64,000 nt of DNA, from the NCBI GenBank assembly GCA_031271685.1, contig JAISVH010000119.1, forward strand, positions 362-64,361. Reading direction: 5' to 3'. The position numbers were made by a program, and so were the translations under genes. Below the pieces are notes generated by a model. The model saw only the letters and a program-made list of their open reading frames with translations, was not told the origin of the DNA and made no database searches. Source of the stretch: Eubacterium sp. (GTDB taxonomy: Bacteria; Bacillota; Clostridia; Oscillospirales; Ruminococcaceae). Shown piece after piece: positions 1 through 64,000 of this stretch. Each line of letters starts with the position of its first letter. Within the stretch, counting starts at the first letter, position 1.

Positions 1-1047
1 CAGAACAACAAATACAACAAGGGAGAAAGCAAGATAAGCTTTGTTGACATTGAGGAATGTCTGTTGTTTATTTCGTCTAATTTTTCAACCCAAACTAGCT
101 ATGAAAACCAGACAAAAAAGGCAATAAACAATAAATTTATCTATGACGCTATGAACGAATGGCTAAAGCACCAGCTTGAGGTTTATTTTCTTGAGAACAA
201 AGACGACGCATATAAAATATGCGAACAGATAATGGTGAATAAGCGCAGCCGTGAAAATGCTGAAAAAACGAGATTGAACTTAAAGAAAAAGTTGGCCGGC
301 AGCGTTGATATGATAAACCGCGTTCAAAAATTCGCCGACTGTCGCAGCAAAGATTTAACAAAACGCGAGATTTATATAGTCGAGGGAGATTCGGCTTTGG
401 GTTCGGTAATACTGGCGCGTGACGCGGAATTTCAGGCGGCTATACCCGTGCGAGGAAAAATTTTAAACTGTCTCAAGTCGTCATATGACAAAATTTTTAA
501 AAACGAGATCATCACCGATATAATAAAAGTACTGGGCTGCGGGGTGGAAGTTCGCTCAAAGTCCAACAAAGAGCTTTCAAACTTTAATATTGACAATCTA
601 AGATGGAATAAAATTATTATCTGCACCGATGCTGATGTTGACGGATTTCAGATACGCACCCTTATACTTACTATGCTGTATTGCTTAGCCCCCACTCTTA
701 TTAACGAGGGCTTTGTATATATAGCCGAGTCTCCTCTTTATGAGATAACGGTTAAGGAAAAAACATATTTTGCTTATACCGAGCATGAAAAAACACGCAT
801 TTTAAAGGAACTCGGAGACGCAAAGTTTAAAATTCAGCGATCTAAGGGATTGGGAGAAAACGAGGCGGACATGATGGCGCTAACCACTATGAATCCGGAC
901 ACGCGCAGGCTGATAAAAGTTATGCCGGCGGATGTTGAGTCTACTCAGGAGATGTTCGACCTTTTGCTGGGAGATAACCTTCAGGGAAGGAAAGACTATA
1001 TAAGCGACAATGGCAGCTGTTATCTTGAGACGATAGACGTTAGCTAG
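1..1047 (+). CDS. parE: Type IIA DNA topoisomerase subunit B (ParE/GyrB family), C-terminal part; 5' end lies outside the window
   Basis: Frame is open from nt 1 (listed ORF 64..1047). TOPRIM motifs EGDSALGS and DADVDGFQIRTL. Followed directly by the A-subunit gene. Confidence 0.85.
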   Translation, partial: QNNKYNKGESKISFVDIEECLLFISSNFSTQTSYENQTKKAINNKFIYDAMNEWLKHQLEVYFLENKDDAYKICEQIMVNKRSRENAEKTRLNLKKKLAGSVDMINRVQKFADCRSKDLTKREIYIVEGDSALGSVILARDAEFQAAIPVRGKILNCLKSSYDKIFKNEIITDIIKVLGCGVEVRSKSNKELSNFNIDNLRWNKIIICTDADVDGFQIRTLILTMLYCLAPTLINEGFVYIAESPLYEITVKEKTYFAYTEHEKTRILKELGDAKFKIQRSKGLGENEADMMALTTMNPDTRRLIKVMPADVESTQEMFDLLLGDNLQGRKDYISDNGSCYLETIDVS

Positions 1048-1108
1048 ATTTTCAAACATCATTTTATACACTGTTAAGCTGAAAGAGATAAACTTTTCGG
1101 AGGTTTAA

Positions 1109-3316
1109 TTGAAAAAGAAGCATAAAGAACAAAACATCGGCGCATACATCGAAGGCGCGGGGATAGTGGTTGAAAAACCGATAACCGATACGCTGACCGA
1201 AAATTATATGCCTTATGCAATGAGCGTTATTGTTTCACGCGCACTGCCTGAAATAGACGGGTTTAAACCGTCGCACCGAAAGCTGCTGTATACCATGTAT
1301 AAAATGGGATTGCTGAATGGAGCGCGAACCAAATCCGCTAACATAGTTGGACAGACAATGAAGCTTAACCCTCATGGAGATGCGGCTATTTATGAGACCA
1401 TGGTTCGTATGGCTCGCGGCAACGAGTCGCTTTTATTGCCCTATGTGGACAGCAAGGGGAATTTTGGCAAGGCTTATTCGCGTGATATGGCATTTGCCGC
1501 AAGCCGCTACACTGAGGCAAAGCTTGAGACTGTATGTAAAGAGCTGTTTGAGGATATAGACAAGGATTCGGTCGACTTTGTACCTAACTATGATAATGAA
1601 ACTAACGAGCCCGTGCTGTTGCCGGTCAAATTTCCTTCCGTGCTAGTAAACAGCAATATCGGGATAGCCGTGTCGATGGCTTCTAATATCTGCCCGTTTA
1701 ATTTGGGGGAAATTTGCGAGACAACTATCGCGCTTATGAAAGATCCCAACCATGATATAATCAGCACGCTTAAGGCTCCTGATTTTCCCGGCGGAGGATT
1801 TATTGTTTATGACGAAGGCGAGATTCGAGGGATTTATAAGACCGGGCGAGGTTCTGTAAAGATAAGATGTAAATATAGCTGCGACAAGTTATCTAATGTT
1901 ATTGAAATAACCGAGATACCGCCGACCACCACAGTTGAGGCGATAATAGACAAAATTATAGAGCAGGTAAAACTAAATAAAATAAAAGAAATAAGCGATG
2001 TTAGAAATGAAACGGATTTGTCGGGTTTAAAGCTTACTTTGGACTTAAAACGAGGAGCAGATCCTGAGGCGCTTATGAAAAAGCTTTATCAAATCACGCC
2101 GCTGCAAGATTCGTTTTCGGCGAATTTTAATGTTCTTATCGCCGGGACACCGCGTGTTATGGGCATTAAAGATATACTGGAAGAATGGATAGCGTTTCGT
2201 GCGGAGTGCGTTAAGCGCCGGGTTTTTTTTGAGCTAAACAGAAAAAAAGAAAGACTGCATTTATTGCTGGGACTTCAAAAAATACTTTTGGATATTGATA
2301 AGGCGATAAAAATCATACGCGAAACCTTTGAAGAGGCCGAGGTTGTTCCAAATCTTATGATCGGATTCGGGATCGATGAAATTCAGGCGGATTATGTTGC
2401 TGAGATAAAGCTTAGGCATATCAACCGTGAACACATCACCAAGCGCCTGGCTGAGGTTGACGATTTGCGGGCAGATATAGCCGATATGGAGGAAACTGTT
2501 GAAAACAAACGGAAAATCCGCGCTATTATAATAAATGATTTGAAAGAAGTCGGCAAAAAATATGGACAGCCGCGAAAAACGCTGTTTGTCCATCCGGCGC
2601 CGGATGAGGTGGATTTTTCGGAAGAGGCGGTTGATTATCAGATAAACCTGTTTCTCACACGCGAGGGGTATTTTAAAAAGATAACACCTCTTTCGCTAAG
2701 GATGGGCGGCGAGCAAAAGCTAAAAGAAAGCGATGAGATTATAGAACAAATAGAAGCGACCAACCGGCATGAGCTGCTGTTTTTTACTGATAAGGGAAAT
2801 GTTTATAAAAGCCGAGCATCGGATTTTGAAGACTCTAAGGCCAGCGTTTTAGGGGAATATATTCCCTCTAAGCTTGATTTTGCCGAAAACGAAAACGTTT
2901 GCGCTTTTGCGCAGACCCTTGATTATTCTGAAACTATAGTAATGTTCTTTGAAAACGGCAAGTGCGCAAAAGTGCCGTTAAGCTCATATCAAACCAAAAC
3001 AAAGCGTAAAAAGTTGCAAAACGCCTATAACACTTCGTCTAAGCTCGTGTCGCTTTGTTTGATTTCCGGCGAATCGGATTTTCTATTGCAATCATCAAAG
3101 GGCAGGGCTCTTATTTTTAATACTGCGCTGATACTGCAAAAAACTACGCGAGACACCCAAGGAGTGCAGGTCATGAGACTTACGAAGTCTTATTTGGTGT
3201 CGGCGGAAGTTTATCTAGAGGGCATGTTGAAAAATCCGAATGAATATGTAATAAAAACCCTTCCTCAAGCAGGGGCGCAGCTTAGGTCCGGGGCGGTTCA
3301 GATGAAATTAGAATAA
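1109..3316 (+). CDS. parC: Type IIA DNA topoisomerase subunit A (ParC-type, 735 aa)
   Basis: N-terminal SRALPEIDGFKPSHRK and catalytic-Tyr region AASRYTEAKL. No GyrA-box-like QRRGGKG seen. TTG start 6 nt after GGAGG. Confidence 0.85.
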   Translation: MKKKHKEQNIGAYIEGAGIVVEKPITDTLTENYMPYAMSVIVSRALPEIDGFKPSHRKLLYTMYKMGLLNGARTKSANIVGQTMKLNPHGDAAIYETMVRMARGNESLLLPYVDSKGNFGKAYSRDMAFAASRYTEAKLETVCKELFEDIDKDSVDFVPNYDNETNEPVLLPVKFPSVLVNSNIGIAVSMASNICPFNLGEICETTIALMKDPNHDIISTLKAPDFPGGGFIVYDEGEIRGIYKTGRGSVKIRCKYSCDKLSNVIEITEIPPTTTVEAIIDKIIEQVKLNKIKEISDVRNETDLSGLKLTLDLKRGADPEALMKKLYQITPLQDSFSANFNVLIAGTPRVMGIKDILEEWIAFRAECVKRRVFFELNRKKERLHLLLGLQKILLDIDKAIKIIRETFEEAEVVPNLMIGFGIDEIQADYVAEIKLRHINREHITKRLAEVDDLRADIADMEETVENKRKIRAIIINDLKEVGKKYGQPRKTLFVHPAPDEVDFSEEAVDYQINLFLTREGYFKKITPLSLRMGGEQKLKESDEIIEQIEATNRHELLFFTDKGNVYKSRASDFEDSKASVLGEYIPSKLDFAENENVCAFAQTLDYSETIVMFFENGKCAKVPLSSYQTKTKRKKLQNAYNTSSKLVSLCLISGESDFLLQSSKGRALIFNTALILQKTTRDTQGVQVMRLTKSYLVSAEVYLEGMLKNPNEYVIKTLPQAGAQLRSGAVQMKLE

Positions 3317-3324
3317 CCTTTTTA

Positions 3325-3353
3325 TTGACTTATAAATGTTTATGTGTTATATT
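3325..3353 (+). promoter_or_regulatory. Sigma-70-type promoter upstream of fhs
   Basis: TTGACT, 17 nt, TATATT, with TGn extended -10. Confidence 0.6.
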
Positions 3354-3389
3354 AAATATGGGCAGGCAAATGTAATGGCAAGGGCGTTT

Positions 3390-3560
3390 TATAGTAAATT
3401 AACTTGAAAACAAGCAACAATAATTTCCGCAAAACCGCATATATTAAAGCGTTCGTGTTCAAACGTCTGCGGCGGAGCCGCTTCCGTTTTTTTATCAAGC
3501 GTCAGCGGGGGGCTGAAAATCATACTGCGACTAGGAGACCGGGGATATTTACGCGGTTAT
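3390..3560. repeat. Mosaic repeat locus R1: L-arm fragment (3390-3457) plus BA element in reverse orientation (3458-3560)
   Basis: TATAGTAAATTAACTTGAAAAC... matches 62150. TTCAAACGTCTGCGGCGGAGCCGCTTCCG and ...CAAGCGTCAGCGG...GCGGTTAT match 61297-61430. Confidence 0.8.
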
Positions 3561-3607
3561 TATTCAGGAAAAATGATTTATGGCAAAATGGCGAAAGGTT
3601 TTAATTT

Positions 3608-5278
3608 ATGCTTACTGACATTCAAATCGCGCAGGGCGCTAAGATGAAAAAAATCGCTGAAATAGCCGGGAAATTGGGGATATCTGAAGAAGATTTATTT
3701 CCTTATGGACATTATAAGGCGAAAATATCCGAAAATGTTTTTAATAATATAAAAGATAAAAAAGACGGGAAGCTTATTTTAGTCACGGCAATCAACCCTA
3801 CGCCGGCCGGCGAGGGGAAAACAACAACCGCTATTGGCCTTGCCGAGGGGATGTCAAAAATCGGGAAAAAGGCGATTCTTGCGCTTCGCGAACCATCGCT
3901 CGGCCCGGTATTCGGCGTAAAGGGCGGGGCGGCCGGAGGAGGGTATTCTCAGGTAGTGCCCATGGAAGATATAAATTTGCATTTTACCGGAGATTTGCAC
4001 GCGGTTACCGGTGCCAACAACCTTTTGTGCGCCCTTTTGGACAACCATCTTCAGCAGGGAAACGCTTTGAATATAGATCCGCGAAACGTTCTGATCAAGC
4101 GATGTTTGGACATGAACGACCGCGCGCTAAGAAATATTGTTATAGGGCTGGGAGCAAAGGTAGACGGGATACCGCGTGAGGATCATTTTCAGATCACTGT
4201 GGCGAGCGAGGTTATGGCAATCCTTTGTCTTGCCGACAGTTTGAGCGATTTAAAAGCTCGGATTTCTAAAATTTTGGTGGCCTATACCTATGACAACAAA
4301 CCTGTGTTTGCGAAAGATTTAAACGCTGTGGGGGCAATGACCGCATTGCTAAAAGACGCGTTTTTGCCTAACTTAGTTCAAACGCTTGAAAATAACCCCG
4401 CTATAATCCACGGAGGGCCATTCGCCAACATTGCTCATGGCTGCAATTCGGTGAGGGCGACTAAGCTTGCGCTTAAGCTCGCTGATTACTGCATAACCGA
4501 AGCGGGCTTCGGCTCTGATTTGGGCGCTGAAAAATTTTTTGATATTAAATGCCGTATGGCCGGACTCACTCCAAGCTGTGCGGTGATAGTCGCGACTATA
4601 CGCGCTTTAAAGTATAACGGCGGGGCGCCGAAATCCGAATTGTCGAGTGAAAACACCGAAGCGCTCAAAAAAGGGATAGAGAATCTGGGCGTTCATGTTG
4701 AAAATCTGCGTAAATTTGGGGTTCCGGTAGTGGTGGCGGTAAATCGGTTTGTTTCTGACAGCGAAGGAGAGATAAAAATAATAAAAGACTATTGTGAAGA
4801 GTTAGATGTCGCCGTGGATTTTTCAGAGGTATTCGCGAAGGGCGGCGAAGGCGGCGAAGAACTTGCCAAAACGGTTTGCGATATTATTGATAACGGTAAA
4901 TGCGATTTTAAACCTTTGTATGATTTAAAGTCGTCAATAAAAGATAAACTGGATGCAATAGCGCGAAAAATCTATCGCGCGGACGGCGTGGCATATACGG
5001 CTACGGCGGAAAAATCGCTTAAGACTATCGAGGCTTTAGGATTGCCTGATTTAGCGGTGTGTGTTGCAAAAACTCAGTATTCGCTTTCTGATGATCCTTT
5101 AAAGTTGGGCGCGCCTAAAGGGTTTAACATAACGGTGCGAGATTTGAGAATTTCGGCGGGAGCAGGCTTTGTTGTGGCGCTGACAGGGGACATAATGACC
5201 TTGCCGGGTCTTCCGAAAGCTCCGGCCGCCGACAATATAGATATTGACGAAAACGGGAATATAATAGGATTATTTTAG
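3608..5278 (+). CDS. fhs: Formate-tetrahydrofolate ligase
   Basis: 556 aa. [11 protein letters not shown] nucleotide-binding motif and full-length resemblance to FTHFS. Confidence 0.95.
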
Positions 5279-5299
5279 CAAGTAGCAGGAGGTCGGTTT

Positions 5300-5746
5300 A
5301 TGACAGAGATTTCCCGAAGCGAGCAGGATACCGTTAATATCGGAAGGAGATTGGGAGAGAGGCTTAAGCCCGGCGATGCCGTGTTGTTTAACGGAGAGAT
5401 GGGAAACGGAAAGACCTATCTGACCAAAGGCATAGGCAAAGCGCTTTTAGTAGAGGACGAGATAGTCAGCCCCACATTTTCTCTTGTTCGAGAATATCAA
5501 GGCAAGCTCCCGATGTATCATTTTGACTTGTTCAGGATAAACGACTTTGACGCGCTGCTCGGCATAGGATTTTTTGATTATGTCGCCACGGCGCGAAACG
5601 GGGTTATGGTAATTGAGTGGAGCGAAAATATTAAAGGGCTTGAATTTGAGCTGTCTAAAGAAATGGCGCGTGTTTTTAAAATAAACATAAAGAAAATTTC
5701 GCAAAATGAAAGAGAAATTGAAATAGATGATAGTATTGGGGATTGA
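5300..5746 (+). CDS. tsaE: tRNA t6A37 biosynthesis ATPase TsaE (YjeE)
   Basis: 148 aa. Walker A GEMGNGKT. Overlaps and precedes tsaB. Confidence 0.85.
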   Translation: MTEISRSEQDTVNIGRRLGERLKPGDAVLFNGEMGNGKTYLTKGIGKALLVEDEIVSPTFSLVREYQGKLPMYHFDLFRINDFDALLGIGFFDYVATARNGVMVIEWSENIKGLEFELSKEMARVFKINIKKISQNEREIEIDDSIGD

Positions 5747-6398
5747 CTCGTCAAGCTCTGCGGTGTCGGCGGCTATATGTGACGTTTCTGACGGCAAAGT
5801 ATTGGCAGGCGGGTATTTGAATGTTAAAACGGTTCATTCAAAAACCCTTATGCCTATGCTTGAAAGCATGTTGTCGGCGGCGGAAATAAATTTGTCGGAC
5901 ATTGGGATTATAGCGGTGGCGGCGGGACCGGGTTCGTTCACCGGGCTAAGAATCGGACTTTCGGCGGCAAAGGGATTGGGTTATGCATTAAATAAGCCGA
6001 TTAGAGCAGTATCGACACTATATTCCTTAGCGGCAAATTTAGCAGGATTAAACGGCATTGTCTGTCCGGTCCTTGATGCGAGGCGAGGGCAGTTTTATAA
6101 CGCTTTGTTTAGAATAGAAAACGGTAAAATCACAAGGCTTTGTGAAGACAGGGCAGCCACAGGCGAAGAAATCACCTGGCAATTAAGAGACGAATATAAA
6201 ATGGAACGTATAATTTTGAACGGCGACGGCGCACAGATATTAAAAGGACTGGCAACGGACCAAAACATCGAAATCGCTCCTCCGGCGCTGCAATATCAAA
6301 ACGCTGTTTCAGTCTGTTTATCGGAAGAGGGCGAGGTCAAACCGGCGAATGAAATAATTCCTGATTATCTGAGACCGGTGCGTTTCGGCGGCGAATAG
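5727..6398 (+). CDS. tsaB: tRNA t6A37 biosynthesis protein TsaB (YeaZ)
   Basis: 223 aa. N-terminal LGIDSSS and GPGSFTGLRIG motifs typical of YeaZ/TsaB. Confidence 0.85.
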   Translation: MIVLGIDSSSSAVSAAICDVSDGKVLAGGYLNVKTVHSKTLMPMLESMLSAAEINLSDIGIIAVAAGPGSFTGLRIGLSAAKGLGYALNKPIRAVSTLYSLAANLAGLNGIVCPVLDARRGQFYNALFRIENGKITRLCEDRAATGEEITWQLRDEYKMERIILNGDGAQILKGLATDQNIEIAPPALQYQNAVSVCLSEEGEVKPANEIIPDYLRPVRFGGE

Positions 6399-6405
6399 AC
6401 GAAAA

Positions 6406-6487
6406 AACAAAAATAATTTTTGCAAAACCGCAAACAAACTATCCGAGCGGCTTTGTCGCTTGATTCTAATAGTTTATTTGCGGATTT
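6406..6487. repeat. Repeat locus R2: G-family two-tier hairpin
   Basis: CCGCAAACAAACTAT-CCGAGCGGCTTTGTCGCT...-ATAGTTTATTTGCGG. The reverse complement of 35536-35596 aligns at about 75% by eye. Confidence 0.75.
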
Positions 6488-6508
6488 ATACAAGGAGAAA
6501 AAATTAAA

Positions 6509-6931
6509 GTGATATATTTGGGTTCTGATCATGCGGGTTTCGTGTTAAAGCAAGGCCTTATAAAACATCTTGAAAGCAGGGGGATGGAGTATACCGACTG
6601 TGGATGCAACGGAGAAACTGTGGATTATCCTGACATCGCAAAACTAGTTTGTCATAATGTGTTGGGCGGCAATGAAAACCGCGGGGTCTTGATTTGCGGG
6701 ACCGGGGTGGGCGCCTCGATGGCGGCAAACAGGATAAAAGGCATAAGGGCGGCGCTTTGCGGCGACTATTATTCCGCGAAATACACACGTTTGCATAACG
6801 ACGCGAACGTTATCTGCTTAGGAGGGAGGGTATTAGGCGCTGGCTTGGCTTCAGAGCTGCTTGAAGTTTTTTTGAACACCGAATTTGAAGGAGGGAAACA
6901 CGCCCTTAGGATAGAAAAACTTGATAGTTAA
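6509..6931 (+). CDS. rpiB: Ribose-5-phosphate isomerase B
   Basis: 140 aa. GSDHAG and CGTGVG motifs of the RpiB/LacAB family. GTG start after AAGGAG. Confidence 0.9.
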
Positions 6932-6945
6932 ATTTAGTAGGAGAA

Positions 6946-7584
6946 ATGTTTATGGACAGCATGATAAAAATTTTAGACCATCCTTTGATACAGCATAAAA
7001 TATCGCTTCTTAGAGACAAAAATACCGATTGTAAGGATTTTAGGGAGCTTGTTAAGGAAATTTCAATGCTTATAGCGTATGAGGCGACTCGGGACCTTCC
7101 GTTGTCCGAGGTATGTATGGAAACGCCGGTCGCTATTGCCAAAACCAAAATAATCGCGGGGAGAAAAATGGTTTTTATACCGATACTCAGAGCGGGACTT
7201 GGCATGGTCGATGGAGCTGTCACATTGATCCCCGCCGCTAAAGTCGGGCATATAGGTCTTTGTCGCAGTGAAAATAAATCTAAGGTCACAGAATATTATT
7301 GTAAACTGCCGTACGATGTTATCGAACGAGACGTTATAGTAATGGATCTTATGCTTGCGACGGGGGTTTCGGCCATTACAGCCATATCAAAGGTCAAAGA
7401 AATCGGTGCCCGCTCAATAAAGTTTATGTGTGTAGTCGCTTGCCCTGAAGGGGCAAAGGCGCTGCGCGAAGCACACCCGGACGTTGCGGTTTTTTGCGGG
7501 GCCATGGATGACGGCCTTAACGACGAGCTTTATATTGTCCCCGGGATAGGAGACGGAGGCGACAGGATTTTCGGGACAAAGTAA
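6946..7584 (+). CDS. upp: Uracil phosphoribosyltransferase
   Basis: [16 protein letters not shown] and [14 protein letters not shown] motifs. The ATG at 6952 has better spacing to the AGGAGA RBS than 6946. Confidence 0.93.
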
Positions 7585-7599
7585 AAAATATGTAGAAAA

Positions 7600-7716
7600 G
7601 TAAGGACGCCTTCGGCGGTACGCGGCGCATGCCGCGTCTTAAAAACGCATTTAGCGTTTTTAACCTGACCAACTATAACCGCATTACTGGAAGCGGCTAC
7701 GCCGCAGATGTTTGAA
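7600..7716. repeat. Repeat locus R3: F left half (reverse, 7600-7677) plus short BA element (7674-7716)
   Basis: The reverse complement matches TATAG..GGTCA..TTAAAAACGCTAAATGCG...GACGCGGCATGCGCCGCG of 24701. Ends in CCGCAGATGTTTGAA. Confidence 0.85.
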
Positions 7717-8049
7717 AATAATTTTATCCAATATTTGGTAAAATTGCACAATAATTGAAAACATACTATTTATACCTGCGAAAAGCTCAGGGAATAATAT
7801 AGATTTTAAATTTTATGAAACTTTTTGATAATATGAGACGACTTCGAAATTGTGAGGCCAAGACATCGAATAGCGGCTATTATGCAGTTTATTTAAAATT
7901 AAAAAAATTTTATAAAAGCTTGAAACTTTTTTAAAAAGCAAAGTGACTGCGTAATTGTAAACGGCCAAACATGTTTGATAAATGACTGTTAGTAAAGAAT
8001 AAATATCATTTTCATTTTAACTACTGAAAATTTTAGTTAATAATGACTA

Positions 8050-8078
8050 TTGAAATTTATTTTTCTATCGGTTATAAT
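8050..8078 (+). promoter_or_regulatory. Sigma-70-type promoter of the surface-protein gene
   Basis: TTGAAA, 17 nt, TATAAT, 63 nt upstream of the ATG. Confidence 0.6.
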
Positions 8079-8140
8079 TCAAAACAGGAAATGGCAGAGG
8101 CTATTTACCAAAATCAAAATCTTTTGGAGGAAATTAAATT

Positions 8141-9556
8141 ATGCTTAAGAAAATCTTAGCTATCGTTGCAGCAGGCGCTATCGCCGCTTCAGCAATGATA
8201 ACCAGCGTTTCGGCAGAAACACAGACAATTGAAAAAGTTCTTTACACCAATGACTTAAACGTTGGCACCGTAAAGTTCCAGGCTGACATCCCGTTAGGCA
8301 GTTATAAAGTTGACAATACCAGACAAGGTTATTTCCAAATCGTTCTTCCCGCAAACATTACACTTGATTATGATAACACCGGCAACACATACATCGACAC
8401 AACAACTTTTAGAATCCAGGCTAACTCTCTCGATATAAACGGCGTTAAGCCTTTCTCTGATGTAGTTTCTTCCCGCACTATCGACAGAGATTTTACTCTT
8501 AAGATCACCACCGCAATCCTTGACAACAAAAACACTAGCGGATCTAACATTGATACCCTTTCAGGAAGCATCCATGAAATGGATATCGCAGCGGCTACCG
8601 CTAACAGAATCACTATTAAGGGCACACTTATTAAGCCTGACTTAGGTTCGGCTAACAATTATGGCCGTCTGACCAGTGAAGAAGAAGAGCTTTTGGGCTA
8701 TGCCGACAAACTTCGTTTCAAAGATTTCGGCAATGGCTTTAGGGCTAACCTTTCCACCATGTGGTTTGTTAGAACCGACTCTAATGGGGTAGAAACATCT
8801 CTTTGGGGCAGCTCTGGCGGATCCAGCACCGGAGACACCACCAACGCTAACCCTTATTATTTCCAGAACAACCTTGAGCTTGACGTTAGAAACGTTTCCA
8901 CTTTTGACGGCCAAGACACAAGCAGAACCCAAGTATTAGAGTCTCAGGCTTATACCCTTCGTGAAAAAGAAGCCCTCAGACAAGAAGGCGCAACCGTTGA
9001 ACTGGTAGTTGATCTTAACGCTACCTCTCTCGGCTCACATTCGCTCAGCTATGTTGAATGCGAAATTTATGACGAAGTTGAAGGCGAAGAAGGAAGACCT
9101 TTCGCTCTCATGATGGACGGCGCACAGGCTAAGGGCGTTCTCAGAATGGATCAAATCTATAATGAGCTCTATGACATTTATAACACACAGTTCACATTCA
9201 CCGCAGAGGATGAAATGACCCATTCAAGAAACAACTTCATCAAGAGCGCTAAGCTTGTAATCAGCTATGATGATGGTCTTGCAGGAGTTTTAGACGGCGA
9301 AGACGCTCTTGATCCCGAAGAAGAACCGGAACTCGTAATCGAAGATGAAGAAGTAGTTGACGAAGAAGAATCCGTTGAAGACATCGTTGACGAAGAAGTA
9401 GTTGACGAAGAAGTAGTTGACGAAGAAACAGTTGACGAAGAAACAGTTGACGAAGGCGTTGAAGCAGAATCTAACCCTAGCACAGGCGTTGCTATCGCAG
9501 TTGTTCCCGCTCTTATCGCAGGCGCAGCAGTAGTAGCTTCCCGCAAAAGAAAGTAA
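8141..9556 (+). CDS. Secreted cell-surface protein with acidic VVDEE repeats and a C-terminal sortase-type anchor
   Basis: Signal peptide ending VSA-ET. Acidic repeat block. NPSTG, then 17 hydrophobic aa, then SRKRK at the C-terminus. Strong GGAGGA RBS. Confidence 0.75.
   Translation: MLKKILAIVAAGAIAASAMITSVSAETQTIEKVLYTNDLNVGTVKFQADIPLGSYKVDNTRQGYFQIVLPANITLDYDNTGNTYIDTTTFRIQANSLDINGVKPFSDVVSSRTIDRDFTLKITTAILDNKNTSGSNIDTLSGSIHEMDIAAATANRITIKGTLIKPDLGSANNYGRLTSEEEELLGYADKLRFKDFGNGFRANLSTMWFVRTDSNGVETSLWGSSGGSSTGDTTNANPYYFQNNLELDVRNVSTFDGQDTSRTQVLESQAYTLREKEALRQEGATVELVVDLNATSLGSHSLSYVECEIYDEVEGEEGRPFALMMDGAQAKGVLRMDQIYNELYDIYNTQFTFTAEDEMTHSRNNFIKSAKLVISYDDGLAGVLDGEDALDPEEEPELVIEDEEVVDEEESVEDIVDEEVVDEEVVDEETVDEETVDEGVEAESNPSTGVAIAVVPALIAGAAVVASRKRK
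9356..9457 (+). repeat. In-frame 15-bp tandem repeat (GTTGACGAAGAAGTA / ...AACA), about 6 units, encoding (V/T)VDEE
   Basis: Consecutive units at 9386, 9401, 9416 and 9431. Degenerate units at 9356 and 9446. Confidence 0.9.
9473..9553 (+). other. Tripartite cell-wall sorting signal (NPSTG / hydrophobic segment / SRKRK)
   Basis: Translation NPSTG-VAIAVVPALIAGAAVVA-SRKRK forms the last 27 aa of the 8141..9556 protein. Confidence 0.7.
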
Positions 9557-9580
9557 TTTAAACATAAGTTTTAAATGAAT

Positions 9581-9612
9581 AAAAAAGAGAGCCCGTAAGG
9601 GTTCTCTTTTTT
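9581..9612. terminator. Bidirectional intrinsic terminator between the convergent surface-protein gene and leuB
   Basis: A-run, GAGAGCCC-GTAA-GGGTTCTC, T-run. Confidence 0.8.
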
Positions 9613-9723
9613 TATGTTTATTTGCAGGCGCGCGGCAGCTATTTATAAATTTATTGCTATAGTTGGTCGTTTAAAAACTCTGAATGAGTTTTTAAGACGC
9701 GGCGTTTGCCGAACTTACCTTGC

Positions 9724-10794
9724 TCATATCTCGTTTAAAACAGCCTTGCCCATTTCGCTGCAGGACAGTAACGACATGCCCGAACTCATTATATCAGCGG
9801 TGCGACAGCCTTTGTTAAGGGCGGAGTCCACCGCCTTTTCTATGTCGTTGGCCGCGGCTTCCATGTTAAGCGAAAACCTTAGCATCATAGCGGTGGATAG
9901 TATAGTCGCAAGCGGATTAGCTTTATCCTGCCCCGCTATATCCGGTGCCGAGCCGTGTATCGGCTCGTAAAGCCCGCACAAACCAACGCCTAAGCTGGCC
10001 GAAGGCAACATTCCAAGCGAACCGGTCAACATACTGGCTTCATCGGACAAGATATCCCCAAAAAGGTTTTCTGTCACGACAACGTCAAATTGGCGCGGAT
10101 TTCTAATCAGCTGCATGGCGGCGTTGTCTACCAACATATCAGATAACTCTAGATTTTTATATTCATTTTTTGAAAATTCTTGATGCACAATCTCTCGCCA
10201 AAGTCTTGACGAATCTAAAACGTTCGCTTTGTCAACGCTGATAACTTTTCCCCGTCTAAGCGAAGCCAACCGAAAAGCAACTTTGGCGATGCGGCTTATT
10301 TCATAATCTTTGTAGGCCATGGTGTCATAGGCGGTTCTATGTCCGTTTTCATCAATATAAGTCTCGCGCTTGCCGAAATATGCGCCCCCAATAAGTTCAC
10401 GGACAATTATCAAATCTATCTTTTGGCTATCTTTTAAAGGGCAGGCACCTGACAGCGCATCGATCAGTTTTACCGGTCGGATATTGGCGAATAGGCCCAA
10501 CGCTTTCCTAATTCCAAGCAGGCCGGCTTCGGGGCGCAAGTTACCTTCTCCTTTATCCCATTTTGGGCCGCCTACTGCTCCCAATAAAACGCTGTCGCTG
10601 TTTTTGCATATTTCGACCGTTTCCGCCGGGAGAGGTTCGCCTGTTTCATCAATCGCGATGCCGCCCATAAGCGCATAACTGAAATTAAAATGGGTATTGT
10701 ATCTCTCTCCTATTTTAGAAAGGATTTTTAACGCTTGTTCAACTATTTCGGGGCCTATGCCGTCGCCTTTTATTACCGCTATATTTTTTGTCAT
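9724..10794 (-). CDS. leuB: 3-isopropylmalate dehydrogenase
   Basis: 356 aa. [26 protein letters not shown] motif. Confidence 0.95.
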
Positions 10795-10796
10795 AA

Positions 10797-11282
10797 TTAC
10801 CTCTTTTTCAGAGAATTCAGCAATCCGCCCGCTTGGATTATTTCGCTTATAAATTCAGGGAATCCTTCGGCTTGATAGCTTTTATTTTTAGTTAAGTTTT
10901 CAATTTTTCCGGTTTCAAAGTTTACTTTAAGTTCATCGCCGCTTTGAATATCTTCCGCTGCTTCGGGACACTCCAGGATAGGAAGTCCGATATTTATGGA
11001 GTTTCTATAAAAAATCCGCGCAAAGGTATTGGCGATAACGCAGGAAACGCCGCTGTGCTTTATTGCTATAGGGGCATGTTCGCGTGAGCTGCCGCAGCCG
11101 AAATTGTCTTTTGCAACTATTATATCTCCTTTATTTACTTTTTTTACGAAATCGGCGTCGATATCCTCCATGCAATGTGAGGCCAATTCTTTAAAGTCGT
11201 TGGTGTTTAGATACCGTGCGGGGATTATAACGTCGGTATCAACGTTATCCCCATATTTAAAAGCTTTTCCGTGTGCGTTCAT
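10797..11282 (-). CDS. leuD: 3-isopropylmalate dehydratase small subunit
   Basis: 161 aa. [15 protein letters not shown] motif. Lies between leuC and leuB. Confidence 0.92.
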
Positions 11283-11305
11283 TAATAAAATTTCCTTTCT
11301 GGTGC

Positions 11306-12565
11306 TTATTCGGGCATTGCGATTTTTCCGGCTATTGCACTTGCTGCGGCAATTTGTGGATTAGCAAGATATACTTCGCTTTCGGTATGCCCCATCCTTC
11401 CAACAAAATTGCGGTTGGTGGTAGCTACGGCGCGTTCGCCGGCCGCTAAAATTCCCATATGTCCTCCGAGACAAGGACCGCAGGTAGGGGTTGAAAAAGC
11501 GCAACCGGCATCTATAAATATTTTTGCTAGACCTTCTTCGATACATTCTAAAAATATCTTTTGCGTTGCGGGAATTACAATACAGCGCACTCCATGGTGT
11601 ATCTTTTTGCCTTTTAAAATTTGCGCAGCCTGCCGCATGTCATGGAGCCTGCCGTTAGTGCAGCTCCCGATAACGACCTGGTCGATTTTAACGTTTTCTA
11701 TTTCATCGATAGTCTTTGTGTTTTCCGGTAAATGCGGGAAAGACACCGTAGGTTTTATATACGATAGGTCTATGTCTATGACTTTTTCATATTCCGCGTC
11801 GCTGTCGGGAGTTACAAACTGATACTTTCGGGTTACCCTGCGATTGACATAAGCCAAAGTCACTTCGTCAACTTCGAAAATCCCGTTTTTGGCGCCTGCC
11901 TCTATTGCCATATTAGCGATGCAAAGACGGTCGTCGATATTCAGGCTTTTAAGACCTTCCCCGCCAAACTCCATGGACTTGTAAAGCGCGCCATCCACGC
12001 CTATTTTACCTATTATATGAAGGATAACGTCTTTTCCGCTTACGTAATTATCTGTTTGCAGACGCCCGATGATATTAAACCGTATTGCGCCGGGGACTTT
12101 GAACCATGCTTCTCCGGTCGCCATTCCCGCCGCTAAGTCGGTGGACCCGACACCGGTTGAAAAAGCCCCTAGCGCCCCATATGTGCAGGTATGGCTGTCT
12201 GCGCCTATTATCAACTCTCCGGGAGCTGTTAGTCCTTTTTCGGGTAGCAACGCGTGTTCAACCCCCATATCTCCAGTATCGTAAAAATGTTTTATATCAT
12301 ATTTTCGTGCGAATTCGCGGCATTTTTTGCACTGTTCAGCCGCTTTAATATCCTTGTTTGGCGCGAAATGATCCATTATCAGCGCGATTTTGCTTTTATC
12401 AAATACCGAATCAAATCCTGCATTTTCAAATTCACTGATAGCGACGGGGCTAGTGATATCATTTCCCAAAGCCAAATCAAGCTTGGCTTTTATGAGTTGA
12501 CCCGCTTTAACGCTGTGTTTCTCCGCGTGACGGGCAAGAATTTTTTGTGACATTGTCATTCCCAT
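11306..12565 (-). CDS. leuC: 3-isopropylmalate dehydratase large subunit
   Basis: Aconitase-family motifs GADSHT and GSCTNGR. Start moved to MGMTMSQ (12565), which follows AAGGAG. The listed 12616 start is an upstream extension. Confidence 0.92.
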
Positions 12566-12589
12566 AAATAGCTCCTTTTTCTTTTTGAG

Positions 12590-12690
12590 ATGAAACAAAA
12601 AAATACAAATACTCAAACGGTAAAACTTTTAGCTTGTCTTACATGACAAAACTACGTAAAGTTAGCATGATACCGTCTGAGTATTTAAAA
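12590..12690 (-). promoter_or_regulatory. leuCDB leader with a long-range stem plus U-run (candidate attenuator)
   Basis: On the minus strand, AAATACTCAGACGGTA pairs with TACCGTTTGAGTATTT around a 48-nt loop and is followed by GTATTTTTTTG. No T-box motifs were seen. Confidence 0.45.
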
Positions 12691-12749
12691 ATGTTTATTA
12701 TATCCCCATTCTAACACGTAATTTTTATCTTGCGCTTTAAAAAATACTT

Positions 12750-12996
12750 AATAGTCAGTAACACACCTTAAGGTGTGCCGGCGGACTTTGCCAGCTATTT
12801 ATTGCCCATGCAACAAATACTCGGCAATTATTACGCGTCTTTTGCCGCCAAACCGCTTTAATTTTTCCTTAAATATCAATGGATATTCGCGTCAAAATTG
12901 CATTGTTTGACGACAAAAATCCTACGTTATATTTTGTCTGCTGTTTGTTGCAAGGGCAATAAAAACCCTTTATGGTTTTTAAATTGACTGACTATA
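12750..12996. repeat. Repeat locus R4: F right half interrupted by element H
   Basis: AATAGTCAGTAACACACCTTAAGG...GCCAGCTATT-TA-[H]-TA-AAAACCCTTTATGGTTTTTAAATTGACTGACTATA. Compare the intact copy at 31945-32021. Confidence 0.85.
12802..12959. mobile_element. MITE-like element H, copy 1 (158 bp, 16-bp TIR TTGCCCATGCAACAAA, flanked by TA/TA)
   Basis: TIRs and long imperfect hairpin arms. About 85% identical by eye to 55374..55527. Inserted in an F element whose paralogs show the empty site. Confidence 0.8.
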
Positions 12997-13074
12997 TCAA
13001 TAACATTACCTATCTTAGCGCTTTTTATAATATATCATAATATAATCAATTTGTCAAGGCCGGTGATGCCGCGG

Positions 13075-15750
13075 TTATATCGTTTTTTTACGTGCTGCCT
13101 TAAATAGCTTTACTATTCCGCTTAGCGCAGGAAGAACGAACGACAGTCCTAAAACTATTAATAGGTTATTGGCGTTTAGCGGCGTTGTGCTGAATATCTT
13201 GGACAGCAGCCCGGTGCAGGTTAGCAGAAAAACAATCGTTAACGAAAAAATAACCGCTAAAATAAGTTTAGGGTTTTTTAAATAAGCGGCGTTAAAAATT
13301 CCTCGTGTATCATCTTTACATTCGAAAACAAAGATAAGCTGTGAAAGGGCGAGAGTGCCGAACGCGGCGGTGCGGCCCGCCTCAAATCCCTGGTCGTTGA
13401 ATACCAACATAAACGATAAGAGGGTGGAAAAGCCTATTACAAGACCGCGGATTATTATTTTTGCCGCTATTCCGCCTGCAAAAACACTCTCGTTAGACTT
13501 TCGCGGCGGGCGTGACATAATGCCGTCGGTTGGTGGTTCCATACTTAGGGCTATCGCTGGGAGTCCGTCGGTCACCAGATTTATAAGCAGTATCTGTATA
13601 GGGATCAGCACCACCGGCATGCCCAAAGCCATCGAGACAAACATAGTGATTACCTCTCCGATATTGCAGGAAAGCATATAGCGGATAAATTTTCTTATAT
13701 TGTCATAAATGGTACGCCCCTGCTCTATAGTTGAAACCAGAGTGGCAAAATTGTCGTCTAGCAGGATTATCTGGGCTGCCTCTTTAGTAACGTCAGTGCC
13801 GGTTATTCCCATAGCGACCCCTATAGCGGCCTCTTTTACAGCGGGCGCGTCGTTTACACCGTCTCCAGTCATGGCTACCGTGGCTCCTTTTGCCTTTAGC
13901 GCCCTAACTATCCTAAGTTTGTCAGAAGGAGAGACGCGCGCGAATACCGAAATGGTTTTGAGCGCTTCACTTAGTTTGTTATCGCTCATACGCGACAGTT
14001 CATCGCCGGTTAGCGCCGTTGATTTTTGTTCGGTATGATCGTTTTCGTTAAAATTGGAATAATGCCTTACAAAGTGTGCTGCGCTGCCGGAGGCGTTAAC
14101 GGATGTATTAGGTTTGTTGTTTACTGAATTTATAATACCTGCCTGCCGCGCTATCTCGCAGGCGGTGACTTTATGGTCGCCAGTCAACATTATAACGCGA
14201 ACGCCGGCCTTTTTACATTTTATCACGGCCGACCTTGCTTCAGGTCGAATGGGATCGCTTAAACCAACGATCCCAATAAAAACATACTCTCCGCCGACTT
14301 TATAGGCAAAGCCCAATGTTCTTAAGGCTTTGGCAGCCATATCCTCTGCGGCGCCCAGTATTTCCATTCTTCTTTGTATATTTAAAACCGCAAGATTGTC
14401 ATTAATCATTACGCGCCCGCATTTTGTCATGATAACGTCTACCGCGCCTTTAAGGAACTCGGTGCTTACTCCGGCAGAGTTTTTAACCGTTACGCTCATG
14501 TAGCGGGCGCTGCTGTCGAACGGCACCTCAAAAGTGCGAACATATCCTTCGCTGTTTATGCCATACTTGTCTGCTGCAGACAGCAGAGCGGTTTCGGTAG
14601 GGTCGCCCGAATATGTATTGCCTGTTTTTCTGGTGGCGTTATTGCAAAGAGCGGCACAGAGAAAAAGCATCTGATCTTCTTTTGATTTCGTTTCGCTTTC
14701 GGGAGACTCGAACTTATTATTTATATAAATAGATGTCACGTTCATTTTATTTTGGGTTATGGTGCCTGTTTTGTCTGTGCAGATAACGTTAGTGCAGCCC
14801 AGGGTTTCTACGGAGTGAAGCTTGTTTACTATTGCGTTTTGCTTATAAATGCGCCGTACTGCCAAAGCAAGTGAAATGGTCACAGTGGCGGGCAATCCTT
14901 CAGGGATGGCGGCAACCGCAAGCGATATGCCGGTCAACAACATGTCAAATGGCGCGAAACCTCGCAGTATACCGGCGATGCTGACCAAGACACAGATGAT
15001 TATGCAGGATGCGCCGATAACCTTGCTTAGTCCCGCAAGACGGTTTTGCAGCGGTGTTTTTTCTTCTTTAATATTTGTTAAAAGGCCGGATACCAGACCC
15101 ATTTGGGTGGTCAGTCCCGTATTTATCACTTCTCCCAGTCCGTGCCCTTTTATGACTACCGTCCCCATATAACAAACTGTTTTTTGATTAAGTTCGTTAC
15201 TTTTGTTTTTACCCGCGTATTTATTTACCGGAATGCTTTCGCCGGTCAACATCGCTTCGTCGCATTCTAGCGCCATTGCCTCTGTGATACGGCAGTCGGC
15301 CGGAATTTTAGCCCCGGCTTTGAAGGCTATTACATCGCCGCGCACTAATTTTGAGGCGGGAATTGTTATTAACCTGCCGTCTCTGTATACGTCGGCGGAG
15401 GGGGCGGCGATTTTTTTAAGGGCCTCAAGAGTTTTTTCCGCTCTATATTCTTGTATAAACCCTAAAGCCGCGTTTAACACTACAATAATAATGATTATCA
15501 GCGCGTCAAGCCACTCGCCGAGTGCGGCGCTCACCGCTGTCGCAGCTAGGAGTATCATAACCATCGTATCCTTAAATTGTCCAGCAAAAACCGAAAGAGC
15601 TCCGCTTTTTTTATTTTCTGACAAGCGGTTCTCCCCGTCTTCGTTAAGTCGCTTTTCAGCTTCTCTTGTGGTTAGTCCCGTTTTTTTATTCAAGCTGATC
15701 CCCCCAATATTATATACTGTCTGATATATAAACCCTGCGGCCTTGTCCAA
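13075..15750 (-). CDS. P-type cation-transporting ATPase (P2, Ca2+-type)
   Basis: TGES, DKTGTITQN, MLTGDHKVTA, TGDGVNDAPA and PEGLPA motifs. About 10 predicted TM segments. Confidence 0.9.
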   Translation of the reverse strand: MDKAAGFIYQTVYNIGGISLNKKTGLTTREAEKRLNEDGENRLSENKKSGALSVFAGQFKDTMVMILLAATAVSAALGEWLDALIIIIIVVLNAALGFIQEYRAEKTLEALKKIAAPSADVYRDGRLITIPASKLVRGDVIAFKAGAKIPADCRITEAMALECDEAMLTGESIPVNKYAGKNKSNELNQKTVCYMGTVVIKGHGLGEVINTGLTTQMGLVSGLLTNIKEEKTPLQNRLAGLSKVIGASCIIICVLVSIAGILRGFAPFDMLLTGISLAVAAIPEGLPATVTISLALAVRRIYKQNAIVNKLHSVETLGCTNVICTDKTGTITQNKMNVTSIYINNKFESPESETKSKEDQMLFLCAALCNNATRKTGNTYSGDPTETALLSAADKYGINSEGYVRTFEVPFDSSARYMSVTVKNSAGVSTEFLKGAVDVIMTKCGRVMINDNLAVLNIQRRMEILGAAEDMAAKALRTLGFAYKVGGEYVFIGIVGLSDPIRPEARSAVIKCKKAGVRVIMLTGDHKVTACEIARQAGIINSVNNKPNTSVNASGSAAHFVRHYSNFNENDHTEQKSTALTGDELSRMSDNKLSEALKTISVFARVSPSDKLRIVRALKAKGATVAMTGDGVNDAPAVKEAAIGVAMGITGTDVTKEAAQIILLDDNFATLVSTIEQGRTIYDNIRKFIRYMLSCNIGEVITMFVSMALGMPVVLIPIQILLINLVTDGLPAIALSMEPPTDGIMSRPPRKSNESVFAGGIAAKIIIRGLVIGFSTLLSFMLVFNDQGFEAGRTAAFGTLALSQLIFVFECKDDTRGIFNAAYLKNPKLILAVIFSLTIVFLLTCTGLLSKIFSTTPLNANNLLIVLGLSFVLPALSGIVKLFKAARKKTI

Positions 15751-15795
15751 TAATATGATAAAAAAATAATTTTTATACTTTTTTGTGAAAACCTA

Positions 15796-15823
15796 TTGAC
15801 AATTAGAAAATATGTGCTACAAT
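15796..15823 (+). promoter_or_regulatory. Promoter of the GntR-ABC operon
   Basis: TTGACA, 16 nt, TACAAT, with TGn extended -10. Confidence 0.65.
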
Positions 15824-15824
15824 A

Positions 15825-15853
15825 TAACTGTATTAATACAAATGATACAGTTA
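15825..15853 (+). promoter_or_regulatory. Candidate GntR/YtrA operator
   Basis: Perfect 9-bp inverted repeat TAACTGTAT-n11-ATACAGTTA. It contains the palindrome GTATTAATAC, lies just after the -10, and precedes the RBS. Confidence 0.6.
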
Positions 15854-15871
15854 TCAGAAAGGAGTGATATT

Positions 15872-16249
15872 GTGTTTTCGCTTGATTTAAAAGGAGGCTT
15901 GCCGTTATACGAGCAGCTTTATGGGCGTATATCTGAACTTATAATGTCGGGTACGCTTGCCGAGGACGAAAAGCTTCCCACGGTGAGAGAAGTGGCAAAA
16001 GATCTTGGAATAAATCCAAATACAGTCCAAAAGGCCTATAGATCTCTAGAACAGGACAATCTCATTTATTCGGTTCCGGCAAAAGGGAGTTATATTGCGA
16101 AACGAGACGATGCCGTCAGCATCGTAAGAGAAAAAGCCATGTCCGAGTTCGGAGCGGCGGCTGAAACAGCTGTCAGACGCGGTATAACAAAGCAACAGCT
16201 TCACATGAGAATAGATTTGATAGTAGTAAAGGAGGAAGAGTATATATGA
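15872..16249 (+). CDS. GntR-family transcriptional regulator (short YtrA-like subfamily)
   Basis: Winged-HTH segment KLPTVREVAKDLGINPNTVQKAYRSLE. GTG start at 15872 follows AAAGGAG. The listed 15812 start lies within the promoter/operator. Confidence 0.85.
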   Translation: MFSLDLKGGLPLYEQLYGRISELIMSGTLAEDEKLPTVREVAKDLGINPNTVQKAYRSLEQDNLIYSVPAKGSYIAKRDDAVSIVREKAMSEFGAAAETAVRRGITKQQLHMRIDLIVVKEEEYI

Positions 16250-17163
16250 TAGCGCTTAAAAACGTGACCAAAATATTTGATGGCTTTATTGCTCTGGATC
16301 AAATCAACCTTGACATAAAAAAGGGCACGGCGTTTGGCCTGCTTGGGTCAAACGGGGCAGGAAAATCAACGGTTTTGCGACTTATCTCCGGGATATACAA
16401 AACAGATTCGGGATCTGTTTCAGCGGATGGCAAAGAGACCTATGACAACCCCGAAATTTTAAAAAAAATATTCTTTATCAATGATGAGACGATCCAATGG
16501 AACAATTTTACCATGTCGGAAATGAGGGATTATTTTAAAACTTTTTATGACGCTTTTTCAGAAGAAAAATATCGCAGTCTCTGGAATATACTAAAGCTTC
16601 CGCAGAACAAAAGATTGGCTGTTTTTTCAAAGGGTATGAAACGTCAGGCAGTAATGATTTGCGCGTTGGCCTGTCGCCCGGAATATCTTCTGCTCGATGA
16701 GGCGTTCGACGGACTGGATCCTACTATGAGGATAATAGTTAAGCGCATGCTGGTTGACGAAATGTTGGACGGAAACATGACGGCGGTAATCTCGTCGCAT
16801 AATCTTAAAGAAATAGATGAATTCTGTGACAGCGCCGGCTTGCTTCATAAGGGGCATATGGTTTTTAACCGCGAGCTGGATTCTCTTAAATCGGATATAC
16901 AAAAAATCCAAACGGCGTTCGATGCGGATGTTACGGAAGAAAAGATTAGAGAGATAGGGCTTACGCTGCTTCATTATAGCAAGAGCGGCAGCGTGGTTTA
17001 TCTGATAGCAAGGGGCAAGGCGGATGAAATAAACGAGAGGCTTTCGGTTTATGAGCCGAAATTTATCGATGCGGTCCCCTTAACTTTAGAAGAAATATTT
17101 ATCTATGAAATGGAGGTGCTGGGATATGAATACACCGGCGGTATTGACGGACTTAAAAAATAA
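16246..17163 (+). CDS. ABC transporter ATP-binding protein (YtrB-like)
   Basis: Walker A GSNGAGKST and Walker B LLLDEAFDGLD. Start overlaps the GntR stop codon. Confidence 0.9.
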   Translation: MIALKNVTKIFDGFIALDQINLDIKKGTAFGLLGSNGAGKSTVLRLISGIYKTDSGSVSADGKETYDNPEILKKIFFINDETIQWNNFTMSEMRDYFKTFYDAFSEEKYRSLWNILKLPQNKRLAVFSKGMKRQAVMICALACRPEYLLLDEAFDGLDPTMRIIVKRMLVDEMLDGNMTAVISSHNLKEIDEFCDSAGLLHKGHMVFNRELDSLKSDIQKIQTAFDADVTEEKIREIGLTLLHYSKSGSVVYLIARGKADEINERLSVYEPKFIDAVPLTLEEIFIYEMEVLGYEYTGGIDGLKK

Positions 17164-19315
17164 ATCAAAACTTTTGAGTTATGCTGTTTATAAAATAAAG
17201 GCGGCGCGCGCAAAGCTTATATTAAACGTTATTTTCGCGGCGCTAGCATTTCCCGCCGCGTCTGTGGCCGCTTGCATAATTTCATCTATCACGCCTGATT
17301 CCCAGTTTTATGAAGAATTCAGTAATATTTCGATAATACTGACAAGCCTGTGCTCTGTTTCGCTTTTCAGCATGGCATTGCTCACCTATTTGAACGGCGC
17401 GCAAATTTTTGACTATTACTGCAAGCGCTCGGTTGTGGATATCAATTATTCTCTTCCGCTAACCCGCAAAGAACGGTTTTGGGGCGACTTTATGGCGGGG
17501 GTGTTGCCCAATCTGATTCTTTATGTCCTAAGCTCCGCTCTGGCGGTGATAATTCTTTTTTTCGGAAAGCCGTCTCAAATATTTTCAAGCGAATCGGCAT
17601 GGCCTATTATTTTTAAAATAATACTGACCGGATTTGTATTTTTAATATTTTTATACACTATGGTGGTGTTTTGCACTTCGCTTAGCGGGCGGATGTTTGA
17701 AGCTCTGGTTTATCCCTTTGTGTTTAGCGGGCTGGTTCCGGCGCTTATCTCTTTGTTTTTCGTTATGGCTATAAGGCATCCATCGCTTATTTATGATGAA
17801 ATAATGGTCAAAACTCTTATTGCTACGTCTCCTATGGGGTTTTTAGCCGGTTCGTTCGCAGGGTTTATGGGTGGATTAGACGGTTCCCCTTACGCTTTTA
17901 CCCCGGCGCTAACGCCGGAAATAATAATTCCCTTGTTGGTTATAATAGCGATATTTGTCGCAGCTTCGGCCTATCTTGCCCAAAAAAGGGTGACTGAGCG
18001 AGTTGGAACACCCTTCGTGTTTAAAGCCGTTTATCACATCTATCTTTCGGCTATAATTTTCGTTATAACATCACTTTTCATTTTTGGCAGCAATATGGCT
18101 GACGGCACATTTTTAAGCCCCTCAATGTTTTTCGCGGTATTTATTACCACCGCGTTCACATTTTTAATAGTAGAAGTAATAACCAACCGAGGGTTTAAAA
18201 AGATGCATGTTGCGGCAATAAGATATGCGGCGACTGTAGCAGGCTCATTATTGCTGGGATTTGCCTTATATGCCTGCGACAGCTTTGGTTTATACAAAAA
18301 AGTGCCTGAACCCGCACAGGTCTCTTCGTTTGAGTTGTCATCCGTTTATTTGTATGACTATGGAAGGAATATAGACGCCGTATATCGCATACTTGACGGA
18401 AGCAATTACGCTTATATTAGATTTGGCGATAATAAGTCCAAATTTGAAAATCTTGAAAATATTGAAACGATGGTTTCCTGCCATTTAAAAACCGTTAAAA
18501 ACGACAACCAGGGCGCGAACTTTATGATATCATATAATTTAAAAAATGGGGGGAAGCTGGAAAGGCGTATTTTTATTGAAACGGCTGAACAGAGAAATAT
18601 GATGGCCGACATATTGACATCGGCTGAATATCGCGAAAGAGAGCTTGCGGCATTTGAGAAGCTGATTAATTTTAATGAAAACGGAGAAATAAGCAGGGTC
18701 AATATGTATAACGGACATGACGTTAACGCTTCAAACATAGCGATCGAAGACAGGCATGGTTTTTTCGAGGCCTTTAAATCAGACTATCTGTTAGGAAAAA
18801 AAGATGGCGAACTTGGCGAATATTTGGGGACCGTGAGTATATCGGCATCGGAGTATAGAGACGCTATACGTAATGAAAGCATGCTTTATTTTGGTATAAG
18901 CGATTTAGAGTTCAACATTTTCAGTGGATATGAAAATACGGTTAAATTTTTAATCGGGATGAATTATCCGATAAATTTTGATTATAGCAAGCTTTATGAC
19001 AGCGAAATCTTTATAGGGAATTATGAAAATTCCGGATATAAGTATACGAATTGTGTAATCACAGACTGGGAGAACGACGAACGAGTGTTAACTCTTTTAA
19101 AATACTCGTTTCCAAGCAGCGTTTATACTGACTCAATAACTATAGACGCAAGCGGGATGAAGGAAACCCTTATCGTACCGGAGTATCTTATAGATCTTGC
19201 GAAAGAGGTCATAGATGAATACGGAGCTGCAAACGAGGGCGCGTTTGACGGCGAAGTAATCGGCGAATCACTTGGCGATAGCAATGCAATGGTTTATTAC
19301 CGTGAAACGGCATAA
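17126..19315 (+). CDS. Large ABC-associated membrane permease with a C-terminal soluble domain of about 330 aa
   Basis: About 10-12 hydrophobic segments in the first 400 aa, then a hydrophilic Y/E/N-rich domain. Overlaps the upstream ATPase gene. Confidence 0.7.
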   Translation: MNTPAVLTDLKNKSKLLSYAVYKIKAARAKLILNVIFAALAFPAASVAACIISSITPDSQFYEEFSNISIILTSLCSVSLFSMALLTYLNGAQIFDYYCKRSVVDINYSLPLTRKERFWGDFMAGVLPNLILYVLSSALAVIILFFGKPSQIFSSESAWPIIFKIILTGFVFLIFLYTMVVFCTSLSGRMFEALVYPFVFSGLVPALISLFFVMAIRHPSLIYDEIMVKTLIATSPMGFLAGSFAGFMGGLDGSPYAFTPALTPEIIIPLLVIIAIFVAASAYLAQKRVTERVGTPFVFKAVYHIYLSAIIFVITSLFIFGSNMADGTFLSPSMFFAVFITTAFTFLIVEVITNRGFKKMHVAAIRYAATVAGSLLLGFALYACDSFGLYKKVPEPAQVSSFELSSVYLYDYGRNIDAVYRILDGSNYAYIRFGDNKSKFENLENIETMVSCHLKTVKNDNQGANFMISYNLKNGGKLERRIFIETAEQRNMMADILTSAEYRERELAAFEKLINFNENGEISRVNMYNGHDVNASNIAIEDRHGFFEAFKSDYLLGKKDGELGEYLGTVSISASEYRDAIRNESMLYFGISDLEFNIFSGYENTVKFLIGMNYPINFDYSKLYDSEIFIGNYENSGYKYTNCVITDWENDERVLTLLKYSFPSSVYTDSITIDASGMKETLIVPEYLIDLAKEVIDEYGAANEGAFDGEVIGESLGDSNAMVYYRETA

Positions 19316-19337
19316 AGTTTTAAAAGAGACCGTACAG

Positions 19338-19483
19338 CTATAGGCTTATCAAAATTATAGTAAATTATAGCGAATTGCGTAAACATGGAAGCGAAATCCA
19401 TGTTTACGCCCGTCGCCGAAAGCGGCGCACCGCGGCAAAGCCACTGAGTTTATAGCATTTTGAAAACAGAGTAAAAAATAGCG
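19338..19483. repeat. Repeat locus R5: L fragment, C module, D fragment
   Basis: TATAGCGAATTGCGTAAACATGG...CCATGTTTACG...CGCCGAAAGCGGCG...TATAGCATTTTGAAAAC. Confidence 0.8.
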
Positions 19484-19538
19484 CAAAAATTGAATGTTCT
19501 ACACGCAGAATTAGCGCTATGTTGTATTAAATTAACAT

Positions 19539-19567
19539 TTGACAAAAATATAACATTTTGTTAAAAT
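19539..19567 (+). promoter_or_regulatory. Promoter of the GT2 gene
   Basis: TTGACA, 17 nt, TAAAAT. Confidence 0.55.
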
Positions 19568-19607
19568 AATATTGAGTTTAAATTTAAAGGAGATACTTAA
19601 AAGCATT

Positions 19608-20903
19608 ATGGAAATATTTAAGTTGGTCCATGTCACCGTTACAGTTATTTTGCTCGCCTGCTTTGCATATAGGTTTTTTTATATTCCCGTATCACTGTTA
19701 ATGAAAAAGAAAACGAAGCCCGAAACGGCGGCGCAAAATCGTTACGCTATTCTTATTTGCGCGCGAAACGAGGAAAAGGTTATTGCCGACCTAATCGGAA
19801 GCATTAAATCGCAAACTTATGACGCCGGTCTTTTGTCAGTTTTTGTTATTGCCGATAACTGCGAGGATATGACCGCCGATGTTGCAAGGGCGGCCGGAGC
19901 TAGCGTTTATGAACGTTTCAATACGCAGCTTGTTGGAAAAGGGTACGCGCTTGACGAACTGGTGAAGCATATTTCACGAGATTATCCCAATAGATATGAC
20001 GGCTATTTTGTGTTTGACGCGGATAATATACTTGATCCGGATTACATAGAAAAAATGAACCTCACCTTTTCCGAAGGCTGTGAGATCGTAACCGGCTATA
20101 GAAATTCGAAGAATTATGGCGACAATTGGATTTCCGCTGGTTACTCCTTATGGTTTATGCATTCGTCGCGGTTTTTGAATCAGGCTAGGTCACTGCTTGG
20201 CTTAAGTTGCAATGTTTCTGGGACAGGGTTTCTGTTCAGCCAAAGTATTTTGGATAAAACAAACGGATGGCAGTTCCATACGCTCACGGAGGATTTTGAA
20301 TTTACGATACATCACATTTTGAACGGAGAAAAGGTCGGTTTTTGTTTGGACGCGGTTCTGTATGATGAGCAGCCGGTTAAATTTCGTCAGTCATGGCATC
20401 AGCGGACACGTTGGGCAAAGGGTTATCTCCAGGTATTCGGAAGATACTGCTCAAGCTTGTTCCGTGGCGCGGCGCGCGGAAATTTTTCGTGCTTTGATCT
20501 TGGCATAGATACTATATCATCCGTTATACTGACCGCCGCCAGTGTGACTTTTAGTATTGCGCTTTTCATTATCATGCTCGTTAATGGTGAAAGTGTGCTG
20601 TCTATGCTGCAAACTGCCGGTCGGGCTATTATCTGTATGTATCTGGCGCAGTTTATTATGGCGATCTTCACTACGGTGTCAGAATGGAACAAGATACGCG
20701 CGTCTTCATCAAAAAAGCTTATTTATACTCTGACTTTTCCGATTTTTATGTTCACGTATATTCCCGTCTCACTATCCGCTCTTTTCGCTAAAGCGGAGTG
20801 GAAACCCATTGAGCACCGCGTTTCAGCCTCAACGTTAGGAGATTCTTTTAACGCGCGCTCTGCCCGCGGTAAAAAGCGCGCTGAAATCAAGGGACAACCG
20901 TGA
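19608..20903 (+). CDS. Membrane-bound family-2 glycosyltransferase (processive type)
   Basis: FDADN and the QRTRWAKG (QxxRW) motif. One N-terminal TM and about 4 C-terminal TMs. ATG 19608 preferred because the predicted promoter fires at about 19574. Confidence 0.8.
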   Translation: MEIFKLVHVTVTVILLACFAYRFFYIPVSLLMKKKTKPETAAQNRYAILICARNEEKVIADLIGSIKSQTYDAGLLSVFVIADNCEDMTADVARAAGASVYERFNTQLVGKGYALDELVKHISRDYPNRYDGYFVFDADNILDPDYIEKMNLTFSEGCEIVTGYRNSKNYGDNWISAGYSLWFMHSSRFLNQARSLLGLSCNVSGTGFLFSQSILDKTNGWQFHTLTEDFEFTIHHILNGEKVGFCLDAVLYDEQPVKFRQSWHQRTRWAKGYLQVFGRYCSSLFRGAARGNFSCFDLGIDTISSVILTAASVTFSIALFIIMLVNGESVLSMLQTAGRAIICMYLAQFIMAIFTTVSEWNKIRASSSKKLIYTLTFPIFMFTYIPVSLSALFAKAEWKPIEHRVSASTLGDSFNARSARGKKRAEIKGQP

Positions 20904-20915
20904 ACGCTCAGCCGC

Positions 20916-20969
20916 TATACCGCGCTTATGTCCCCCGCATATTAGGCGGTTTCGCCGCAGATGTTTGAA
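20916..20969 (+). repeat. Repeat locus R6: short BA element
   Basis: TATACCGCGCTTATGTCCCCCGCATATTAGGCGGTTTCGCCGCAGATGTTTGAA. Confidence 0.8.
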
Positions 20970-20974
20970 AATCA

Positions 20975-21002
20975 GACTCCGCGCTATTGCGCGGGTCTTT
21001 TT
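20975..21002 (+). terminator. Intrinsic terminator after the GT2 gene
   Basis: GACTCCGCGC-TATT-GCGCGGGTC followed by TTTTT. Confidence 0.65.
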
Positions 21003-21010
21003 ATAAAAAT

Positions 21011-21039
21011 TTGATTTTAAAGTTTTTTTATGTTATAAT
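21011..21039 (+). promoter_or_regulatory. Promoter of the ABC-CARDB-FtsX operon
   Basis: TTGATT, 17 nt, TATAAT. The 5' UTR of about 185 nt contains repeat locus 21106..21202. Confidence 0.55.
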
Positions 21040-21105
21040 TATATAAAATGCAACCAAATGTGTCGCTATAAGTGTTTATAATATATGAACGCTATAAATT
21101 ATTGC

Positions 21106-21202
21106 ATAGCCGCGTTTATGTCCCGCCTATTAGGCGGCGGGTGATTAATTTACTATAACGCTTGTTAAAACGCCGGAAGCGGATCTGCCGCAGATTTTTG
21201 AA
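21106..21202 (+). repeat. Repeat locus R7: full-length BA element (97 bp)
   Basis: ATAGCCGCGTTTATGTCCCGCCTATTAGGCGGCGGGTGATT...TATAACGCTTGTTAAAACGCCGGAAGCGGATCTGCCGCAGATTTTTGAA. Confidence 0.85.
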
Positions 21203-21231
21203 TGTACAGAAAATGTATTTAAGGATTGACC

Positions 21232-21945
21232 ATGAAACAAACAGCAATTATCGTTAAAGATCTTGTAAAAATATATAAAATTGGGTCAGAGCGGGTGATA
21301 GCGCTGGCTAATATAAATTTTACTGTTAATCAGGGGGAGGTCGTTTGTATTTTAGGCACCTCCGGGTCAGGAAAATCAACACTTTTGAATATGCTAGCGG
21401 GGTTGGAAAAACCCACTCGCGGAAATATTGTTATTGACGGCGAATATATTGAAAGGATGAACGAAAAACAGGTTACCCGTTGGCGCCAGAAAAATATTGG
21501 CTTTGTGTTTCAGTCTTATAATTTAATGTTCGGGTTAACGGCGCTTGAAAATGTGGCGCTCCCTCTCGTCTATCGAGGAATGAACAGGCGAAAGCGTGAA
21601 AAGCTGGTTACGCTTATGCTTAATTTGGTCGGATTGGGAAAAAGGATAAGGCATACGCCAAGTCAAATGTCAGGCGGACAGCAGCAGCGGGTAGGCATTG
21701 CCAGGGCGTTTGTGGCAAATCCCAAAATAGTTTTTGCGGATGAGCCCACGGGCAATCTTGATACCCGAACCACTAAAGAGGTGATGGAGCTTATGGTGAA
21801 GCTCACCCATCAATATAACCATACGCTGATACTTGTGACGCATGACCGGGATATCGCCGCCTATGCCGACCGGATACTCACCATTATTGACGGGAAAATT
21901 GTCTCCGATGAAAATAAAAACGAAAAAGCACAGCAAAAAACCTGA
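21232..21945 (+). CDS. ABC transporter ATP-binding protein, MacB/LolD/FtsE-like
   Basis: [26 protein letters not shown] and ADEPTGNLD motifs. ATG 21232 lies 8 nt after AAGGA (the listed start is TTG 21226). Confidence 0.9.
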
Positions 21946-21965
21946 AATATAGAGGAGTATAGAAA

Positions 21966-24686
21966 ATGAAACTGGCAAAACGTTTAACTGTAATTTTAGT
22001 GGCCGTTGCGGGTTTAGTCTTGAATTACCCCGCTTTTGCCGCGACGGCACCCGCTATTTCGATATCCAAAAACAAAACCACTGCTTCAATTAGTCCCGGA
22101 GAGAGCTTTTCCGTCAGCGCCAGATTTTCGCTGGACAGCGGAGACGTTGGGTCACTTGTTTCAAGAAGCTTTTCGCTTAGCGGCTATGGTGATTTAATTT
22201 TAGCCGGCGGAAGCGAGGCAATTAATAATTTTAATTTTAATCAGGACTATATTTTTACTTTTACCGCGCCCGACGGGGTATCGACGCAGCTGCTTACCAC
22301 ATTGTTCACCGTTGATTATTCTTATAACGACGGAAGTGCCGTAAGGAACAGCACCGTAAGTTCAACCTTATCTATTTCTGTAAGCGGAGGAGGGAATGAG
22401 GAAGGAAGCGGGAATACCGGCAGCAACTATTTTTCCGGGTCAATAATAATAAGCGATATTGCCGCCGAAACGGTGTCGGTCGGCGAAAAACCCATAGTCA
22501 GGGCTAATATAATTAACGATGCGTCATTTGATATTTTCAGCGCAATAGTTACAGTCAGCGGCGGAAAAAAAGACGTGACACAGCATATAGGTTTTATAAG
22601 CGCGGGGGGGGCGGGAGCGGTGGATATTACCCTTGACGCGTTTGAGTCGGAGGGAGACAAGAACCTCACCGTTAAGCTCGAATACCGTTTGCCTAACAAT
22701 CTTGGAAGGAGCACGTCAAAAAGCTTTTACATAACGGTTTCAGAGATCCCCCCTCTTGCTATATCCGACATGGAGTATCCCGATGATATTGAAGTCGGAG
22801 CGGATACCGAGTTTAAACTAAAATTGGTAAATCGCAGCGATTATGAATATAAAAACGCCGAGGTATATTTTTATAACGGTTCACGGCTATTGGGGTCAAA
22901 CTTTGTTGGAAAAGTGCCGGGCGGTGGCGCGGCCGATGTTGTTTTTAACCACGCCTTTAGCGAAAGCGGCACGGGTGAATACAGTTTCCGGCTTATTTAT
23001 GAAAACAGTTTAGGCAACCGCGCGCAGACAAGACGGCAGTTCAGTCTAACGGTTAACCCCGGCGGAGAATTGAGCATTATAAACATTATTATCCCCGATG
23101 ATATCGCGCTTGGAAAGGTTGCAAACATAAGTTTTGACATTATAAACAAAAACACTGCCGAATTTTCGAGCGCTGAAGCTTTTATACAGGAAAACGGAGC
23201 TACGCTGCAACGTAAATATATAGGAAAAGTCGAGGCGCAGAGCAACCAGTCGGTTATTATCTCTAACGTGTTTTCAAAGGAGGGAAACTATGACATAGTG
23301 CTGACCGCAACTGATAAAAACGGTGTTTTGAAACGGCTGGAAAGAAATATAAACATTTCCCCTATATTGGACGAAAACACGAGCGGCGCGGCGATTTTAA
23401 AAATACAAAGTATAATTCCGCCGATAGAAGTTAAGATAAAAACCGCCGCCGAGGCTAAAATATCTCTCACAAATCCTTCAAGCCAAGTTATAAACGGCGC
23501 GGAAATGTCTCTTTTCAACGCCGCGGGCAAAGAGCTTGACAGCATTTATATAAGCGTACTGGAACCTAACACTATGAGCGCGCATGTTCTTAATTTCAAC
23601 TCGGGATCAAATGAAGGCGCGGCGTCTTATCGCGTGAGGTTGCAGTATAAAAATTCTGCCGGAAAAACAGAAAGCGTTATAAAAAACTTTACGGTTTCGG
23701 TTGTCGAAAGCACGGAAGAGACAGAAACCGAGCCGGCGGATGTTAAAATTCAAAAGATTGAAGCTCCGCTCACCGCTTATACCAATGTGAGGACTAAAAT
23801 ACCGTATACCTTGATAAACGCAGGAAAAGGCACAGCTAAAAACGTTGAGATATATGTTGTAAACAATAGTAGCGGCGAGGAATTAGCGCGCGAATATGTC
23901 GGCAATATAGCGCCGTTTGCTTCTACAACCGACCTTAGCTATTATACTAAATCTGTGCTTGTCGGCGAGGTAAGCGCAACGTTATACGCGACTTTTGAAA
24001 ATTATGACGGAAGTGTGGGTGGAATAAGCAAAATCTATAACCAAAACGTTATAGACTACCGCGCAAGCATAACCGATATATCGGGCACCGAATGGCTTAT
24101 GGCAGGGATGCCCGCCACCATAGAATTTGCCGTTCAAAACAATGGAACCGAAAAGCTTTTAAACACTCAGGCATATCTTACTGGTTCCGATGGTAGTAGT
24201 TATGGTGAATTTTTTATAGGAACGGTGGAGCCTGGCACTAAGCTTGAGCGCCAAAAATTTAAAGACGTAATCTTTCCCACCGAAGGCGATATTTCGCTTA
24301 TTATTCGAGTGACCTATGAAAATGAGGATATGCAGGTATTTGGGTTTAAGAGTGAAAAAACTGCGCTAGTTCAGCCGGTTGACGACGGTTCGATGCAAAT
24401 GCCTATAGATCCCGGCATGCCTGTGGACGAACCGGCGACAGACGAAAGCTCTTCAGAAGGCGGATTAAAGTGGTGGGTTTGGGCGCTTATAGGCGTTGGA
24501 GCGGCAATTATAGTTTTTGCGGTTATAATTATCGCGGTCAATCGCAAAAAGAAAAAAGCCGTCGAAGACGACGAGGATATAAAATTCTTGTTGAACCAGA
24601 TATACGAGCAGCCCGCCGCCCCCGAAGAAAATAGCGCAACAGTTACCGCAGATAATAATATTAATGGGGATAGTGAAATCAATTAG
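21966..24686 (+). CDS. Secreted protein of about seven ~100-aa CARDB/COG1361-like repeats, with a C-terminal TM anchor and acidic cytoplasmic tail
   Basis: Signal peptide ending AFA-AT. Repeats share a pattern of the form I..I..P..I.vG.......i.N.......a.v........l....iG.i......... . TM segment WWVWALIGVGAAIIVFAVIIIAV followed by NRKKKK. Confidence 0.7.
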   Translation: MKLAKRLTVILVAVAGLVLNYPAFAATAPAISISKNKTTASISPGESFSVSARFSLDSGDVGSLVSRSFSLSGYGDLILAGGSEAINNFNFNQDYIFTFTAPDGVSTQLLTTLFTVDYSYNDGSAVRNSTVSSTLSISVSGGGNEEGSGNTGSNYFSGSIIISDIAAETVSVGEKPIVRANIINDASFDIFSAIVTVSGGKKDVTQHIGFISAGGAGAVDITLDAFESEGDKNLTVKLEYRLPNNLGRSTSKSFYITVSEIPPLAISDMEYPDDIEVGADTEFKLKLVNRSDYEYKNAEVYFYNGSRLLGSNFVGKVPGGGAADVVFNHAFSESGTGEYSFRLIYENSLGNRAQTRRQFSLTVNPGGELSIINIIIPDDIALGKVANISFDIINKNTAEFSSAEAFIQENGATLQRKYIGKVEAQSNQSVIISNVFSKEGNYDIVLTATDKNGVLKRLERNINISPILDENTSGAAILKIQSIIPPIEVKIKTAAEAKISLTNPSSQVINGAEMSLFNAAGKELDSIYISVLEPNTMSAHVLNFNSGSNEGAASYRVRLQYKNSAGKTESVIKNFTVSVVESTEETETEPADVKIQKIEAPLTAYTNVRTKIPYTLINAGKGTAKNVEIYVVNNSSGEELAREYVGNIAPFASTTDLSYYTKSVLVGEVSATLYATFENYDGSVGGISKIYNQNVIDYRASITDISGTEWLMAGMPATIEFAVQNNGTEKLLNTQAYLTGSDGSSYGEFFIGTVEPGTKLERQKFKDVIFPTEGDISLIIRVTYENEDMQVFGFKSEKTALVQPVDDGSMQMPIDPGMPVDEPATDESSSEGGLKWWVWALIGVGAAIIVFAVIIIAVNRKKKKAVEDDEDIKFLLNQIYEQPAAPEENSATVTADNNINGDSEIN

Positions 24687-24700
24687 CAAAACGGTTCTGA

Positions 24701-24851
24701 TATAGCCGGTCATTTTAAAAACGCTAAATGCGGTTTTAAGACGCGGCATGCGCCGCGTGCCGACGAAGGCGGCCTTGTCTTGCTCATAATCAGTCGCGGG
24801 CTTTGCCCGCTGTTTAAAAACCCTTTAGGATTTTTAAATTAACTGACTATA
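24701..24851. mobile_element. MITE-like element F, full copy (151 bp), between the CARDB-repeat gene and the FtsX permease gene
   Basis: Ends TATAGCCGGTCATTTTAAAAACGCTAAATG / ...CCTTTAGGATTTTTAAATTAACTGACTATA form imperfect TIRs. About 80% identical by eye to 31871..32021. Confidence 0.85.
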
Positions 24852-24932
24852 TTTGGGCATGTTCGATAATAGGAAACTCATCGGCTGATATAATTAACCA
24901 TAAAAAACAACAAGTTAGCATGGTATGAAAAC

Positions 24933-26327
24933 ATGAAATTTAGTGATATTTTGAGCATGGTTTTTCGGAACCTTACAAAGCGCAAGCTTCGCACAATATT
25001 GACTGTTTCTGGCGTTTTCATCGGCACAATGGCAATTGTGGTGATGATTTCGCTCGGCATAGGCATGTCTGAAGCTCAGGATAAAATAATTGAAGAATGG
25101 GCCGACTTAACGCTTATCTCCGTCTATAATTACGGCGATATGCCTCAGCAGGAGGGGGCAGGTGAAGCGCCGCCCTCTTTGACGGATGAAGTTATAAAAG
25201 AACTTGGCAAAATCGAAGGCGTAAAAGCAATAACCCCTTGGTATGAGCAAATCTACAGCGGCTCTCAGTTAACTATTTATAGCGATGAATACACCTTTAA
25301 CGCGCCGCTTATTGGGGTGGATATGACTCAGCTCGACGCTTTCGGGTATAAGCTAACCGAAGGAGAATGGGTGACTGACGGTAATTTTGCCGGAGTGGTG
25401 TATGTTGGAGGAATGGTCGGTTCAGAAGTTTTTAATTATTTGGATGAAGAATATGAATGGGCGGAAACTGAAGAGCGATCTACGTTTTCTGTGGATCCTA
25501 TGTCGGACGAACTGCATATTTTACCGATGGTAATAGACACGGATACCTGGGAATTGGATTATTCAACAATAGGGTCAAAAACCGCTCCCAACAGTGAATA
25601 TGACATGGAACTCAACGTAAAAGGAGTGATCGAGGGGAATTGGAGAGACTACTATACACAATATGGTTTTTTTATAGATGTAAGCAATTTGAAAAATCTA
25701 ATAGACGGGTTTAACGACATTAACAGTGATCAAAAAATGGAAGAATTTACCGGAGTTTATGATAGCGTTAGGATACGCGCCGAGGATATGAAAATAGTTG
25801 CGGAAATTGAGGAAAAAATCCAGGAGATGGGCTATCAAACCTATTCCGACGGGCAATCGCGCGAAAACATGAAAAAACAGACCCAGCTCATACAGATGAT
25901 GCTAGGAGCTCTTGCGGCTGTATCTTTGTTCGTCGCGGCGCTTAATATTACCAACACCATGATAATGGCGATTGTTGAGCGCACAAAAGAAATAGGCATC
26001 ATGAAAGTTTTGGGCTGCGACATCCCAAAGATTCGGCTACTTTTTCTTTGCGAAGCGGCCTCGATAGGATTTATCGGCGGAATTGTGGGGGTAGTTTTTA
26101 GCTTTATTGTTTCGGCGCTGATGAACGGCTTTTTAGCTGAAACACTGATGAAAATGCTAGCCGGCGAATATTTCACTATGCCCGAAGGGGTAAAGATATC
26201 CCAAATTCCTGTTTGGCTTGCAGCCGCCGCGTTAGGGTTCGCAACGCTTGTCGGGGTTGCGGCGGGGCTGCAGCCCGCCAACCGCAGCGTTAAAATAAGC
26301 GCGCTGTCGGCGATATCGCATGATTAG
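24933..26327 (+). CDS. ABC transporter permease, FtsX/MacB type with a large extracytoplasmic domain
   Basis: N-terminal RNLTKRKLRTILTVSGVFIG, an extracellular loop of about 280 aa, then 3 C-terminal TMs. This is the FtsX fold pattern. Confidence 0.85.
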   Translation: MKFSDILSMVFRNLTKRKLRTILTVSGVFIGTMAIVVMISLGIGMSEAQDKIIEEWADLTLISVYNYGDMPQQEGAGEAPPSLTDEVIKELGKIEGVKAITPWYEQIYSGSQLTIYSDEYTFNAPLIGVDMTQLDAFGYKLTEGEWVTDGNFAGVVYVGGMVGSEVFNYLDEEYEWAETEERSTFSVDPMSDELHILPMVIDTDTWELDYSTIGSKTAPNSEYDMELNVKGVIEGNWRDYYTQYGFFIDVSNLKNLIDGFNDINSDQKMEEFTGVYDSVRIRAEDMKIVAEIEEKIQEMGYQTYSDGQSRENMKKQTQLIQMMLGALAAVSLFVAALNITNTMIMAIVERTKEIGIMKVLGCDIPKIRLLFLCEAASIGFIGGIVGVVFSFIVSALMNGFLAETLMKMLAGEYFTMPEGVKISQIPVWLAAAALGFATLVGVAAGLQPANRSVKISALSAISHD

Positions 26328-26360
26328 GGCATGTTGCCCATCATCGAGAACATGCCCTAA
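26324..26360. terminator. 12-bp perfect inverted repeat between convergent genes (no U-run)
   Basis: TTAGGGCATGTT-n13-AACATGCCCTAA, overlapping the FtsX-permease stop codon. Confidence 0.4.
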
Positions 26361-26401
26361 TGTCTATAAGTTAATTGTAATTTTGCTTCATTTTATGGAG
26401 A

Positions 26402-27055
26402 TTATCTAGATTTTATTAACAAATGTTTTTTAATATTTTTTATAAAACTATCCATATCTTTTTTATTTTTAAATAGCTTAATTTCGCCTGTCCTTGAGTG
26501 GGGGGAAACTTCTTGAAAGCTGCCTTCAATAAATGTTGGGGAATCTTTTGATTTATCTAAATAAAATGTATGTATCCCTTCTCGTATTTCGATCTTGTCA
26601 TTTATGTATGTTTGGGCCGTATAGCGGCCTATTATTTTTTCGCCTTCACATAAAAGACAAACGTTTTCTTTCCAATTTGTGCGTTGGCCAACAGGTTCTT
26701 CAATGTTAAAATCTTTTACGCTACGATTAAATCCTGAAATCTTTAAATCATAAAAATTCTGTTTAATTTTTATACTGCCTTTTTTTAAATAGTTTGTGTC
26801 ACTTTCCATAAGGTGGACATGATGCCATATTCCATCAACATAAATGTTTTTGTGAAGTTTCTTCCAAAACCAATGAGCTATTTTTTCAATTAAAAAATAA
26901 ATTATGGCATAAGATAAAACATCCATCAGCAACAGAGTGAATATTTTAACTAAGCCGTTAGATATAGGGATTAAGTCATAAAATATGTTAAGAGCAAAAG
27001 ATATTGTGGCGGCAGCCCCTCCTATTCCTAAAATTATACTTTTTCTCTTATCCAT
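26402..27055 (-). CDS. Hypothetical membrane protein: two TM helices plus a beta-strand-rich C-terminal domain (possible S-2TMbeta/Cap15-like effector fold)
   Basis: TM1 about aa 6-26 and TM2 about aa 35-57, then an alternating-polarity domain of about 150 aa. Hand-counted lines give about 13-37% GC, against about 55% in neighbouring gpsA. Confidence 0.55.
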   Translation of the reverse strand: MDKRKSIILGIGGAAATISFALNIFYDLIPISNGLVKIFTLLLMDVLSYAIIYFLIEKIAHWFWKKLHKNIYVDGIWHHVHLMESDTNYLKKGSIKIKQNFYDLKISGFNRSVKDFNIEEPVGQRTNWKENVCLLCEGEKIIGRYTAQTYINDKIEIREGIHTFYLDKSKDSPTFIEGSFQEVSPHSRTGEIKLFKNKKDMDSFIKNIKKHLLIKSR

Positions 27056-27102
27056 TTTCTGTTCTCTTTTCTGTCAATTTAATAACGTTAAGCGCATTGG
27101 AT

Positions 27103-27226
27103 TTCAAACATCTGCGGCGGAATCCCTTTTACTGCAACTTTTTCATCATTATTTTTGATGTTTTTTAAGTTAATTTACTATAAGTCAGAATGGAATCCGC
27201 CGCCTAAGAGGCGTAACGCGGTTATA
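27103..27226 (-). repeat. Repeat locus R9: BA element (reverse) with an L-arm fragment inside
   Basis: TTCAAACATCTGCGGCGG...GTTTTTTAAGTTAATTTACTATA-AGTCAGAATGGAATCCGCCGCCTAAGAGGCGTAACGCGGTTATA. Confidence 0.8.
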
Positions 27227-27250
27227 TTTTATCATAAAGCACATGCACTG

Positions 27251-28273
27251 TCAATTGCTTATCCAAAATTTCTCTTTTTCATGTTTTAGCGGCCTCCCCA
27301 TAAGCTCTTTGAGCGCCGCGTCCGGTGAAACTCCGTCAAAGCAGACGGCGCAAAGCTTATCGATAATCGGCACGCTTACGTTGTGCTCACGTGCTATCTC
27401 GCTTGCTGTTATTGCGCATCCATATCCCTCTACCGTGCCGATGCGCTCTACCGCTTCTTTAGCGGGAACCCCTTGCCCGATAAGGATTCCGGCGCGATGG
27501 TTGCGCGAATGCACGGATGTGCAGGTGACTATAAGGTCGCCTACTCCGGACATGCCGTTAAAAGTTTTCCAATCGGCTCCTAAAGCAACACCTAGCCGCG
27601 TGATTTCAGCAAGGCCGCGGGTCATAAGCGCGGCAAGCGTATTATCGCCGTACCCCATTCCCTCTACGATACCGCAGCAAAGGGCAATGGGGTTTTTAAG
27701 AGCACCGCCTAGCTCGCAGCCTTTTACGTCGTCAGAAAGATATATCCTTAAGCTTTCGCACTGCAGCTTATCCTGCACAAGCTCAGCGGAGGCCTTATCA
27801 TTGCTCGCGCAGACTACCGTGGTGGGCATCATCCTGCCTACCTCCTCGGCATGACAGGGTCCGGTGATTATCACGATTGGATTATCTGTTAGAAATTCGC
27901 TTATTACTTCGCTTTGCCTTTTATGGGTTTTTCCTTCAAATCCTTTTCCCACATTTATTACTGTCGTACCGGATTTTATATTTTTTGACGCTTTTTCAGC
28001 CACCTCTCTCACTGCTGCCGACGGAATGGCAAAAATCAAAAAATCGCAGTCGCCTACAGCAGAAATATCGGTGGTAATATTAACTGAACGAGAAATTTTA
28101 ACGCCGGGTAAAAGTTTTTTATGCTCACTATCGCGCAAAATGGCATCTTTTTCTTCTTCAAATTTGGTCCAAACGGTAACCTCATGCCCCGTCTTGTCGA
28201 ACAGCACGGCAAGAGCTGTTCCGAAACCGCAGCCCAGTATAGTTATTTTTGATTTCTTGGACTTTGTCGTCAT
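27251..28273 (-). CDS. gpsA: NAD(P)H-dependent glycerol-3-phosphate dehydrogenase
   Basis: 340 aa. N-terminal ILGCGFGTALA dinucleotide fold. Conserved der-plsY-gpsA context. Confidence 0.93.
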   Translation of the reverse strand: MTTKSKKSKITILGCGFGTALAVLFDKTGHEVTVWTKFEEEKDAILRDSEHKKLLPGVKISRSVNITTDISAVGDCDFLIFAIPSAAVREVAEKASKNIKSGTTVINVGKGFEGKTHKRQSEVISEFLTDNPIVIITGPCHAEEVGRMMPTTVVCASNDKASAELVQDKLQCESLRIYLSDDVKGCELGGALKNPIALCCGIVEGMGYGDNTLAALMTRGLAEITRLGVALGADWKTFNGMSGVGDLIVTCTSVHSRNHRAGILIGQGVPAKEAVERIGTVEGYGCAITASEIAREHNVSVPIIDKLCAVCFDGVSPDAALKELMGRPLKHEKEKFWISN

Positions 28274-28299
28274 AACTTCTCCTTAGAACACGTTCTTTA

Positions 28300-28382
28300 T
28301 ATAGCAAGTTGCGTAAACATGGAAGTGAATTTCAAGTTTGCGCTCACCGCTGAAAGAGGCGCATTTCATCAAAGCCGCGCTG
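28300..28382. repeat. Repeat locus R10: C module, 27 nt upstream of the gpsA start
   Basis: TATAGCAAGTTGCGTAAACATGGAAGTGAATTTCAAGTTTGCG...CACCGCTGAAAGAGGCG. Confidence 0.8.
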
Positions 28383-29054
28383 TCAAGTTAATTTATTATT
28401 AGTTTTTTCACCCAATTTTTTTTCGGTTTTGTTTTTTAAACGCTTTATGTTTTCACGATGCATAAATATTAACAAAAATGCGATCGCCAGTCCGAAAATA
28501 AAATTTAAAACCACCGTCGGATCGCCGCGCAGCTTACCCAGTATAAGAACTAGGAAAGGATAAAGCGACCCAGCGATAATAGAACCCAAAGACACATATT
28601 TTGTTATCATAACGATAACCGCAAATATACCGATAAGTATAATTGCCGAAAGCCAATCAACGGTTAACAGCACGGCGGCAGTGACTAAAACACCCTTTCC
28701 GCCTCTGAATTTATAATATAGCGGAAAGCTGTGCCCCAAAACCGCAAAAACGCCAGCGATAAAGCCGATATAATTCATTCCGTTTGATATAACCGACGTA
28801 TCGATGCCGCCGATATACTTAAAAGCTAGGCGCACCAAAAGCACCGAAATTACTCCTTTAATCACGTCTCCCAACAGCACAAAAAGCGCCGCCATTTTGC
28901 CTTGTGTGCGCAAAGTATTGGTGAGACCCGCGTTGCCGGAACCCATCGTCCTTATATCCTCGCCCGATTTTATTTTGGTTACTATTATCGCGGTATTAAT
29001 CCCGCAAAGAAGATAAGGCACTGCCGCCACAATAATGAAACATAAAATTAACAT
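28383..29054 (-). CDS. plsY: Glycerol-3-phosphate acyltransferase PlsY
   Basis: 223 aa polytopic membrane protein with the GSGNAGLTN motif. Confidence 0.92.
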   Translation of the reverse strand: MLILCFIIVAAVPYLLCGINTAIIVTKIKSGEDIRTMGSGNAGLTNTLRTQGKMAALFVLLGDVIKGVISVLLVRLAFKYIGGIDTSVISNGMNYIGFIAGVFAVLGHSFPLYYKFRGGKGVLVTAAVLLTVDWLSAIILIGIFAVIVMITKYVSLGSIIAGSLYPFLVLILGKLRGDPTVVLNFIFGLAIAFLLIFMHRENIKRLKNKTEKKLGEKTNNKLT

Positions 29055-29066
29055 AAAGTACCTTTT

Positions 29067-29168
29067 TATAGTTTGAAATTATAGCTGCGTTCATGTCCCC
29101 AGCCCATTAGTTAATTTACTATAACGCTTGTTAAAACGCTAGAAGCGGCTCCGCTGCAGATGTTTGAA
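29067..29168 (+). repeat. Repeat locus R11: BA element between plsY and der
   Basis: ...ATAGCTGCGTTCATGTCCCC...TTAATTTACTATAACGCTTGTTAAAACGCTAGAAGCGGCTCCGCTGCAGATGTTTGAA. Confidence 0.8.
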
Positions 29169-29202
29169 AACTTCTTGCGCAAGAAACGCAAAAGCTATTT
29201 TT

Positions 29203-30528
29203 TTAACTTTCTCCCCGTTCTCTTAAGGTTAACCTAATCGGGGTGCCGTCTAGCGAAAACGTTTCTCTGATTTGATTTTCGATATACCGTTGATATGAAA
29301 AATGAAACAAGTCCTCACGGTTGCAAAAAATTACAAAAGTCGGCGGTTTAGCGCTTGCCTGCGTCATGTAATAAAGTTTTAAGCGTTTGCCCCGGTCGGT
29401 CGGCGGCTGCACTCTTGCGGTGGCCTGTGATAGCAGGTCGTTCAAACGTCCGGTGGTGATTCGTCTCGCATTTTGCTCGCAGGTCCAGTGTATAAGCTTA
29501 AATAATTTATCAAATCTTTGTCCTGTCGCCGCCGAAATAAAAACAAAAGGAGCATATGTCATAAAAGAAAGACCAATTTTAAGTTCATTCTCAAATTTTT
29601 TCATTGTCTTATCGTCTTTTTCTATCAAGTCCCATTTATTAACGGCGATAACGCTTGCCTTGCCTTTTTCATGGGCATACCCCGCTACTTTGCTGTCTTG
29701 TTCGGTGAAACCTTCGTTTGCGTCAATCATTATAACGCACACATCGGCGCGGTCTATTGCCATATAAGCGCGAATCACGGAATATCTTTCAATATTTTCG
29801 GATACCCTGGACTTTCTTCTAATTCCGGCGGTATCTATAAATACGTATTTTTCATCTCCGCGGTTTATCACGGTGTCGACGGCATCTCGCGTGGTACCGG
29901 CGATATCCGATACTATTGCCCGCTCTTCACCCGAAATTTTATTTATTAAAGACGATTTTCCAACATTCGGCTTACCAACTACCGCGACTTTTATATGAGC
30001 GTCATCATATTCGTTTTCGTCAGCGCCGCTGTCCGGAAGAAATTTAAGAATTTCATCCAACATATCGCCGGTTCCGTGGCCGTGGACCGAAGAGACCGGA
30101 AATGGTTCACCTAGCCCCAAATTATAAAATTCGTATACCTCAGTTGGCGTATCGCCGATGTTATCGCACTTATTAACGCAAAGTATGACAGGTTTTCCCG
30201 ATTTTTGAAGCATTTCAGCCACATCGGCATCGTTTGCGGTCACCCCGGCTTTAACATCCGCCACAAATATGATAATGTCCGCGCTGTCTATGGCAAGTTG
30301 CGCCTGCGCTCTTATGCGGCTAAGTATTACATCTTTAGAGTCGGGTTCTATACCTCCGGTATCGACTAGCATAAATTCACGCCCTAACCATTCGGCTTTT
30401 CCATAAATACGGTCGCGAGTAACACCGGGCGTATTGTCAACTATCGCCGTACGCCGCCCGGTTATTTTATTGAATAAAGTTGATTTTCCAACGTTCGGAC
30501 GACCGACAATTGCCACCAAACCCGGCAT
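29203..30528 (-). CDS. der: Ribosome-associated GTPase Der (EngA)
   Basis: Two tandem G domains (GRPNVGKS and GKPNVGKS) plus a KH-like C-terminus. Confidence 0.95.
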   Translation of the reverse strand: MPGLVAIVGRPNVGKSTLFNKITGRRTAIVDNTPGVTRDRIYGKAEWLGREFMLVDTGGIEPDSKDVILSRIRAQAQLAIDSADIIIFVADVKAGVTANDADVAEMLQKSGKPVILCVNKCDNIGDTPTEVYEFYNLGLGEPFPVSSVHGHGTGDMLDEILKFLPDSGADENEYDDAHIKVAVVGKPNVGKSSLINKISGEERAIVSDIAGTTRDAVDTVINRGDEKYVFIDTAGIRRKSRVSENIERYSVIRAYMAIDRADVCVIMIDANEGFTEQDSKVAGYAHEKGKASVIAVNKWDLIEKDDKTMKKFENELKIGLSFMTYAPFVFISAATGQRFDKLFKLIHWTCEQNARRITTGRLNDLLSQATARVQPPTDRGKRLKLYYMTQASAKPPTFVIFCNREDLFHFSYQRYIENQIRETFSLDGTPIRLTLRERGES

Positions 30529-30540
30529 TTTTTCACCTCT

Positions 30541-31830
30541 TTAATTGACAATAGCGTTATATAATGAATCGCCGTTGTTGTCTACCACATAAATCCTAAC
30601 GTCAAGCGTTCGTTCAATGTCTGACGTTGTTATATCGTCTAAAAAAACATTTTCGTTAGCTTTAAGCATGTTTCTTGAAATCAACAGCCTTTCCCCCAGT
30701 TCTTTACCGCTAAGTTGATTGATGATATCGGTTCCGGTGATAAGCCCGGAAACGGTGATAGCGTTTCCGAAAAAATCGTTTGTGATCCCATATACAATAG
30801 CTTTTGGGTTTACTTTATTCACCAGTTCCCTTATTAGCGATTCGGCAAGCTTTCCTGTTGCTATCGAGATTTTTTTAATTATATATTTTTTTGTGCTGTT
30901 GTCGGCTTCATGTTTAAATTCATCGGCTAAACTTCTCCACATTCCCACACCGTTTTCATATTGCGGATACCCGCAATAATACGCTTCATGAGGGATGGAC
31001 CTTTCTGCAAGCAGAAAAAACTCATCGGCGGGGTAAACCACCCTGTCTCCGTAAATGCTTTCCATTTTGTCGCCGAATTCATTTATTATATCGATTACAT
31101 CTGATGCTGAGCGCTTGCAAAAAGGCTCGACGGGATAAAGCCCCTCGCGGAATTTCGTAAGGCCCACCGGAACACACGCGATGCTTTGCACATTTGGATA
31201 AAGTTCGGTTAAATTCGAAAGCGTTCTGCGCAGTTCCACGCCGTCATTTATCTTGGGGCAAATCACGATTTGGCAGTTTACACTATTTCCCGCTTCGACT
31301 ATCTTATAAAAATATTTAAGAGCTTTCCCCGCGTTTTTATTTCCTAACATTTTGACACGAAGGTCGGGATTGGTTGTATGCACCGAAACATTAACGCTAA
31401 GTCTCATTTTTATTATTCGCTCTACATCCGCTTCGCTTAAATTAGTAAGGGTTATATAATTGCCCTGTAAAAATGAAAGCCTCGCGTCATCGTCTTTAAA
31501 ATAAAGGGTTTCACGAAGCCCCCGCGGCAGTTGGGAGATGAAGCAAAATATGCAATTATTTCGGCAGCTTTGTTTTTCTGACATCAAATAGCTTTCAAAT
31601 TCCAGGCCTAAATCCTCATAATTGCTTTTAATTTTTACTTTTTTACCGGAAATGTTGAGCAAAGAAACCGGGCCGGCGGAATAAAACCTGTAATCAAGCA
31701 CGTCTCTTATAGTATGCCCATTTATAGAAATAAGAGCGTCTCCCGGTTTTATCCCTGCACGACCCGCCGGAGAACCGGAAGCCACTCTTGTTATTTTTAT
31801 CCCATATTGATTCTCATTCATAACTCTCAC
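30541..31830 (-). CDS. PDZ-domain radical-SAM protein (DUF512 family)
   Basis: N-terminal PDZ-like GSPAGRAGIKPGD. CRNNCIFC (CxxxCxxC) cluster. Usual position upstream of der in Clostridia. Confidence 0.8.
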   Translation of the reverse strand: MRVMNENQYGIKITRVASGSPAGRAGIKPGDALISINGHTIRDVLDYRFYSAGPVSLLNISGKKVKIKSNYEDLGLEFESYLMSEKQSCRNNCIFCFISQLPRGLRETLYFKDDDARLSFLQGNYITLTNLSEADVERIIKMRLSVNVSVHTTNPDLRVKMLGNKNAGKALKYFYKIVEAGNSVNCQIVICPKINDGVELRRTLSNLTELYPNVQSIACVPVGLTKFREGLYPVEPFCKRSASDVIDIINEFGDKMESIYGDRVVYPADEFFLLAERSIPHEAYYCGYPQYENGVGMWRSLADEFKHEADNSTKKYIIKKISIATGKLAESLIRELVNKVNPKAIVYGITNDFFGNAITVSGLITGTDIINQLSGKELGERLLISRNMLKANENVFLDDITTSDIERTLDVRIYVVDNNGDSLYNAIVN

Positions 31831-31870
31831 TAGCGCGAATTTTCATTTCTCAACGGAGACAAATTTGCAA

Positions 31871-32021
31871 TATAGCTGGTCAGTTTTAAAACGCTAAATG
31901 CGTTTTTAAGACACGGCGCGCGCCGCCGAAGGCGGCCTTACCTTGCTGCATAGTCAGTCGCGCACCTTAAGGCTGCCCGCTGTTTAAAAACCCTTTAGGG
32001 CTTTTAAATTGACTGACTATA
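31871..32021. mobile_element. MITE-like element F, full copy (151 bp), abutting the stop codon of 32022..33356
   Basis: TATAGCTGGTCAGTTTTAAAACGCTAAATGCG...GTTTAAAAACCCTTTAGGGCTTTTAAATTGACTGACTATA. Confidence 0.85.
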
Positions 32022-33356
32022 TTATCTCTTTTCTTCCGGCTTAGCTTCATTTTCCGTCATCGAAAGGCCTAAAACCGCCATGAACATAGGGTATACCTGA
32101 ATCATAGTTACGCCGAAAAAAGCCCCTACAAGATATGCAAAGCCGCCGGATAAAAACACTATGTCGCATGCCCTTAAAGTCCTTCGGTTACGTAGCGCCC
32201 GCCAATAAACCATAAAACATCCTAAAGTATAGCAAAGCCCCGCCGGAATTCCGAAAAATGCCGTTTGCTGCAGATATTCGTTATGGGTGCGTTGCGCCTC
32301 GCCCGAGGCCTCTCCCAGCATATACCAAATGCCATCACTCCCCCACCCAAACACCGGTTTTTCTTTTATATATCCAAACGTGGTTTTCCAAAGCAGTATA
32401 CGGTTGGTTCCAAAACCGTCCTCGGCCTGGCCCAGAGCCACTTTAGATGTTTGGTCAACAAAAACATCAGCTTTTGCGGATATTGGAGTTTCTGTTTTGG
32501 TTACAATAAAAAACATAGCGATTGTTAAAACAGCTCCCGCAGCGGCTAAAACCTTATATTTCATGCCGTTATTTACCACGGCGAAGATAACGCACACTAA
32601 AATCATTCCCATTTCGATCGATACAAGCGCGCCTATCGAAGTAAGGAATAGAATGTAAATATAAGTAATAATAAAACCGACAGAGAATATTATCCGCCAC
32701 CATAACTTCTTTAAAAATACCGCTAAAGCTAGCATAAGAGAACCGGTCATAGCCAGGTAATAACCATGATGGTTATAATTCAAAAATACTCCGATATCCT
32801 TGTTGTACATTACTATTGCGGAAGTCTCTTGCGGATTGGCGCTAATATTTACATAAACGCCTAAAATAGCGAGCACGATAGCGCCTAGGGCAAATACAGC
32901 GGCTAAAAAGGTTTTATAGCCTTTCTTCTTGATAAATGAAGCCGCAAAAAAGATAAACACATACAGCGTAAAAGTAATAAGGCCCTCTCTTTTAAAGCTT
33001 AGTCCAAAAACATTTACCTGTGTAAATCCGTTATAGCAGGTGGAAATAAAAATCCAAACAATATAAAGAAAAAACAAAAGATAATCGAGATTATTTTTCG
33101 TTGCAGACTTTAATTTATCCCAAAAGCTTAAATTATTATGTTCCGATAAAAACAAAATGAATTTTATAGCCACTAAAACGGTGCAGATTCCCGCGCTTAT
33201 ATAAAAACCGTAAACAAAAACAAGTTCTTGCATGTGCCCGACGCTTCTGTTAACTAAATAAGAAAGTATAGGTAATGAGAGGATAAAAGCCATTAAAACA
33301 GTTAAAAAAAGCTCTAAATAGCGGTCTTTTTCTTTAGTTGACTTAATTTTGCCCAT
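32022..33356 (-). CDS. O-antigen ligase/polymerase-like (Wzy_C) membrane protein, paralog 2
   Basis: About 12 TM segments. RTHNEYLQQTAFFGIPAG motif region. About 75-80% identical by eye to the adjacent gene. Confidence 0.75.
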   Translation of the reverse strand: MGKIKSTKEKDRYLELFLTVLMAFILSLPILSYLVNRSVGHMQELVFVYGFYISAGICTVLVAIKFILFLSEHNNLSFWDKLKSATKNNLDYLLFFLYIVWIFISTCYNGFTQVNVFGLSFKREGLITFTLYVFIFFAASFIKKKGYKTFLAAVFALGAIVLAILGVYVNISANPQETSAIVMYNKDIGVFLNYNHHGYYLAMTGSLMLALAVFLKKLWWRIIFSVGFIITYIYILFLTSIGALVSIEMGMILVCVIFAVVNNGMKYKVLAAAGAVLTIAMFFIVTKTETPISAKADVFVDQTSKVALGQAEDGFGTNRILLWKTTFGYIKEKPVFGWGSDGIWYMLGEASGEAQRTHNEYLQQTAFFGIPAGLCYTLGCFMVYWRALRNRRTLRACDIVFLSGGFAYLVGAFFGVTMIQVYPMFMAVLGLSMTENEAKPEEKR

Positions 33357-33371
33357 ATTTGATCTCTCCTC

Positions 33372-34727
33372 CTATTTTTTTATCGCATTTGTGTTTACAT
33401 ATGAAACTCTCGCCGAACTGTTTTCAGTCATTGAAAGACCTAGCGCCGCCATAAACATTGGATATACCTGCACCATCGTTACCCCAAAAAACGCCCCGAC
33501 AAGATAAGCGAAACTGCCCGATAAAAACGCGATGTCACATGGTCTTAGGTTTTTACGGTTGCGGAGCGCGCGCCAGTAAACCATAAAGCATCCAAAAACA
33601 TAACAAAGGCCCGCAGGTATGCCATAAAATGCGGTTTGCTGCAAATATTCGTTATGAGTGCGTTGCGCTTCGCTGGATATTTTTTCTAATTCATACCAAA
33701 TTCCATCACTGCCCCACCCAAACACAGGTTTTTCTTTTATAAAATCTACCGTAGCTTTCCACAGCAGAATCCGGTTAGTTCCAAAGCTATCCTCCGCCTG
33801 ACCCACAGCCACTTTAGAGGTTTGATCAACAAAATTATCCGCCTTGTCAGATATCGGAGTTTCTGCTTTAGTAACTATAAAAAACAGCGCCACTGTTAAT
33901 ATTGCCCCAAAAATGGCAATAATTTTATGCTTTATGTCTTTGCTAATGACCGCATAAATAATACACACCAAAAGCATCCCCATTTCAAGAGATACAAGCG
34001 CTCCGATGGAAGTTAAATAAAGAACGTAAATATATGTAAGAACAAAACCAAAAAAGAATGTTATCCGCCACCATAACGTCTTTAAAAAAACCGCGAGAGC
34101 CAACATAAGCGAACCGGTCATGGCAAGGTAATAGCCGTGATGGTTATAGTTTGAAAAAACACCAATGCTTCCGCTGAGCAATACTTTCTCAGCCATTTCT
34201 TGGGGATTGGCGCTCATATTTACATATACCCCTAAAATGGCGAGCACAATTGCACCTAAAGCAAAAACAATCGCCAAAAAGGTCTTATACTTTTCTTTTT
34301 TTATGAATGAAGCGGCAAAAAAAATAAAAACATATAGCGTAAACGTGATCAAGCCTTCCCTTTTAAAGCTAAGCCCTAAAACGTTAACCCGCGTAAAGCC
34401 GTTATAGCAAATAGAAATAAAAATCCATATAATATAAACGAAGAACAACAGATAATCAAGATTTTTTGTCACAATCAGCTTTAATTTAGCTGAAAAAGTT
34501 AAAAGCTTATGCTCAAATATAATTGAAACGAACTTTATAGCTACCAATGCCGTACAAATGCCCGCGCTTATAAAAAAACCGTAAATGAACATTTGATCCT
34601 GCCTGTGTCCGACGGCATTGTTAGTTATATAAGAAAGTATGGGCAGTGAAAGGATAAAGGCAATCACAATAGTTAAAATAAGCTCTAAATATCCGCTTTT
34701 ATCCCTTATTGACCTGGTTTTGCTCAT
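33372..34727 (-). CDS. O-antigen ligase/polymerase-like (Wzy_C) membrane protein, paralog 1
   Basis: About 12 TM segments. RTHNEYLQQTAFYGIPAG. Tandem duplicate of 32022..33356. Confidence 0.75.
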   Translation of the reverse strand: MSKTRSIRDKSGYLELILTIVIAFILSLPILSYITNNAVGHRQDQMFIYGFFISAGICTALVAIKFVSIIFEHKLLTFSAKLKLIVTKNLDYLLFFVYIIWIFISICYNGFTRVNVLGLSFKREGLITFTLYVFIFFAASFIKKEKYKTFLAIVFALGAIVLAILGVYVNMSANPQEMAEKVLLSGSIGVFSNYNHHGYYLAMTGSLMLALAVFLKTLWWRITFFFGFVLTYIYVLYLTSIGALVSLEMGMLLVCIIYAVISKDIKHKIIAIFGAILTVALFFIVTKAETPISDKADNFVDQTSKVAVGQAEDSFGTNRILLWKATVDFIKEKPVFGWGSDGIWYELEKISSEAQRTHNEYLQQTAFYGIPAGLCYVFGCFMVYWRALRNRKNLRPCDIAFLSGSFAYLVGAFFGVTMVQVYPMFMAALGLSMTENSSARVSYVNTNAIKK

Positions 34728-34758
34728 TGCGTATTTCTCCTAAATTTTGTTATATTGT

Positions 34759-34785
34759 AAAAACAGGCCTGACAAAGTCAAGCCC
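34759..34785 (-). terminator. Intrinsic terminator after rpmF
   Basis: On the minus strand: GGCTTGAC-TTT-GTCAGGCC followed by TGTTTTT. Confidence 0.6.
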
Positions 34786-34800
34786 ATGTTTTAAGGCGGT

Positions 34801-34983
34801 TCACGCCTCTTTCGCGATTATTTCTTTACCTTTATAGTAGCCGCATATGCCGCAGATTCTATGGGGAACCTTTAACTCACCACAGTTATTGCAACGAGAA
34901 AACGACGGTGCGGATAATTTCCAAACCTGCGATCTTCTCTTGTCACGCCTGGCCTTAGAGACCTTTCGCTTCGGAACAGCCAT
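34801..34983 (-). CDS. rpmF: 50S ribosomal protein L32
   Basis: MAVPKRKVSKARRDKRR and a CxxC...CxxC zinc ribbon. Start moved to MAVPKRK, which follows a GGGGGG RBS. Confidence 0.95.
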   Translation of the reverse strand: MAVPKRKVSKARRDKRRSQVWKLSAPSFSRCNNCGELKVPHRICGICGYYKGKEIIAKEA

Positions 34984-35038
34984 TATTAACCCCCCCAACT
35001 CTGTTTAATATTAAGTATTTTTAAATAACACAAAGGAC

Positions 35039-35067
35039 ATTATATCATGTTTATCTTAATTTGTCAA
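35039..35067 (-). promoter_or_regulatory. Consensus promoter of rpmF
   Basis: On the minus strand: TTGACA, 17 nt, TATAAT. Confidence 0.7.
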
Positions 35068-35082
35068 TATGATTAGAATAAT

Positions 35083-35484
35083 TTATAAATATTTTTTTAT
35101 GTTTTGGGGGAGCTCGTCCGGTTCGGCAGAAATGGTAAATACAACATTAACATCGCCAGATATTTCAGAAATATCTTCAAACATTTTTCCGACCGCTTCA
35201 AAATCACGGCGAACTATTCGGAGTATGCCATCAATAAATATGTCGGTGCAATCGTAATCCGAGGCTAAAAGCCCTGAAATAAACCCCATCATTGCCTCGG
35301 CGCTTTTTATTTTATAGTCTTCGATATTTATTAGCCTTATTTTATGGTAGATATCGATATTAAGTGATGAACCTAATTGTATTGCCACAACGTTACCCTT
35401 GCTTTTGTCTCCGGCTTCGTGAATTTGATTGATCAAAAGCTTTGTTTTTCCGGTGCCCCTTTTTCCGGGAATTAACTTAACCAT
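35083..35484 (-). CDS. Small P-loop NTPase, function unknown
   Basis: Walker A GKRGTGKT near the N-terminus. About 133-146 aa depending on start (35484, 35502 or 35523). Confidence 0.6.
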   Translation of the reverse strand: MVKLIPGKRGTGKTKLLINQIHEAGDKSKGNVVAIQLGSSLNIDIYHKIRLINIEDYKIKSAEAMMGFISGLLASDYDCTDIFIDGILRIVRRDFEAVGKMFEDISEISGDVNVVFTISAEPDELPQNIKKYL

Positions 35485-35535
35485 ATCATTTTTTCCTTTC
35501 ATTTTTTGGATATTTCCTGACATTGATTAACTATT

Positions 35536-35596
35536 AATCCACAACGAAACTAATTTTCCTAGCGGCAAAGCCGCTCGGTTAGTTTCGTTGCCTTAA
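35536..35596. repeat. Repeat locus R13: G-family two-tier hairpin
   Basis: CAACGAAACTAA-TTTTCCTAGCGGCAAAGCCGCTCGG-TTAGTTTCGTTG. Confidence 0.75.
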
Positions 35597-35636
35597 TATT
35601 ATGACAAACCATTGAGGAGTGCTAAGTTTCAAAAAA

Positions 35637-36977
35637 TTAACCGTTTATTTTCGCTTCAAGCGATGCCTTTTCCGTCTCATATCCGGGCTTTCCAAGCAGG
35701 GCGAACATGTTCCTTTTATAGCTTTCAACGCCGGGTTGATCAAACGGATTGACCCCCAACATATATCCGGAGATAGCGCAGGCTTTTTCGAAAAAGTAGA
35801 TCATATACCCAAGCTCTTGTTCTGAAAGTTCCGGAACCTCTAGTATGATATTCGGAGTTCCTCCGTCTGTGTGCGCTAGAACCGTTCCCAAAAAGGCCTT
35901 TTCGTTTACAATTGACATGTTTTGATTTGAAAGGAAATTTAGCCCATCGCCATTTTCGGGATCGTCGCTTAAGAAAAAGTCTTTTTGCGGGGATTTAATG
36001 TTGATAACTGTTTCAAATATTATATTTGAGCCGTCTTGAATAAACTGTCCAAGCGAATGTAAATCAGTGCTGAAAGTTGCGGCGGCCGGAAACAATCCTT
36101 TTCCGTCTTTACCTTCGCTTTCGCCGTAAAGTTGCTTATACCACTCGGTCATCATAGTGAACGAATTTTCATATGCCGCCAACATTTCGATTTTTCGGCC
36201 TTTTCTGCTGAGTATAGTTCGGTATGCCGCATATTTATAGCAATCGTTTTTTGTTATATCTGCAACTTTAAAATCATATAGCGCCTGTTTTGCACCCGAC
36301 ATAAGCGCATCGATGTCGCATCCGGCGCAGGCGACAGGCAAAAGCCCGACTGCGGTAAGAACCGAAAACCTGCCCCCCACATCATCGGCGATAACAAAAC
36401 TTTCATATCCTTTTTTATCCGCAAGCTCTTTTAAAGTGCCGCGTTTTGCGTCGGTAGTTGCATAAATCCTTTCGGCGGCAGCCTTTTCTCCGTATTTTTT
36501 CTCCATTATCCCTCGAAATACGCGAAAAGCCAGAGCGGGCTCAGTTGTCGTTCCGGACTTTGATATGATATTTATCGAAAAATCACGCCCTTCGATAAGA
36601 GAGACGATTTCGTTAAGATATGTGGGACTAATGCTATTACCGACAAAATAAATATCCGGAGTTGATTTTTTTAAAGAGTTATATAGTGACGAACGAAGCG
36701 CCTCAATAACCGCGCGCGCGCCAAGATATGAGCCGCCTATTCCTATTACCAATAAAACATCGCTGTCAGATTTTATCTTTTCAGCGGCTTGTTTAATCCG
36801 TGCAAATTCTTTTTTGTCATAATTTTCGGGCAAATCAAGCCAGCCTAAAAATTCGCCGCCGGGCCCGTTTTTTTCGCTAAGAGTTTTATGCGCCGCTTCA
36901 ATTGCCGGCAAAATTCCTTGAATCTCATTAGGACGTATAAATCCTTTTAAATATTTGTCGTTAAGTTTTAACGCCAC
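35637..36977 (-). CDS. pgi: Glucose-6-phosphate isomerase
   Basis: 446 aa Firmicute-type [14 protein letters not shown] motif. GTG start after a GGGGGA RBS. Confidence 0.95.
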
Positions 36978-37006
36978 TTGTTTTCCCCCTTACATTTGCA
37001 CGTACT

Positions 37007-37064
37007 TCAAACATCTGCGATGGAACCCGCCGCCTAATAGGCGGGGGACATGAACGAAGTTATA
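37007..37064 (-). repeat. Repeat locus R14: short BA element (reverse)
   Basis: TTCAAACATCTGCGATGGAACCCGCCGCCTAATAGGCGGGGGACATGAACGAAGTTATA. Confidence 0.85.
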
Positions 37065-37172
37065 TTAATATTATACAATAAATGCTTGTTTTTTTCAAGA
37101 TATTTTTATATAATAAAGTTTTTTATACATTTACTACAAATTTTAGAAGAATATTTTGTTATATATTGTAAA

Positions 37173-38300
37173 TCAAGGTTTAAAAAATGCCTCTGAATTA
37201 ATTTTGATGCTTTTTAAAAACGTCAGCTTTTCACATGCTTCCGCAGCGACGATGTCGCTTTTAAATATTAACTTGTCTTTAATCATTGCGCGAGCTTCTC
37301 CTACTTTTTGACCTTTTTCCACGGGAGCCAAAAGTTTTTCAGGCACTGTATAATTATACGTCAAGCTGTCATATGAGCCCTTAGGTATCACACAATTAAC
37401 CGGAGAGTTAATCTTTAGCCTGAGCTTTTTTATCACGCCGTTTGGCACTGATAGGACCGGCAGGTTTTCTTCATTTATTACCGCCTTGTATTTCTCATAA
37501 TTTTTGAAACCGGTATCTAGCAATATTCTGCAATTTTCTGTTCGTTCATTGTCGCTCCTCGCTCCAAGCGTAACGGCTATAAGACGCATTCCGTCACGCT
37601 CGGCGCAGACGCTTAGGCAATAGCCCGCCTTGTCTGTTGTGCCGGTTTTCCCGCCTAGACATCCGTCATAAGAGTTAGCTAGCTTATTTGTGTTGATCAA
37701 TTGTGTTTCGCGTTTAGTGCCGGTTCGCACCGAACTTAAGCGTGTTTTAAAACAGTCGTTAAAACAGTCGTATTCAAAAAGTTTAGCGGTAACGACCGCC
37801 ATATCATGAGCGCTTGAATAATGATCGGGGTCGTCAAATCCTACACAACCGGTAAAATTGGTGTTAGTTAGTCCTAGCTCTGCGGCTTTTTCATTCATTA
37901 GCTTTACAAATTCTTTTTCGCTTCCGCTTAAGTGTTCGGCCAGAGCGACCGCCGCGTCGTTAGCCGAGCTAATTATAATTGACTTTAATAAATCGCCCGC
38001 CGTCATTATCTCGCCTGGTTCCAACCAAATAACCGAACCTTCTATTGAACTGGCATAAGGGGACACCGTCACCGCGTCGCCGGAGCTTAACGCGCCCTCG
38101 CTTATCTTTTCGGCTGCAATCAAAAGCAGCATTGTTTTTGTGACAGACCCTACGGAAAGCTGTTTGTTTTCATTTTCAGCGTATAGAACCTGTCCGGTAT
38201 GGCTTTCGATAAGAACTTGTGCTGTTTCTGACTGCAACGCGCCGGATGGCACGCTAAATGCAGATAAAAGCAAAATTAATAGGGCTATACAGCGTTTCAT
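37173..38300 (-). CDS. D-alanyl-D-alanine carboxypeptidase (serine-type, PBP5/DacB-like)
   Basis: SVTK (SxxK), SAND (SxN) and KTGTT (KTG) motifs. Signal peptide starts at MKRCIALLILLL (38300). The listed 38399 start reads through a GC-rich leader. Confidence 0.88.
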   Translation of the reverse strand: MKRCIALLILLLSAFSVPSGALQSETAQVLIESHTGQVLYAENENKQLSVGSVTKTMLLLIAAEKISEGALSSGDAVTVSPYASSIEGSVIWLEPGEIMTAGDLLKSIIISSANDAAVALAEHLSGSEKEFVKLMNEKAAELGLTNTNFTGCVGFDDPDHYSSAHDMAVVTAKLFEYDCFNDCFKTRLSSVRTGTKRETQLINTNKLANSYDGCLGGKTGTTDKAGYCLSVCAERDGMRLIAVTLGARSDNERTENCRILLDTGFKNYEKYKAVINEENLPVLSVPNGVIKKLRLKINSPVNCVIPKGSYDSLTYNYTVPEKLLAPVEKGQKVGEARAMIKDKLIFKSDIVAAEACEKLTFLKSIKINSEAFFKP

Positions 38301-38656
38301 AATAGACCTTTCTTTAGGCAACACGGCACAACACGCGCCTGTCGGCTTGAAACGCCGACCAACTGCGTGCCTTCGGTTCGTCACTGTTTGGCGGTGCACC
38401 GACTGACAGTGATTGACAAAAAATCCGGACTTGCGCCTTGCAAGCCGGAGTTGCGCGCTGCGACTCTAAGTTTTTCTTTTAGTTTTTGCGGTTATTTTTA
38501 ATTTATGCGCAATAGGAAATTAATGCGTTTTTTCTATAAATATCCCAAAAAAATCAAAAAAATCCCATATATTTTGACAAAAATTGACGATTTTGAGAAA
38601 ATAAATTTAGGGGTGAGGACATACTTGAAAATATCTCTAAAAATGCAACGGATTTT

Positions 38657-39214
38657 TTGTTTTCTATTACCTCAAACAAATTTGATGAAAAATATTATGA
38701 AGTATACAAGTATGGCATAGAAATATTATTGTCAACAGTCATAGATGTTGTTTTAATAGTTTTTTTTGGAACTTTGTTTGGTAATACATTAAATGGATTA
38801 TTATATTTAATAGTTTTTATTCCTCTCCGTCAATTTACCGGCGGATTTCACGCTAAAACGCACTTAAGATGTACTTTATGCTCAATAAGCGTTTTTTCGC
38901 TTATTTGTTTTATAAATGTTTTTTTATTTCCCTATATTAACATTATTGCGTTGGAAGTTTTTATATTGTTAGGATTTATAGTTATAGTTATATATGCTCC
39001 TGTCATAAATGTAAATAAGATTTTAACTGAAAAAAAAGCAAAAATCAATAAGAAAAGATCTATTATACTTTATTGGATTATATGTTTATTTGCATTAATT
39101 ATCTTTCCGATTAATGTCCATTATAGCGGGATGATTTTTTTAACGGTATCCTCCATAATTTTAATGATATTATTGGAAGAGATTTTAAAGGCGGTTAGAG
39201 GATATAAGCGATGA
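38657..39214 (+). CDS. agrB: Accessory gene regulator B (AgrB) family peptide-processing membrane protease
   Basis: RQFTGGFHAKTHLRCTLCS (catalytic His/Cys region) and 4-6 TMs. The frame is open back to 38597, and the conserved N-terminal LENISKNATDFL has no canonical start codon. Confidence 0.8.
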   Translation: MFSITSNKFDEKYYEVYKYGIEILLSTVIDVVLIVFFGTLFGNTLNGLLYLIVFIPLRQFTGGFHAKTHLRCTLCSISVFSLICFINVFLFPYINIIALEVFILLGFIVIVIYAPVINVNKILTEKKAKINKKRSIILYWIICLFALIIFPINVHYSGMIFLTVSSIILMILLEEILKAVRGYKR

Positions 39215-39240
39215 TTTCTTAGCTTGCGCTTATGTTTTCT

Positions 39241-39249
39241 TGGTATAAT
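39241..39249 (+). promoter_or_regulatory. Extended -10 element downstream of agrB
   Basis: TGGTATAAT (TGnTATAAT). No well-spaced -35 element. Confidence 0.35.
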
Positions 39250-39385
39250 CACTGTTTATAAGATTTTATTATAGAGCAAAATTTTTTAGAAAAAATGGCC
39301 AGATCAATTTAATTAAAAGTTTTGCATTTCAAAAGCAAAGGTTTGGAACACAATCGAAGTGACAATAGAATCGCCTTACTGTTTA

Positions 39386-39427
39386 CCCAAAAAGCAGAGT
39401 GGATACACTCTGCTTTTTGGGTTTTTT
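39386..39427 (+). terminator. Strong intrinsic terminator downstream of agrB
   Basis: CCCAAAAAGCAGAGTG-GATA-CACTCTGCTTTTTGGG followed by TTTTTT. Confidence 0.85.
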
Positions 39428-39466
39428 GAGTTACACGTAACGGTTATGATCTCCTGTGAGCTGATA

Positions 39467-39495
39467 TTGAATTAAAAATTAGTTTATGATATACT
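39467..39495 (+). promoter_or_regulatory. Promoter of the oxidoreductase gene
   Basis: TTGAAT, 17 nt, TATACT. Confidence 0.55.
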
Positions 39496-39528
39496 GTAAT
39501 TATGACAGATGATATGTTTTAAAAAACA

Positions 39529-39565
39529 TATAACACTGGAAGAGGTTACGCCGCAGATGTTTGAA
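39529..39565 (+). repeat. Repeat locus R15: minimal BA unit (37 bp)
   Basis: TATAACACTGGAAGAGGTTACGCCGCAGATGTTTGAA. Confidence 0.8.
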
Positions 39566-39625
39566 AAAACGGCTAAAAATCCAGATATGTGATTTGCGCG
39601 AAAATATTGAAAGGATTTTGATAGT

Positions 39626-40645
39626 ATGGTAGGCATTGCTATTATAGGCACAGGGGGAATTTCAAAAAAGCATATTGCGGCGGCGTTGAACTTCCCAAAA
39701 CGCTGTGAGATTCGCGCACTTTGCAACCGGGATACTACAAAAGCGGAAAAGCTTTGCGGCGAATTTAACTTAAGCGCTGAAATTTTTAGCGATTATACAA
39801 AATTAATCGGGGATCCGTCGATAGGTCTTGCGATTGTTTGCACTCCGCCGGCAAGTCATGCTCAAATAACGTTGGATTTTTTTAAAAACGGCAGGCACGT
39901 CCTAGTTGAAAAGCCAATGGCGCTGACTTTGGAGGAAGCCGGCAGGATGCTGTCAGCCGGGCGCGACGGCGGACCGGTGTTTTCGGTTGTATCGCAAAAC
40001 CGTTTTATTAGCGGATATGCCAAACTAAAATCTATTGTTGACAGCGGACTGTTGGGCCGTATTAAATTTGCGCAGGTGAATTCATATTGGTGGAGGGGAA
40101 AATCTTATCACAGCCTGCCGTGGCGCGGCATGTATAAAAGTGAGGGCGGCGGAGTTACGACTAGCCAGGCGATACATCATATAGACTTGCTTTTATGGAT
40201 TATGGGCATGCCAAATAAAGTTACTTCGACGGTAAAAAATTTCGGCCATCCGGACGCTGAAGTGGAGGATCTTTCTGTGGCAATTTTTGAATATGACGAT
40301 GCCGTGGCGGTATTCACGGCTTCTCAGCTACACCACGGGTCAAGAAGCTTAATTGAGCTTCAGGGAGAGCACGCATCTATTTCCTGGCCGTTTTGTGTAA
40401 ATGCCAATATTGAAAAGCCGGACGGATTTCCTATTGAAAATAAAAAACTAAAATCTGAAATCGAAAGCTTTTATGATTCGCTTAAAGACATAGAATACGA
40501 GCCCTTTACCGCACAGCTTGACGATGTGCTGACAGCAATAGAAACAGAGGGGCAACCTTTGGTTAGCGCCACTGATGGATATAGGGCAATGGAACTGATA
40601 GGCAAAATATATAGGACGGCGGGAATAGCAATTGCCAATCGATAA
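39626..40645 (+). CDS. Gfo/Idh/MocA-family oxidoreductase
   Basis: N-terminal IAIIGTGGISKKH Rossmann motif and the EKPMALTLEE motif. Confidence 0.85.
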   Translation: MVGIAIIGTGGISKKHIAAALNFPKRCEIRALCNRDTTKAEKLCGEFNLSAEIFSDYTKLIGDPSIGLAIVCTPPASHAQITLDFFKNGRHVLVEKPMALTLEEAGRMLSAGRDGGPVFSVVSQNRFISGYAKLKSIVDSGLLGRIKFAQVNSYWWRGKSYHSLPWRGMYKSEGGGVTTSQAIHHIDLLLWIMGMPNKVTSTVKNFGHPDAEVEDLSVAIFEYDDAVAVFTASQLHHGSRSLIELQGEHASISWPFCVNANIEKPDGFPIENKKLKSEIESFYDSLKDIEYEPFTAQLDDVLTAIETEGQPLVSATDGYRAMELIGKIYRTAGIAIANR

Positions 40646-40646
40646 T

Positions 40647-40729
40647 TCAAAAATCTGCGGCGGATTCTTTTCCGCTTTAAAGTTGGAGGACTATACTCTA
40701 ACAAGCGTCAGCATTGGGTTGAAATCATC
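40647..40729 (-). repeat. Repeat locus R16: partial BA element (reverse), starting right after the oxidoreductase stop codon
   Basis: TTCAAAAATCTGCGGCGGATTC...TATACTCTAACAAGCGTCAGCATTGGGTTGAAATCATC. Confidence 0.7.
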
Positions 40730-40867
40730 TAAAAAACCCTAATGTTCCTGTTTGAAGCAACACGCTCTAAGAAAAATGACTTGCGGTTTTTTAAAATATA
40801 TTGTATAATTATTTTGGTAGCAGTATTTCATGAATTTTCGGATATTTTTGATAAGGGGGGAGAAACA

Positions 40868-42823
40868 ATGGATTGGTTTAAAAACAGCAAAACAAAGGCC
40901 ATGTTTTCCGCCATTAAGGATGCGTTGCTTGAAGTTTTGAGGGGAAATTTAAGCCGTCCCGAAAGCGTCGAAAACGAAGAAACAAATGAAATTCTAAATA
41001 TAATAGGAGATATAGCCGACAAATTTTCATCCGAAGCGCATGAACGCGAAACGGCGCTCAAAACGAAAAGGGAGTATGAAAATCTGCTTAAGGAAAATAT
41101 TCGTGTCGCTGAAGAGGTTTCGTCTGCCCAAGCGTTGCTTTTATCTCATATTAGCCGTGAGATAAGAACCCCGATGAATAGTATAATCGGATTTTCTGAA
41201 TTGGCGTTGGACGACGTTATTCCCCCTAATACCCGAGAATATTTAAACAAAATCATTGACAGTTCAGACTGGCTTTTGCATACAATAGACGACATTATAG
41301 ATGTCGCAAAAATTGAATCTGGTAAAATTGAACTTGAAAGCGTGCCTTTCGATTTGCGCAAGGTATTCGAAAATTGCAAGGCTTCTGCCATGCTGAGCGC
41401 AAAGAAAAAGGGAGCGGAATTATATTGTTATGCCGAACCGACCGTTGGGAGAAAGATGGTAGGAGACCCTGTTAGACTGCGTCAGGTTTTGCTTAATTTG
41501 CTTTCTGCCGCGTTAAATTTCACAGCCGGCGGCTCCGTAAAGCTTTTGGCGTATATCACAAGTATGGGCGAAAACTGCTGCGCAGTATGTTTCGAGGTAA
41601 AGGGCGCCGATTTTAATAACAAGCAAGCAGGCATGGTATTTGAGCTGTTTAAACAAAACGGAGCAAAAAGTATTAAAGACATAAAGAAACATGAATATGT
41701 CGGTACGGGTCTTATTATAGCTAAAAACATAATTGAACTTATGGGCGGAAAGTTGGAAATGGAGAGCGTTTCCGGTGAAGGAGGAGGATTTAGCTTTGAG
41801 CTTCAGTTCGAAACTATAGAGGCTCCCGTTGACATGCCTGAAGAAGTAAAAAGCAGAGAAACGGAGATTAAAAAACCTCTTTTTAGCGGAGAAGTATTGG
41901 TTTGCGAAGACAATCTGATGAATCAGCAGGTCGTTTGTGAACATCTTTCAAGGGTTGGGCTGAAATTTGATTTGGCTCAAAATGGCAAAGAAGGGATAGA
42001 CCATGTTGTACGCCGAATGGAGCGAGGGGAAAGGCCTTTTGATCTGATTTTTATGGATATCCACATGCCGGTAATGGACGGAGTGGAGGCGGCCTCGTAT
42101 ATTTTTAAACTTGAAACCGGCACACCGATCGTGGCGATGACGGCAAATATCATGTTTAGCGACCGCGCGCGCTGCCAAACTAGCGGTATGCGCGACTTTA
42201 TCGGAAAGCCTTTCACAGCGCAGGAGCTTTGGCGCTGTTTGCTGAAATACATAAATCCTATAGGGATTGACGACGTTGATGAGACTGGAGGGGAATCCGG
42301 ATTTGATGAAAAGTTTAATATGCGGCTGAGATCTGATTTTATAAAAGGAAATAGCGAAGGGATTAAAGCAATTGTGAGCGCAATAAATAAAGGCGACCTA
42401 AAATCAGCTCACAGGCTTGCGCACAGCCTTAAGACAGACGCCTCGATTATAGGAATGGACGACCTGAGCGAAGCGGCCGCTTCAGTTGAAGATCGGCTAA
42501 AGGACGGAATAAATTATGTTACGGAAGATATGTTGGTCTCACTTGAAAAAGAGCTTGATTCGGCGATCGACAAGTTGAATATTGTTTTGGGACACGCGGA
42601 GGGCTCTAGCGAACAAAGTGCCGAAAATTTAAGCCGCGAGGAAATTAAAAAACTTATAAAAAACATTGAACCGTTAATAAAAAGCGGCAACCCGGAGTGT
42701 TTGCGGTTTATCGGCGGACTTAGGGCAATAAAAGGCAGCGAAAAGCTGATCGAGCAAATGAATGATTTTGATTTTGCTCAAGCCGAACTTACGCTTGAGG
42801 TGCTGAAAAAAGAATTGGAGTAG
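40868..42823 (+). CDS. Cytoplasmic hybrid histidine kinase-like protein (HisKA, degenerate HATPase, REC, HPt)
   Basis: H-box SHISREIRTPMNSIIGFSE, REC DLIFMDIHMP and HPt HRLAHSLKTDAS are present. N and G1 boxes are degenerate. ATG 40868 follows GGGGGGAG. Confidence 0.85.
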   Translation: MDWFKNSKTKAMFSAIKDALLEVLRGNLSRPESVENEETNEILNIIGDIADKFSSEAHERETALKTKREYENLLKENIRVAEEVSSAQALLLSHISREIRTPMNSIIGFSELALDDVIPPNTREYLNKIIDSSDWLLHTIDDIIDVAKIESGKIELESVPFDLRKVFENCKASAMLSAKKKGAELYCYAEPTVGRKMVGDPVRLRQVLLNLLSAALNFTAGGSVKLLAYITSMGENCCAVCFEVKGADFNNKQAGMVFELFKQNGAKSIKDIKKHEYVGTGLIIAKNIIELMGGKLEMESVSGEGGGFSFELQFETIEAPVDMPEEVKSRETEIKKPLFSGEVLVCEDNLMNQQVVCEHLSRVGLKFDLAQNGKEGIDHVVRRMERGERPFDLIFMDIHMPVMDGVEAASYIFKLETGTPIVAMTANIMFSDRARCQTSGMRDFIGKPFTAQELWRCLLKYINPIGIDDVDETGGESGFDEKFNMRLRSDFIKGNSEGIKAIVSAINKGDLKSAHRLAHSLKTDASIIGMDDLSEAAASVEDRLKDGINYVTEDMLVSLEKELDSAIDKLNIVLGHAEGSSEQSAENLSREEIKKLIKNIEPLIKSGNPECLRFIGGLRAIKGSEKLIEQMNDFDFAQAELTLEVLKKELE

Positions 42824-42826
42824 TTT

Positions 42827-45800
42827 ATGAGAGGCGGGAGCTTTATGAAAACAGTTAAAAGTTCTGCTTGTTTAGCGTTTGCGGGCGTTTTTGCCTTTTT
42901 TCTTTTATTTTCAGGCTTCAAAACAGTTTCGGATAATAATAATAGTGAATCAGGAAACTCGGAACATTACAGCTCTTTTCGCGACATACCCGGTGTGACT
43001 GAAGAGGAAATCGCGGCAATAGATGTCCTTCGTGAAAAAAATGATTATTTTGTTTATGGCATGCCGTTAACTGTTGACTCGTTTTTAGTAGAAGGAGAGA
43101 TAAGGGGATATTCGGCCATTTTGTGCGATTGGTTAAGCAAACTGTTTGATATTCGATTCAAACCGGAGTATTACTCGTTCAGAGACTTGATCGACGGGCT
43201 TAAAAGCCATGAAATCGACTTTAGCGGCGAGTTGGCGATAAATGATGAGCGCCGGGAAATTTATTTTATGACCGATGCTATTGCGGAGCATTATTTGAAA
43301 TATTATCGGCTTGAAGACAGCGAGCCGCTCTCGGAAATTGCGGAAAAGCGCAAGCTTAGATATGGCTTTATTGAAGATGGGATCACACACGAAATTATTG
43401 GGATAGAACCCCCTGAAAATTCGTTTGAGACAGTATTTGTATCCGAGTTGGAACAGGTTCACAGTCTGCTTAAAAGCGGAGCTATTGACGCTTTTTTTAA
43501 CAGTGATAGCGCCGAGGCTTTTTTTGACCGCTATGACGACATTACTTCAGAGAGCTACTTGCCGCTGATTTATGTGTCTATCGGAATGGCGACCCAAAAT
43601 CCGGAGCTTGCCCCTGTGATCTCGGTGATTCAAAAAGCTATTAAAAACGGCGCGATGAAAAATTTTACAGAATTTTATAGAGAAGGGCGCGAAGAATATT
43701 TAAAGCACAAATTAAATCAGAAATTAACAAACGAAGAGCGCGAATATATAAAAGCCCATCCGGAGGTGAGCTTTGCGGCGCAATACGACAACTATCCGAT
43801 AAGCTTTTATAACGGATACGAAGACGAGTGGCAGGGAATTGCTTTTGACGTATTGGCTGAAGCGGAAAAGCTCACGGGATTAAAATTTAAGCTTATAAAA
43901 AATGAAAGAATCCATTGGCCGCAAATTCTAAAAATGCTTGAAAATGGCGAAATTCCCATGATATCTGATCTTATACGAACAAAAGATCGGGAGGGGCGGT
44001 TTCTTTGGCCTGAAAACGAGGTGGTGATTGGAAACTACTCGCTTATTTCAAAATCCGACTACCCAAACATAAGCATCAACGAAGTTTTAAAAGCAAGGGT
44101 GGGGGTAGCGCGGGGCACGGCTTATGAAAAGCTGTTTAAAACATGGTTCCCTAGCCACGTAAATACGATAGAATATGGAACCGTAAACGAAGCTTATGAG
44201 GCGCTTGAACGCGGCGAGACGGATATGGTTATGTCTACCCAACTTCAACTTTTAATGATAACTAATTATCTAGAAAAGGTAGGGTATAAATCAAATATAG
44301 TCTTTGATTATACCTATGGTTCCACCTTTGGGTTTAATAAGGATGAGACGGTTCTTTGCTCTATAATGGATAAGACGATGGAGCTTATTGACGTCGGGTT
44401 GATTTCAAGGCAGTGGACATCTAAGACTTATGACTACAGGGCAAAATTGCTTGAATCGCAATTTCCATGGCTGATGGGCACTATTATAATGTTTCTATTC
44501 GTAATTTTACTTCTTTTTATTATAAGCTTAAAAAAACGGCATGAAGGCCAGCGGCTTGAAAAGCTTGTGGTTGAACGAACCAACGAATTAGAGCTGCGGA
44601 CAGCAATGCTTTCAACTATGTTGAATTCTATTCCGGATTTGGTATTTTGTAAAGATTTAGACTTTAATTTTATGCTGTGCAACAAAAGCTTTGAGGATAA
44701 TTTCGGGGTTTCTGCAAAAGATATTGTCGGCAAAAACGATGCGGGCATTCCTTATTTGCCTGAAGAAATCTTAAAAAAATTTAAAGAAACGGAACGAGTG
44801 GTAATAAGAGAACGGCGTATGTTGGTGGCAGATGAAATCGTACCAAGAGCAAACGGAGAAACGCAGTATTTTGAGACTATAAAAGTTCCGATTATTAAAA
44901 ACGGCCGGTTAATAGGTCTTCTCGGCGTTGCCAGAGATATTTCGCAGCGTAAGGCTGCCGAAGAAGAAGCTCGAATAGCGTCTCTAGCCAAATCTGACTT
45001 TCTTGCCCATATGAGCCATGAAATAAGAACCCCCATGAACAGCATTATTGGATTTTCAGAGTTGGCCATGGACGACGACATATCAATTAAAACCAGGAAA
45101 TATCTTAATAAAATTTCGGATAATTCATATTGGCTTTTAAAAATTATAGACGATATTCTAGATATATCAAAAATCGAGTCCGGCAAAATGAAACTCGAAA
45201 ATGTGCCGTTTGGGCTGAATAATCTATTAAAAAAATGCCGCGCCGAAATTGCGCCTAAAGCTTTGGAAAAAGGGATAGCGCTTCGCTTTTATTCTGAGCC
45301 GGCCACGGGGAGGAAGCTTATTGGCGATCCCATGCGCCTTCGTCAAGCGCTTGTTAATATATTATCAAACGCGGTTAAATTCACAAAAACCGGCATGGTT
45401 AAGCTTTCGGTTTATATTACTGGAACGACAGAACACACTCACACAATTCGTTTTGAGATTCAAGACAGCGGAATAGGAATGACTAAGGAACAGATAGTCA
45501 AAATATTTGACCTATTTACACAAGTAGAAACCGGCACCACCCGTAAATATGGAGGGACTGGTTTGGGGCTGTCGATTACAAAAAGCATTATTGAGCTTAT
45601 GGGAGGCAGACTGGATGTTGAGAGCATACCGGCTGTAGGCAGCAAATTCAGTTTTGAGCTTACGTTTGATACAATTAATGTTCCTGAAGGACCGTCTGAT
45701 AAAAAAGAGGCCGACCGCTCGGATGAGATAGAAAGGCCGTTTTTCGACGGTGAAATCCTGTTGTGCGAGGACAATGCGATGAACCAACAGGTCATTTGTG

Positions 45801-46696
45801 AGCACTTAAGCAGGGTCGGGCTTAAAACAGTGGTGGCGCAAAACGGACGTGAAGGGGTTGATATTGTTTTGAGCCGCGCCAAAATAGGCAAGCCGTTTGA
45901 TCTTATTTTTATGGATATACATATGCCTGTTATGAACGGTATTGAGGCTTCTGAAAAAATTGTTAAGGCAAAAATAGAAACGCCGATAATAGCTATGACC
46001 GCCAATATAACTAAAGCTGATCGTGAGCTTTATAAAAAAAGCGGTATGCTTTATTGTGTGGGAAAACCTTTTACCTCTCAGGAATTGTGGCAGTGTTTGT
46101 TAAACCATCTGGTTCCTATAAGCTTTGAAAAAGACGAGAATAAACGATTTACAGGTATTGAAGATGAAAAACTTATGCTAAAGTTAAAGATAGGTTTTTA
46201 TAAAGAAAATAAGGATATATTCGATGAAATAAAAAAGGCTCTCGACACGGAAGATCGCAAAACGGCCCATAGATTGGCGCACAGTTTGAAAACCAATGCG
46301 GCGCTGATAGGGAAATTGGAGCTTCAAAAAGTATCGACCGAGCTTGAAACAACGCTTAAAAATGATGGAATTTCAGTTTCAGAAGAACAATTACGCTTGT
46401 TTAAATCTGAATTAAGCGATGTTTTAAAAGAATTTAAACCCATAGTTGACAAAAGCCGCGAAGAAGCTTTAAAAACAAAAGGCGAAACTTTAGAAAGGGA
46501 AATGATAATCCGGATTCTAAATGAGCTTGAGCCTTTGATAAAAAGCGGAAATCCCGAATGCCTTATGTTTATCGAAAGCATTCGAGCAATACCGGGTGGA
46601 GGGGAGCTTATATCACAAATGGAAGAATATGATTTTGAACTCGCGCTTAAGACGCTTTATAATCTGATGAAAGGCATGGAAAAATCTAATGCTTGA
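42827..46696 (+). CDS. BvgS-like hybrid sensor kinase (signal/TM, 2x family-3 solute-binding domain, TM, PAS, HisKA, HATPase, REC, HPt)
   Basis: Two PBPb-like regions (aa about 60-290 and about 300-540). TM at WLMGTIIMFLFVILLLFIISL. H-box SHEIRTPMNS, N-box SNAVKFT, G1 DSGIGM, G2 GGTGLGL, REC and HPt. Confidence 0.88.
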   Translation: MRGGSFMKTVKSSACLAFAGVFAFFLLFSGFKTVSDNNNSESGNSEHYSSFRDIPGVTEEEIAAIDVLREKNDYFVYGMPLTVDSFLVEGEIRGYSAILCDWLSKLFDIRFKPEYYSFRDLIDGLKSHEIDFSGELAINDERREIYFMTDAIAEHYLKYYRLEDSEPLSEIAEKRKLRYGFIEDGITHEIIGIEPPENSFETVFVSELEQVHSLLKSGAIDAFFNSDSAEAFFDRYDDITSESYLPLIYVSIGMATQNPELAPVISVIQKAIKNGAMKNFTEFYREGREEYLKHKLNQKLTNEEREYIKAHPEVSFAAQYDNYPISFYNGYEDEWQGIAFDVLAEAEKLTGLKFKLIKNERIHWPQILKMLENGEIPMISDLIRTKDREGRFLWPENEVVIGNYSLISKSDYPNISINEVLKARVGVARGTAYEKLFKTWFPSHVNTIEYGTVNEAYEALERGETDMVMSTQLQLLMITNYLEKVGYKSNIVFDYTYGSTFGFNKDETVLCSIMDKTMELIDVGLISRQWTSKTYDYRAKLLESQFPWLMGTIIMFLFVILLLFIISLKKRHEGQRLEKLVVERTNELELRTAMLSTMLNSIPDLVFCKDLDFNFMLCNKSFEDNFGVSAKDIVGKNDAGIPYLPEEILKKFKETERVVIRERRMLVADEIVPRANGETQYFETIKVPIIKNGRLIGLLGVARDISQRKAAEEEARIASLAKSDFLAHMSHEIRTPMNSIIGFSELAMDDDISIKTRKYLNKISDNSYWLLKIIDDILDISKIESGKMKLENVPFGLNNLLKKCRAEIAPKALEKGIALRFYSEPATGRKLIGDPMRLRQALVNILSNAVKFTKTGMVKLSVYITGTTEHTHTIRFEIQDSGIGMTKEQIVKIFDLFTQVETGTTRKYGGTGLGLSITKSIIELMGGRLDVESIPAVGSKFSFELTFDTINVPEGPSDKKEADRSDEIERPFFDGEILLCEDNAMNQQVICEHLSRVGLKTVVAQNGREGVDIVLSRAKIGKPFDLIFMDIHMPVMNGIEASEKIVKAKIETPIIAMTANITKADRELYKKSGMLYCVGKPFTSQELWQCLLNHLVPISFEKDENKRFTGIEDEKLMLKLKIGFYKENKDIFDEIKKALDTEDRKTAHRLAHSLKTNAALIGKLELQKVSTELETTLKNDGISVSEEQLRLFKSELSDVLKEFKPIVDKSREEALKTKGETLEREMIIRILNELEPLIKSGNPECLMFIESIRAIPGGGELISQMEEYDFELALKTLYNLMKGMEKSNA

Positions 46697-47597
46697 ATCC
46701 CAAAAAAACAAGCTTTTGATAGTTGACGATCAAAAATCGAACCTTATGGTTTTAACTAATATACTGATTTCAGAATATACGGTTTACACTGCTAAAGATG
46801 GTATAGGCGCTATTAAAAAGGCAAAGGAATATCTGCCCGACTTAATTCTTTTGGACATAATAATGCCGGGGATGGACGGATATGAAGTTTTAACGACATT
46901 AAAGGAGATTAATGAAACAAAGCATATTCCGATAATTTTTATCACTGGATTGAGCAGTCCAGAAGATGAGCAAAAGGGATTGTCTTATGATGCAGCGGAT
47001 TATATCAGCAAGCCTTTTAATTCTGAGATAGTAAAGCTGAGAGTTCGGCATCAGATCCGGATAGTCAATCAACTTCGCACCATTGAACGACTGACATTGA
47101 CGGACCAACTGACTGATTTGCCAAATCGCCGGAGCTTTGACAGCCGAATATCTTTAGAGTGGGATCGCGCCATAAGAGAAAAAACGCCCATAAGCGTTTT
47201 AATAATGGATTTGGATAAATTTAAACAATACAACGACGCGTACGGACATCAACAAGGTGACCTGTTGCTTCAGAGCATGGCCGGAGTATTTAAAACAGTT
47301 TTTAAACGCTCTACGGACTTTGTTGCGAGGTGGGGCGGCGAAGAGTTTTTGGCGCTTCTTGCAGGTATTGGTTCGGAGGAAGCGATGCAAATTGCCGAAC
47401 AGATTCGCGAAAGAGTTGAAGCTATGCAGATTCCTTGTCCTTCCACGGGCAAACTAACCGAAATTACTATAAGTATAGGGGTAAATACCGAAACGCCGCT
47501 GCCGAACAGCTCAATAGTCGATTTTATCCGGAGGGCGGACGAATCCCTTTATATCGCGAAGCAAACAGGAAGAAATAAGGTTATCAGTGAATTTTAA
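46689..47597 (+). CDS. Response regulator with diguanylate cyclase output (REC-GGDEF)
   Basis: REC segment LLIVDDQ...LLDIIMPGMDG...K. GGEEF active site preceded by an RSTD I-site. Start overlaps the upstream kinase stop (ATGCTTGA). Confidence 0.9.
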   Translation: MLESQKNKLLIVDDQKSNLMVLTNILISEYTVYTAKDGIGAIKKAKEYLPDLILLDIIMPGMDGYEVLTTLKEINETKHIPIIFITGLSSPEDEQKGLSYDAADYISKPFNSEIVKLRVRHQIRIVNQLRTIERLTLTDQLTDLPNRRSFDSRISLEWDRAIREKTPISVLIMDLDKFKQYNDAYGHQQGDLLLQSMAGVFKTVFKRSTDFVARWGGEEFLALLAGIGSEEAMQIAEQIRERVEAMQIPCPSTGKLTEITISIGVNTETPLPNSSIVDFIRRADESLYIAKQTGRNKVISEF

Positions 47598-47606
47598 TTA
47601 GTCGGC

Positions 47607-48329
47607 TTAACGTGCGCCTTTCCCGGATAAAACCGCTATAACCGTTTTAAATATTATAAGAAAATCAAGACAAAAGGATTGATGATCGACATAATACAGC
47701 TCTAACTCCACCCTTTCATCGTAACTAACGCTGCTCCTTCCGCTAACCTGCCAATAACCTGTAAGACCGGGCTTTACACTTAAAAACCTATCTTTATTGT
47801 CTCCATATTTTTCAAGTTCTTGAAAAACTATAGGACGTGGCCCGACAATACTCAGGTTGCCGATGAAAATGTCCCAAATCTGTGGAAGCTCGTCTAAACT
47901 CGTTTTTCTCAGCAACTTTCCGATATTCGTTATTCGCGGGTCGTCTTTAAGCTTAAAGTTTTCTTCGAACTCTTTTTTTTGCTCTGGTGAAAACTTCGTT
48001 ATAAGGTCTTGAGCATTGCAGACCATGCTCCTGAATTTATGCACGGTTATTGGTTTGCCATGAAGACCTAAACGGCTATGGCTAAAAAAAACCGCTCCTC
48101 TTGATTCTTTTGGCTTTTTTAGGTCTTCAAGCTTAATAAGCGCGTATATAATCAAAAATAAAGGCGAGAATAGTATCAGAGATAATATTGACAGGACAAT
48201 GTCTATAGTCCTTTTTATCAAACGGTAAACGCTGTGTTTAAAGGCTCGGGTGTTAAGCTGACGATTTAAGCGGCCGTCAGCTTCGCTTTTTTGTTCGGAC
48301 TCGGGATCGGATATTTCAAAGTCGGTCAT
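47607..48329 (-). CDS. Undecaprenyl-phosphate sugar phosphotransferase (bacterial sugar transferase family)
   Basis: Single N-terminal TM and the LSIVGPRP and DELPQ motifs typical of the small monotopic PGT family. Confidence 0.85.
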   Translation of the reverse strand: MTDFEISDPESEQKSEADGRLNRQLNTRAFKHSVYRLIKRTIDIVLSILSLILFSPLFLIIYALIKLEDLKKPKESRGAVFFSHSRLGLHGKPITVHKFRSMVCNAQDLITKFSPEQKKEFEENFKLKDDPRITNIGKLLRKTSLDELPQIWDIFIGNLSIVGPRPIVFQELEKYGDNKDRFLSVKPGLTGYWQVSGRSSVSYDERVELELYYVDHQSFCLDFLIIFKTVIAVLSGKGAR

Positions 48330-48354
48330 AAAGCCATCGTTCCCCTTTATAAAT

Positions 48355-48446
48355 TATAGCAAATTGCGTAAACATTTTGAAATGAATTACATGTTTACGT
48401 TTGGCGCTGAAAGTGGCGCACTGCAGCTTTGCCGCAGATGGTTGAA
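48355..48446. repeat. Repeat locus R17: C module fused to the BA core, 26 nt upstream of the sugar-transferase start
   Basis: TATAGCAAATTGCGTAAACATTTTGAAATGAATTACATGTTTACG...GGCGCTGAAAGTGGCG...GCCGCAGATGGTTGAA. Confidence 0.8.
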
Positions 48447-48493
48447 TAAACGATATACTTTATTTTAGCAAATAACAAATTAAAAGTCAAGGC

Positions 48494-48524
48494 ATAAAAA
48501 ACGGGGAGCGAAACAGCTCTCCGT
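48494..48524 (-). terminator. Intrinsic terminator after the MCP gene
   Basis: On the minus strand: ACGGAGAGC-TGTTTC-GCTCCCCGT followed by TTTTTT. Confidence 0.7.
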
Positions 48525-48591
48525 TTGTATTTATTGTAACACTATTTTATTACGCTCGCACTAATGACAAATATTTCTCGCGTCATTTTGA

Positions 48592-50709
48592 CTATTTGCC
48601 CTGGTCAAACTGATTAAAATTGTTGTCAGCCTCGCTTCTCAGTTTAAAGCGCGAAGTCAGTTCTGATAACATATCAGACTGTTCGCTCATTTTTTCACCG
48701 GCTGCGGAGCTTTGTTCGGCTGTTGCGGAATTTTGCTGTATTACCTGTGCCACTTGGTTGATGCCGGCATTGACTTCTGAAATAGCGGACGCCTGCTCAT
48801 CGGATAAAATTGCCATCTGCCTGACTATTTCGGCGCTTTCGTTTATACCTTCAACAATTTCATTAAGTGAAACGGAGGTTTCTCCGGCAATGCTTAATCC
48901 TAAATTGGCTTTTTGTATTGAGTTTTCGATCAATCCGCCGGTGTTTTTAGCCGCTTCGGCGCTTTTAGAAGCAAGGTTTCTGACCTCTTCGGCCACCACG
49001 GCAAAACCTTTTCCGGCCTCGCCCGCGCGCGCGGCTTCGACCGCGGCGTTAAGCGCTAAAATATTGGTTTGAAAGGCGATATCGTCAATAACTTTGATGA
49101 CTTTTTCTATTTGGCCGCTGGCATCGCTGATTTCGTTCACCGCTTTCATCATTTCAGACATTTGAGCGCTGCCTTTTTCGGCATCGCTTTTTATGGTGTC
49201 GGCAAGCAGGTCGGCTTTATTGGCCATTTTAGCATTGCTCCTTGTCTTTTCTGCAATGCTAGAGGCAGAAGCTGCAAGCTGCTCGATGGTTTCCGCTTGT
49301 TTGGCCGAGCCTTTAGCTAACGCCTGCGCTCCATCGGCGATTTGCTTTGACCCGGCTTGCACTTGATTGGCTGCGGCGCTGACATCTTGAAGAGCGCTGT
49401 TTGTATTGAAAAGCATATTATTGATAGCGCGGTTGACAACGTCTTTTTCTGAGCGGATAAGAACGGTTAAAGAATAGTCGCCGTCAGCCATTTGGGACAT
49501 GGATTCGGCCTGAAATCGGATGCCGTCGATCATTTTTATAAACGCATGTTTAAGAGCGATCAGCTCATTTTCGGCTTTTCTTTTTTCAACTTTTAAATTA
49601 ACGGATTCAATATCTCCAACGGCAATGGCTTCAGCTGCCGAAGTCAGTAACGGAAGCTCTTTAAGGCTTTTGCGCACTATTATTAATATTATAGTTCCAA
49701 CGGCAATAATAAGAGCAAATCCCAACGATATAACGATCCAAATCAAAGTATTTGAGGCGGCTGTCGCAGTGTCTTCCGGAACGAGCCCGCAAACGCCCCA
49801 GTATTTGCCTGTATTTCCGACCATAACTCCGGACATTAAAAGCCTTACGTTTTCTTTTGAAATATCGGAATAATCCTTTACTTCGATGCTTCCTCCACTT
49901 GTAAGTATGCCTTCGATTGCGGCCGAATGCTTATTAAGCCACTGCGTTGAATAATGTTTCATAATAAGGTTTTCGTCTATATGCGAAGCGTAAAACCCGC
50001 CCGGAGAAATTACGAATATATAACCGTCGTCAAGTATACTTTCTGAGTTCATGATCTCGGTTACTTTTTCAAGCGTTATGTCGGCCCCCACAACGCCGGA
50101 GACGCGTCCGTTATGCACGATCGGAACCGCTATAGAATATAGTAGCGTTTCCTTTCCTTCGATCATATGCGGAAATGGGTCGGTAATATACGGCCGGCCC
50201 GAGTTGCGCGCGCCAAGATAAAAATCTCCATCGCCCTCGACAGTATAGTTAGCCAACGGTTCTAGCGCGTATCCGTTTCCATTTCTTGTCACATAGGGGA
50301 TGAACCTCCCTGTTTCGTCGTGATATTCGTTGGCGTTTATGTACTCGCTATCCTTATTGTCTAAAGCGTTAGGTTCCCAACATGTCCAAACCCCCAGTAA
50401 ATTTTCGTCTGACATAAGTATGTCGGATAGGATGTCAACTATTTTCGCGCGTTTATCTTCAGATTTTGGACCCATGGCAACACTGTCTACAACCGGGGCC
50501 GCCGAATTAACTATACTGTATGCGCCCTTGCAAAGAGCTTCAAACTTGTTTGAATACTCACTTACGCTTGAGTTTATCAATCTGCCGGTTAAATCGTCGG
50601 TCGACGACGAAGCTAAAAAGCCGACTGTGGCCGTCAAAGCAATAACGCCTGTGATCAACATAGCAAGAGCGGGAAATAAAATAGTTGTTTTTAAACTTGT
50701 TTTTCTCAT
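48592..50709 (-). CDS. Methyl-accepting chemotaxis protein with an extracellular Cache-like sensor
   Basis: Two TMs flank a sensor domain of about 270 aa. HAMP, then the conserved signalling hairpin [15 protein letters not shown]. Confidence 0.9.
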
Positions 50710-50743
50710 GCCTATCCCCCTGGTTTAGTTTATTTTTATAAAA

Positions 50744-50974
50744 TATAACCGCGTTTATGGTCCCTGTCTCTTAGACGGCGGGCTGTAATCGTTTAACTTT
50801 AAATTTTCTAAATTTAAAGTTAAACGAGGATTGCTCTGTTTGCGAACAGCGACCGCAACGCGCACGCTGCGGAACCCCTTTGGCTTAAAAAATACTTAGT
50901 ATTTTTTAAGCCAAAGGGTATACATGCTGACGCTGGTTAAAACACTGGAAGAGGCTGCTCCTCAGATGTTTGAA
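50744..50974 (+). repeat. Repeat locus R18: expanded BA element (231 bp) with an internal E hairpin, a GC-rich segment and a 43-bp perfect palindrome
   Basis: Starts TATAACCGCGTTTATGG. E at about 50788-50830. Palindrome CCCTTTGGCTTAAAAAATAC-TTA-GTATTTTTTAAGCCAAAGGG at 50876-50918. Ends ...CTGGAAGAGGCTGCTCCTCAGATGTTTGAA. Confidence 0.8.
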
Positions 50975-51022
50975 TTTATTTTATCATATAAGGTTTTAAA
51001 AATCAAGTTAAATTTTAAAAGT

Positions 51023-51167
51023 AATTTATATATAGAGTAAAAAAATGTGAAAAAAACTGTATCTTTTATACAAAAAAATAGCCAAACAAAAAGCAATTTA
51101 TATATAGAGTAAAAAATTGTGAAAAAAAACTGTACGTTTATACAAAAAAATTCGCCAACCAAAAGGT
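51023..51167. repeat. Two tandem copies of a 72-bp AT-rich unit
   Basis: AATTTATATATAGAGTAAAAAA(A/T)TGTGAAAAAAACTGTA...TATACAAAAAAAT starts at 51023 and again at 51095. Confidence 0.85.
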
Positions 51168-51176
51168 CGACGAATT
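51144..51176 (-). terminator. Terminator-like hairpin after tRNA-Thr
   Basis: On the minus strand: ATTCGTCGACC-TTTT-GGTTGGCGAAT (imperfect) followed by TTTTTTT. Confidence 0.55.
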
Positions 51177-51195
51177 ATTTGGAATATTTCTTTGA

Positions 51196-51271
51196 TGGAG
51201 CTTCTAATCAGATTCGAACTGATGACCTCGTCCTTACCAAGGACGCGCTCTGCCGACTGAGCTATAGAAGC
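51196..51271 (-). tRNA. tRNA-Thr (anticodon GGU), CCA encoded
   Basis: Manual cloverleaf: acceptor GCTTCTA/TAGAAGC, D arm GCTC/GAGC, anticodon arm CGTCC-TTGGTAA-GGACG, T arm ATCAG-TTCGAAT-CTGAT, then T-CCA. Confidence 0.9.
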
Positions 51272-51325
51272 GCAAAATATGGGATAAAATGTGGGGCATA
51301 AGGACTTTATGTCAATAATATCTTG

Positions 51326-51354
51326 ATTATAACATAAAACAATATATATGTCAA
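51326..51354 (-). promoter_or_regulatory. Consensus promoter of tRNA-Thr
   Basis: On the minus strand: TTGACA, 17 nt, TATAAT, about 50 nt upstream of the tRNA 5' end. Confidence 0.7.
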
Positions 51355-51394
51355 TATATTTTTTAAATATTTTAATGTTTATACAATAAAACCC

Positions 51395-51423
51395 TTGACA
51401 ATTTATAGAAATTGTTGTATACT
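51395..51423 (+). promoter_or_regulatory. Promoter of rpoB-rpoC
   Basis: TTGACA, 17 nt, TATACT, about 90 nt upstream of the rpoB ATG. Confidence 0.7.
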
Positions 51424-51512
51424 AATAAAATGTATCATTATGGATACTTATGTGCTTTTTTTCCATTTACGTATCCGTAGTCGTGTAAATTTTAAAGGGA
51501 GTTGATAAGCCT

Positions 51513-54500
51513 ATGGTTAATGTCAAGCAAGTACAACTCGGTAAAGTCAGCCGCATGAGTTTTTCAAAAATCAATGAGGTTTTAGAGATACCTAACCTTA
51601 TTGAGGTGCAGAAAAATTCGTATAGATGGTTCGTTGAGGAAGGGATAAGGGAAGTATTTGACGATATTTCAGAAATCACCGACTCAAACGGAAAGCTTGT
51701 TTTGAACTTTGTCGATTACCGTCTTGACGATAAACCCAAGTATACTATAAGTGAATGCAAAGAACGAGATGTTACCTATGCCGCACCCCTTAAAGTAAAG
51801 GCTCATCTTCGCAATGAGGATACCGGTGAAGTGGTCGAAAATGAAATTTTCATGGGTGATTTTCCCTTGATGACCGACAGCGGAACTTTTATAATCAACG
51901 GCGCAGAGCGTGTTATAGTGTCACAGCTTGTGCGTTCTCCCGGCGTTTATTACAGCTTTGATTACGATAAGACGGGGAAAAGACTTTTTAAAGCCACGGT
52001 TATTCCCAACCGAGGGGCGTGGTTGGAATACGAGATGGACTCAAACGATGTTTTTTATGTCCGTATAGATAAAAACCGTAAAATCCCGGCCACAACGCTT
52101 ATTCGCGCGCTTGGGAAGGGAACCGACGATGATATTATTGATTTATTCGGCGACGACGAACGGATAAACCAGACAATATCACAAAAAGATATAACCAAAA
52201 ACAACGAGGAAGCGTTGCTCGAAGTATATAAGAAGTTGCGGCCAGGGGAGCTGCCGACGGTCGAGTCGGCGCAAAATCATTTAAACACTTTGTTTTTTGA
52301 CGCGAAACGTTATGACTTATCGCGTTTCGGCCGTTATAAATACAATAAAAAGCTGGGGGTCGCAAATCGTCTTGCCGGGCATGTTTTGGCAAGCTCGGTC
52401 ATCAATCCGCTCACTGGCGAGCTTATGTTTTCTGAAAAGGAATATGTTACTAACGAGATGGCGGCTGAAATTGAGCAGGCCGGCGTTATGGAAGTGCTGC
52501 TTTCCGGCGAAACGGGAGAGGTGAAGGTAGTTGGCAATGGAATGGTCGATATAAGGCCGTACCTTCCCGACGGGATCGATCCATTTAAGTATGGCATAAA
52601 CGAAAAGGTTTCTTTTCCTGTGCTGAAAGAAATTTTAGAGGCGGATTTATCGGACGAAGAGCTTAAAAAGACGCTTAAAGCAAACGCGGATAGGCTTATC
52701 CCAAAACATATTACTTTAGACGATATTTATGCTACGATAAGCTATTTTATAAATCTTTGCGAAGATGTTGGAACGATCGATGATATTGATCATTTAGGGA
52801 ATCGCCGTATCCGCTCGGTGGGAGAGCTTTTGCAGAACCAGTTTCGAATAGGGTTTGCACGTATGGAGCGCGTTATTCGTGAGAGAATGGGGCTTCAGGC
52901 ACAGGACACCGAAAAGATATCTCCTAACTCGCTTATAAACATAAGGCCGGTAGTGGCGGCAATAAAAGAATTTTTTGGTTCTTCTCCGTTATCTCAGTTT
53001 ATGGATCAAAACAACCCGTTGGCGGAGCTTACGCATAAGCGGCGCTTGTCCGCCCTGGGTCCGGGAGGACTTTCTCGTGATCGCGCGGGGTTTGAGGTTC
53101 GTGACGTTCACTATTCTCATTATGGCAGGATGTGTCCGATTGAAACGCCTGAAGGGCCTAACATCGGGTTGATTTCTTATCTCGCTTCATTCGCGAGGAT
53201 AAATGAATACGGATTTATCGAGGCGCCTTATCGCAAAGTAGATAAATCGAGCGGCAGGGTGACCGGAGAGGTGGTTTATATGACCGCCGATGTAGAGGAT
53301 TTATACACGGTTGCTCAGGCAAATGAGCCGCTGGACGATGAGGGGCACTTTTTAAGAACGCGTGTGACCGCGCGGCATAGGGATGAGATAATAGAAATAC
53401 CGAACGATCATATAGATTATATGGACATTTCGCCGAAGATGTTAGTATCGGTTGCGACGGCGATGATTCCTTTCCTTGAAAATGACGATGCTAACCGGGC
53501 TCTAATGGGTGCCAATATGCAGCGCCAGGCGGTTCCTCTTATGCTGACTGAAAATCCAATAGTCGCGACCGGCATGGAGTATAAGGCTGCAATTGATTCG
53601 GGAGTCGTTGTTATTGCCGAGCAGAGCGGCAAGGTGAGCAGGGTTTGCTCGGATGAAATTGTTATCATAGGCGAAAACGGCAGAGAAAATATTTATAAAT
53701 TAATAAAGTTTAAGCGTTCAAATCAGGGAACCTGCATAAATCAAAAGCCGATAGTAAAAAAAGGAGACTCTGTTCAAAAAGGCGATGTTTTAGCTGACGG
53801 GCCGGCCACTTCTGATGGGGAAATTTCACTTGGGAAAAACGTGTTGATCGGATTTATGACTTGGGAAGGCTATAATTACGAGGATGCTGTTTTGATTAGC
53901 GAGAGGTTGGTTTATAACGATGTGTTCACCTCGATTCACATTGAGGAATATGAGCTTGAGTGCCGTGACACTAAGTTGGGGCCGGAAGAAATTACCCGGG
54001 ATATCCCGAATTTAAGTGAGGACGCGCTGAAAGATTTGGATGAGCGCGGAGTCATTCGCATTGGAGCCGAAGTGCGCGCTGGGGATATATTGGTTGGAAA
54101 GGTTACCCCAAAAGGGGAAACAGAACTAACGGCCGAGGAACGTTTGCTTCGCGCGATTTTCGGCGAAAAGGCGCGTGAGGTTCGCGACAATTCGTTAAAG
54201 GTGCCGCACGGCGAAAGCGGTATAGTCGTTGACGTTAAAGTTTTCAACCGCGAAAACAGCGATGAGTTGTCACCCGGCGTAAATATGGTAGTGCGCTGTT
54301 ATATCGCGCAGAAAAGAAAAATATCAGTTGGGGACAAGATGGCGGGCCGGCATGGGAATAAAGGCGTTGTTTCTCGCATACTTCCGGTTGAGGACATGCC
54401 GTTTTTGCCAGACGGAACCCCTTTGGATATTGTGCTTAATCCGCTGGGAGTTCCGTCGCGCATGAATATAGGACAGGTATTGGAAGTGCATTTGGGATAC

Positions 54501-55274
54501 GCTGCAAAGGTGCTTGGCTGGAACGTTATGACGCCGGTGTTTGACGGAGCGCAAGAGACGGACATCCTTGAAATGCTGAACCGAGCAAAACTGTCTGAAG
54601 ACGCTAAAATAGAGCTTTATGACGGTCGGACCGGAGAAATGTTTGACAATCCCGTAACGGTCGGATATATGTATTATCTTAAGCTTCACCATTTGGTTGA
54701 CGACAAAATACACGCAAGATCAACCGGACCTTATTCGCTAGTTACGCAGCAGCCGCTTGGCGGTAAAGCACAGTTTGGCGGACAGCGTTTCGGAGAGATG
54801 GAGGTTTGGGCGCTTGAGGCTTATGGCGCCGCCTATACACTTCAGGAAATTCTTACCGTTAAATCAGACGATGTAGTAGGGCGCGTAAAGACATATGAAG
54901 CGATAGTTAAGGGAGACAATGTCCCGAAAGCCGGAGTGCCCGAAAGCTTTAAGGTTTTGATAAAAGAGCTTCAATCACTGGGTTTGGATGTTAAGGTGCT
55001 GGACTTTGACAATCGTGAAATAGACCTTAAGCAGAATTTTGATGACGACGACGATGTCGGAATTGTTAACGCGGAGGATTTTGAGTATATAGCGGAAGAC
55101 GGGGAACTTGACGCGGCTTATATCACCGGTGATATTGAGGATAATGATTTCTTTGCCGATGACGATGAAGGCGAGGATGAAGACGGTGAGGACGGTTTTG
55201 ACGAAGAATCTGCGATTGATGATGGTGCGGAAGAGAAATTTGACGATATTTACGGAGATGACGACGATGATTGA
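51513..55274 (+). CDS. rpoB: DNA-directed RNA polymerase subunit beta
   Basis: 1253 aa. Conserved blocks [14 protein letters not shown] and NMQRQAVPL. Poly-acidic C-terminal tail. Confidence 0.97.
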
Positions 55275-55373
55275 TAATTGAAAATTATTCGTGTCTGTCA
55301 GTTTGCCGTGAAAACGGCAATTCAGGAATAAATTTAAATCATTTAAATTTGCCGCGAAGCGACACTAAATTTA

Positions 55374-55527
55374 TTGCCCCTGCACCAAACACTCGACAAT
55401 TATTACGTATCTTTTGTCGCTGAACCGCTTTAATTTTTTTAAATATAAATGGATGTTCGCGTCAAAATTGCATTGTTGACGATAAAATACTACGTGATAT
55501 TTTTTCTAATGTTTGTTGCAGGGGCAA
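55374..55527. mobile_element. MITE-like element H, copy 2 (154 bp), in the rpoB-rpoC spacer, flanked by TA/TA
   Basis: TTGCCCCTGCACCAAAC...GTTTGTTGCAGGGGCAA. TA at 55372-73 and at 55528-29. Confidence 0.8.
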
Positions 55528-55567
55528 TAATTATTAATTTGTCAATTGAATAAACGGGGGTATAGAT

Positions 55568-58500
55568 TTGTTTAATGCGTTTGAGTCAATGAAAATAGGG
55601 CTGGCATCGCCCGGGCAGATCCGCGAATGGAGCTTTGGTTCGGTGGAACGCCCCGAGACTATCAATTACAGGACCCAAAAGCCTGAAAAAGACGGGTTGT
55701 TTTGTGAGCGTATATTTGGGCCGCAAAAGGACTGGGAATGCAATTGCGGGAAGTATAAGCGCATTAGGTTCAAGGGGAAAATATGTGAGCGTTGCGGCGT
55801 TGAGGTCACCCGCAATAAAGTTCGGCGCGAAAGGATGGGACATATTGAACTTGCCGCGCCGGTTTCACATATCTGGTATTTTAAAGGGACTCCGTCGCGT
55901 ATAGGACAGGTGTTGGACATTTCGCCAAAGCGGCTGGAGGAAGTGCTTTATTTTACGAAGTATATCGTTATTGACGCGGGAGATACCGTGTTGACCAAGG
56001 GGCAACTTTTGTCTGAAAAAGAACATTCGGACATGCGCCAAAGCTATGAGGACGGCTTTTATGCAAAGATGGGTGCTGAAGCGGTTAAAGAATTGCTTGG
56101 AGAGTACAGTGCCGATCGATTTGATTATTACTTCACGGCAAACTCAGGAGATTTTGCCAAAATAACGGGCTTTAATAAAATGAAGCTTGAGGATTATCTT
56201 GCCGGTCGATATCGTATAATAAGCGCCATGCCGGACGACATAACGCCCGACAGGGGATATACGCAAAAGGAGTGTGAATTTAACGAAGGGCAGGTAATTC
56301 CTCGTAAAATATATGAGGAAGTTATAGCTTCGTTAAACCTTCGCCGCAAAAACGAGGGTAAAAAGCAGATCGAAACCAAAACCGGCTCAAAATACATCGA
56401 AGAGTTATTTGAAAACGCGGCGGCTGAAAATCCTGACAATGAGCTTATCGCAAAGCATGAGAAGAGCAAATGGATAAATAATATCGAATGGTTGGCGAAT
56501 GACTTAAAGGGACAGCTAGCAAATACGCAGCAAGGACAAAAGAGATTAAAGCTATTAAAACGTCTTGACGTTATCGAGGCGTTCAGGCTTTCTAGAAATT
56601 CTCCGGAATGGATGATTTTAGATGTCGTACCGGTAATTCCGCCGGATATACGGCCTATGGTTTTATTGGACGGAGGCCGGTTTGCGACCTCTGACCTTAA
56701 CGACCTTTACCGGCGCGTTATAAACCGTAATAACCGTCTTAACAAGATGATCGAGCTTCGCGCGCCAGAGATAATTATAAGAAATGAAAAACGCATGCTT
56801 CAAGAAGCGGTAGACGCATTGATTGATAATGGCAGGCATGGCAGGGCTGTTACCGGGCCGTCAAATCGCCCGCTTAAATCTCTTTCGGATATGCTCAAAG
56901 GCAAGCAGGGGCGTTTTCGCCAAAATTTGTTGGGAAAGCGCGTTGACTATTCGGGGCGTTCGGTTATTGTGGTTGGTCCCGATCTTAAAATCGATCAGTG
57001 CGGGCTTCCCAAGGAGATGGCTATTGAGCTGTTTAAGCCGTTTGTTATGAAAGAGTTAGTGGAACGGGGGCTTTCGAATAATATTAAAAGCGCGCGGAAG
57101 ATGGTTGAGCGCGCGCGCGAAGAAGTGTGGGACGTTCTGGAGGACGTTATCAAGGATCACCCTGTGCTGTTAAATCGTGCCCCAACTCTCCACAGGCTAG
57201 GCATTCAGGCGTTTATGCCGGTATTGGTCGAAGGACGGGCGTTAAAGTTGCATCCACTTGTTTGCACCGCTTATAACGCGGATTTCGACGGCGACCAAAT
57301 GGCCGTTCACCTTCCGCTGTCGTCGGAGGCACAGGATGAGGCAAAAACGCTTATGCTTGCGGCCAACAACTTGTTAAAACCGTCAGACGGCCGGCCGGTC
57401 ACCGTGCCGACGCAGGATATGGTTTTGGGTTCTTATTATCTTACTCTGACCAAAGACGGGGAAAAGGGCGAGGGAAAAGTATTTCGCGATCAAAATGAAG
57501 CTATAATGGCATATCATGAAGGGGACATAACCCTGCATTCGAAGATAAAAGTGCGTGTGGAAAAAGATAATGGCGAGAAGGTTATCAGGCGGATGGTGGA
57601 CACCACGGTGGGTAAGCTTATTTTTAACGAAAATATTCCGCAGGATTTGGGTTTTGTTGACCGCACGTCGACTGAAACTATGCTTGATCCCGAGATAAAC
57701 GATAAGGTCGGAAAAGATAAGTTGGGAAAAATTATTGACCGTTGCATTAAAATTCACGGCACGGCGTTTACGGCGCAAATATTGGATAAAATCAAATCGC
57801 TTGGATTTAAGTATTCGACAAAGTCTGCTATCACCGTTGCGGTAGTGGACGCGGTTATCCCGCCTGAAAAGAAACAGATCCTTAATGACGCGGAAAAGCA
57901 AGTTGATGAGATAAACGAAAACTTCGCCAATGGTTTTCTTTCTAATAAGGAGAGAAAAGAAGCGGTTGAGGAAGTTTGGAAGAAAGCGACTGACGATGTT
58001 TCGGCAAAGCTGACAGAAAATCTTGACGAATATAATCCCATATTTATGATGGCGGATTCGGGAGCGCGAGGAAGCAAGAACCAGATCCGTCAATTAGCCG
58101 GAATGCGCGGACTGATTGCAAACACGTCAGGGGAAACGATTGAGATACCTATTCGCGCTAATTATCGTGAAGGACTTAACATTCTTGAATATTTTATATC
58201 TTCACGCGGCGCACGTAAGGGTTTGGCGGACACAGCTCTTCGCACAGCCAACTCGGGTTATCTTACCCGGCGTTTGGTGGATGTGTCGCAGGAGGTCATA
58301 ATACGCATAGATGATTGTCATTCTGAGTACGGTATTGAGGTTTATGAGATTCGCAACGGAAACGAGCTTATCGAGCCGTTGGAGGAAAGGCTTTTTGGAC
58401 GATATTTGGTTGAAGATTTTATCGATGCGGAGGGAAATGTTATTGTCTCTAAAGAAAGGCTGATCGGCGACAGTGATATAAAAAAGATAGTGAACTCAGG

Positions 58501-59413
58501 CGCTAAAAACGTGAAAATACGTTCGGTGCTAACCTGTAAGGCGAAGCATGGGGTTTGCGCAAAATGCTATGGTTCTTCGCTCGCAAACGGCAATCCTATC
58601 ACGATCGGCGAAGCGGTTGGGATAATCGCCGCGCAGTCGATAGGAGAACCGGGCACTCAGCTAACTATGAGAACTTTCCATACCGGCGGAATCGCTTCTG
58701 CTGAGGATATAACACAGGGTTTGCCGCGCGTGGAAGAGCTTTTTGAGGCTAGGCGACCTAACAGCAGCGCAATAATAACCAAAATCAGCGGCACTGTTAA
58801 GATAGAAGAAATAAAGAAAACCAGGCATGTGGTGGTGGTTGGGGAGGATGGCCTTCAAGAGGCATATTCCGTTCCGTTCGGCTATCGTCTCAGGGTGGCG
58901 GAGAACAGCGAGGTAACCGAAGGAGACGCCCTGACTGAAGGGAGTATAAACCCGCATGACGTGCTTCAGGTAAAAGGGGAGCAAGCTGTTCAGAATTATA
59001 TAATTTCCGAAGTGCAGAAGGTGTATCGACTGCAGGGAGTTGACATCAATGATAAGCATATTGAGGTAATAGTGCGCCAAATGATGAGAAAGGTTAGAGT
59101 TGAGGATTCTGGGGACAGCTATCTGTTACCCGGGTCGGCCGTAGATAAAAATGAAATCCAGCGAATTACGGATGAACTGAAGGAACTTGAAGCGAATGGC
59201 ACAGAGGTTGCGTATCCGCAAACTACTCCATTGCTACTGGGAATTACTAAAGCTTCGCTTTCTACCGACAGCTTTTTGTCGGCGGCTTCGTTTCAGGAGA
59301 CGACCCGCGTGCTGACTGATGCCGCGATCCATGGCAAGATCGACCCGTTATTGGGATTAAAAGAAAACGTTATCATTGGAAAGCTTATACCTGCGGGAAC
59401 CGGGATGGATTAA
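55568..59413 (+). CDS. rpoC: DNA-directed RNA polymerase subunit beta' with a lineage-specific insertion of about 130 aa
   Basis: Zn-finger [23 protein letters not shown] and catalytic [15 protein letters not shown] start after GGGGG. Confidence 0.97.
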
Positions 59414-59420
59414 CAAAAAT

Positions 59421-59550
59421 TATAGCATTTTGAAAAACGAAAACGTTTTATCAAAATGCTATAGTTATAACCTCGTTTAATTTTAAATTTATTAAATTAA
59501 AGTTAAACGATTATAAAACACTGAAGGAGACTCCGCCGCAGATGTTTGAA
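59421..59550 (+). repeat. Repeat locus R20: D hairpin, E hairpin, BA right end, just after the rpoC stop
   Basis: TATAGCATTTTGAAAAACG-AAAA-CGTTTTATCAAAATGCTATA; CGTTTAATTTTAAATTTATTAAATTAAAGTTAAACG; ...CTGAAGGAGACTCCGCCGCAGATGTTTGAA. Confidence 0.85.
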
Positions 59551-59574
59551 CCGGAGTTGCGTTGTCAATAGCTC

Positions 59575-61143
59575 TTATTCAAACGGCCTATAGAACTCAA
59601 GCTGAATTTTTAAGCCGTCCTGATCCCAGAAAAATCCGTCTTCCTCCGATATGGCATTTCCGTTTAACGTCGCGGTATATTCGTATTTCCTAACATAAAC
59701 TTCGTTTAGCTCATCAGATGAAAACTCAGCGGATCCGTTAGGATCAACGCCTCCCGAGTAGTCGGGGAAAGCGGATAAATATTCTTTATAGCTGTCAAAC
59801 GTTTGTTGTAGAAAAGATTCAAGCCTATATTTATCCTCGTCAATGTAATACTTGAATTCAAAATAATATTTATCTTTGAATTTAAAATTAAAAAAATCTT
59901 CAGGGTCAAACGAGGCGTCCCAATGGGGGGCAAAGTCTATATAACCTTCTTCCTCAGAAAGGCTGGCTGTCATTTGTGTGACATTCGCTGTGGAATTGAA
60001 GACCAAATCTAAAAATTCCCGCGCTTTTTCGTTATCGTTGTATTTTGAGCCGCGCAGGACATAGTCGGCATAATTTGTGAAGGTTAAAAGGTCGCCGTTT
60101 TGGTCTATATCATAAAACTCGCCCTTTGCTTTATTATAAAAATTAATGCTCATTTCTCCGCTGTCGTAATAATCAAAGGGCTTTTCTATATTTTTATTTC
60201 GGTCATAGTTTGTGTTTAAATTAACATATCCGGAATCACTTATAAGTTTTTGTCCATCGTCACTCATCAGATACGCATAAAGATTATCAGCGAATTCAAC
60301 CGCGAAAGCATTGTTTTCGTCATAGTAAAGATAATTATATATAGTAATAGGATATGTTTCATAAAATATAGTTTCGTCATTTGGGGAAATGCCGTCTACG
60401 GATAACATTGTGACCTCTGAGTCGAGGTATTGCCTTTCGGTAAATGTGTACATATTATAGGCAACCGAATATTTTCCCTCGTCATAGCTCGCGATTTTTT
60501 CAATAACATCGCCCATGCCATGTATATACTCAACGTCTTTATCAATTAGGTCAGACCCTTCCATGAACTTGACCATTCTTATCTGCGAGCCGGAGTCGCT
60601 GTTTCTTTGATAGGCTTTGATCGGCGCGTCGTCTCCGCCAACCTCGGCCCAATTAGTTATTTTCCCGCTGTAAATATCTTTTATTTGCTTTGTAGTTAAA
60701 TTTTTGATTGGATTGTTTTTATTTATAAGAAAAACAAAGGCTTCGCGAGTTATTTCTTTTTTTATTAAGTTTACTCCGCTGTTTTCCGCACTTTCAAGCA
60801 ACTCGTCGCTATAATCAACTCCTATTAGAATATCATTTTCATTATCAATAAATTTTTTAAATGCCTCAACCGTCATATTATGCCACGCTTCTTCGCCGGA
60901 ACCAAATAAATTTTTTAAAGACTGGTGAAGGGGAAGCATTGATGTAGATCCGTCAAGGCGCGCTTTTTCAAAATTTTCTGATAAGTATTTTTTTACTTCG
61001 GTTATATCAACTTCCGTATGTGTTTCTTGCGTAACAGTTTGTTCGGTGGTTTGCTCTGTTTTTTTTTGTTCAGGCTCATGGCTGCAAGCGGAAACGCTAA
61101 TAGTTATGATAAACGCCGCCAGAATATAAATAACTTTTTTCAT
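59575..61143 (-). CDS. Lipoprotein: PstS-like periplasmic-binding domain fused to an uncharacterised C-terminal domain of about 220 aa
   Basis: Lipobox ISVSAC. DGSTSMLPL and YQRNSDSGSQ resemble the phosphate-binding PBP fold. No pstCAB genes are adjacent. Confidence 0.65.
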   Translation of the reverse strand: MKKVIYILAAFIITISVSACSHEPEQKKTEQTTEQTVTQETHTEVDITEVKKYLSENFEKARLDGSTSMLPLHQSLKNLFGSGEEAWHNMTVEAFKKFIDNENDILIGVDYSDELLESAENSGVNLIKKEITREAFVFLINKNNPIKNLTTKQIKDIYSGKITNWAEVGGDDAPIKAYQRNSDSGSQIRMVKFMEGSDLIDKDVEYIHGMGDVIEKIASYDEGKYSVAYNMYTFTERQYLDSEVTMLSVDGISPNDETIFYETYPITIYNYLYYDENNAFAVEFADNLYAYLMSDDGQKLISDSGYVNLNTNYDRNKNIEKPFDYYDSGEMSINFYNKAKGEFYDIDQNGDLLTFTNYADYVLRGSKYNDNEKAREFLDLVFNSTANVTQMTASLSEEEGYIDFAPHWDASFDPEDFFNFKFKDKYYFEFKYYIDEDKYRLESFLQQTFDSYKEYLSAFPDYSGGVDPNGSAEFSSDELNEVYVRKYEYTATLNGNAISEEDGFFWDQDGLKIQLEFYRPFE

Positions 61144-61296
61144 TTATTTTTACCTTCCTGTTTTTTAGTTCAAACTTAAAAATATCAATGCTATTTTTAT
61201 ATATCAAATTGCGTTTTTAAGGGAATGAATCACACAAAAATGTTCGCCGTCCGACACCTAAACTAGGTGCCGGACGCATCGCACTTTGCGCGGGAT

Positions 61297-61472
61297 TCAA
61301 ACATCTGCGGCGCAGCCGCTTCCAGTGTTTTATAATTATTTAATTTTAAATTTAAACGACTATAACAAGCGTCAGCGGTGGATTGAAAATCACCCGCCGC
61401 CTAAGAGGCGGAGCACATAAAAGCGGTTATAGTATTTTGACTTATAGTCAATAAAAAGTCAAAATGCTATAA
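61297..61472 (-). repeat. Repeat locus R21: BA element (reverse) carrying a 30-bp TA-flanked insert, plus a D-like hairpin abutting a stop codon
   Basis: TTCAAACATCTGCGGCGCAGCCGCTTCCAGTGTTT-TA-[61333-61362]-TA-ACAAGCGTCAGCGG...GCGGTTATAGTATTTTGAC...GTCAAAATGCTATAA. Confidence 0.85.
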
Positions 61473-62030
61473 CTATCCGTTGTCAATAACATCAGGTTCG
61501 GTTATCTCAGAAACCGAAACATTTGAAAAGGTTAGTTCTAAATTATGATCAGGCAGAGAGGCGGATATTGGCAGTTTTGTTTTGGCATCCAACTCTAGTG
61601 TGTACGCCCCATAATCAGAAATCCCCGTAACTTTTATAATGTCGCCGGATCTTCTGGCTTCACTCCCCTCGCTGCTGATCGCGTTTTCAACAGTGTTTAT
61701 AACCTTGTCGGCAACGGTGGAAATTTCGGGCAAGCCGGTTATGTCAACGGTGATACCGTGAAATGTGGCCTTTGCCTTTCCATCTTTGAAAAAAAGGGAC
61801 ATACCTTGAAGTTCGTATGGCTCTGTTAATTCAACATTCCAACGACCGCCTGAAAACCGTTCGAAATTTCCGGCGGCCTTTAAATCTCCATAGACGAGCT
61901 CCGCAGAGAAAGAATAAGCTTTGTCAAGGTTTAAATTAGCCGAATTCATCACGATAGCGCCATCGCAGCCGCAAAAAACTAATATAGCCGCAAAACAAAG
62001 TATACTTTTTTTAATATTATTTGTCATCAA
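61473..62030 (-). CDS. Small lipoprotein, function unknown
   Basis: Signal peptide with lipobox VFCGC. 185 aa beta-rich sequence. Confidence 0.6.
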   Translation of the reverse strand: MMTNNIKKSILCFAAILVFCGCDGAIVMNSANLNLDKAYSFSAELVYGDLKAAGNFERFSGGRWNVELTEPYELQGMSLFFKDGKAKATFHGITVDITGLPEISTVADKVINTVENAISSEGSEARRSGDIIKVTGISDYGAYTLELDAKTKLPISASLPDHNLELTFSNVSVSEITEPDVIDNG

Positions 62031-62149
62031 ATATTATCTCCTTTATAATATGACAATGACAAATTTTAAATCTTTGAGATGAATTGCCGATCAACTTGAA
62101 AACCAGAGCAAAAAACCACGTAAAACCGATTGATATTTTTTCGTAGGTT

Positions 62150-62269
62150 TATAGTGAATTAACTTAAAAACAAAGCCGAAAAATTTTCGTAAAATCACTT
62201 ATATCCAAGCTTTTGCACCATTCCTTGGTTGTTTTCTAAAGTTAATTAACTATAACCGCGGCTTTTACG
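62150..62269. repeat. Repeat locus R22: full L hairpin (105 bp) plus BA left-end fragment
   Basis: TATAGTGAATTAACTTAAAAAC...GTTTTCTAAAGTTAATTAACTATA followed by TATAACCGCGGCTTTTACG. Confidence 0.8.
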
Positions 62270-62300
62270 TTATTTTTGGATGATTTTTTAAATTGGGTAG

Positions 62301-63821
62301 CTATTGCATAACAAACGGTAGATAATCGGCGATATCTCCGGGCAAAACACCGGCGAGAGCGGTGTTTTGCGAAATTTTTTCAGCCGCTAAGCCATGGAGA
62401 TACGTTCCTAGCAAGGCGGACTCGTACCCAGAGGTGCCTTGTGCGACAAGAGCCGCGATAATGCCGGTAAGAACATCTCCCGATCCGGCCTTGGCGAGAC
62501 CCGGGTTACCGGTTGGATTGACTCCTATCCGTCCATCGGGGGTAGCAATTACGGTATTCGGGCCTTTAAGAACGATAACGCTCAACCATTCCCGAGCGCA
62601 TTGACTCGCGTATTTTAAGCGATTTTGTTCAACCTCGTCAACCGAGACGCCGATCAGCCGCGCAAGTTCTCCCGGATGGGGAGTGAGAATTTTAAGCTTG
62701 TCATTGCCTTTTAAGATATTTATATTTCCCGCAATTGAATTTATACCGTCGGCGTCTAAAATAATAGGACATCTCGCGTTTTTAATGACGAATTCTGTAA
62801 GTTTTGCGGTTTCGGAGGTATTGCCTATACCCGGGCCTATGGACACTGCCGTCGCTTTTAAGAGTTCGCCGGCGATATTCTGTATATTTTCCGAGCTTAT
62901 ATATCCGTTATCGTCCGCAATAAGCGAACAAAAAACCGCCTCGGGGATGGCGGGTGCCGCGCTTCGGCAAACCTCGGTTGGCGAAGCGAGAGTTATATGT
63001 CCTACACCAGACCTAAGCGCGGCTTTAGCAGACAAAAGCGCCGCCCCTATATAACGCTCGCTACCGGCAATATTTAACAAGCGGCCATAATGCCCTTTGT
63101 GGGAATAAAGAGGGCGTTTTGGAATAAAACGCAGTATCTCGCTTTCGGTTATGGTGGCGGTAAACGAAGAATAGCAGTCTTCTGGAATTCCAATATCCAA
63201 AAGGATAAGGCTTCCGCAGCGAATGGCGGCCGGAAGGCTAAAATATCCGGTTTTGGCGGCTCCCGGCGCAAGTGTGAAATCCGCTCTGAATGAACCGTCG
63301 CTCACAGTCCCTTCGGTTGCATCGACACCGCTAGGGATGTCAACCGAGAACTTTAGCGCACGGCAGTTATGGTCGATATATTTAAACAGCGTGGAAAGTT
63401 TCGGGTCCAGTTCTCCGTGAAAGCCGGATCCGTATACGCAGTCGATGATCACATCGCAGTTTAACAGCGCCTTGCTGACAGCGTCCTCGCGGTGAGAATA
63501 AGAGGCGATATTCAAGTTTTCATGATATTTTGCGTATATTGTACGAGCGGTTTCTGATATCGGGAGATCACCGGTGAAAATGCATAGAGTTTCGGCCCCG
63601 TTTGCCATAAGCAAGTTTGAAATAACAATGCCGTCTCCGCCGTTATTTCCACGTCCGCAGAGCACAACAAATGTTTTGTCTTTGACGCCGCCAACAATTT
63701 CTCCGATTTTTTTATAACATTCAACTCCCGAGTTTTCCATAAGGGTGGATAACGCTATCCCTTTTGCCACCGCTTTCATTTCCGCCGTTTTCATCTGACC
63801 GGCTGTTACGATATACTTCAT
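62301..63821 (-). CDS. nnr: Bifunctional NAD(P)H-hydrate repair enzyme (epimerase/ADP-dependent dehydratase)
   Basis: YjeF-N motif GRGNNGGDG and C-terminal GSGDVLTG. Start moved to MKYIVTAG (63821) after AGAAAGG. The listed 63872 start translates a repeat module. Confidence 0.9.
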   Translation of the reverse strand: MKYIVTAGQMKTAEMKAVAKGIALSTLMENSGVECYKKIGEIVGGVKDKTFVVLCGRGNNGGDGIVISNLLMANGAETLCIFTGDLPISETARTIYAKYHENLNIASYSHREDAVSKALLNCDVIIDCVYGSGFHGELDPKLSTLFKYIDHNCRALKFSVDIPSGVDATEGTVSDGSFRADFTLAPGAAKTGYFSLPAAIRCGSLILLDIGIPEDCYSSFTATITESEILRFIPKRPLYSHKGHYGRLLNIAGSERYIGAALLSAKAALRSGVGHITLASPTEVCRSAAPAIPEAVFCSLIADDNGYISSENIQNIAGELLKATAVSIGPGIGNTSETAKLTEFVIKNARCPIILDADGINSIAGNINILKGNDKLKILTPHPGELARLIGVSVDEVEQNRLKYASQCAREWLSVIVLKGPNTVIATPDGRIGVNPTGNPGLAKAGSGDVLTGIIAALVAQGTSGYESALLGTYLHGLAAEKISQNTALAGVLPGDIADYLPFVMQ

Positions 63822-63836
63822 TTTATGACCTTTCTG

Positions 63837-63945
63837 TATAGCAAATTGCGTAAACATGTAAGTGAATTCCATGCTTACGATCGCCGCTGAAAGCGGCAGT
63901 GTTTATAGCGTTTTGAAAAACGCAAACGTTTTATCAACATTATCT
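63837..63945. repeat. Repeat locus R23: C module plus D hairpin, 16 nt upstream of the nnr start
   Basis: TATAGCAAATTGCGTAAACATGTAAGTGAATTCCATGCTTACG-ATCGCCGCTGAAAGCGGCAG-TGTTTATAGCGTTTTGAAAAACGCAAACGTTTTATC. Confidence 0.85.
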
Positions 63946-64000
63946 AGACTTCTTGCGAAACGCTCCGCGACGATCCATCGCATTTTAATTGAGCAATAAG

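Follow-up and report, generated by a model that had tools for sequence, protein, structure and literature searches.

We identified an abundant mosaic of short repeats in the intergenic spacers of a 64,000 nt stretch of Eubacterium sp. (GCA_031271685.1, contig JAISVH010000119.1, positions 362–64,361, forward strand; hereafter the window), and it is probable, at about 0.65, that these spacers are occupied by several families of non-autonomous mobile elements specific to the lineage, stacked on one another and belonging to two mechanistic classes. Here we refer to the families as BA, C, D, E, F, G and L. By database comparison they are new; this type of repeat is already well known.

Self-BLASTN of the window returned 52 repeat pairs. 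Setting aside two paralogous gene sets (32050–34727 and 41147/45008) and a small number of self-complementary hairpins, all were matches inside one spacer or from spacer to spacer. Family profiles were built and searched against the window with nhmmer, and all hits with E ≤ 0.01 were intergenic, the intergenic share of the window being only 10.8%. These computed alignments, with profile E-values down to 1e-13, upheld the similarities proposed in the preliminary description. The profile of the A part of BA gave 13 hits (E 1e-13 to 1e-2) and that of its B starts (B1) gave 8. The BA 3′ motif CCGCAGATGTTTGAA, with up to 3 mismatches, had 18 matches in the window versus 2.1 expected; none of 100 shuffles reached 18, and 13 of the 18 were true BA copies. 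The counts of 13 BA, 4 C and 2 G copies were recovered exactly as first described, while other counts needed correction: D gave three hits, the claimed fourth copy being only a half (19449–19466), and E gave two, the third being partial (61325–61359). The two full F copies were found at 154 nt each (151 bp claimed), with three halves rather than two, and the one full L copy stood, accompanied by one half copy and end fragments in place of three fragments.

Modules were present in 21 of the 28 spacers longer than 60 nt (22 of about 30 had been claimed), and two more spacers, 6399–6508 and 35524–35636, share a further hairpin repeat. Together the modules cover 2.75 kb, or 40% of the intergenic bases of the window, and they are indeed GC-rich sequences in AT-rich spacers (40.6% GC vs 29.9% in module-free spacer DNA). 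As previously stated, no gene, tRNA, rRNA or CRISPR array accounts for them, nor does any Rfam family, and the small ORFs 3404–3604, 7530–7751 and 24465–24749 overlap modules. The first 17 codons of ORF 62301–63872 likewise form an N-terminal extension over a C module, and an alternative start with a ribosome-binding site is found at 63821. A real, abundant and intergenic repeat mosaic is confirmed.

D, E, F and L are inverted-repeat elements with an exact TATAG...CTATA at the ends (approximate in E) and unrelated flanks. The earlier statement that almost all modules end G(C/T)TATA is right for D, F and L and approximately so for E, but not for C or for BA, which ends ...CAGATGTTTGAA. The inverted ends of F and L are long (20–25 nt). 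One full F copy (24700–24853, plus) contains five hairpins between its ends TATAGCCGGTCA.../...TGACTGACTATA, and the terminal TATA of the other (31870–32023, plus) adjoins the stop codon of gene 32022–33356. Left halves of F lie at 7588–7677 (minus) and 9658–9711 (plus), and a right end fragment (12960–12997, plus) directly follows a G copy. The full L copy (62150–62254, ends TATAGTGAATTAAC.../...GTTAATTAACTATA) and a B start fragment make up 62150–62265 (plus), with one TATA common to both; an L left half lies at 3390–3456 (plus). A D-type palindrome (TATAGTATTTTGAC...GTCAAAATGCTATA; 61428–61472, plus), 1 nt away from a stop codon, has its TATA in common with the 5′ end of a BA copy. Modules were found adjoining stop codons at 32021/32022, 40645/40646 and 61471–61473, as described.

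Insertion at TA was seen in the BA copy at 61296–61434, where a TA is replaced by TA + 30 nt + TA through the partial E at 61325–61359. The empty counterpart of this site, GTTAAAAC, is present in the BA copies at 21188, 29154 and 50960, and the TA duplication rests on this one clean filled-versus-empty site in the window. The TA-targeting MITE reading of the preliminary description fits the symmetric modules, judging by their ends and this duplication, but it does not extend to BA, with its unlike ends and no TA duplication. The G copy at 12797–12963 (plus, 166 nt) has the inverted ends TTTATTGCCCNTGCAACAAA and is not TATA-bounded; the other (55369–55531, plus, rpoB-rpoC spacer) is 87% identical to it. 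C is asymmetric as BA is. Its copies lie at 19366–19442 (two hairpins and unlike ends; followed by the D left half, the pair spanning 19366–19466, plus), at 28300–28376 (plus, plsY-gpsA spacer) and at 63837–63900, where C is followed by D (63903–63947) in the unit 63837–63947 (plus) and carries the spurious extension of ORF 62301–63872.

BA, the commonest family, has 5′ and 3′ ends that are unlike and not inverted repeats, and one hairpin near each end (at about 13–15 nt on the 5′ side and 11 nt on the 3′ side), both with GC-only 5-bp stems of different sequence. The reference copy (61296–61434, minus) reads 5′ TATAACCGC, hairpin CCGCC-TCTTA-GGCGG, a middle part, hairpin GCGGC-TGC-GCCGC and AGATGTTTGAA 3′. 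The last letters of the 3′ terminus are TTTGAA, and conservation falls at this boundary from 13/13 to about 5/13. The 3′ flank is unrelated sequence, TA following just one of the 13 copies, therefore there is no TA duplication for BA. On the 5′ side, and only there, the flank is ATA in 12/12 copies and TATA in 10 of the 12, and in 5 of 12 this TATA doubles as the end of the neighbouring module. At least five different derivatives with internal deletions or insertions (37–231 nt) still start with TATAAC(C) and finish with CAGATGTTTGAA; as these are independent, this argues that each of the unlike ends is functional. BA forms a two-ended unit, found 8 times on the plus and 5 times on the minus strand, a bias that is not significant. 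An open frame in the A part (...TLEEAAPQMFE) was rejected as coding, because CAGATGTTTGAA hardly varies at third codon positions (11–13 of 13 copies).

A full BA copy with no insert (107 nt; 3458–3564, minus) adjoins the L half copy. In the 43 nt copy at 7674–7716 (plus) an internal deletion left both ends, its TATA being common to the end of the F half 7588–7677. The B hairpin is joined to the A end in the copies at 20916–20969 (plus, about 54 nt, joined directly) and 37006–37067 (minus, 62 nt), and the minimal copy (39529–39565, plus, 37 nt) is TATAAC followed by A. The copy at 40646–40724 (minus) has no B start and adjoins, with its A end, the stop codon of gene 39626–40645; at 48355–48446 (plus) C is joined to the A end. 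The 231 nt copy at 50744–50974 (plus) contains a nested E (50788–50828), a GC-rich segment and a palindrome (50876–50918), and that at 27103–27243 (minus) carries an L end fragment (27148–27183) at the TA site occupied by E in the reference copy. A composite at 21106–21202 (plus) comprises a B start, an L end fragment (21145–21157) and a short BA (TATAAC+GCTTGTTAAAAC...TTTTTGAA), and this composite recurs at 29080–29168 (plus, der-plsY spacer), with 90% identity over 58 nt. The D-E-BA unit (59420–59550, plus) runs from D (59420–59464) through TATAACC and E (59472–59511) to the A end; like L-BA at 3390–3564 and C-D at 63837–63947, it is concatenated as first described.

The anatomy of the elements points to mobility and to two modes of transposition with different classes of enzyme. 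In the first class D, E, F and L would insert at TA and duplicate it, as Correia-type MITEs do; G is an inverted-repeat family of its own, whose ends differ. The second class, BA and probably C, would be asymmetric elements placed directly 3′ of ATA/TATA with no target duplication, as PATEs are. Insertions of the first class would make fresh TATA sites at their own ends and BA would contribute an internal TA hot spot, thus newer insertions would land at or inside older elements, giving the shared-TATA junctions, the nesting and the variable order of concatenation. Composites that have a BA 5′ end and a BA 3′ end as their boundaries would subsequently be copied whole.

Neisseria genomes have many copies of Correia elements, as opposed to the single full L copy in the window. 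Like L, these elements (CREE/NEMIS) are small (~100–160 nt) and intergenic, with inverted ends TATAG...CTATA and TA at the junction, and the L end TATAGTGAATTAAC equals the Correia end TATAGTGGATTAAC at 13/14 positions (PMC5039591). Matches at 12–13 of the 14 positions occur at 5 places (0.53 expected), both ends continue AAAAAC after a 2-nt offset, and no transposase is known for either. However, the hosts are Clostridia here and Betaproteobacteria there, and the similarity stops after the first ~20 nt. RUP, ERIC and other TA-flanked bacterial MITEs are also intergenic, with inverted ends, TA at both junctions and a long stem-loop, and went through past bursts followed by dormancy (PMC3184786). 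The families found here are unrelated to them in sequence; several have one end motif in common, and an asymmetric family occurs alongside them.

In IS608-type elements the hairpins of the two ends are nearly the same, and the differing hairpins of BA, together with its non-significant strand bias, count against the two-class reading. Otherwise the anatomy of BA matches non-autonomous IS200/IS605-type elements rather than TA-duplicating IS630/Tc1-mariner MITEs: the IS605 superfamily is characterised by no inverted ends, subterminal hairpins, no duplication and target-specific insertion 3′ of a 4–5 nt site (PMC4810608). BA resembles the PATEs of this superfamily in these traits, with an invariant short motif on its 5′ flank only (PMC4810608). 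It differs in that the window yielded neither a Y1 transposase nor TnpB, and no autonomous relative with BA ends is known.

A single HUH/Y1 single-strand transposase (TnpA- or RAYT-like), cutting 3′ of TATA beside hairpins, could instead move all modules, with TATA as the right-end site of the symmetric ones and TGAA as that of BA; if true, such an arrangement would amount to a REPIN/RAYT-like system within a Firmicute. The 5′ junction TATA(A/G)(C/T) is common to BA and all TATA-type modules, neighbours are joined by a single shared TATA and not TATATA, every module has a hairpin, and E in BA equally fits insertion 3′ of TA by an element itself ending TA. Protein-less PATEs and REPs both belong to the IS605 superfamily (PMC4810608). 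Yet no Y1 or RAYT gene was seen in the window, strand bias is absent, and inverted ends of 20–25 nt, such as those of F and L, are a typical trait of DDE-type MITEs, one that Y1 enzymes do not need. The modules also lack the conserved GTAG-type tetranucleotide that REP elements normally carry, and we regard this explanation as doubtful.

Slightly less credible is the reading first preferred, in which an IS630/Tc1-mariner-like DDE transposase moves every family, BA too, as a TA-duplicating MITE, with BA a half element or chimera that lost its right end. The TATA(A/G)C form of the BA 5′ end, the one documented TA duplication and the imperfect palindrome of the A part (AAACAC.../...GATGTTT pair in the fold) agree with it. 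Against it stand the sharp 3′ end common to thirteen BA copies, followed by TA just once, and its exact retention with the TATAAC start in the independent deletion derivatives; the proposed search for a transposase gene gave none, DDE or of any other type, within the 64-kb window.

NIMEs of Neisseria are a comparable mosaic of intergenic repeats. The BIME/REP- or BOX-like organisation proposed earlier was borne out, as BIME (E. coli) and BOX (S. pneumoniae) are likewise short hairpin modules in varying order and orientation in spacers, often of operons (PMC3184786). None of the three shows sequence similarity to the modules, which meet at a shared TATA, not at a REP unit, dRS3 repeat or boxA/boxC frame, and nested insertion accounts for the mosaic better than a fixed modular grammar does. 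It is unlikely that the modules are, as in the functional view of REP/BIME, host structures (mRNA stabilisers, terminators, small RNAs or protein-binding sites) spread by recombination. They do lie in the spacers of putative operons, among them der-plsY-gpsA and rpoB-rpoC, and next to stop codons, their folding z-scores are strong (−4 to −10 for C, D, E, F and L), and in two copies the B hairpin and the TGATT(A/T)(A/T)T after it receive a terminator-like score. However, no compensatory change was found in the A and C stems, where mismatches simply accumulate, and the comparison of stems among copies detected no selection for structure. Modules face either way with respect to genes, truncation and nesting of copies are common, the A-part frame is not coding, and good predicted terminators and promoters are located outside modules. 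Copies are 75–95% alike with no near-identical pair in the window, so copy identity lends no support to recent movement and, given the lack of compensatory change, the copies are inferred to be old and decaying.

The source of the window is an uncultured gut-type member of the Clostridia. Its next-best Der match in the databases is 80% identical, with no closer strain there. Module profiles had no hits in ~78 kb from four related genomes (Der identity 77–80%), where intergenic repeats are almost lacking altogether and operon spacers measure 3–47 nt, another point against a host function. The der-plsY spacer is 148 nt in the window vs 3–4 nt or a 4-nt overlap in relatives; in the syntenic relative (gene order PBP-PGI-L32-Wzy-DUF512-Der-PlsY-GpsA) the plsY-gpsA spacer is 47 nt vs 109 nt, and Wzy and DUF512 overlap vs a 191-nt spacer. 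No match to the modules was returned from Rfam, as suggested for checking, or from plasmids, phages, JGI metagenomes and IMG/VR. The repeats would, on this comparison, be derived, lineage-specific insertions.

An assembly or binning artefact, conceivable for a metagenome-assembled genome of an uncultured organism on a 73.9-kb contig, is very improbable, as independent Logan contigs (SRR14710911) are 100% identical over 24800–31908 (7,109 nt, four repeat-bearing spacers) and copies differ by 5–25% and are therefore not collapsed duplicates. A second SRR14710911 contig encodes the same parC protein (protein-level match) and ends near 3415. The Logan contig ends lie inside F 24700–24853, F 31870–32023 and, by coordinate offset, L 3390, as expected because the repeats are multi-copy. 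As for the further hairpin repeat, which was not assigned to any of the families first described, its two copies (6430–6490, plus, and 35532–35591, minus) show 75% identity over 61 nt.

The intergenic spacers of the window are densely populated by a genuine network of short, non-autonomous repeats that is specific to its lineage. With up to 3 mismatches allowed, the 3′ motif of BA, the dominant family of hairpin modules, occurred 18 times against 2.1 expected, and 13 of these occurrences are true copies. Comparing the window with itself by BLASTN, a check proposed in the preliminary description for the full genome, returned 52 repeat pairs, and these, except for two paralogous gene sets and a few self-complementary hairpins, were matches within or between spacers; a more sensitive, spacer-only comparison gave 145 pairs. 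Profile HMMs, one per family, recovered 13 A ends (the 3′ part of BA), 8 B starts (its 5′ start), 4 copies of C, 2 of G, 3 and a half of D, 2 and a partial one of E, 2 full and 3 half copies of F, and 1 full and 1 half copy of L in addition to L end fragments. All profile hits with E ≤ 0.01 fell in intergenic DNA. The motif excess, the self-BLASTN pairs and the recovered families thus establish that the recurring modules are real.

The dense occupancy first claimed by eye (22 of about 30 spacers) was also borne out, as a module is present in 21 of the 28 spacers longer than 60 nt, and two further spacers have another long hairpin repeat in common, at 6430–6490 and 35532–35591 (AACGAAACTAA...AGCGGCAAAGCCGCT...TTAGTTTCGTT). 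The segment 6399–6432 also resembles the interior of L. One apparent spacer of 355 nt is free of modules because it is occupied by a gene for ribosomal protein L32 at 34801–34983 on the reverse strand (60 residues, MAVPKRKVSKARRDKRR...). The modules, which at 37–231 nt stay below the MITE limit of about 400 nt and have 2–13 copies per family in 64 kb, add up to 2.75 kb or 40% of the intergenic bases, and their GC content is 40.6%, versus 29.9% in the remaining spacer DNA (42% for the window). They are concatenated and run up to stop codons as had been described, and the small ORFs and the N-terminal extension that overlie them are spurious; the module ORFs are short and not conserved from copy to copy. 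Such repeats therefore mislead annotation.

An assembly artefact is excluded, since positions 24800–31908 are matched with 100% identity by a Logan assembly made independently from run SRR14710911. This first contig stops inside the two full F copies (24700–24853 and 31870–32023), at 24800 and 31908, and a second contig of the same run, encoding the same parC protein, would end at about 3415, inside the L left half at 3390–3456, a position placed by the parC coordinate offset only. As independent short-read contigs are broken within the two F copies and probably within the L copy, there are hints of further, closer copies elsewhere in the genome.

The window encodes ordinary Clostridia housekeeping functions (ParE/ParC-like topoisomerase, formate-tetrahydrofolate ligase, RpoB/RpoC and Der-PlsY-GpsA), AgrB, chemotaxis and two-component proteins and a Ruminococcus-type NPXTG-anchored protein. 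The best outside match of its Der protein, from a MAG named Oscillospiraceae or Ruminiclostridium, is only 80% identical, and hence the lineage is uncultured and without a close sequenced relative. In GCA_009777445.1, whose Der is 80% identical, a syntenic contig keeps the gene order of the window from PBP to gpsA. There, the der-plsY spacer measures 4 nt (3–4 nt or a 4-nt overlap across the closest relatives), against 148 nt filled by BA in the window; the plsY-gpsA spacer measures 47 nt, against 109 nt filled by C; and the Wzy and DUF512 genes overlap, against 191 nt filled by F. No modules were found in six loci of relatives (~78 kb), where almost no intergenic repeats occur. This pattern points to a private burst in an uncultured Oscillospiraceae-type lineage that widened tight operon junctions such as der-plsY, while the nearest sampled relatives stayed clean. 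In a contig of the repeat-free relative, a fragment of a PDDEXK_2 gene (Rpn-type putative transposase) lies right after gpsA (13239–13475); in the window that place is taken by a BA+L spacer and another gene.

Nothing related turned up in Rfam, plasmids, phages, JGI metagenomes or IMG/VR. Among the Rfam 15 covariance models only tRNA-Thr passed its gathering score, and in E-value mode no match over a module attained the gathering score of its family, so that the proposed search of known RNA families gave no match to the modules. BLASTN of all modules against PLSDB plasmids and GenBank phages gave only marginal AT-rich matches (E ≥ 0.02). In JGI metagenomes, neither a 23-base pattern for BA nor one of 20 bases for C had any match (0 each), and a scan of IMG/VR gave 5 chance matches, unlike any module beyond the search motif. 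In species-representative genomes, the 16-mer GCCGCAGATGTTTGAA, which is too short a pattern, gave among the matches listed single chance matches, none with a module. Neither a synthetic six-frame query nor aligned F translations retrieved other contigs of the organism through the protein collection, from which the repeat-derived small ORFs are evidently absent. The families are new, while this type of repeat is well known.

A full BA, in the orientation ending in TTTGAA, consists of TATAAC(C)GCGTTTATGTCC, a hairpin CCGCC-TMTTA-GGCGG, GTGATTTTCAATCCACCGCTGACGCTTGTTAAAACACTGGAA, a hairpin GCGGC-TCC-GCCGC and AGATGTTTGAA, with 11 nt from the right hairpin to the 3′ end. The left and right hairpins are unlike in sequence and the ends are not inverted repeats of one another. 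Past TTTGAA, conservation drops sharply, from 13/13 to about 5/13 copies. At least 5 different derivatives lost or gained interior sequence while keeping both ends: short forms of 37–62 nt (39529, 7674, 20916 and 37006), forms in which TATAAC is joined to GCTTG... (21152 and 29118), and forms interrupted by E, L or another insert (61296, 59468, 27103 and 50744). Such a pattern would arise if propagation required both of the unlike ends, with the interior as cargo. The A part could be read as coding for a peptide (...TLEEAAPQMFE), as its frame is open in most copies; this was rejected because the conserved 12 nt show no variation at third codon positions. On inspection, TATAAC...GTTATA was likewise rejected as an integron attC-type site, as the core is unlike RYYYAAC and cassette ORFs are lacking between such sites.

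The flanks of BA differ on the two sides. ATA precedes 12/12 copies and TATA 10/12, the TATA being either a target or a part of the element; in five copies it doubles as the end of a neighbouring module (an L end at 62254, an F end at 7677, a D-type module at 61428, and L end fragments at 21157 and 29123). On the 3′ side the sequence is unrelated, and TA follows TTTGAA in only 1/13 copies. BA thus leaves no duplicated TA and is positioned 3′ of a short AT motif, and this is the signature of IS605-superfamily elements and their protein-less derivatives (PMC4810608). Judging from its sequence, the BA family behaves like a hairpin-ended element of the IS200/IS605 type. Like PATEs, the protein-less non-autonomous elements of that superfamily, it lacks terminal inverted repeats, has subterminal imperfect hairpins at both ends and is located 3′ of a specific 4–5 nt motif without duplication; an atypical point is that its left and right hairpins are unlike in sequence.

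The suggestion that the modules are TA-targeting MITEs is thus not supported for BA, with its single 3′ TA in 13 copies and no inverted ends, but fits the symmetric modules. D, E, F and L, as well as the separate inverted-repeat family G, have inverted ends of 12–25 nt. D, F and L are imperfect palindromes that end exactly in TATAG and CTATA, with TA always present at both ends and unrelated sequence outside; the ends of E are of the same kind but less exact (TATAG/TATAA), and those of G are unrelated to TATAG/CTATA (TTTATTGCCC...). One TA duplication was seen in a single nested comparison of filled and empty sites: BA copies 21188, 29154 and 50960 have the empty site GCTTGTTAAAAC, while BA copy 61296 reads GCTTGT-TA-TAGTCG...AATAATTA-TA-AAAC, having gained a 30-nt E together with a duplicated TA. 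As the L end in BA copy 27103 begins at the same TA, this internal TA is a hot spot. The L end sequence, TATAGTRAATTAAC, resembles the end of the Neisseria Correia repeat: in five places 12–13 of the first 14 nt match the Correia end (PMC5039591), against 0.53 expected.

C is also asymmetric, starting with TATAGC, followed by two hairpins and ending in CAAAGCC, without inverted ends; one copy (48355–48446) has its 3′ end replaced by that of BA. BA lies 8 times on the forward and 5 times on the reverse strand, and C 4 times on the forward and 0 times on the reverse; pooled, the asymmetric elements (12 versus 5) show no significant bias. The four C copies (19366, 28300, 48355 and 63837) are all forward although flanking genes run both ways.

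Copies are 75–95% identical to each other. Across the 13 copies of A and the 4 of C, compensatory change in the stems was no more frequent than in shuffled controls, and mismatches accumulate. Folding is far stronger than that of shuffled sequence for D, E, F, L and C 19366 (z −4 to −10), versus z of +0.2 to −2.3 for the BA copies and the other two of three C copies tested; strong folding is inherent to palindromic elements. A function as intrinsic terminators or promoters was rejected, since the good candidates that scans found for either lie outside the modules.

The organisation is a mosaic, as in REP/BIME with RAYT, and the BIME/BOX comparison made earlier holds for the symmetric modules in this respect; on the other hand, the modules have no GTAG-type tetranucleotide, their ends are of the TATA type and no RAYT gene is present in the 64-kb window. 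Nor was a transposase or recombinase found among the window proteins scanned (64 kb). We infer that the mosaic is built by successive insertion. A TA-duplicating insertion with TAG...CTA ends would create two new TATA sites, BA-type elements would enter 3′ of TATA, and TA-targeting elements would enter any TA. Because insertions would create TATA and the targets are TATA or TA, old elements would be preferred landing sites, and landing on them would yield shared-TATA junctions, nesting and variable order. Composites would afterwards be copied as units; those at 21145–21202 and 29111–29168 are 90% identical. Inverted-repeat elements that apparently duplicate TA and a hairpin-ended, duplication-free family coexist and share one TATA junction, which gives a simple account of intergenic mosaic growth in which each insertion makes the next target.

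It seems rather improbable that one enzyme, recognising a hairpin beside TATA, drives the whole network, with the full genome or SRR14710911 holding an autonomous element or a REPIN/RAYT-like domesticated Firmicute system. That an autonomous element could be held there is suggested by the L end, which nearly equals the Correia end. If so, either the transposase family behind Correia-type elements or such a domesticated system in Firmicutes would be revealed. To our knowledge, which transposase family moves Correia-type elements has been an open question since the 1980s. None of these findings alters current concepts, and the value of the network would rise if its partner transposase were found, above all if that had Correia-like ends.

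Other repeats in the window are of different kinds. Two tandem paralogous Wzy_C (O-antigen ligase-like) genes at 32022–34727 on the reverse strand are 76% identical over 1.3 kb, where the syntenic relative has one copy. Segments 41147–42241 and 45008–46099, in the adjacent hybrid histidine-kinase genes 40742–42823 and 42827–46696, are 66–73% identical, indicating paralogous duplication. The gene at 8141–9556 encodes a protein whose only family match is a Ruminococcus-type NPXTG anchor; near the C-terminus of this protein (9316–9467) lies an acidic tandem repeat with a unit of 15 nt, or 5 residues (VVDEE-like). A direct tandem duplication of ~72 nt, AT-rich and 87–90% identical, lies at 51017–51165 beside a nested BA element and just downstream of tRNA-Thr (51196–51271, reverse strand).

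Follow-up and report, generated by a model that had tools for sequence, protein, structure and literature searches.

The window, i.e. the whole 64-kb stretch of DNA that was analysed, is occupied by housekeeping genes, namely gyrB/gyrA, fhs, leuBCD, a P-type ATPase gene, der, plsY, gpsA, rpoB and rpoC, and no transposase of any kind was found among its ORFs. The spacer between leuC and the ATPase gene contains a copy of a short repeat, H1, which lies inside a copy of another repeat, F. The second copy, H2, lies between rpoB and rpoC at a distance of 38 nt from the TTG start of rpoC, and the Shine-Dalgarno region between H2 and rpoC is intact. The two copies have the same orientation in the window, H1 being antisense to its flanking genes (both on the minus strand) and H2 sense to its own. 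The features referred to below are the following:

12668..12799 (+): left part of F12, the F copy in which H1 lies; diverged, with an approximate left terminus at about 12668
12800..12801 (no strand): TA, left copy of the H1 target-site duplication, read from the sequence; a single TA is present at the homologous site in the uninterrupted F copies
12802..12959 (+): H1, a 158-bp non-coding element with terminal inverted repeats (TIRs), a probable MITE; left TIR 12802-12817, right TIR 12944-12959
12960..12961 (no strand): TA, right copy of the H1 target-site duplication; the alignment score is maximal when H1 and one TA (160 nt) are removed
12962..12999 (+): right end of F12 with the terminal ...TGACTGACTATAT; its 38 nt are 92-95 % identical to positions 116-153 of F24/F31 (E = 5e-9)
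24700..24853 (+): F24, an uninterrupted F copy, in which the TA at 24815-24816 represents the paralogous empty site
31870..32023 (+): F31, an uninterrupted F copy, in which the TA at 31985-31986 represents the paralogous empty site
55372..55529 (+): H2 with its flanking TAs; H2 proper occupies 55374-55527 (154 bp), the TAs 55372-55373 and 55528-55529

A TIR search allowing up to 3 mismatches, blastn and an nhmmer profile all revealed exactly two H copies in the window, H1 and H2, situated 42.6 kb apart. Their identity is 86 % over 158 columns (blastn E = 8e-41), i.e. they have diverged by 14 %. A weak H-like match at 47602-47692 (nhmmer E = 0.15, 70 % in blastn) is positioned inside a sugar-transferase ORF and was put down to chance similarity of AT-rich DNA.

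Anatomy of H

The 16-nt TIR TTGCCCNTGCANCAAA occupies the exact ends of both copies, and its arms are complementary at 15 of the 16 positions in each. When an inverted-repeat finder was used, the arms reached 20 nt in H1 (12798-12817 / 12944-12963, 95 %, TA and TT included) and 29 nt in H2 (55371-55399 / 55502-55530, 86 %). Fourteen of the 16 positions are invariant among the four TIR instances, whereas the interior differs at approximately 16 % of positions, a pattern consistent with constraint on putative transposase binding sites. Over their full length, both copies also align to the H profile in reverse complement (nhmmer E = 3e-12 and 1e-9), and the element is an imperfect palindrome throughout. 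As RNA, the copies are predicted to form a rod (z = -6.5 for H2 and -7.2 for H1), with energies of -49 and -56 kcal/mol, respectively. MITEs built from two ends of an insertion sequence (IS) usually take the form of such an imperfect palindrome or rod.

The coding capacity of H is nil: the ORFs contained wholly inside it do not exceed 27 aa, and H1 contains none of at least 30 aa. A 515-aa chimera of the six-frame stop-free segments of H1 and H2, compared with 5.8 billion proteins, gave nothing at E <= 10. The possibility that H is a structured RNA was also considered and rejected. Only tRNA scored above the gathering threshold in Rfam, and nothing was found in 12650-13050 at E <= 1; moreover, the two copies are oppositely oriented relative to transcription, and the combination of an antisense H1 with a sense H2 argues against a strand-specific cis-regulatory RNA.

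Promoter-like sites were noted in and around H. Both copies carry TTGACG-N16/17-TATTTT on the plus strand (12907-12935 and 55476-55503), oriented toward the right end of H and, in H2, toward rpoC; the site is weak (9/12 in each copy) and occurs at near the rate seen in shuffled sequences. On the minus strand, just downstream of the ATPase stop codon and directed toward leuC, there is another promoter-like site at 13057-13029 (TTGACA-17-TATATT with TG, 11/12). If it is real, the leader of leuCDB would be about 460 nt long, with F12 and H1 transcribed within it. No T-box or other riboswitch was found with Rfam in the predicted leuC leader.

Junctions of H with F and with unique DNA

The order read directly in the H1 region is GCCAGCTATT (12790-12799), TA, TTGCCCATGCAACAAA (12802-12817) ... 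TTTGTTGCAAGGGCAA (12944-12959), TA, AAAACCCTTTATGG. The corresponding place in the intact F copies, at 24805-24829 and 31975-31999, reads GCCCGCTGTT-TA-AAAACCCTTTAGG, with a single TA in each. The positions given for these strings in the original prediction deviate slightly and without consequence: the starts at 24808 and 31976 were off by 3 and 1 nt, respectively, and the H1-flanking string begins at 12790 and not at 12791. It had also placed a 158-bp element with 16-bp TIRs exactly at the TA of F, with TA on both sides, and a second copy at 55374-55527 between TA and TA, and both descriptions agree with the sequence.

Removal of H1 together with one TA (160 nt) made the flanks collinear with F24 and F31 in a MAFFT alignment, and the ungapped match across the rejoined junction comprised 43/48 and 44/48 nt, respectively. 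Excisions of 156, 158, 160, 162 and 164 nt were compared, and the score peaked at 160 nt against both F copies. The empty sites of H1 are paralogous, i.e. they are provided by other F copies and not by the same locus in a sister strain. The left part of F12 was delimited from the MAFFT alignment with F24 and F31 after the excision and from an inverted repeat, 12668-12691 / 12976-12999, which is 75 % complementary. F12 (approximately 12668-12999) is conserved in its right 38 nt and around the F31-specific CACCTTAAGG segment, and 12751-12782 matches positions 81-111 of F31 in blastn; its left half is strongly diverged.

The duplicated flank is exactly 2 bp at both H copies, since at 3 nt the left side reads TTA and the right side TAA. 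The homology between H1 and H2 ends at the ends of the TIRs plus a few A/T bases, whether judged by pairwise alignment, blastn or nhmmer. The boundaries of H defined by the end of the H1/H2 homology and those defined by the indel relative to F24 and F31 coincide to the base, which supports H as a discrete insertion. There is no F sequence around H2, whose flanks are unique in the window and whose reconstructed target, ATT-TA-ATT, is a plain AT-rich spacer. The occurrence of H2 alone, without F, indicates that H is an independent unit and not an ancestral part of F.

The clean 160-nt indel bounded by TA, by which the three F copies differ, is by itself symmetric between insertion and deletion. 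H could in principle be ancestral to this variant of F, with F24 and F31 having arisen by precise deletion of H between the TAs, through excision or microhomology. We consider this very unlikely, because H carries its own TIRs, H2 has the same ends and the same flanking TAs in the absence of any F sequence, and the partial F copies at 7589-7677 and 9658-9728 are without H as well. Even if true, excision would still make H mobile.

The same junctions bear on the type of enzyme involved. From the sequence alone, a duplicated TA looks the same as one brought in by a 160-nt element that does not duplicate its target, and the filled and empty sites fit equally well the insertion of such an element after TTTA. 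Furthermore, the five bases before both H copies are ATTTA and the bases after both are TAA. A single-strand transposase of the IS200/IS605 (HUH) type could have inserted H 3' of ATTTA with no duplication, the right TA being element-borne as in a PATE-like MITE. However, IS200/IS605 elements and their MITEs have no terminal inverted repeats and possess a separate subterminal hairpin at each end. H has TIRs of 16-20 nt exactly at its termini, and its sole local hairpin, TTGCC...GGCAA at the left end of H1, is not conserved in H2, which renders an IS200/IS605 origin highly improbable. Insertion of H at TA with a 2-bp duplication is the reading followed below.

H1 was inserted at the TA in the middle of TTTAAA, where a subterminal hairpin of F, TTTAAAAACCC...GGTTTTTAAA, has its base, 36 nt from the right end of F. 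The original prediction had suggested that the TATA ends of the modules serve as targets and thereby produce the mosaic of repeats; H1, sitting at an internal TA, lends no support to this idea.

F itself was observed to be MITE-like: it is about 154 bp long, with imperfect TIRs of approximately 41 nt (ATATAG(C/T)C(G/A)GTCA... / ...TGACTGACTATAT; TATA ends), a GC-rich centre and a TA adjoining every end. The partial F copies at 7589-7677 (-) and 9658-9728 (+) are truncated left halves joined to unrelated sequence. Several other intergenic repeat families are present in the window. One of them (families D5/D6) occurs seven times in one orientation (7679-7716, 20932-20969, 21165-21202, 29131-29168, 39528-39565, 50937-50974 and 59513-59550), with a short GC hairpin (e.g. 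GCGGC-TAC-GCCGC) and the conserved end CAGATGTTTGAA. Another, the 77-nt repeat D9, is a TATAG-ended module that begins TATAGC(G/A)A(A/G)TTGCGTAAACATGGAAG and is found in three copies (19366-19442, 28300-28376 and 63837-63913). Duplications of other kinds were seen as well. An AT-rich 72-nt tandem duplication (51017-51160, 81 % identity) lies between an MCP gene, a tRNA gene and rpoB, beside tRNA-Thr(GGT) at 51196-51271 (-). The ORFs 32022-33356 and 33372-34727 (-) are tandem paralogues encoding O-antigen-ligase-like (Wzy_C) membrane proteins, with 73-80 % nucleotide identity over more than 800 nt.

Independent assembly, related genomes and wider searches

The source is apparently an uncultured Oscillospiraceae genome and short repeats are hazardous for assembly, so the nested arrangement could be a mis-join at short repeats in a metagenome-assembled contig. 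A separate assembly was available in the form of a Logan contig of SRR14710911 (3472 nt), which corresponds to approximately 9400-12869 of the window and is identical in sequence. Over 304 nt, from leuC across the left part of F and the TA to a point 68 nt into H1, it shows not one difference, and there it stops, as is expected at a repeat; the left junction is thereby reproduced, and the F-left/TA/H1 order is confirmed from reads. The right junction restores the collinearity of F exactly, unlike a random mis-join, and the 14 % difference between H1 and H2 means that H1 is not a collapsed or borrowed H2. Despite the break of the Logan contig inside H1, an artefact is therefore scarcely credible.

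Both ends of the Logan contig are located at repeats. The break inside H1 is at most a hint of another near-identical H copy in the SRR14710911 sample. The other end falls in the acidic tandem-repeat region of the ORF 8141-9556. In this ORF, whose 471-aa product has no Pfam match, 9316-9467 is a tandem repeat with a 15-nt period (GACGAAGAAGTAGTT-like) that encodes an acidic stretch rich in D, E and V.

Exact-protein look-ups with LeuC, RpoB, RpoC and the ATPase, carried out to find sister strains, returned one Logan contig only, identical to the window. A cluster look-up in a collection of 15 billion proteins revealed no relatives with at least 90 % identity to LeuC, LeuD, LeuB or RpoC beyond this genome. 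The best named relatives by RpoC are MAGs labelled Oscillospiraceae bacterium, the closest two being 86 and 81 % identical. Four Oscillospiraceae with RpoC identities of 80-86 % were used for comparison, and neither H nor F was found in the approximately 100 kb of their DNA examined, rpoB-rpoC spacers included. The rpoB-rpoC spacer, measured up to the conserved TTG start, is 293 nt long in the window vs. approximately 32, 131, 85 and 57 nt in the four relatives, whose spacers are too diverged to pinpoint the exact empty site of H2. As H is missing from these spacers, H2 is not ancestral at this locus. The claim of the original prediction that H has transposed is thus borne out by three lines of evidence: the agreement of the two definitions of its boundaries, the presence of H2 without F, and the absence of H from the rpoB-rpoC spacers of the four relatives.

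The same spacer contains a second segment that the four relatives lack. The stretch of about 97 nt between the rpoB stop codon and H2 (55275-55371) is absent from the shorter spacers of the four relatives, is unique in the window and holds a TTGCCG-TGAAAA-CGGCAA hairpin and a AAATTTAAAT/ATTTAAATTT palindrome. This stretch is possibly a further insertion, or else a regulatory segment specific to the lineage.

Further H copies and a partner transposase were sought in sequence collections. The TIR pair was scanned for as TTGCCCNTGCA-N(120-150)-TGCANGGGCAA, which gave 28 stretches in GTDB species genomes and 62 in JGI metagenomes, none of which aligns to H beyond chance. The best global score among them was 21, in comparison to 111 for H1 vs. 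H2, and most were unrelated long palindromes. Viral contigs contained 0 matches for the TIR-pair pattern and 0 for an internal 20-mer of H, and H had no blastn match in plasmids or phages. A single 16-nt TIR proved too unspecific as a query, with random matches among those listed. No IS with ends matching those of H was found by blastn against plasmids and phages or in the TIR-pair scans of genomes and metagenomes. A MITE family usually comprises many copies, and the n = 2 seen within the window is a point against H as a MITE.

Proposed origin of H and comparison with known elements

H is shorter than 300 bp and non-coding, has TIRs at its exact ends and is accompanied by a duplication evident from filled vs. 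empty sites, all of which are features of MITEs. The best explanation, to which we assign a probability of roughly 0.85, regards H as a non-autonomous TIR transposon, i.e. a MITE, derived from an IS, mobilised in trans and inserted at TA with a 2-bp duplication. H would be a non-coding derivative of an insertion sequence, about 155 bp in length, that retained the two ends with their 16-nt TIRs. A transposase supplied in trans would bind the TIRs and excise or copy the element, which would then integrate at a TA dinucleotide through a 2-nt staggered cut, the TA being duplicated upon repair. One such integration into TTTAAA of an older F in the leuC-ATPase spacer would produce the order F-left/TA/H1/TA/F-right, and a second would have taken place at a TA in the rpoB-rpoC spacer. 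We infer that F is the older element and that H arrived later. The 86 % identity between the H copies suggests that the insertions are old, with nothing suggesting current mobility; transposition of H is probably historical and the family now inactive.

The transposase most probably belonged to the IS630 family, an assignment to which the 2-bp TA duplication (n = 2) is the one feature that points. IS630 is favoured as the prokaryotic family with an obligatory TA duplication; in IS630/Tc1-mariner elements the duplication of the TA target is the rule without exception, and it is only occasional in other families. The arrangement expected of an IS630-derived MITE, TA on either side, was seen in both copies (n = 2). 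Duplications of 2-4 or 2-3 bp are made by IS427 and ISL2 (IS5 subgroups) or by IS30. It is possible, though less likely than an IS630 origin, that H, as a TIR MITE that duplicates 2 bp, stems from one of these non-IS630 DDE families or is a Correia-like orphan. Such an origin would agree with the small number of TA duplications (n = 2), with the lack of an IS630-type transposase or TIR match in the window and the collections searched, and with the example of the Correia elements, which duplicate TA and whose transposase is unknown (PMC2229807). Against it, two independent insertions of H each duplicated exactly TA and nothing longer. An IS630-type enzyme thus stays the preferred source of mobility for H.

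The kind of element represented by H is already known, but the family itself appears new, no similar sequence having been found in the collections searched. In bacterial genomes, MITEs that duplicate TA are textbook knowledge, as is the nesting of repeats, and H leaves the understanding of transposition unchanged. The value of the locus lies in a base-resolved case of one probable MITE inserted into another, MITE-like repeat in an uncultured Oscillospiraceae, and in the definition of what is apparently a previously unseen MITE family with the TIR TTGCCCNTGCANCAAA and a TA duplication. The nesting of H in F explains part of the mosaic of intergenic repeats in this genome and flags points at which assemblies may break. 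A long hairpin is now recognised in each of two transcribed regions, namely the rpoB-rpoC spacer and the predicted leuC leader. A broader scenario, which we regard as improbable, is that the lineage possesses private TA-targeting MITE families (H, F and the TATAG-ended modules) that would prefer each other's AT-rich hairpins and in this way build the intergenic mosaic, and that some copies would have been co-opted, H2 as a hairpin of about 150 nt or an internal promoter between rpoB and rpoC, and F12 with H1 as part of a leuC leader devoid of a T-box.

TIRs, TA termini and target-site duplications are typical of published bacterial MITEs such as Correia, RUP, ERIC and Nezha (PMC2229807). The RUP element of Streptococcus pneumoniae, whose presumed source of transposase is IS630-Spn1 (PMC2229807), resembles H in being small, non-coding, intergenic and bounded by TIRs, in inserting at TA in a Firmicute host and in being found within other repeats or IS elements (PMC2229807, PMC3049150). 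It differs in its length (107 bp vs. 154-158 bp for H), its TIRs (9 bp vs. 16 nt), its copy number (about 100 vs. two known copies) and the existence of a candidate IS partner. RUP, a family limited to another genus, presumably shares no sequence similarity with H.

The Correia (NEMIS) elements of Neisseria, of 100-155 bp, resemble H in that they have long TIRs, duplicate a TA target, form a rod-like hairpin when transcribed, are located within operons and leaders and were defined as elements by filled and empty sites (PMC2229807). Unlike H, they are present in hundreds of copies and are confined to Neisseria. The Correia TIR (26 bp, TATAG...) presumably differs from the H TIR (TTGCCC...) and is, if anything, closer to the termini of F. 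Nezha, an IS630-derived MITE of cyanobacteria, was assigned by its TA duplication, as H was here, and also because its TIRs are similar to the ends of an element of the IS630 family (cited in PMC3049150). It has a partner IS with matching TIRs (proposed to be ISNpu3-like), whereas none was found for H in the window or the collections searched.

Insertion of small repeats into one another has been reported in S. pneumoniae (PMC3049150). The clustered, mutually inserted BOX, RUP and SPRITE repeats of this species and the BIME/NIME mosaics represent the same phenomenon as the insertion of H into F. The present case differs from them in the families involved and in its uncultured Oscillospiraceae host, and its nesting is resolved to the base by the TA duplication.
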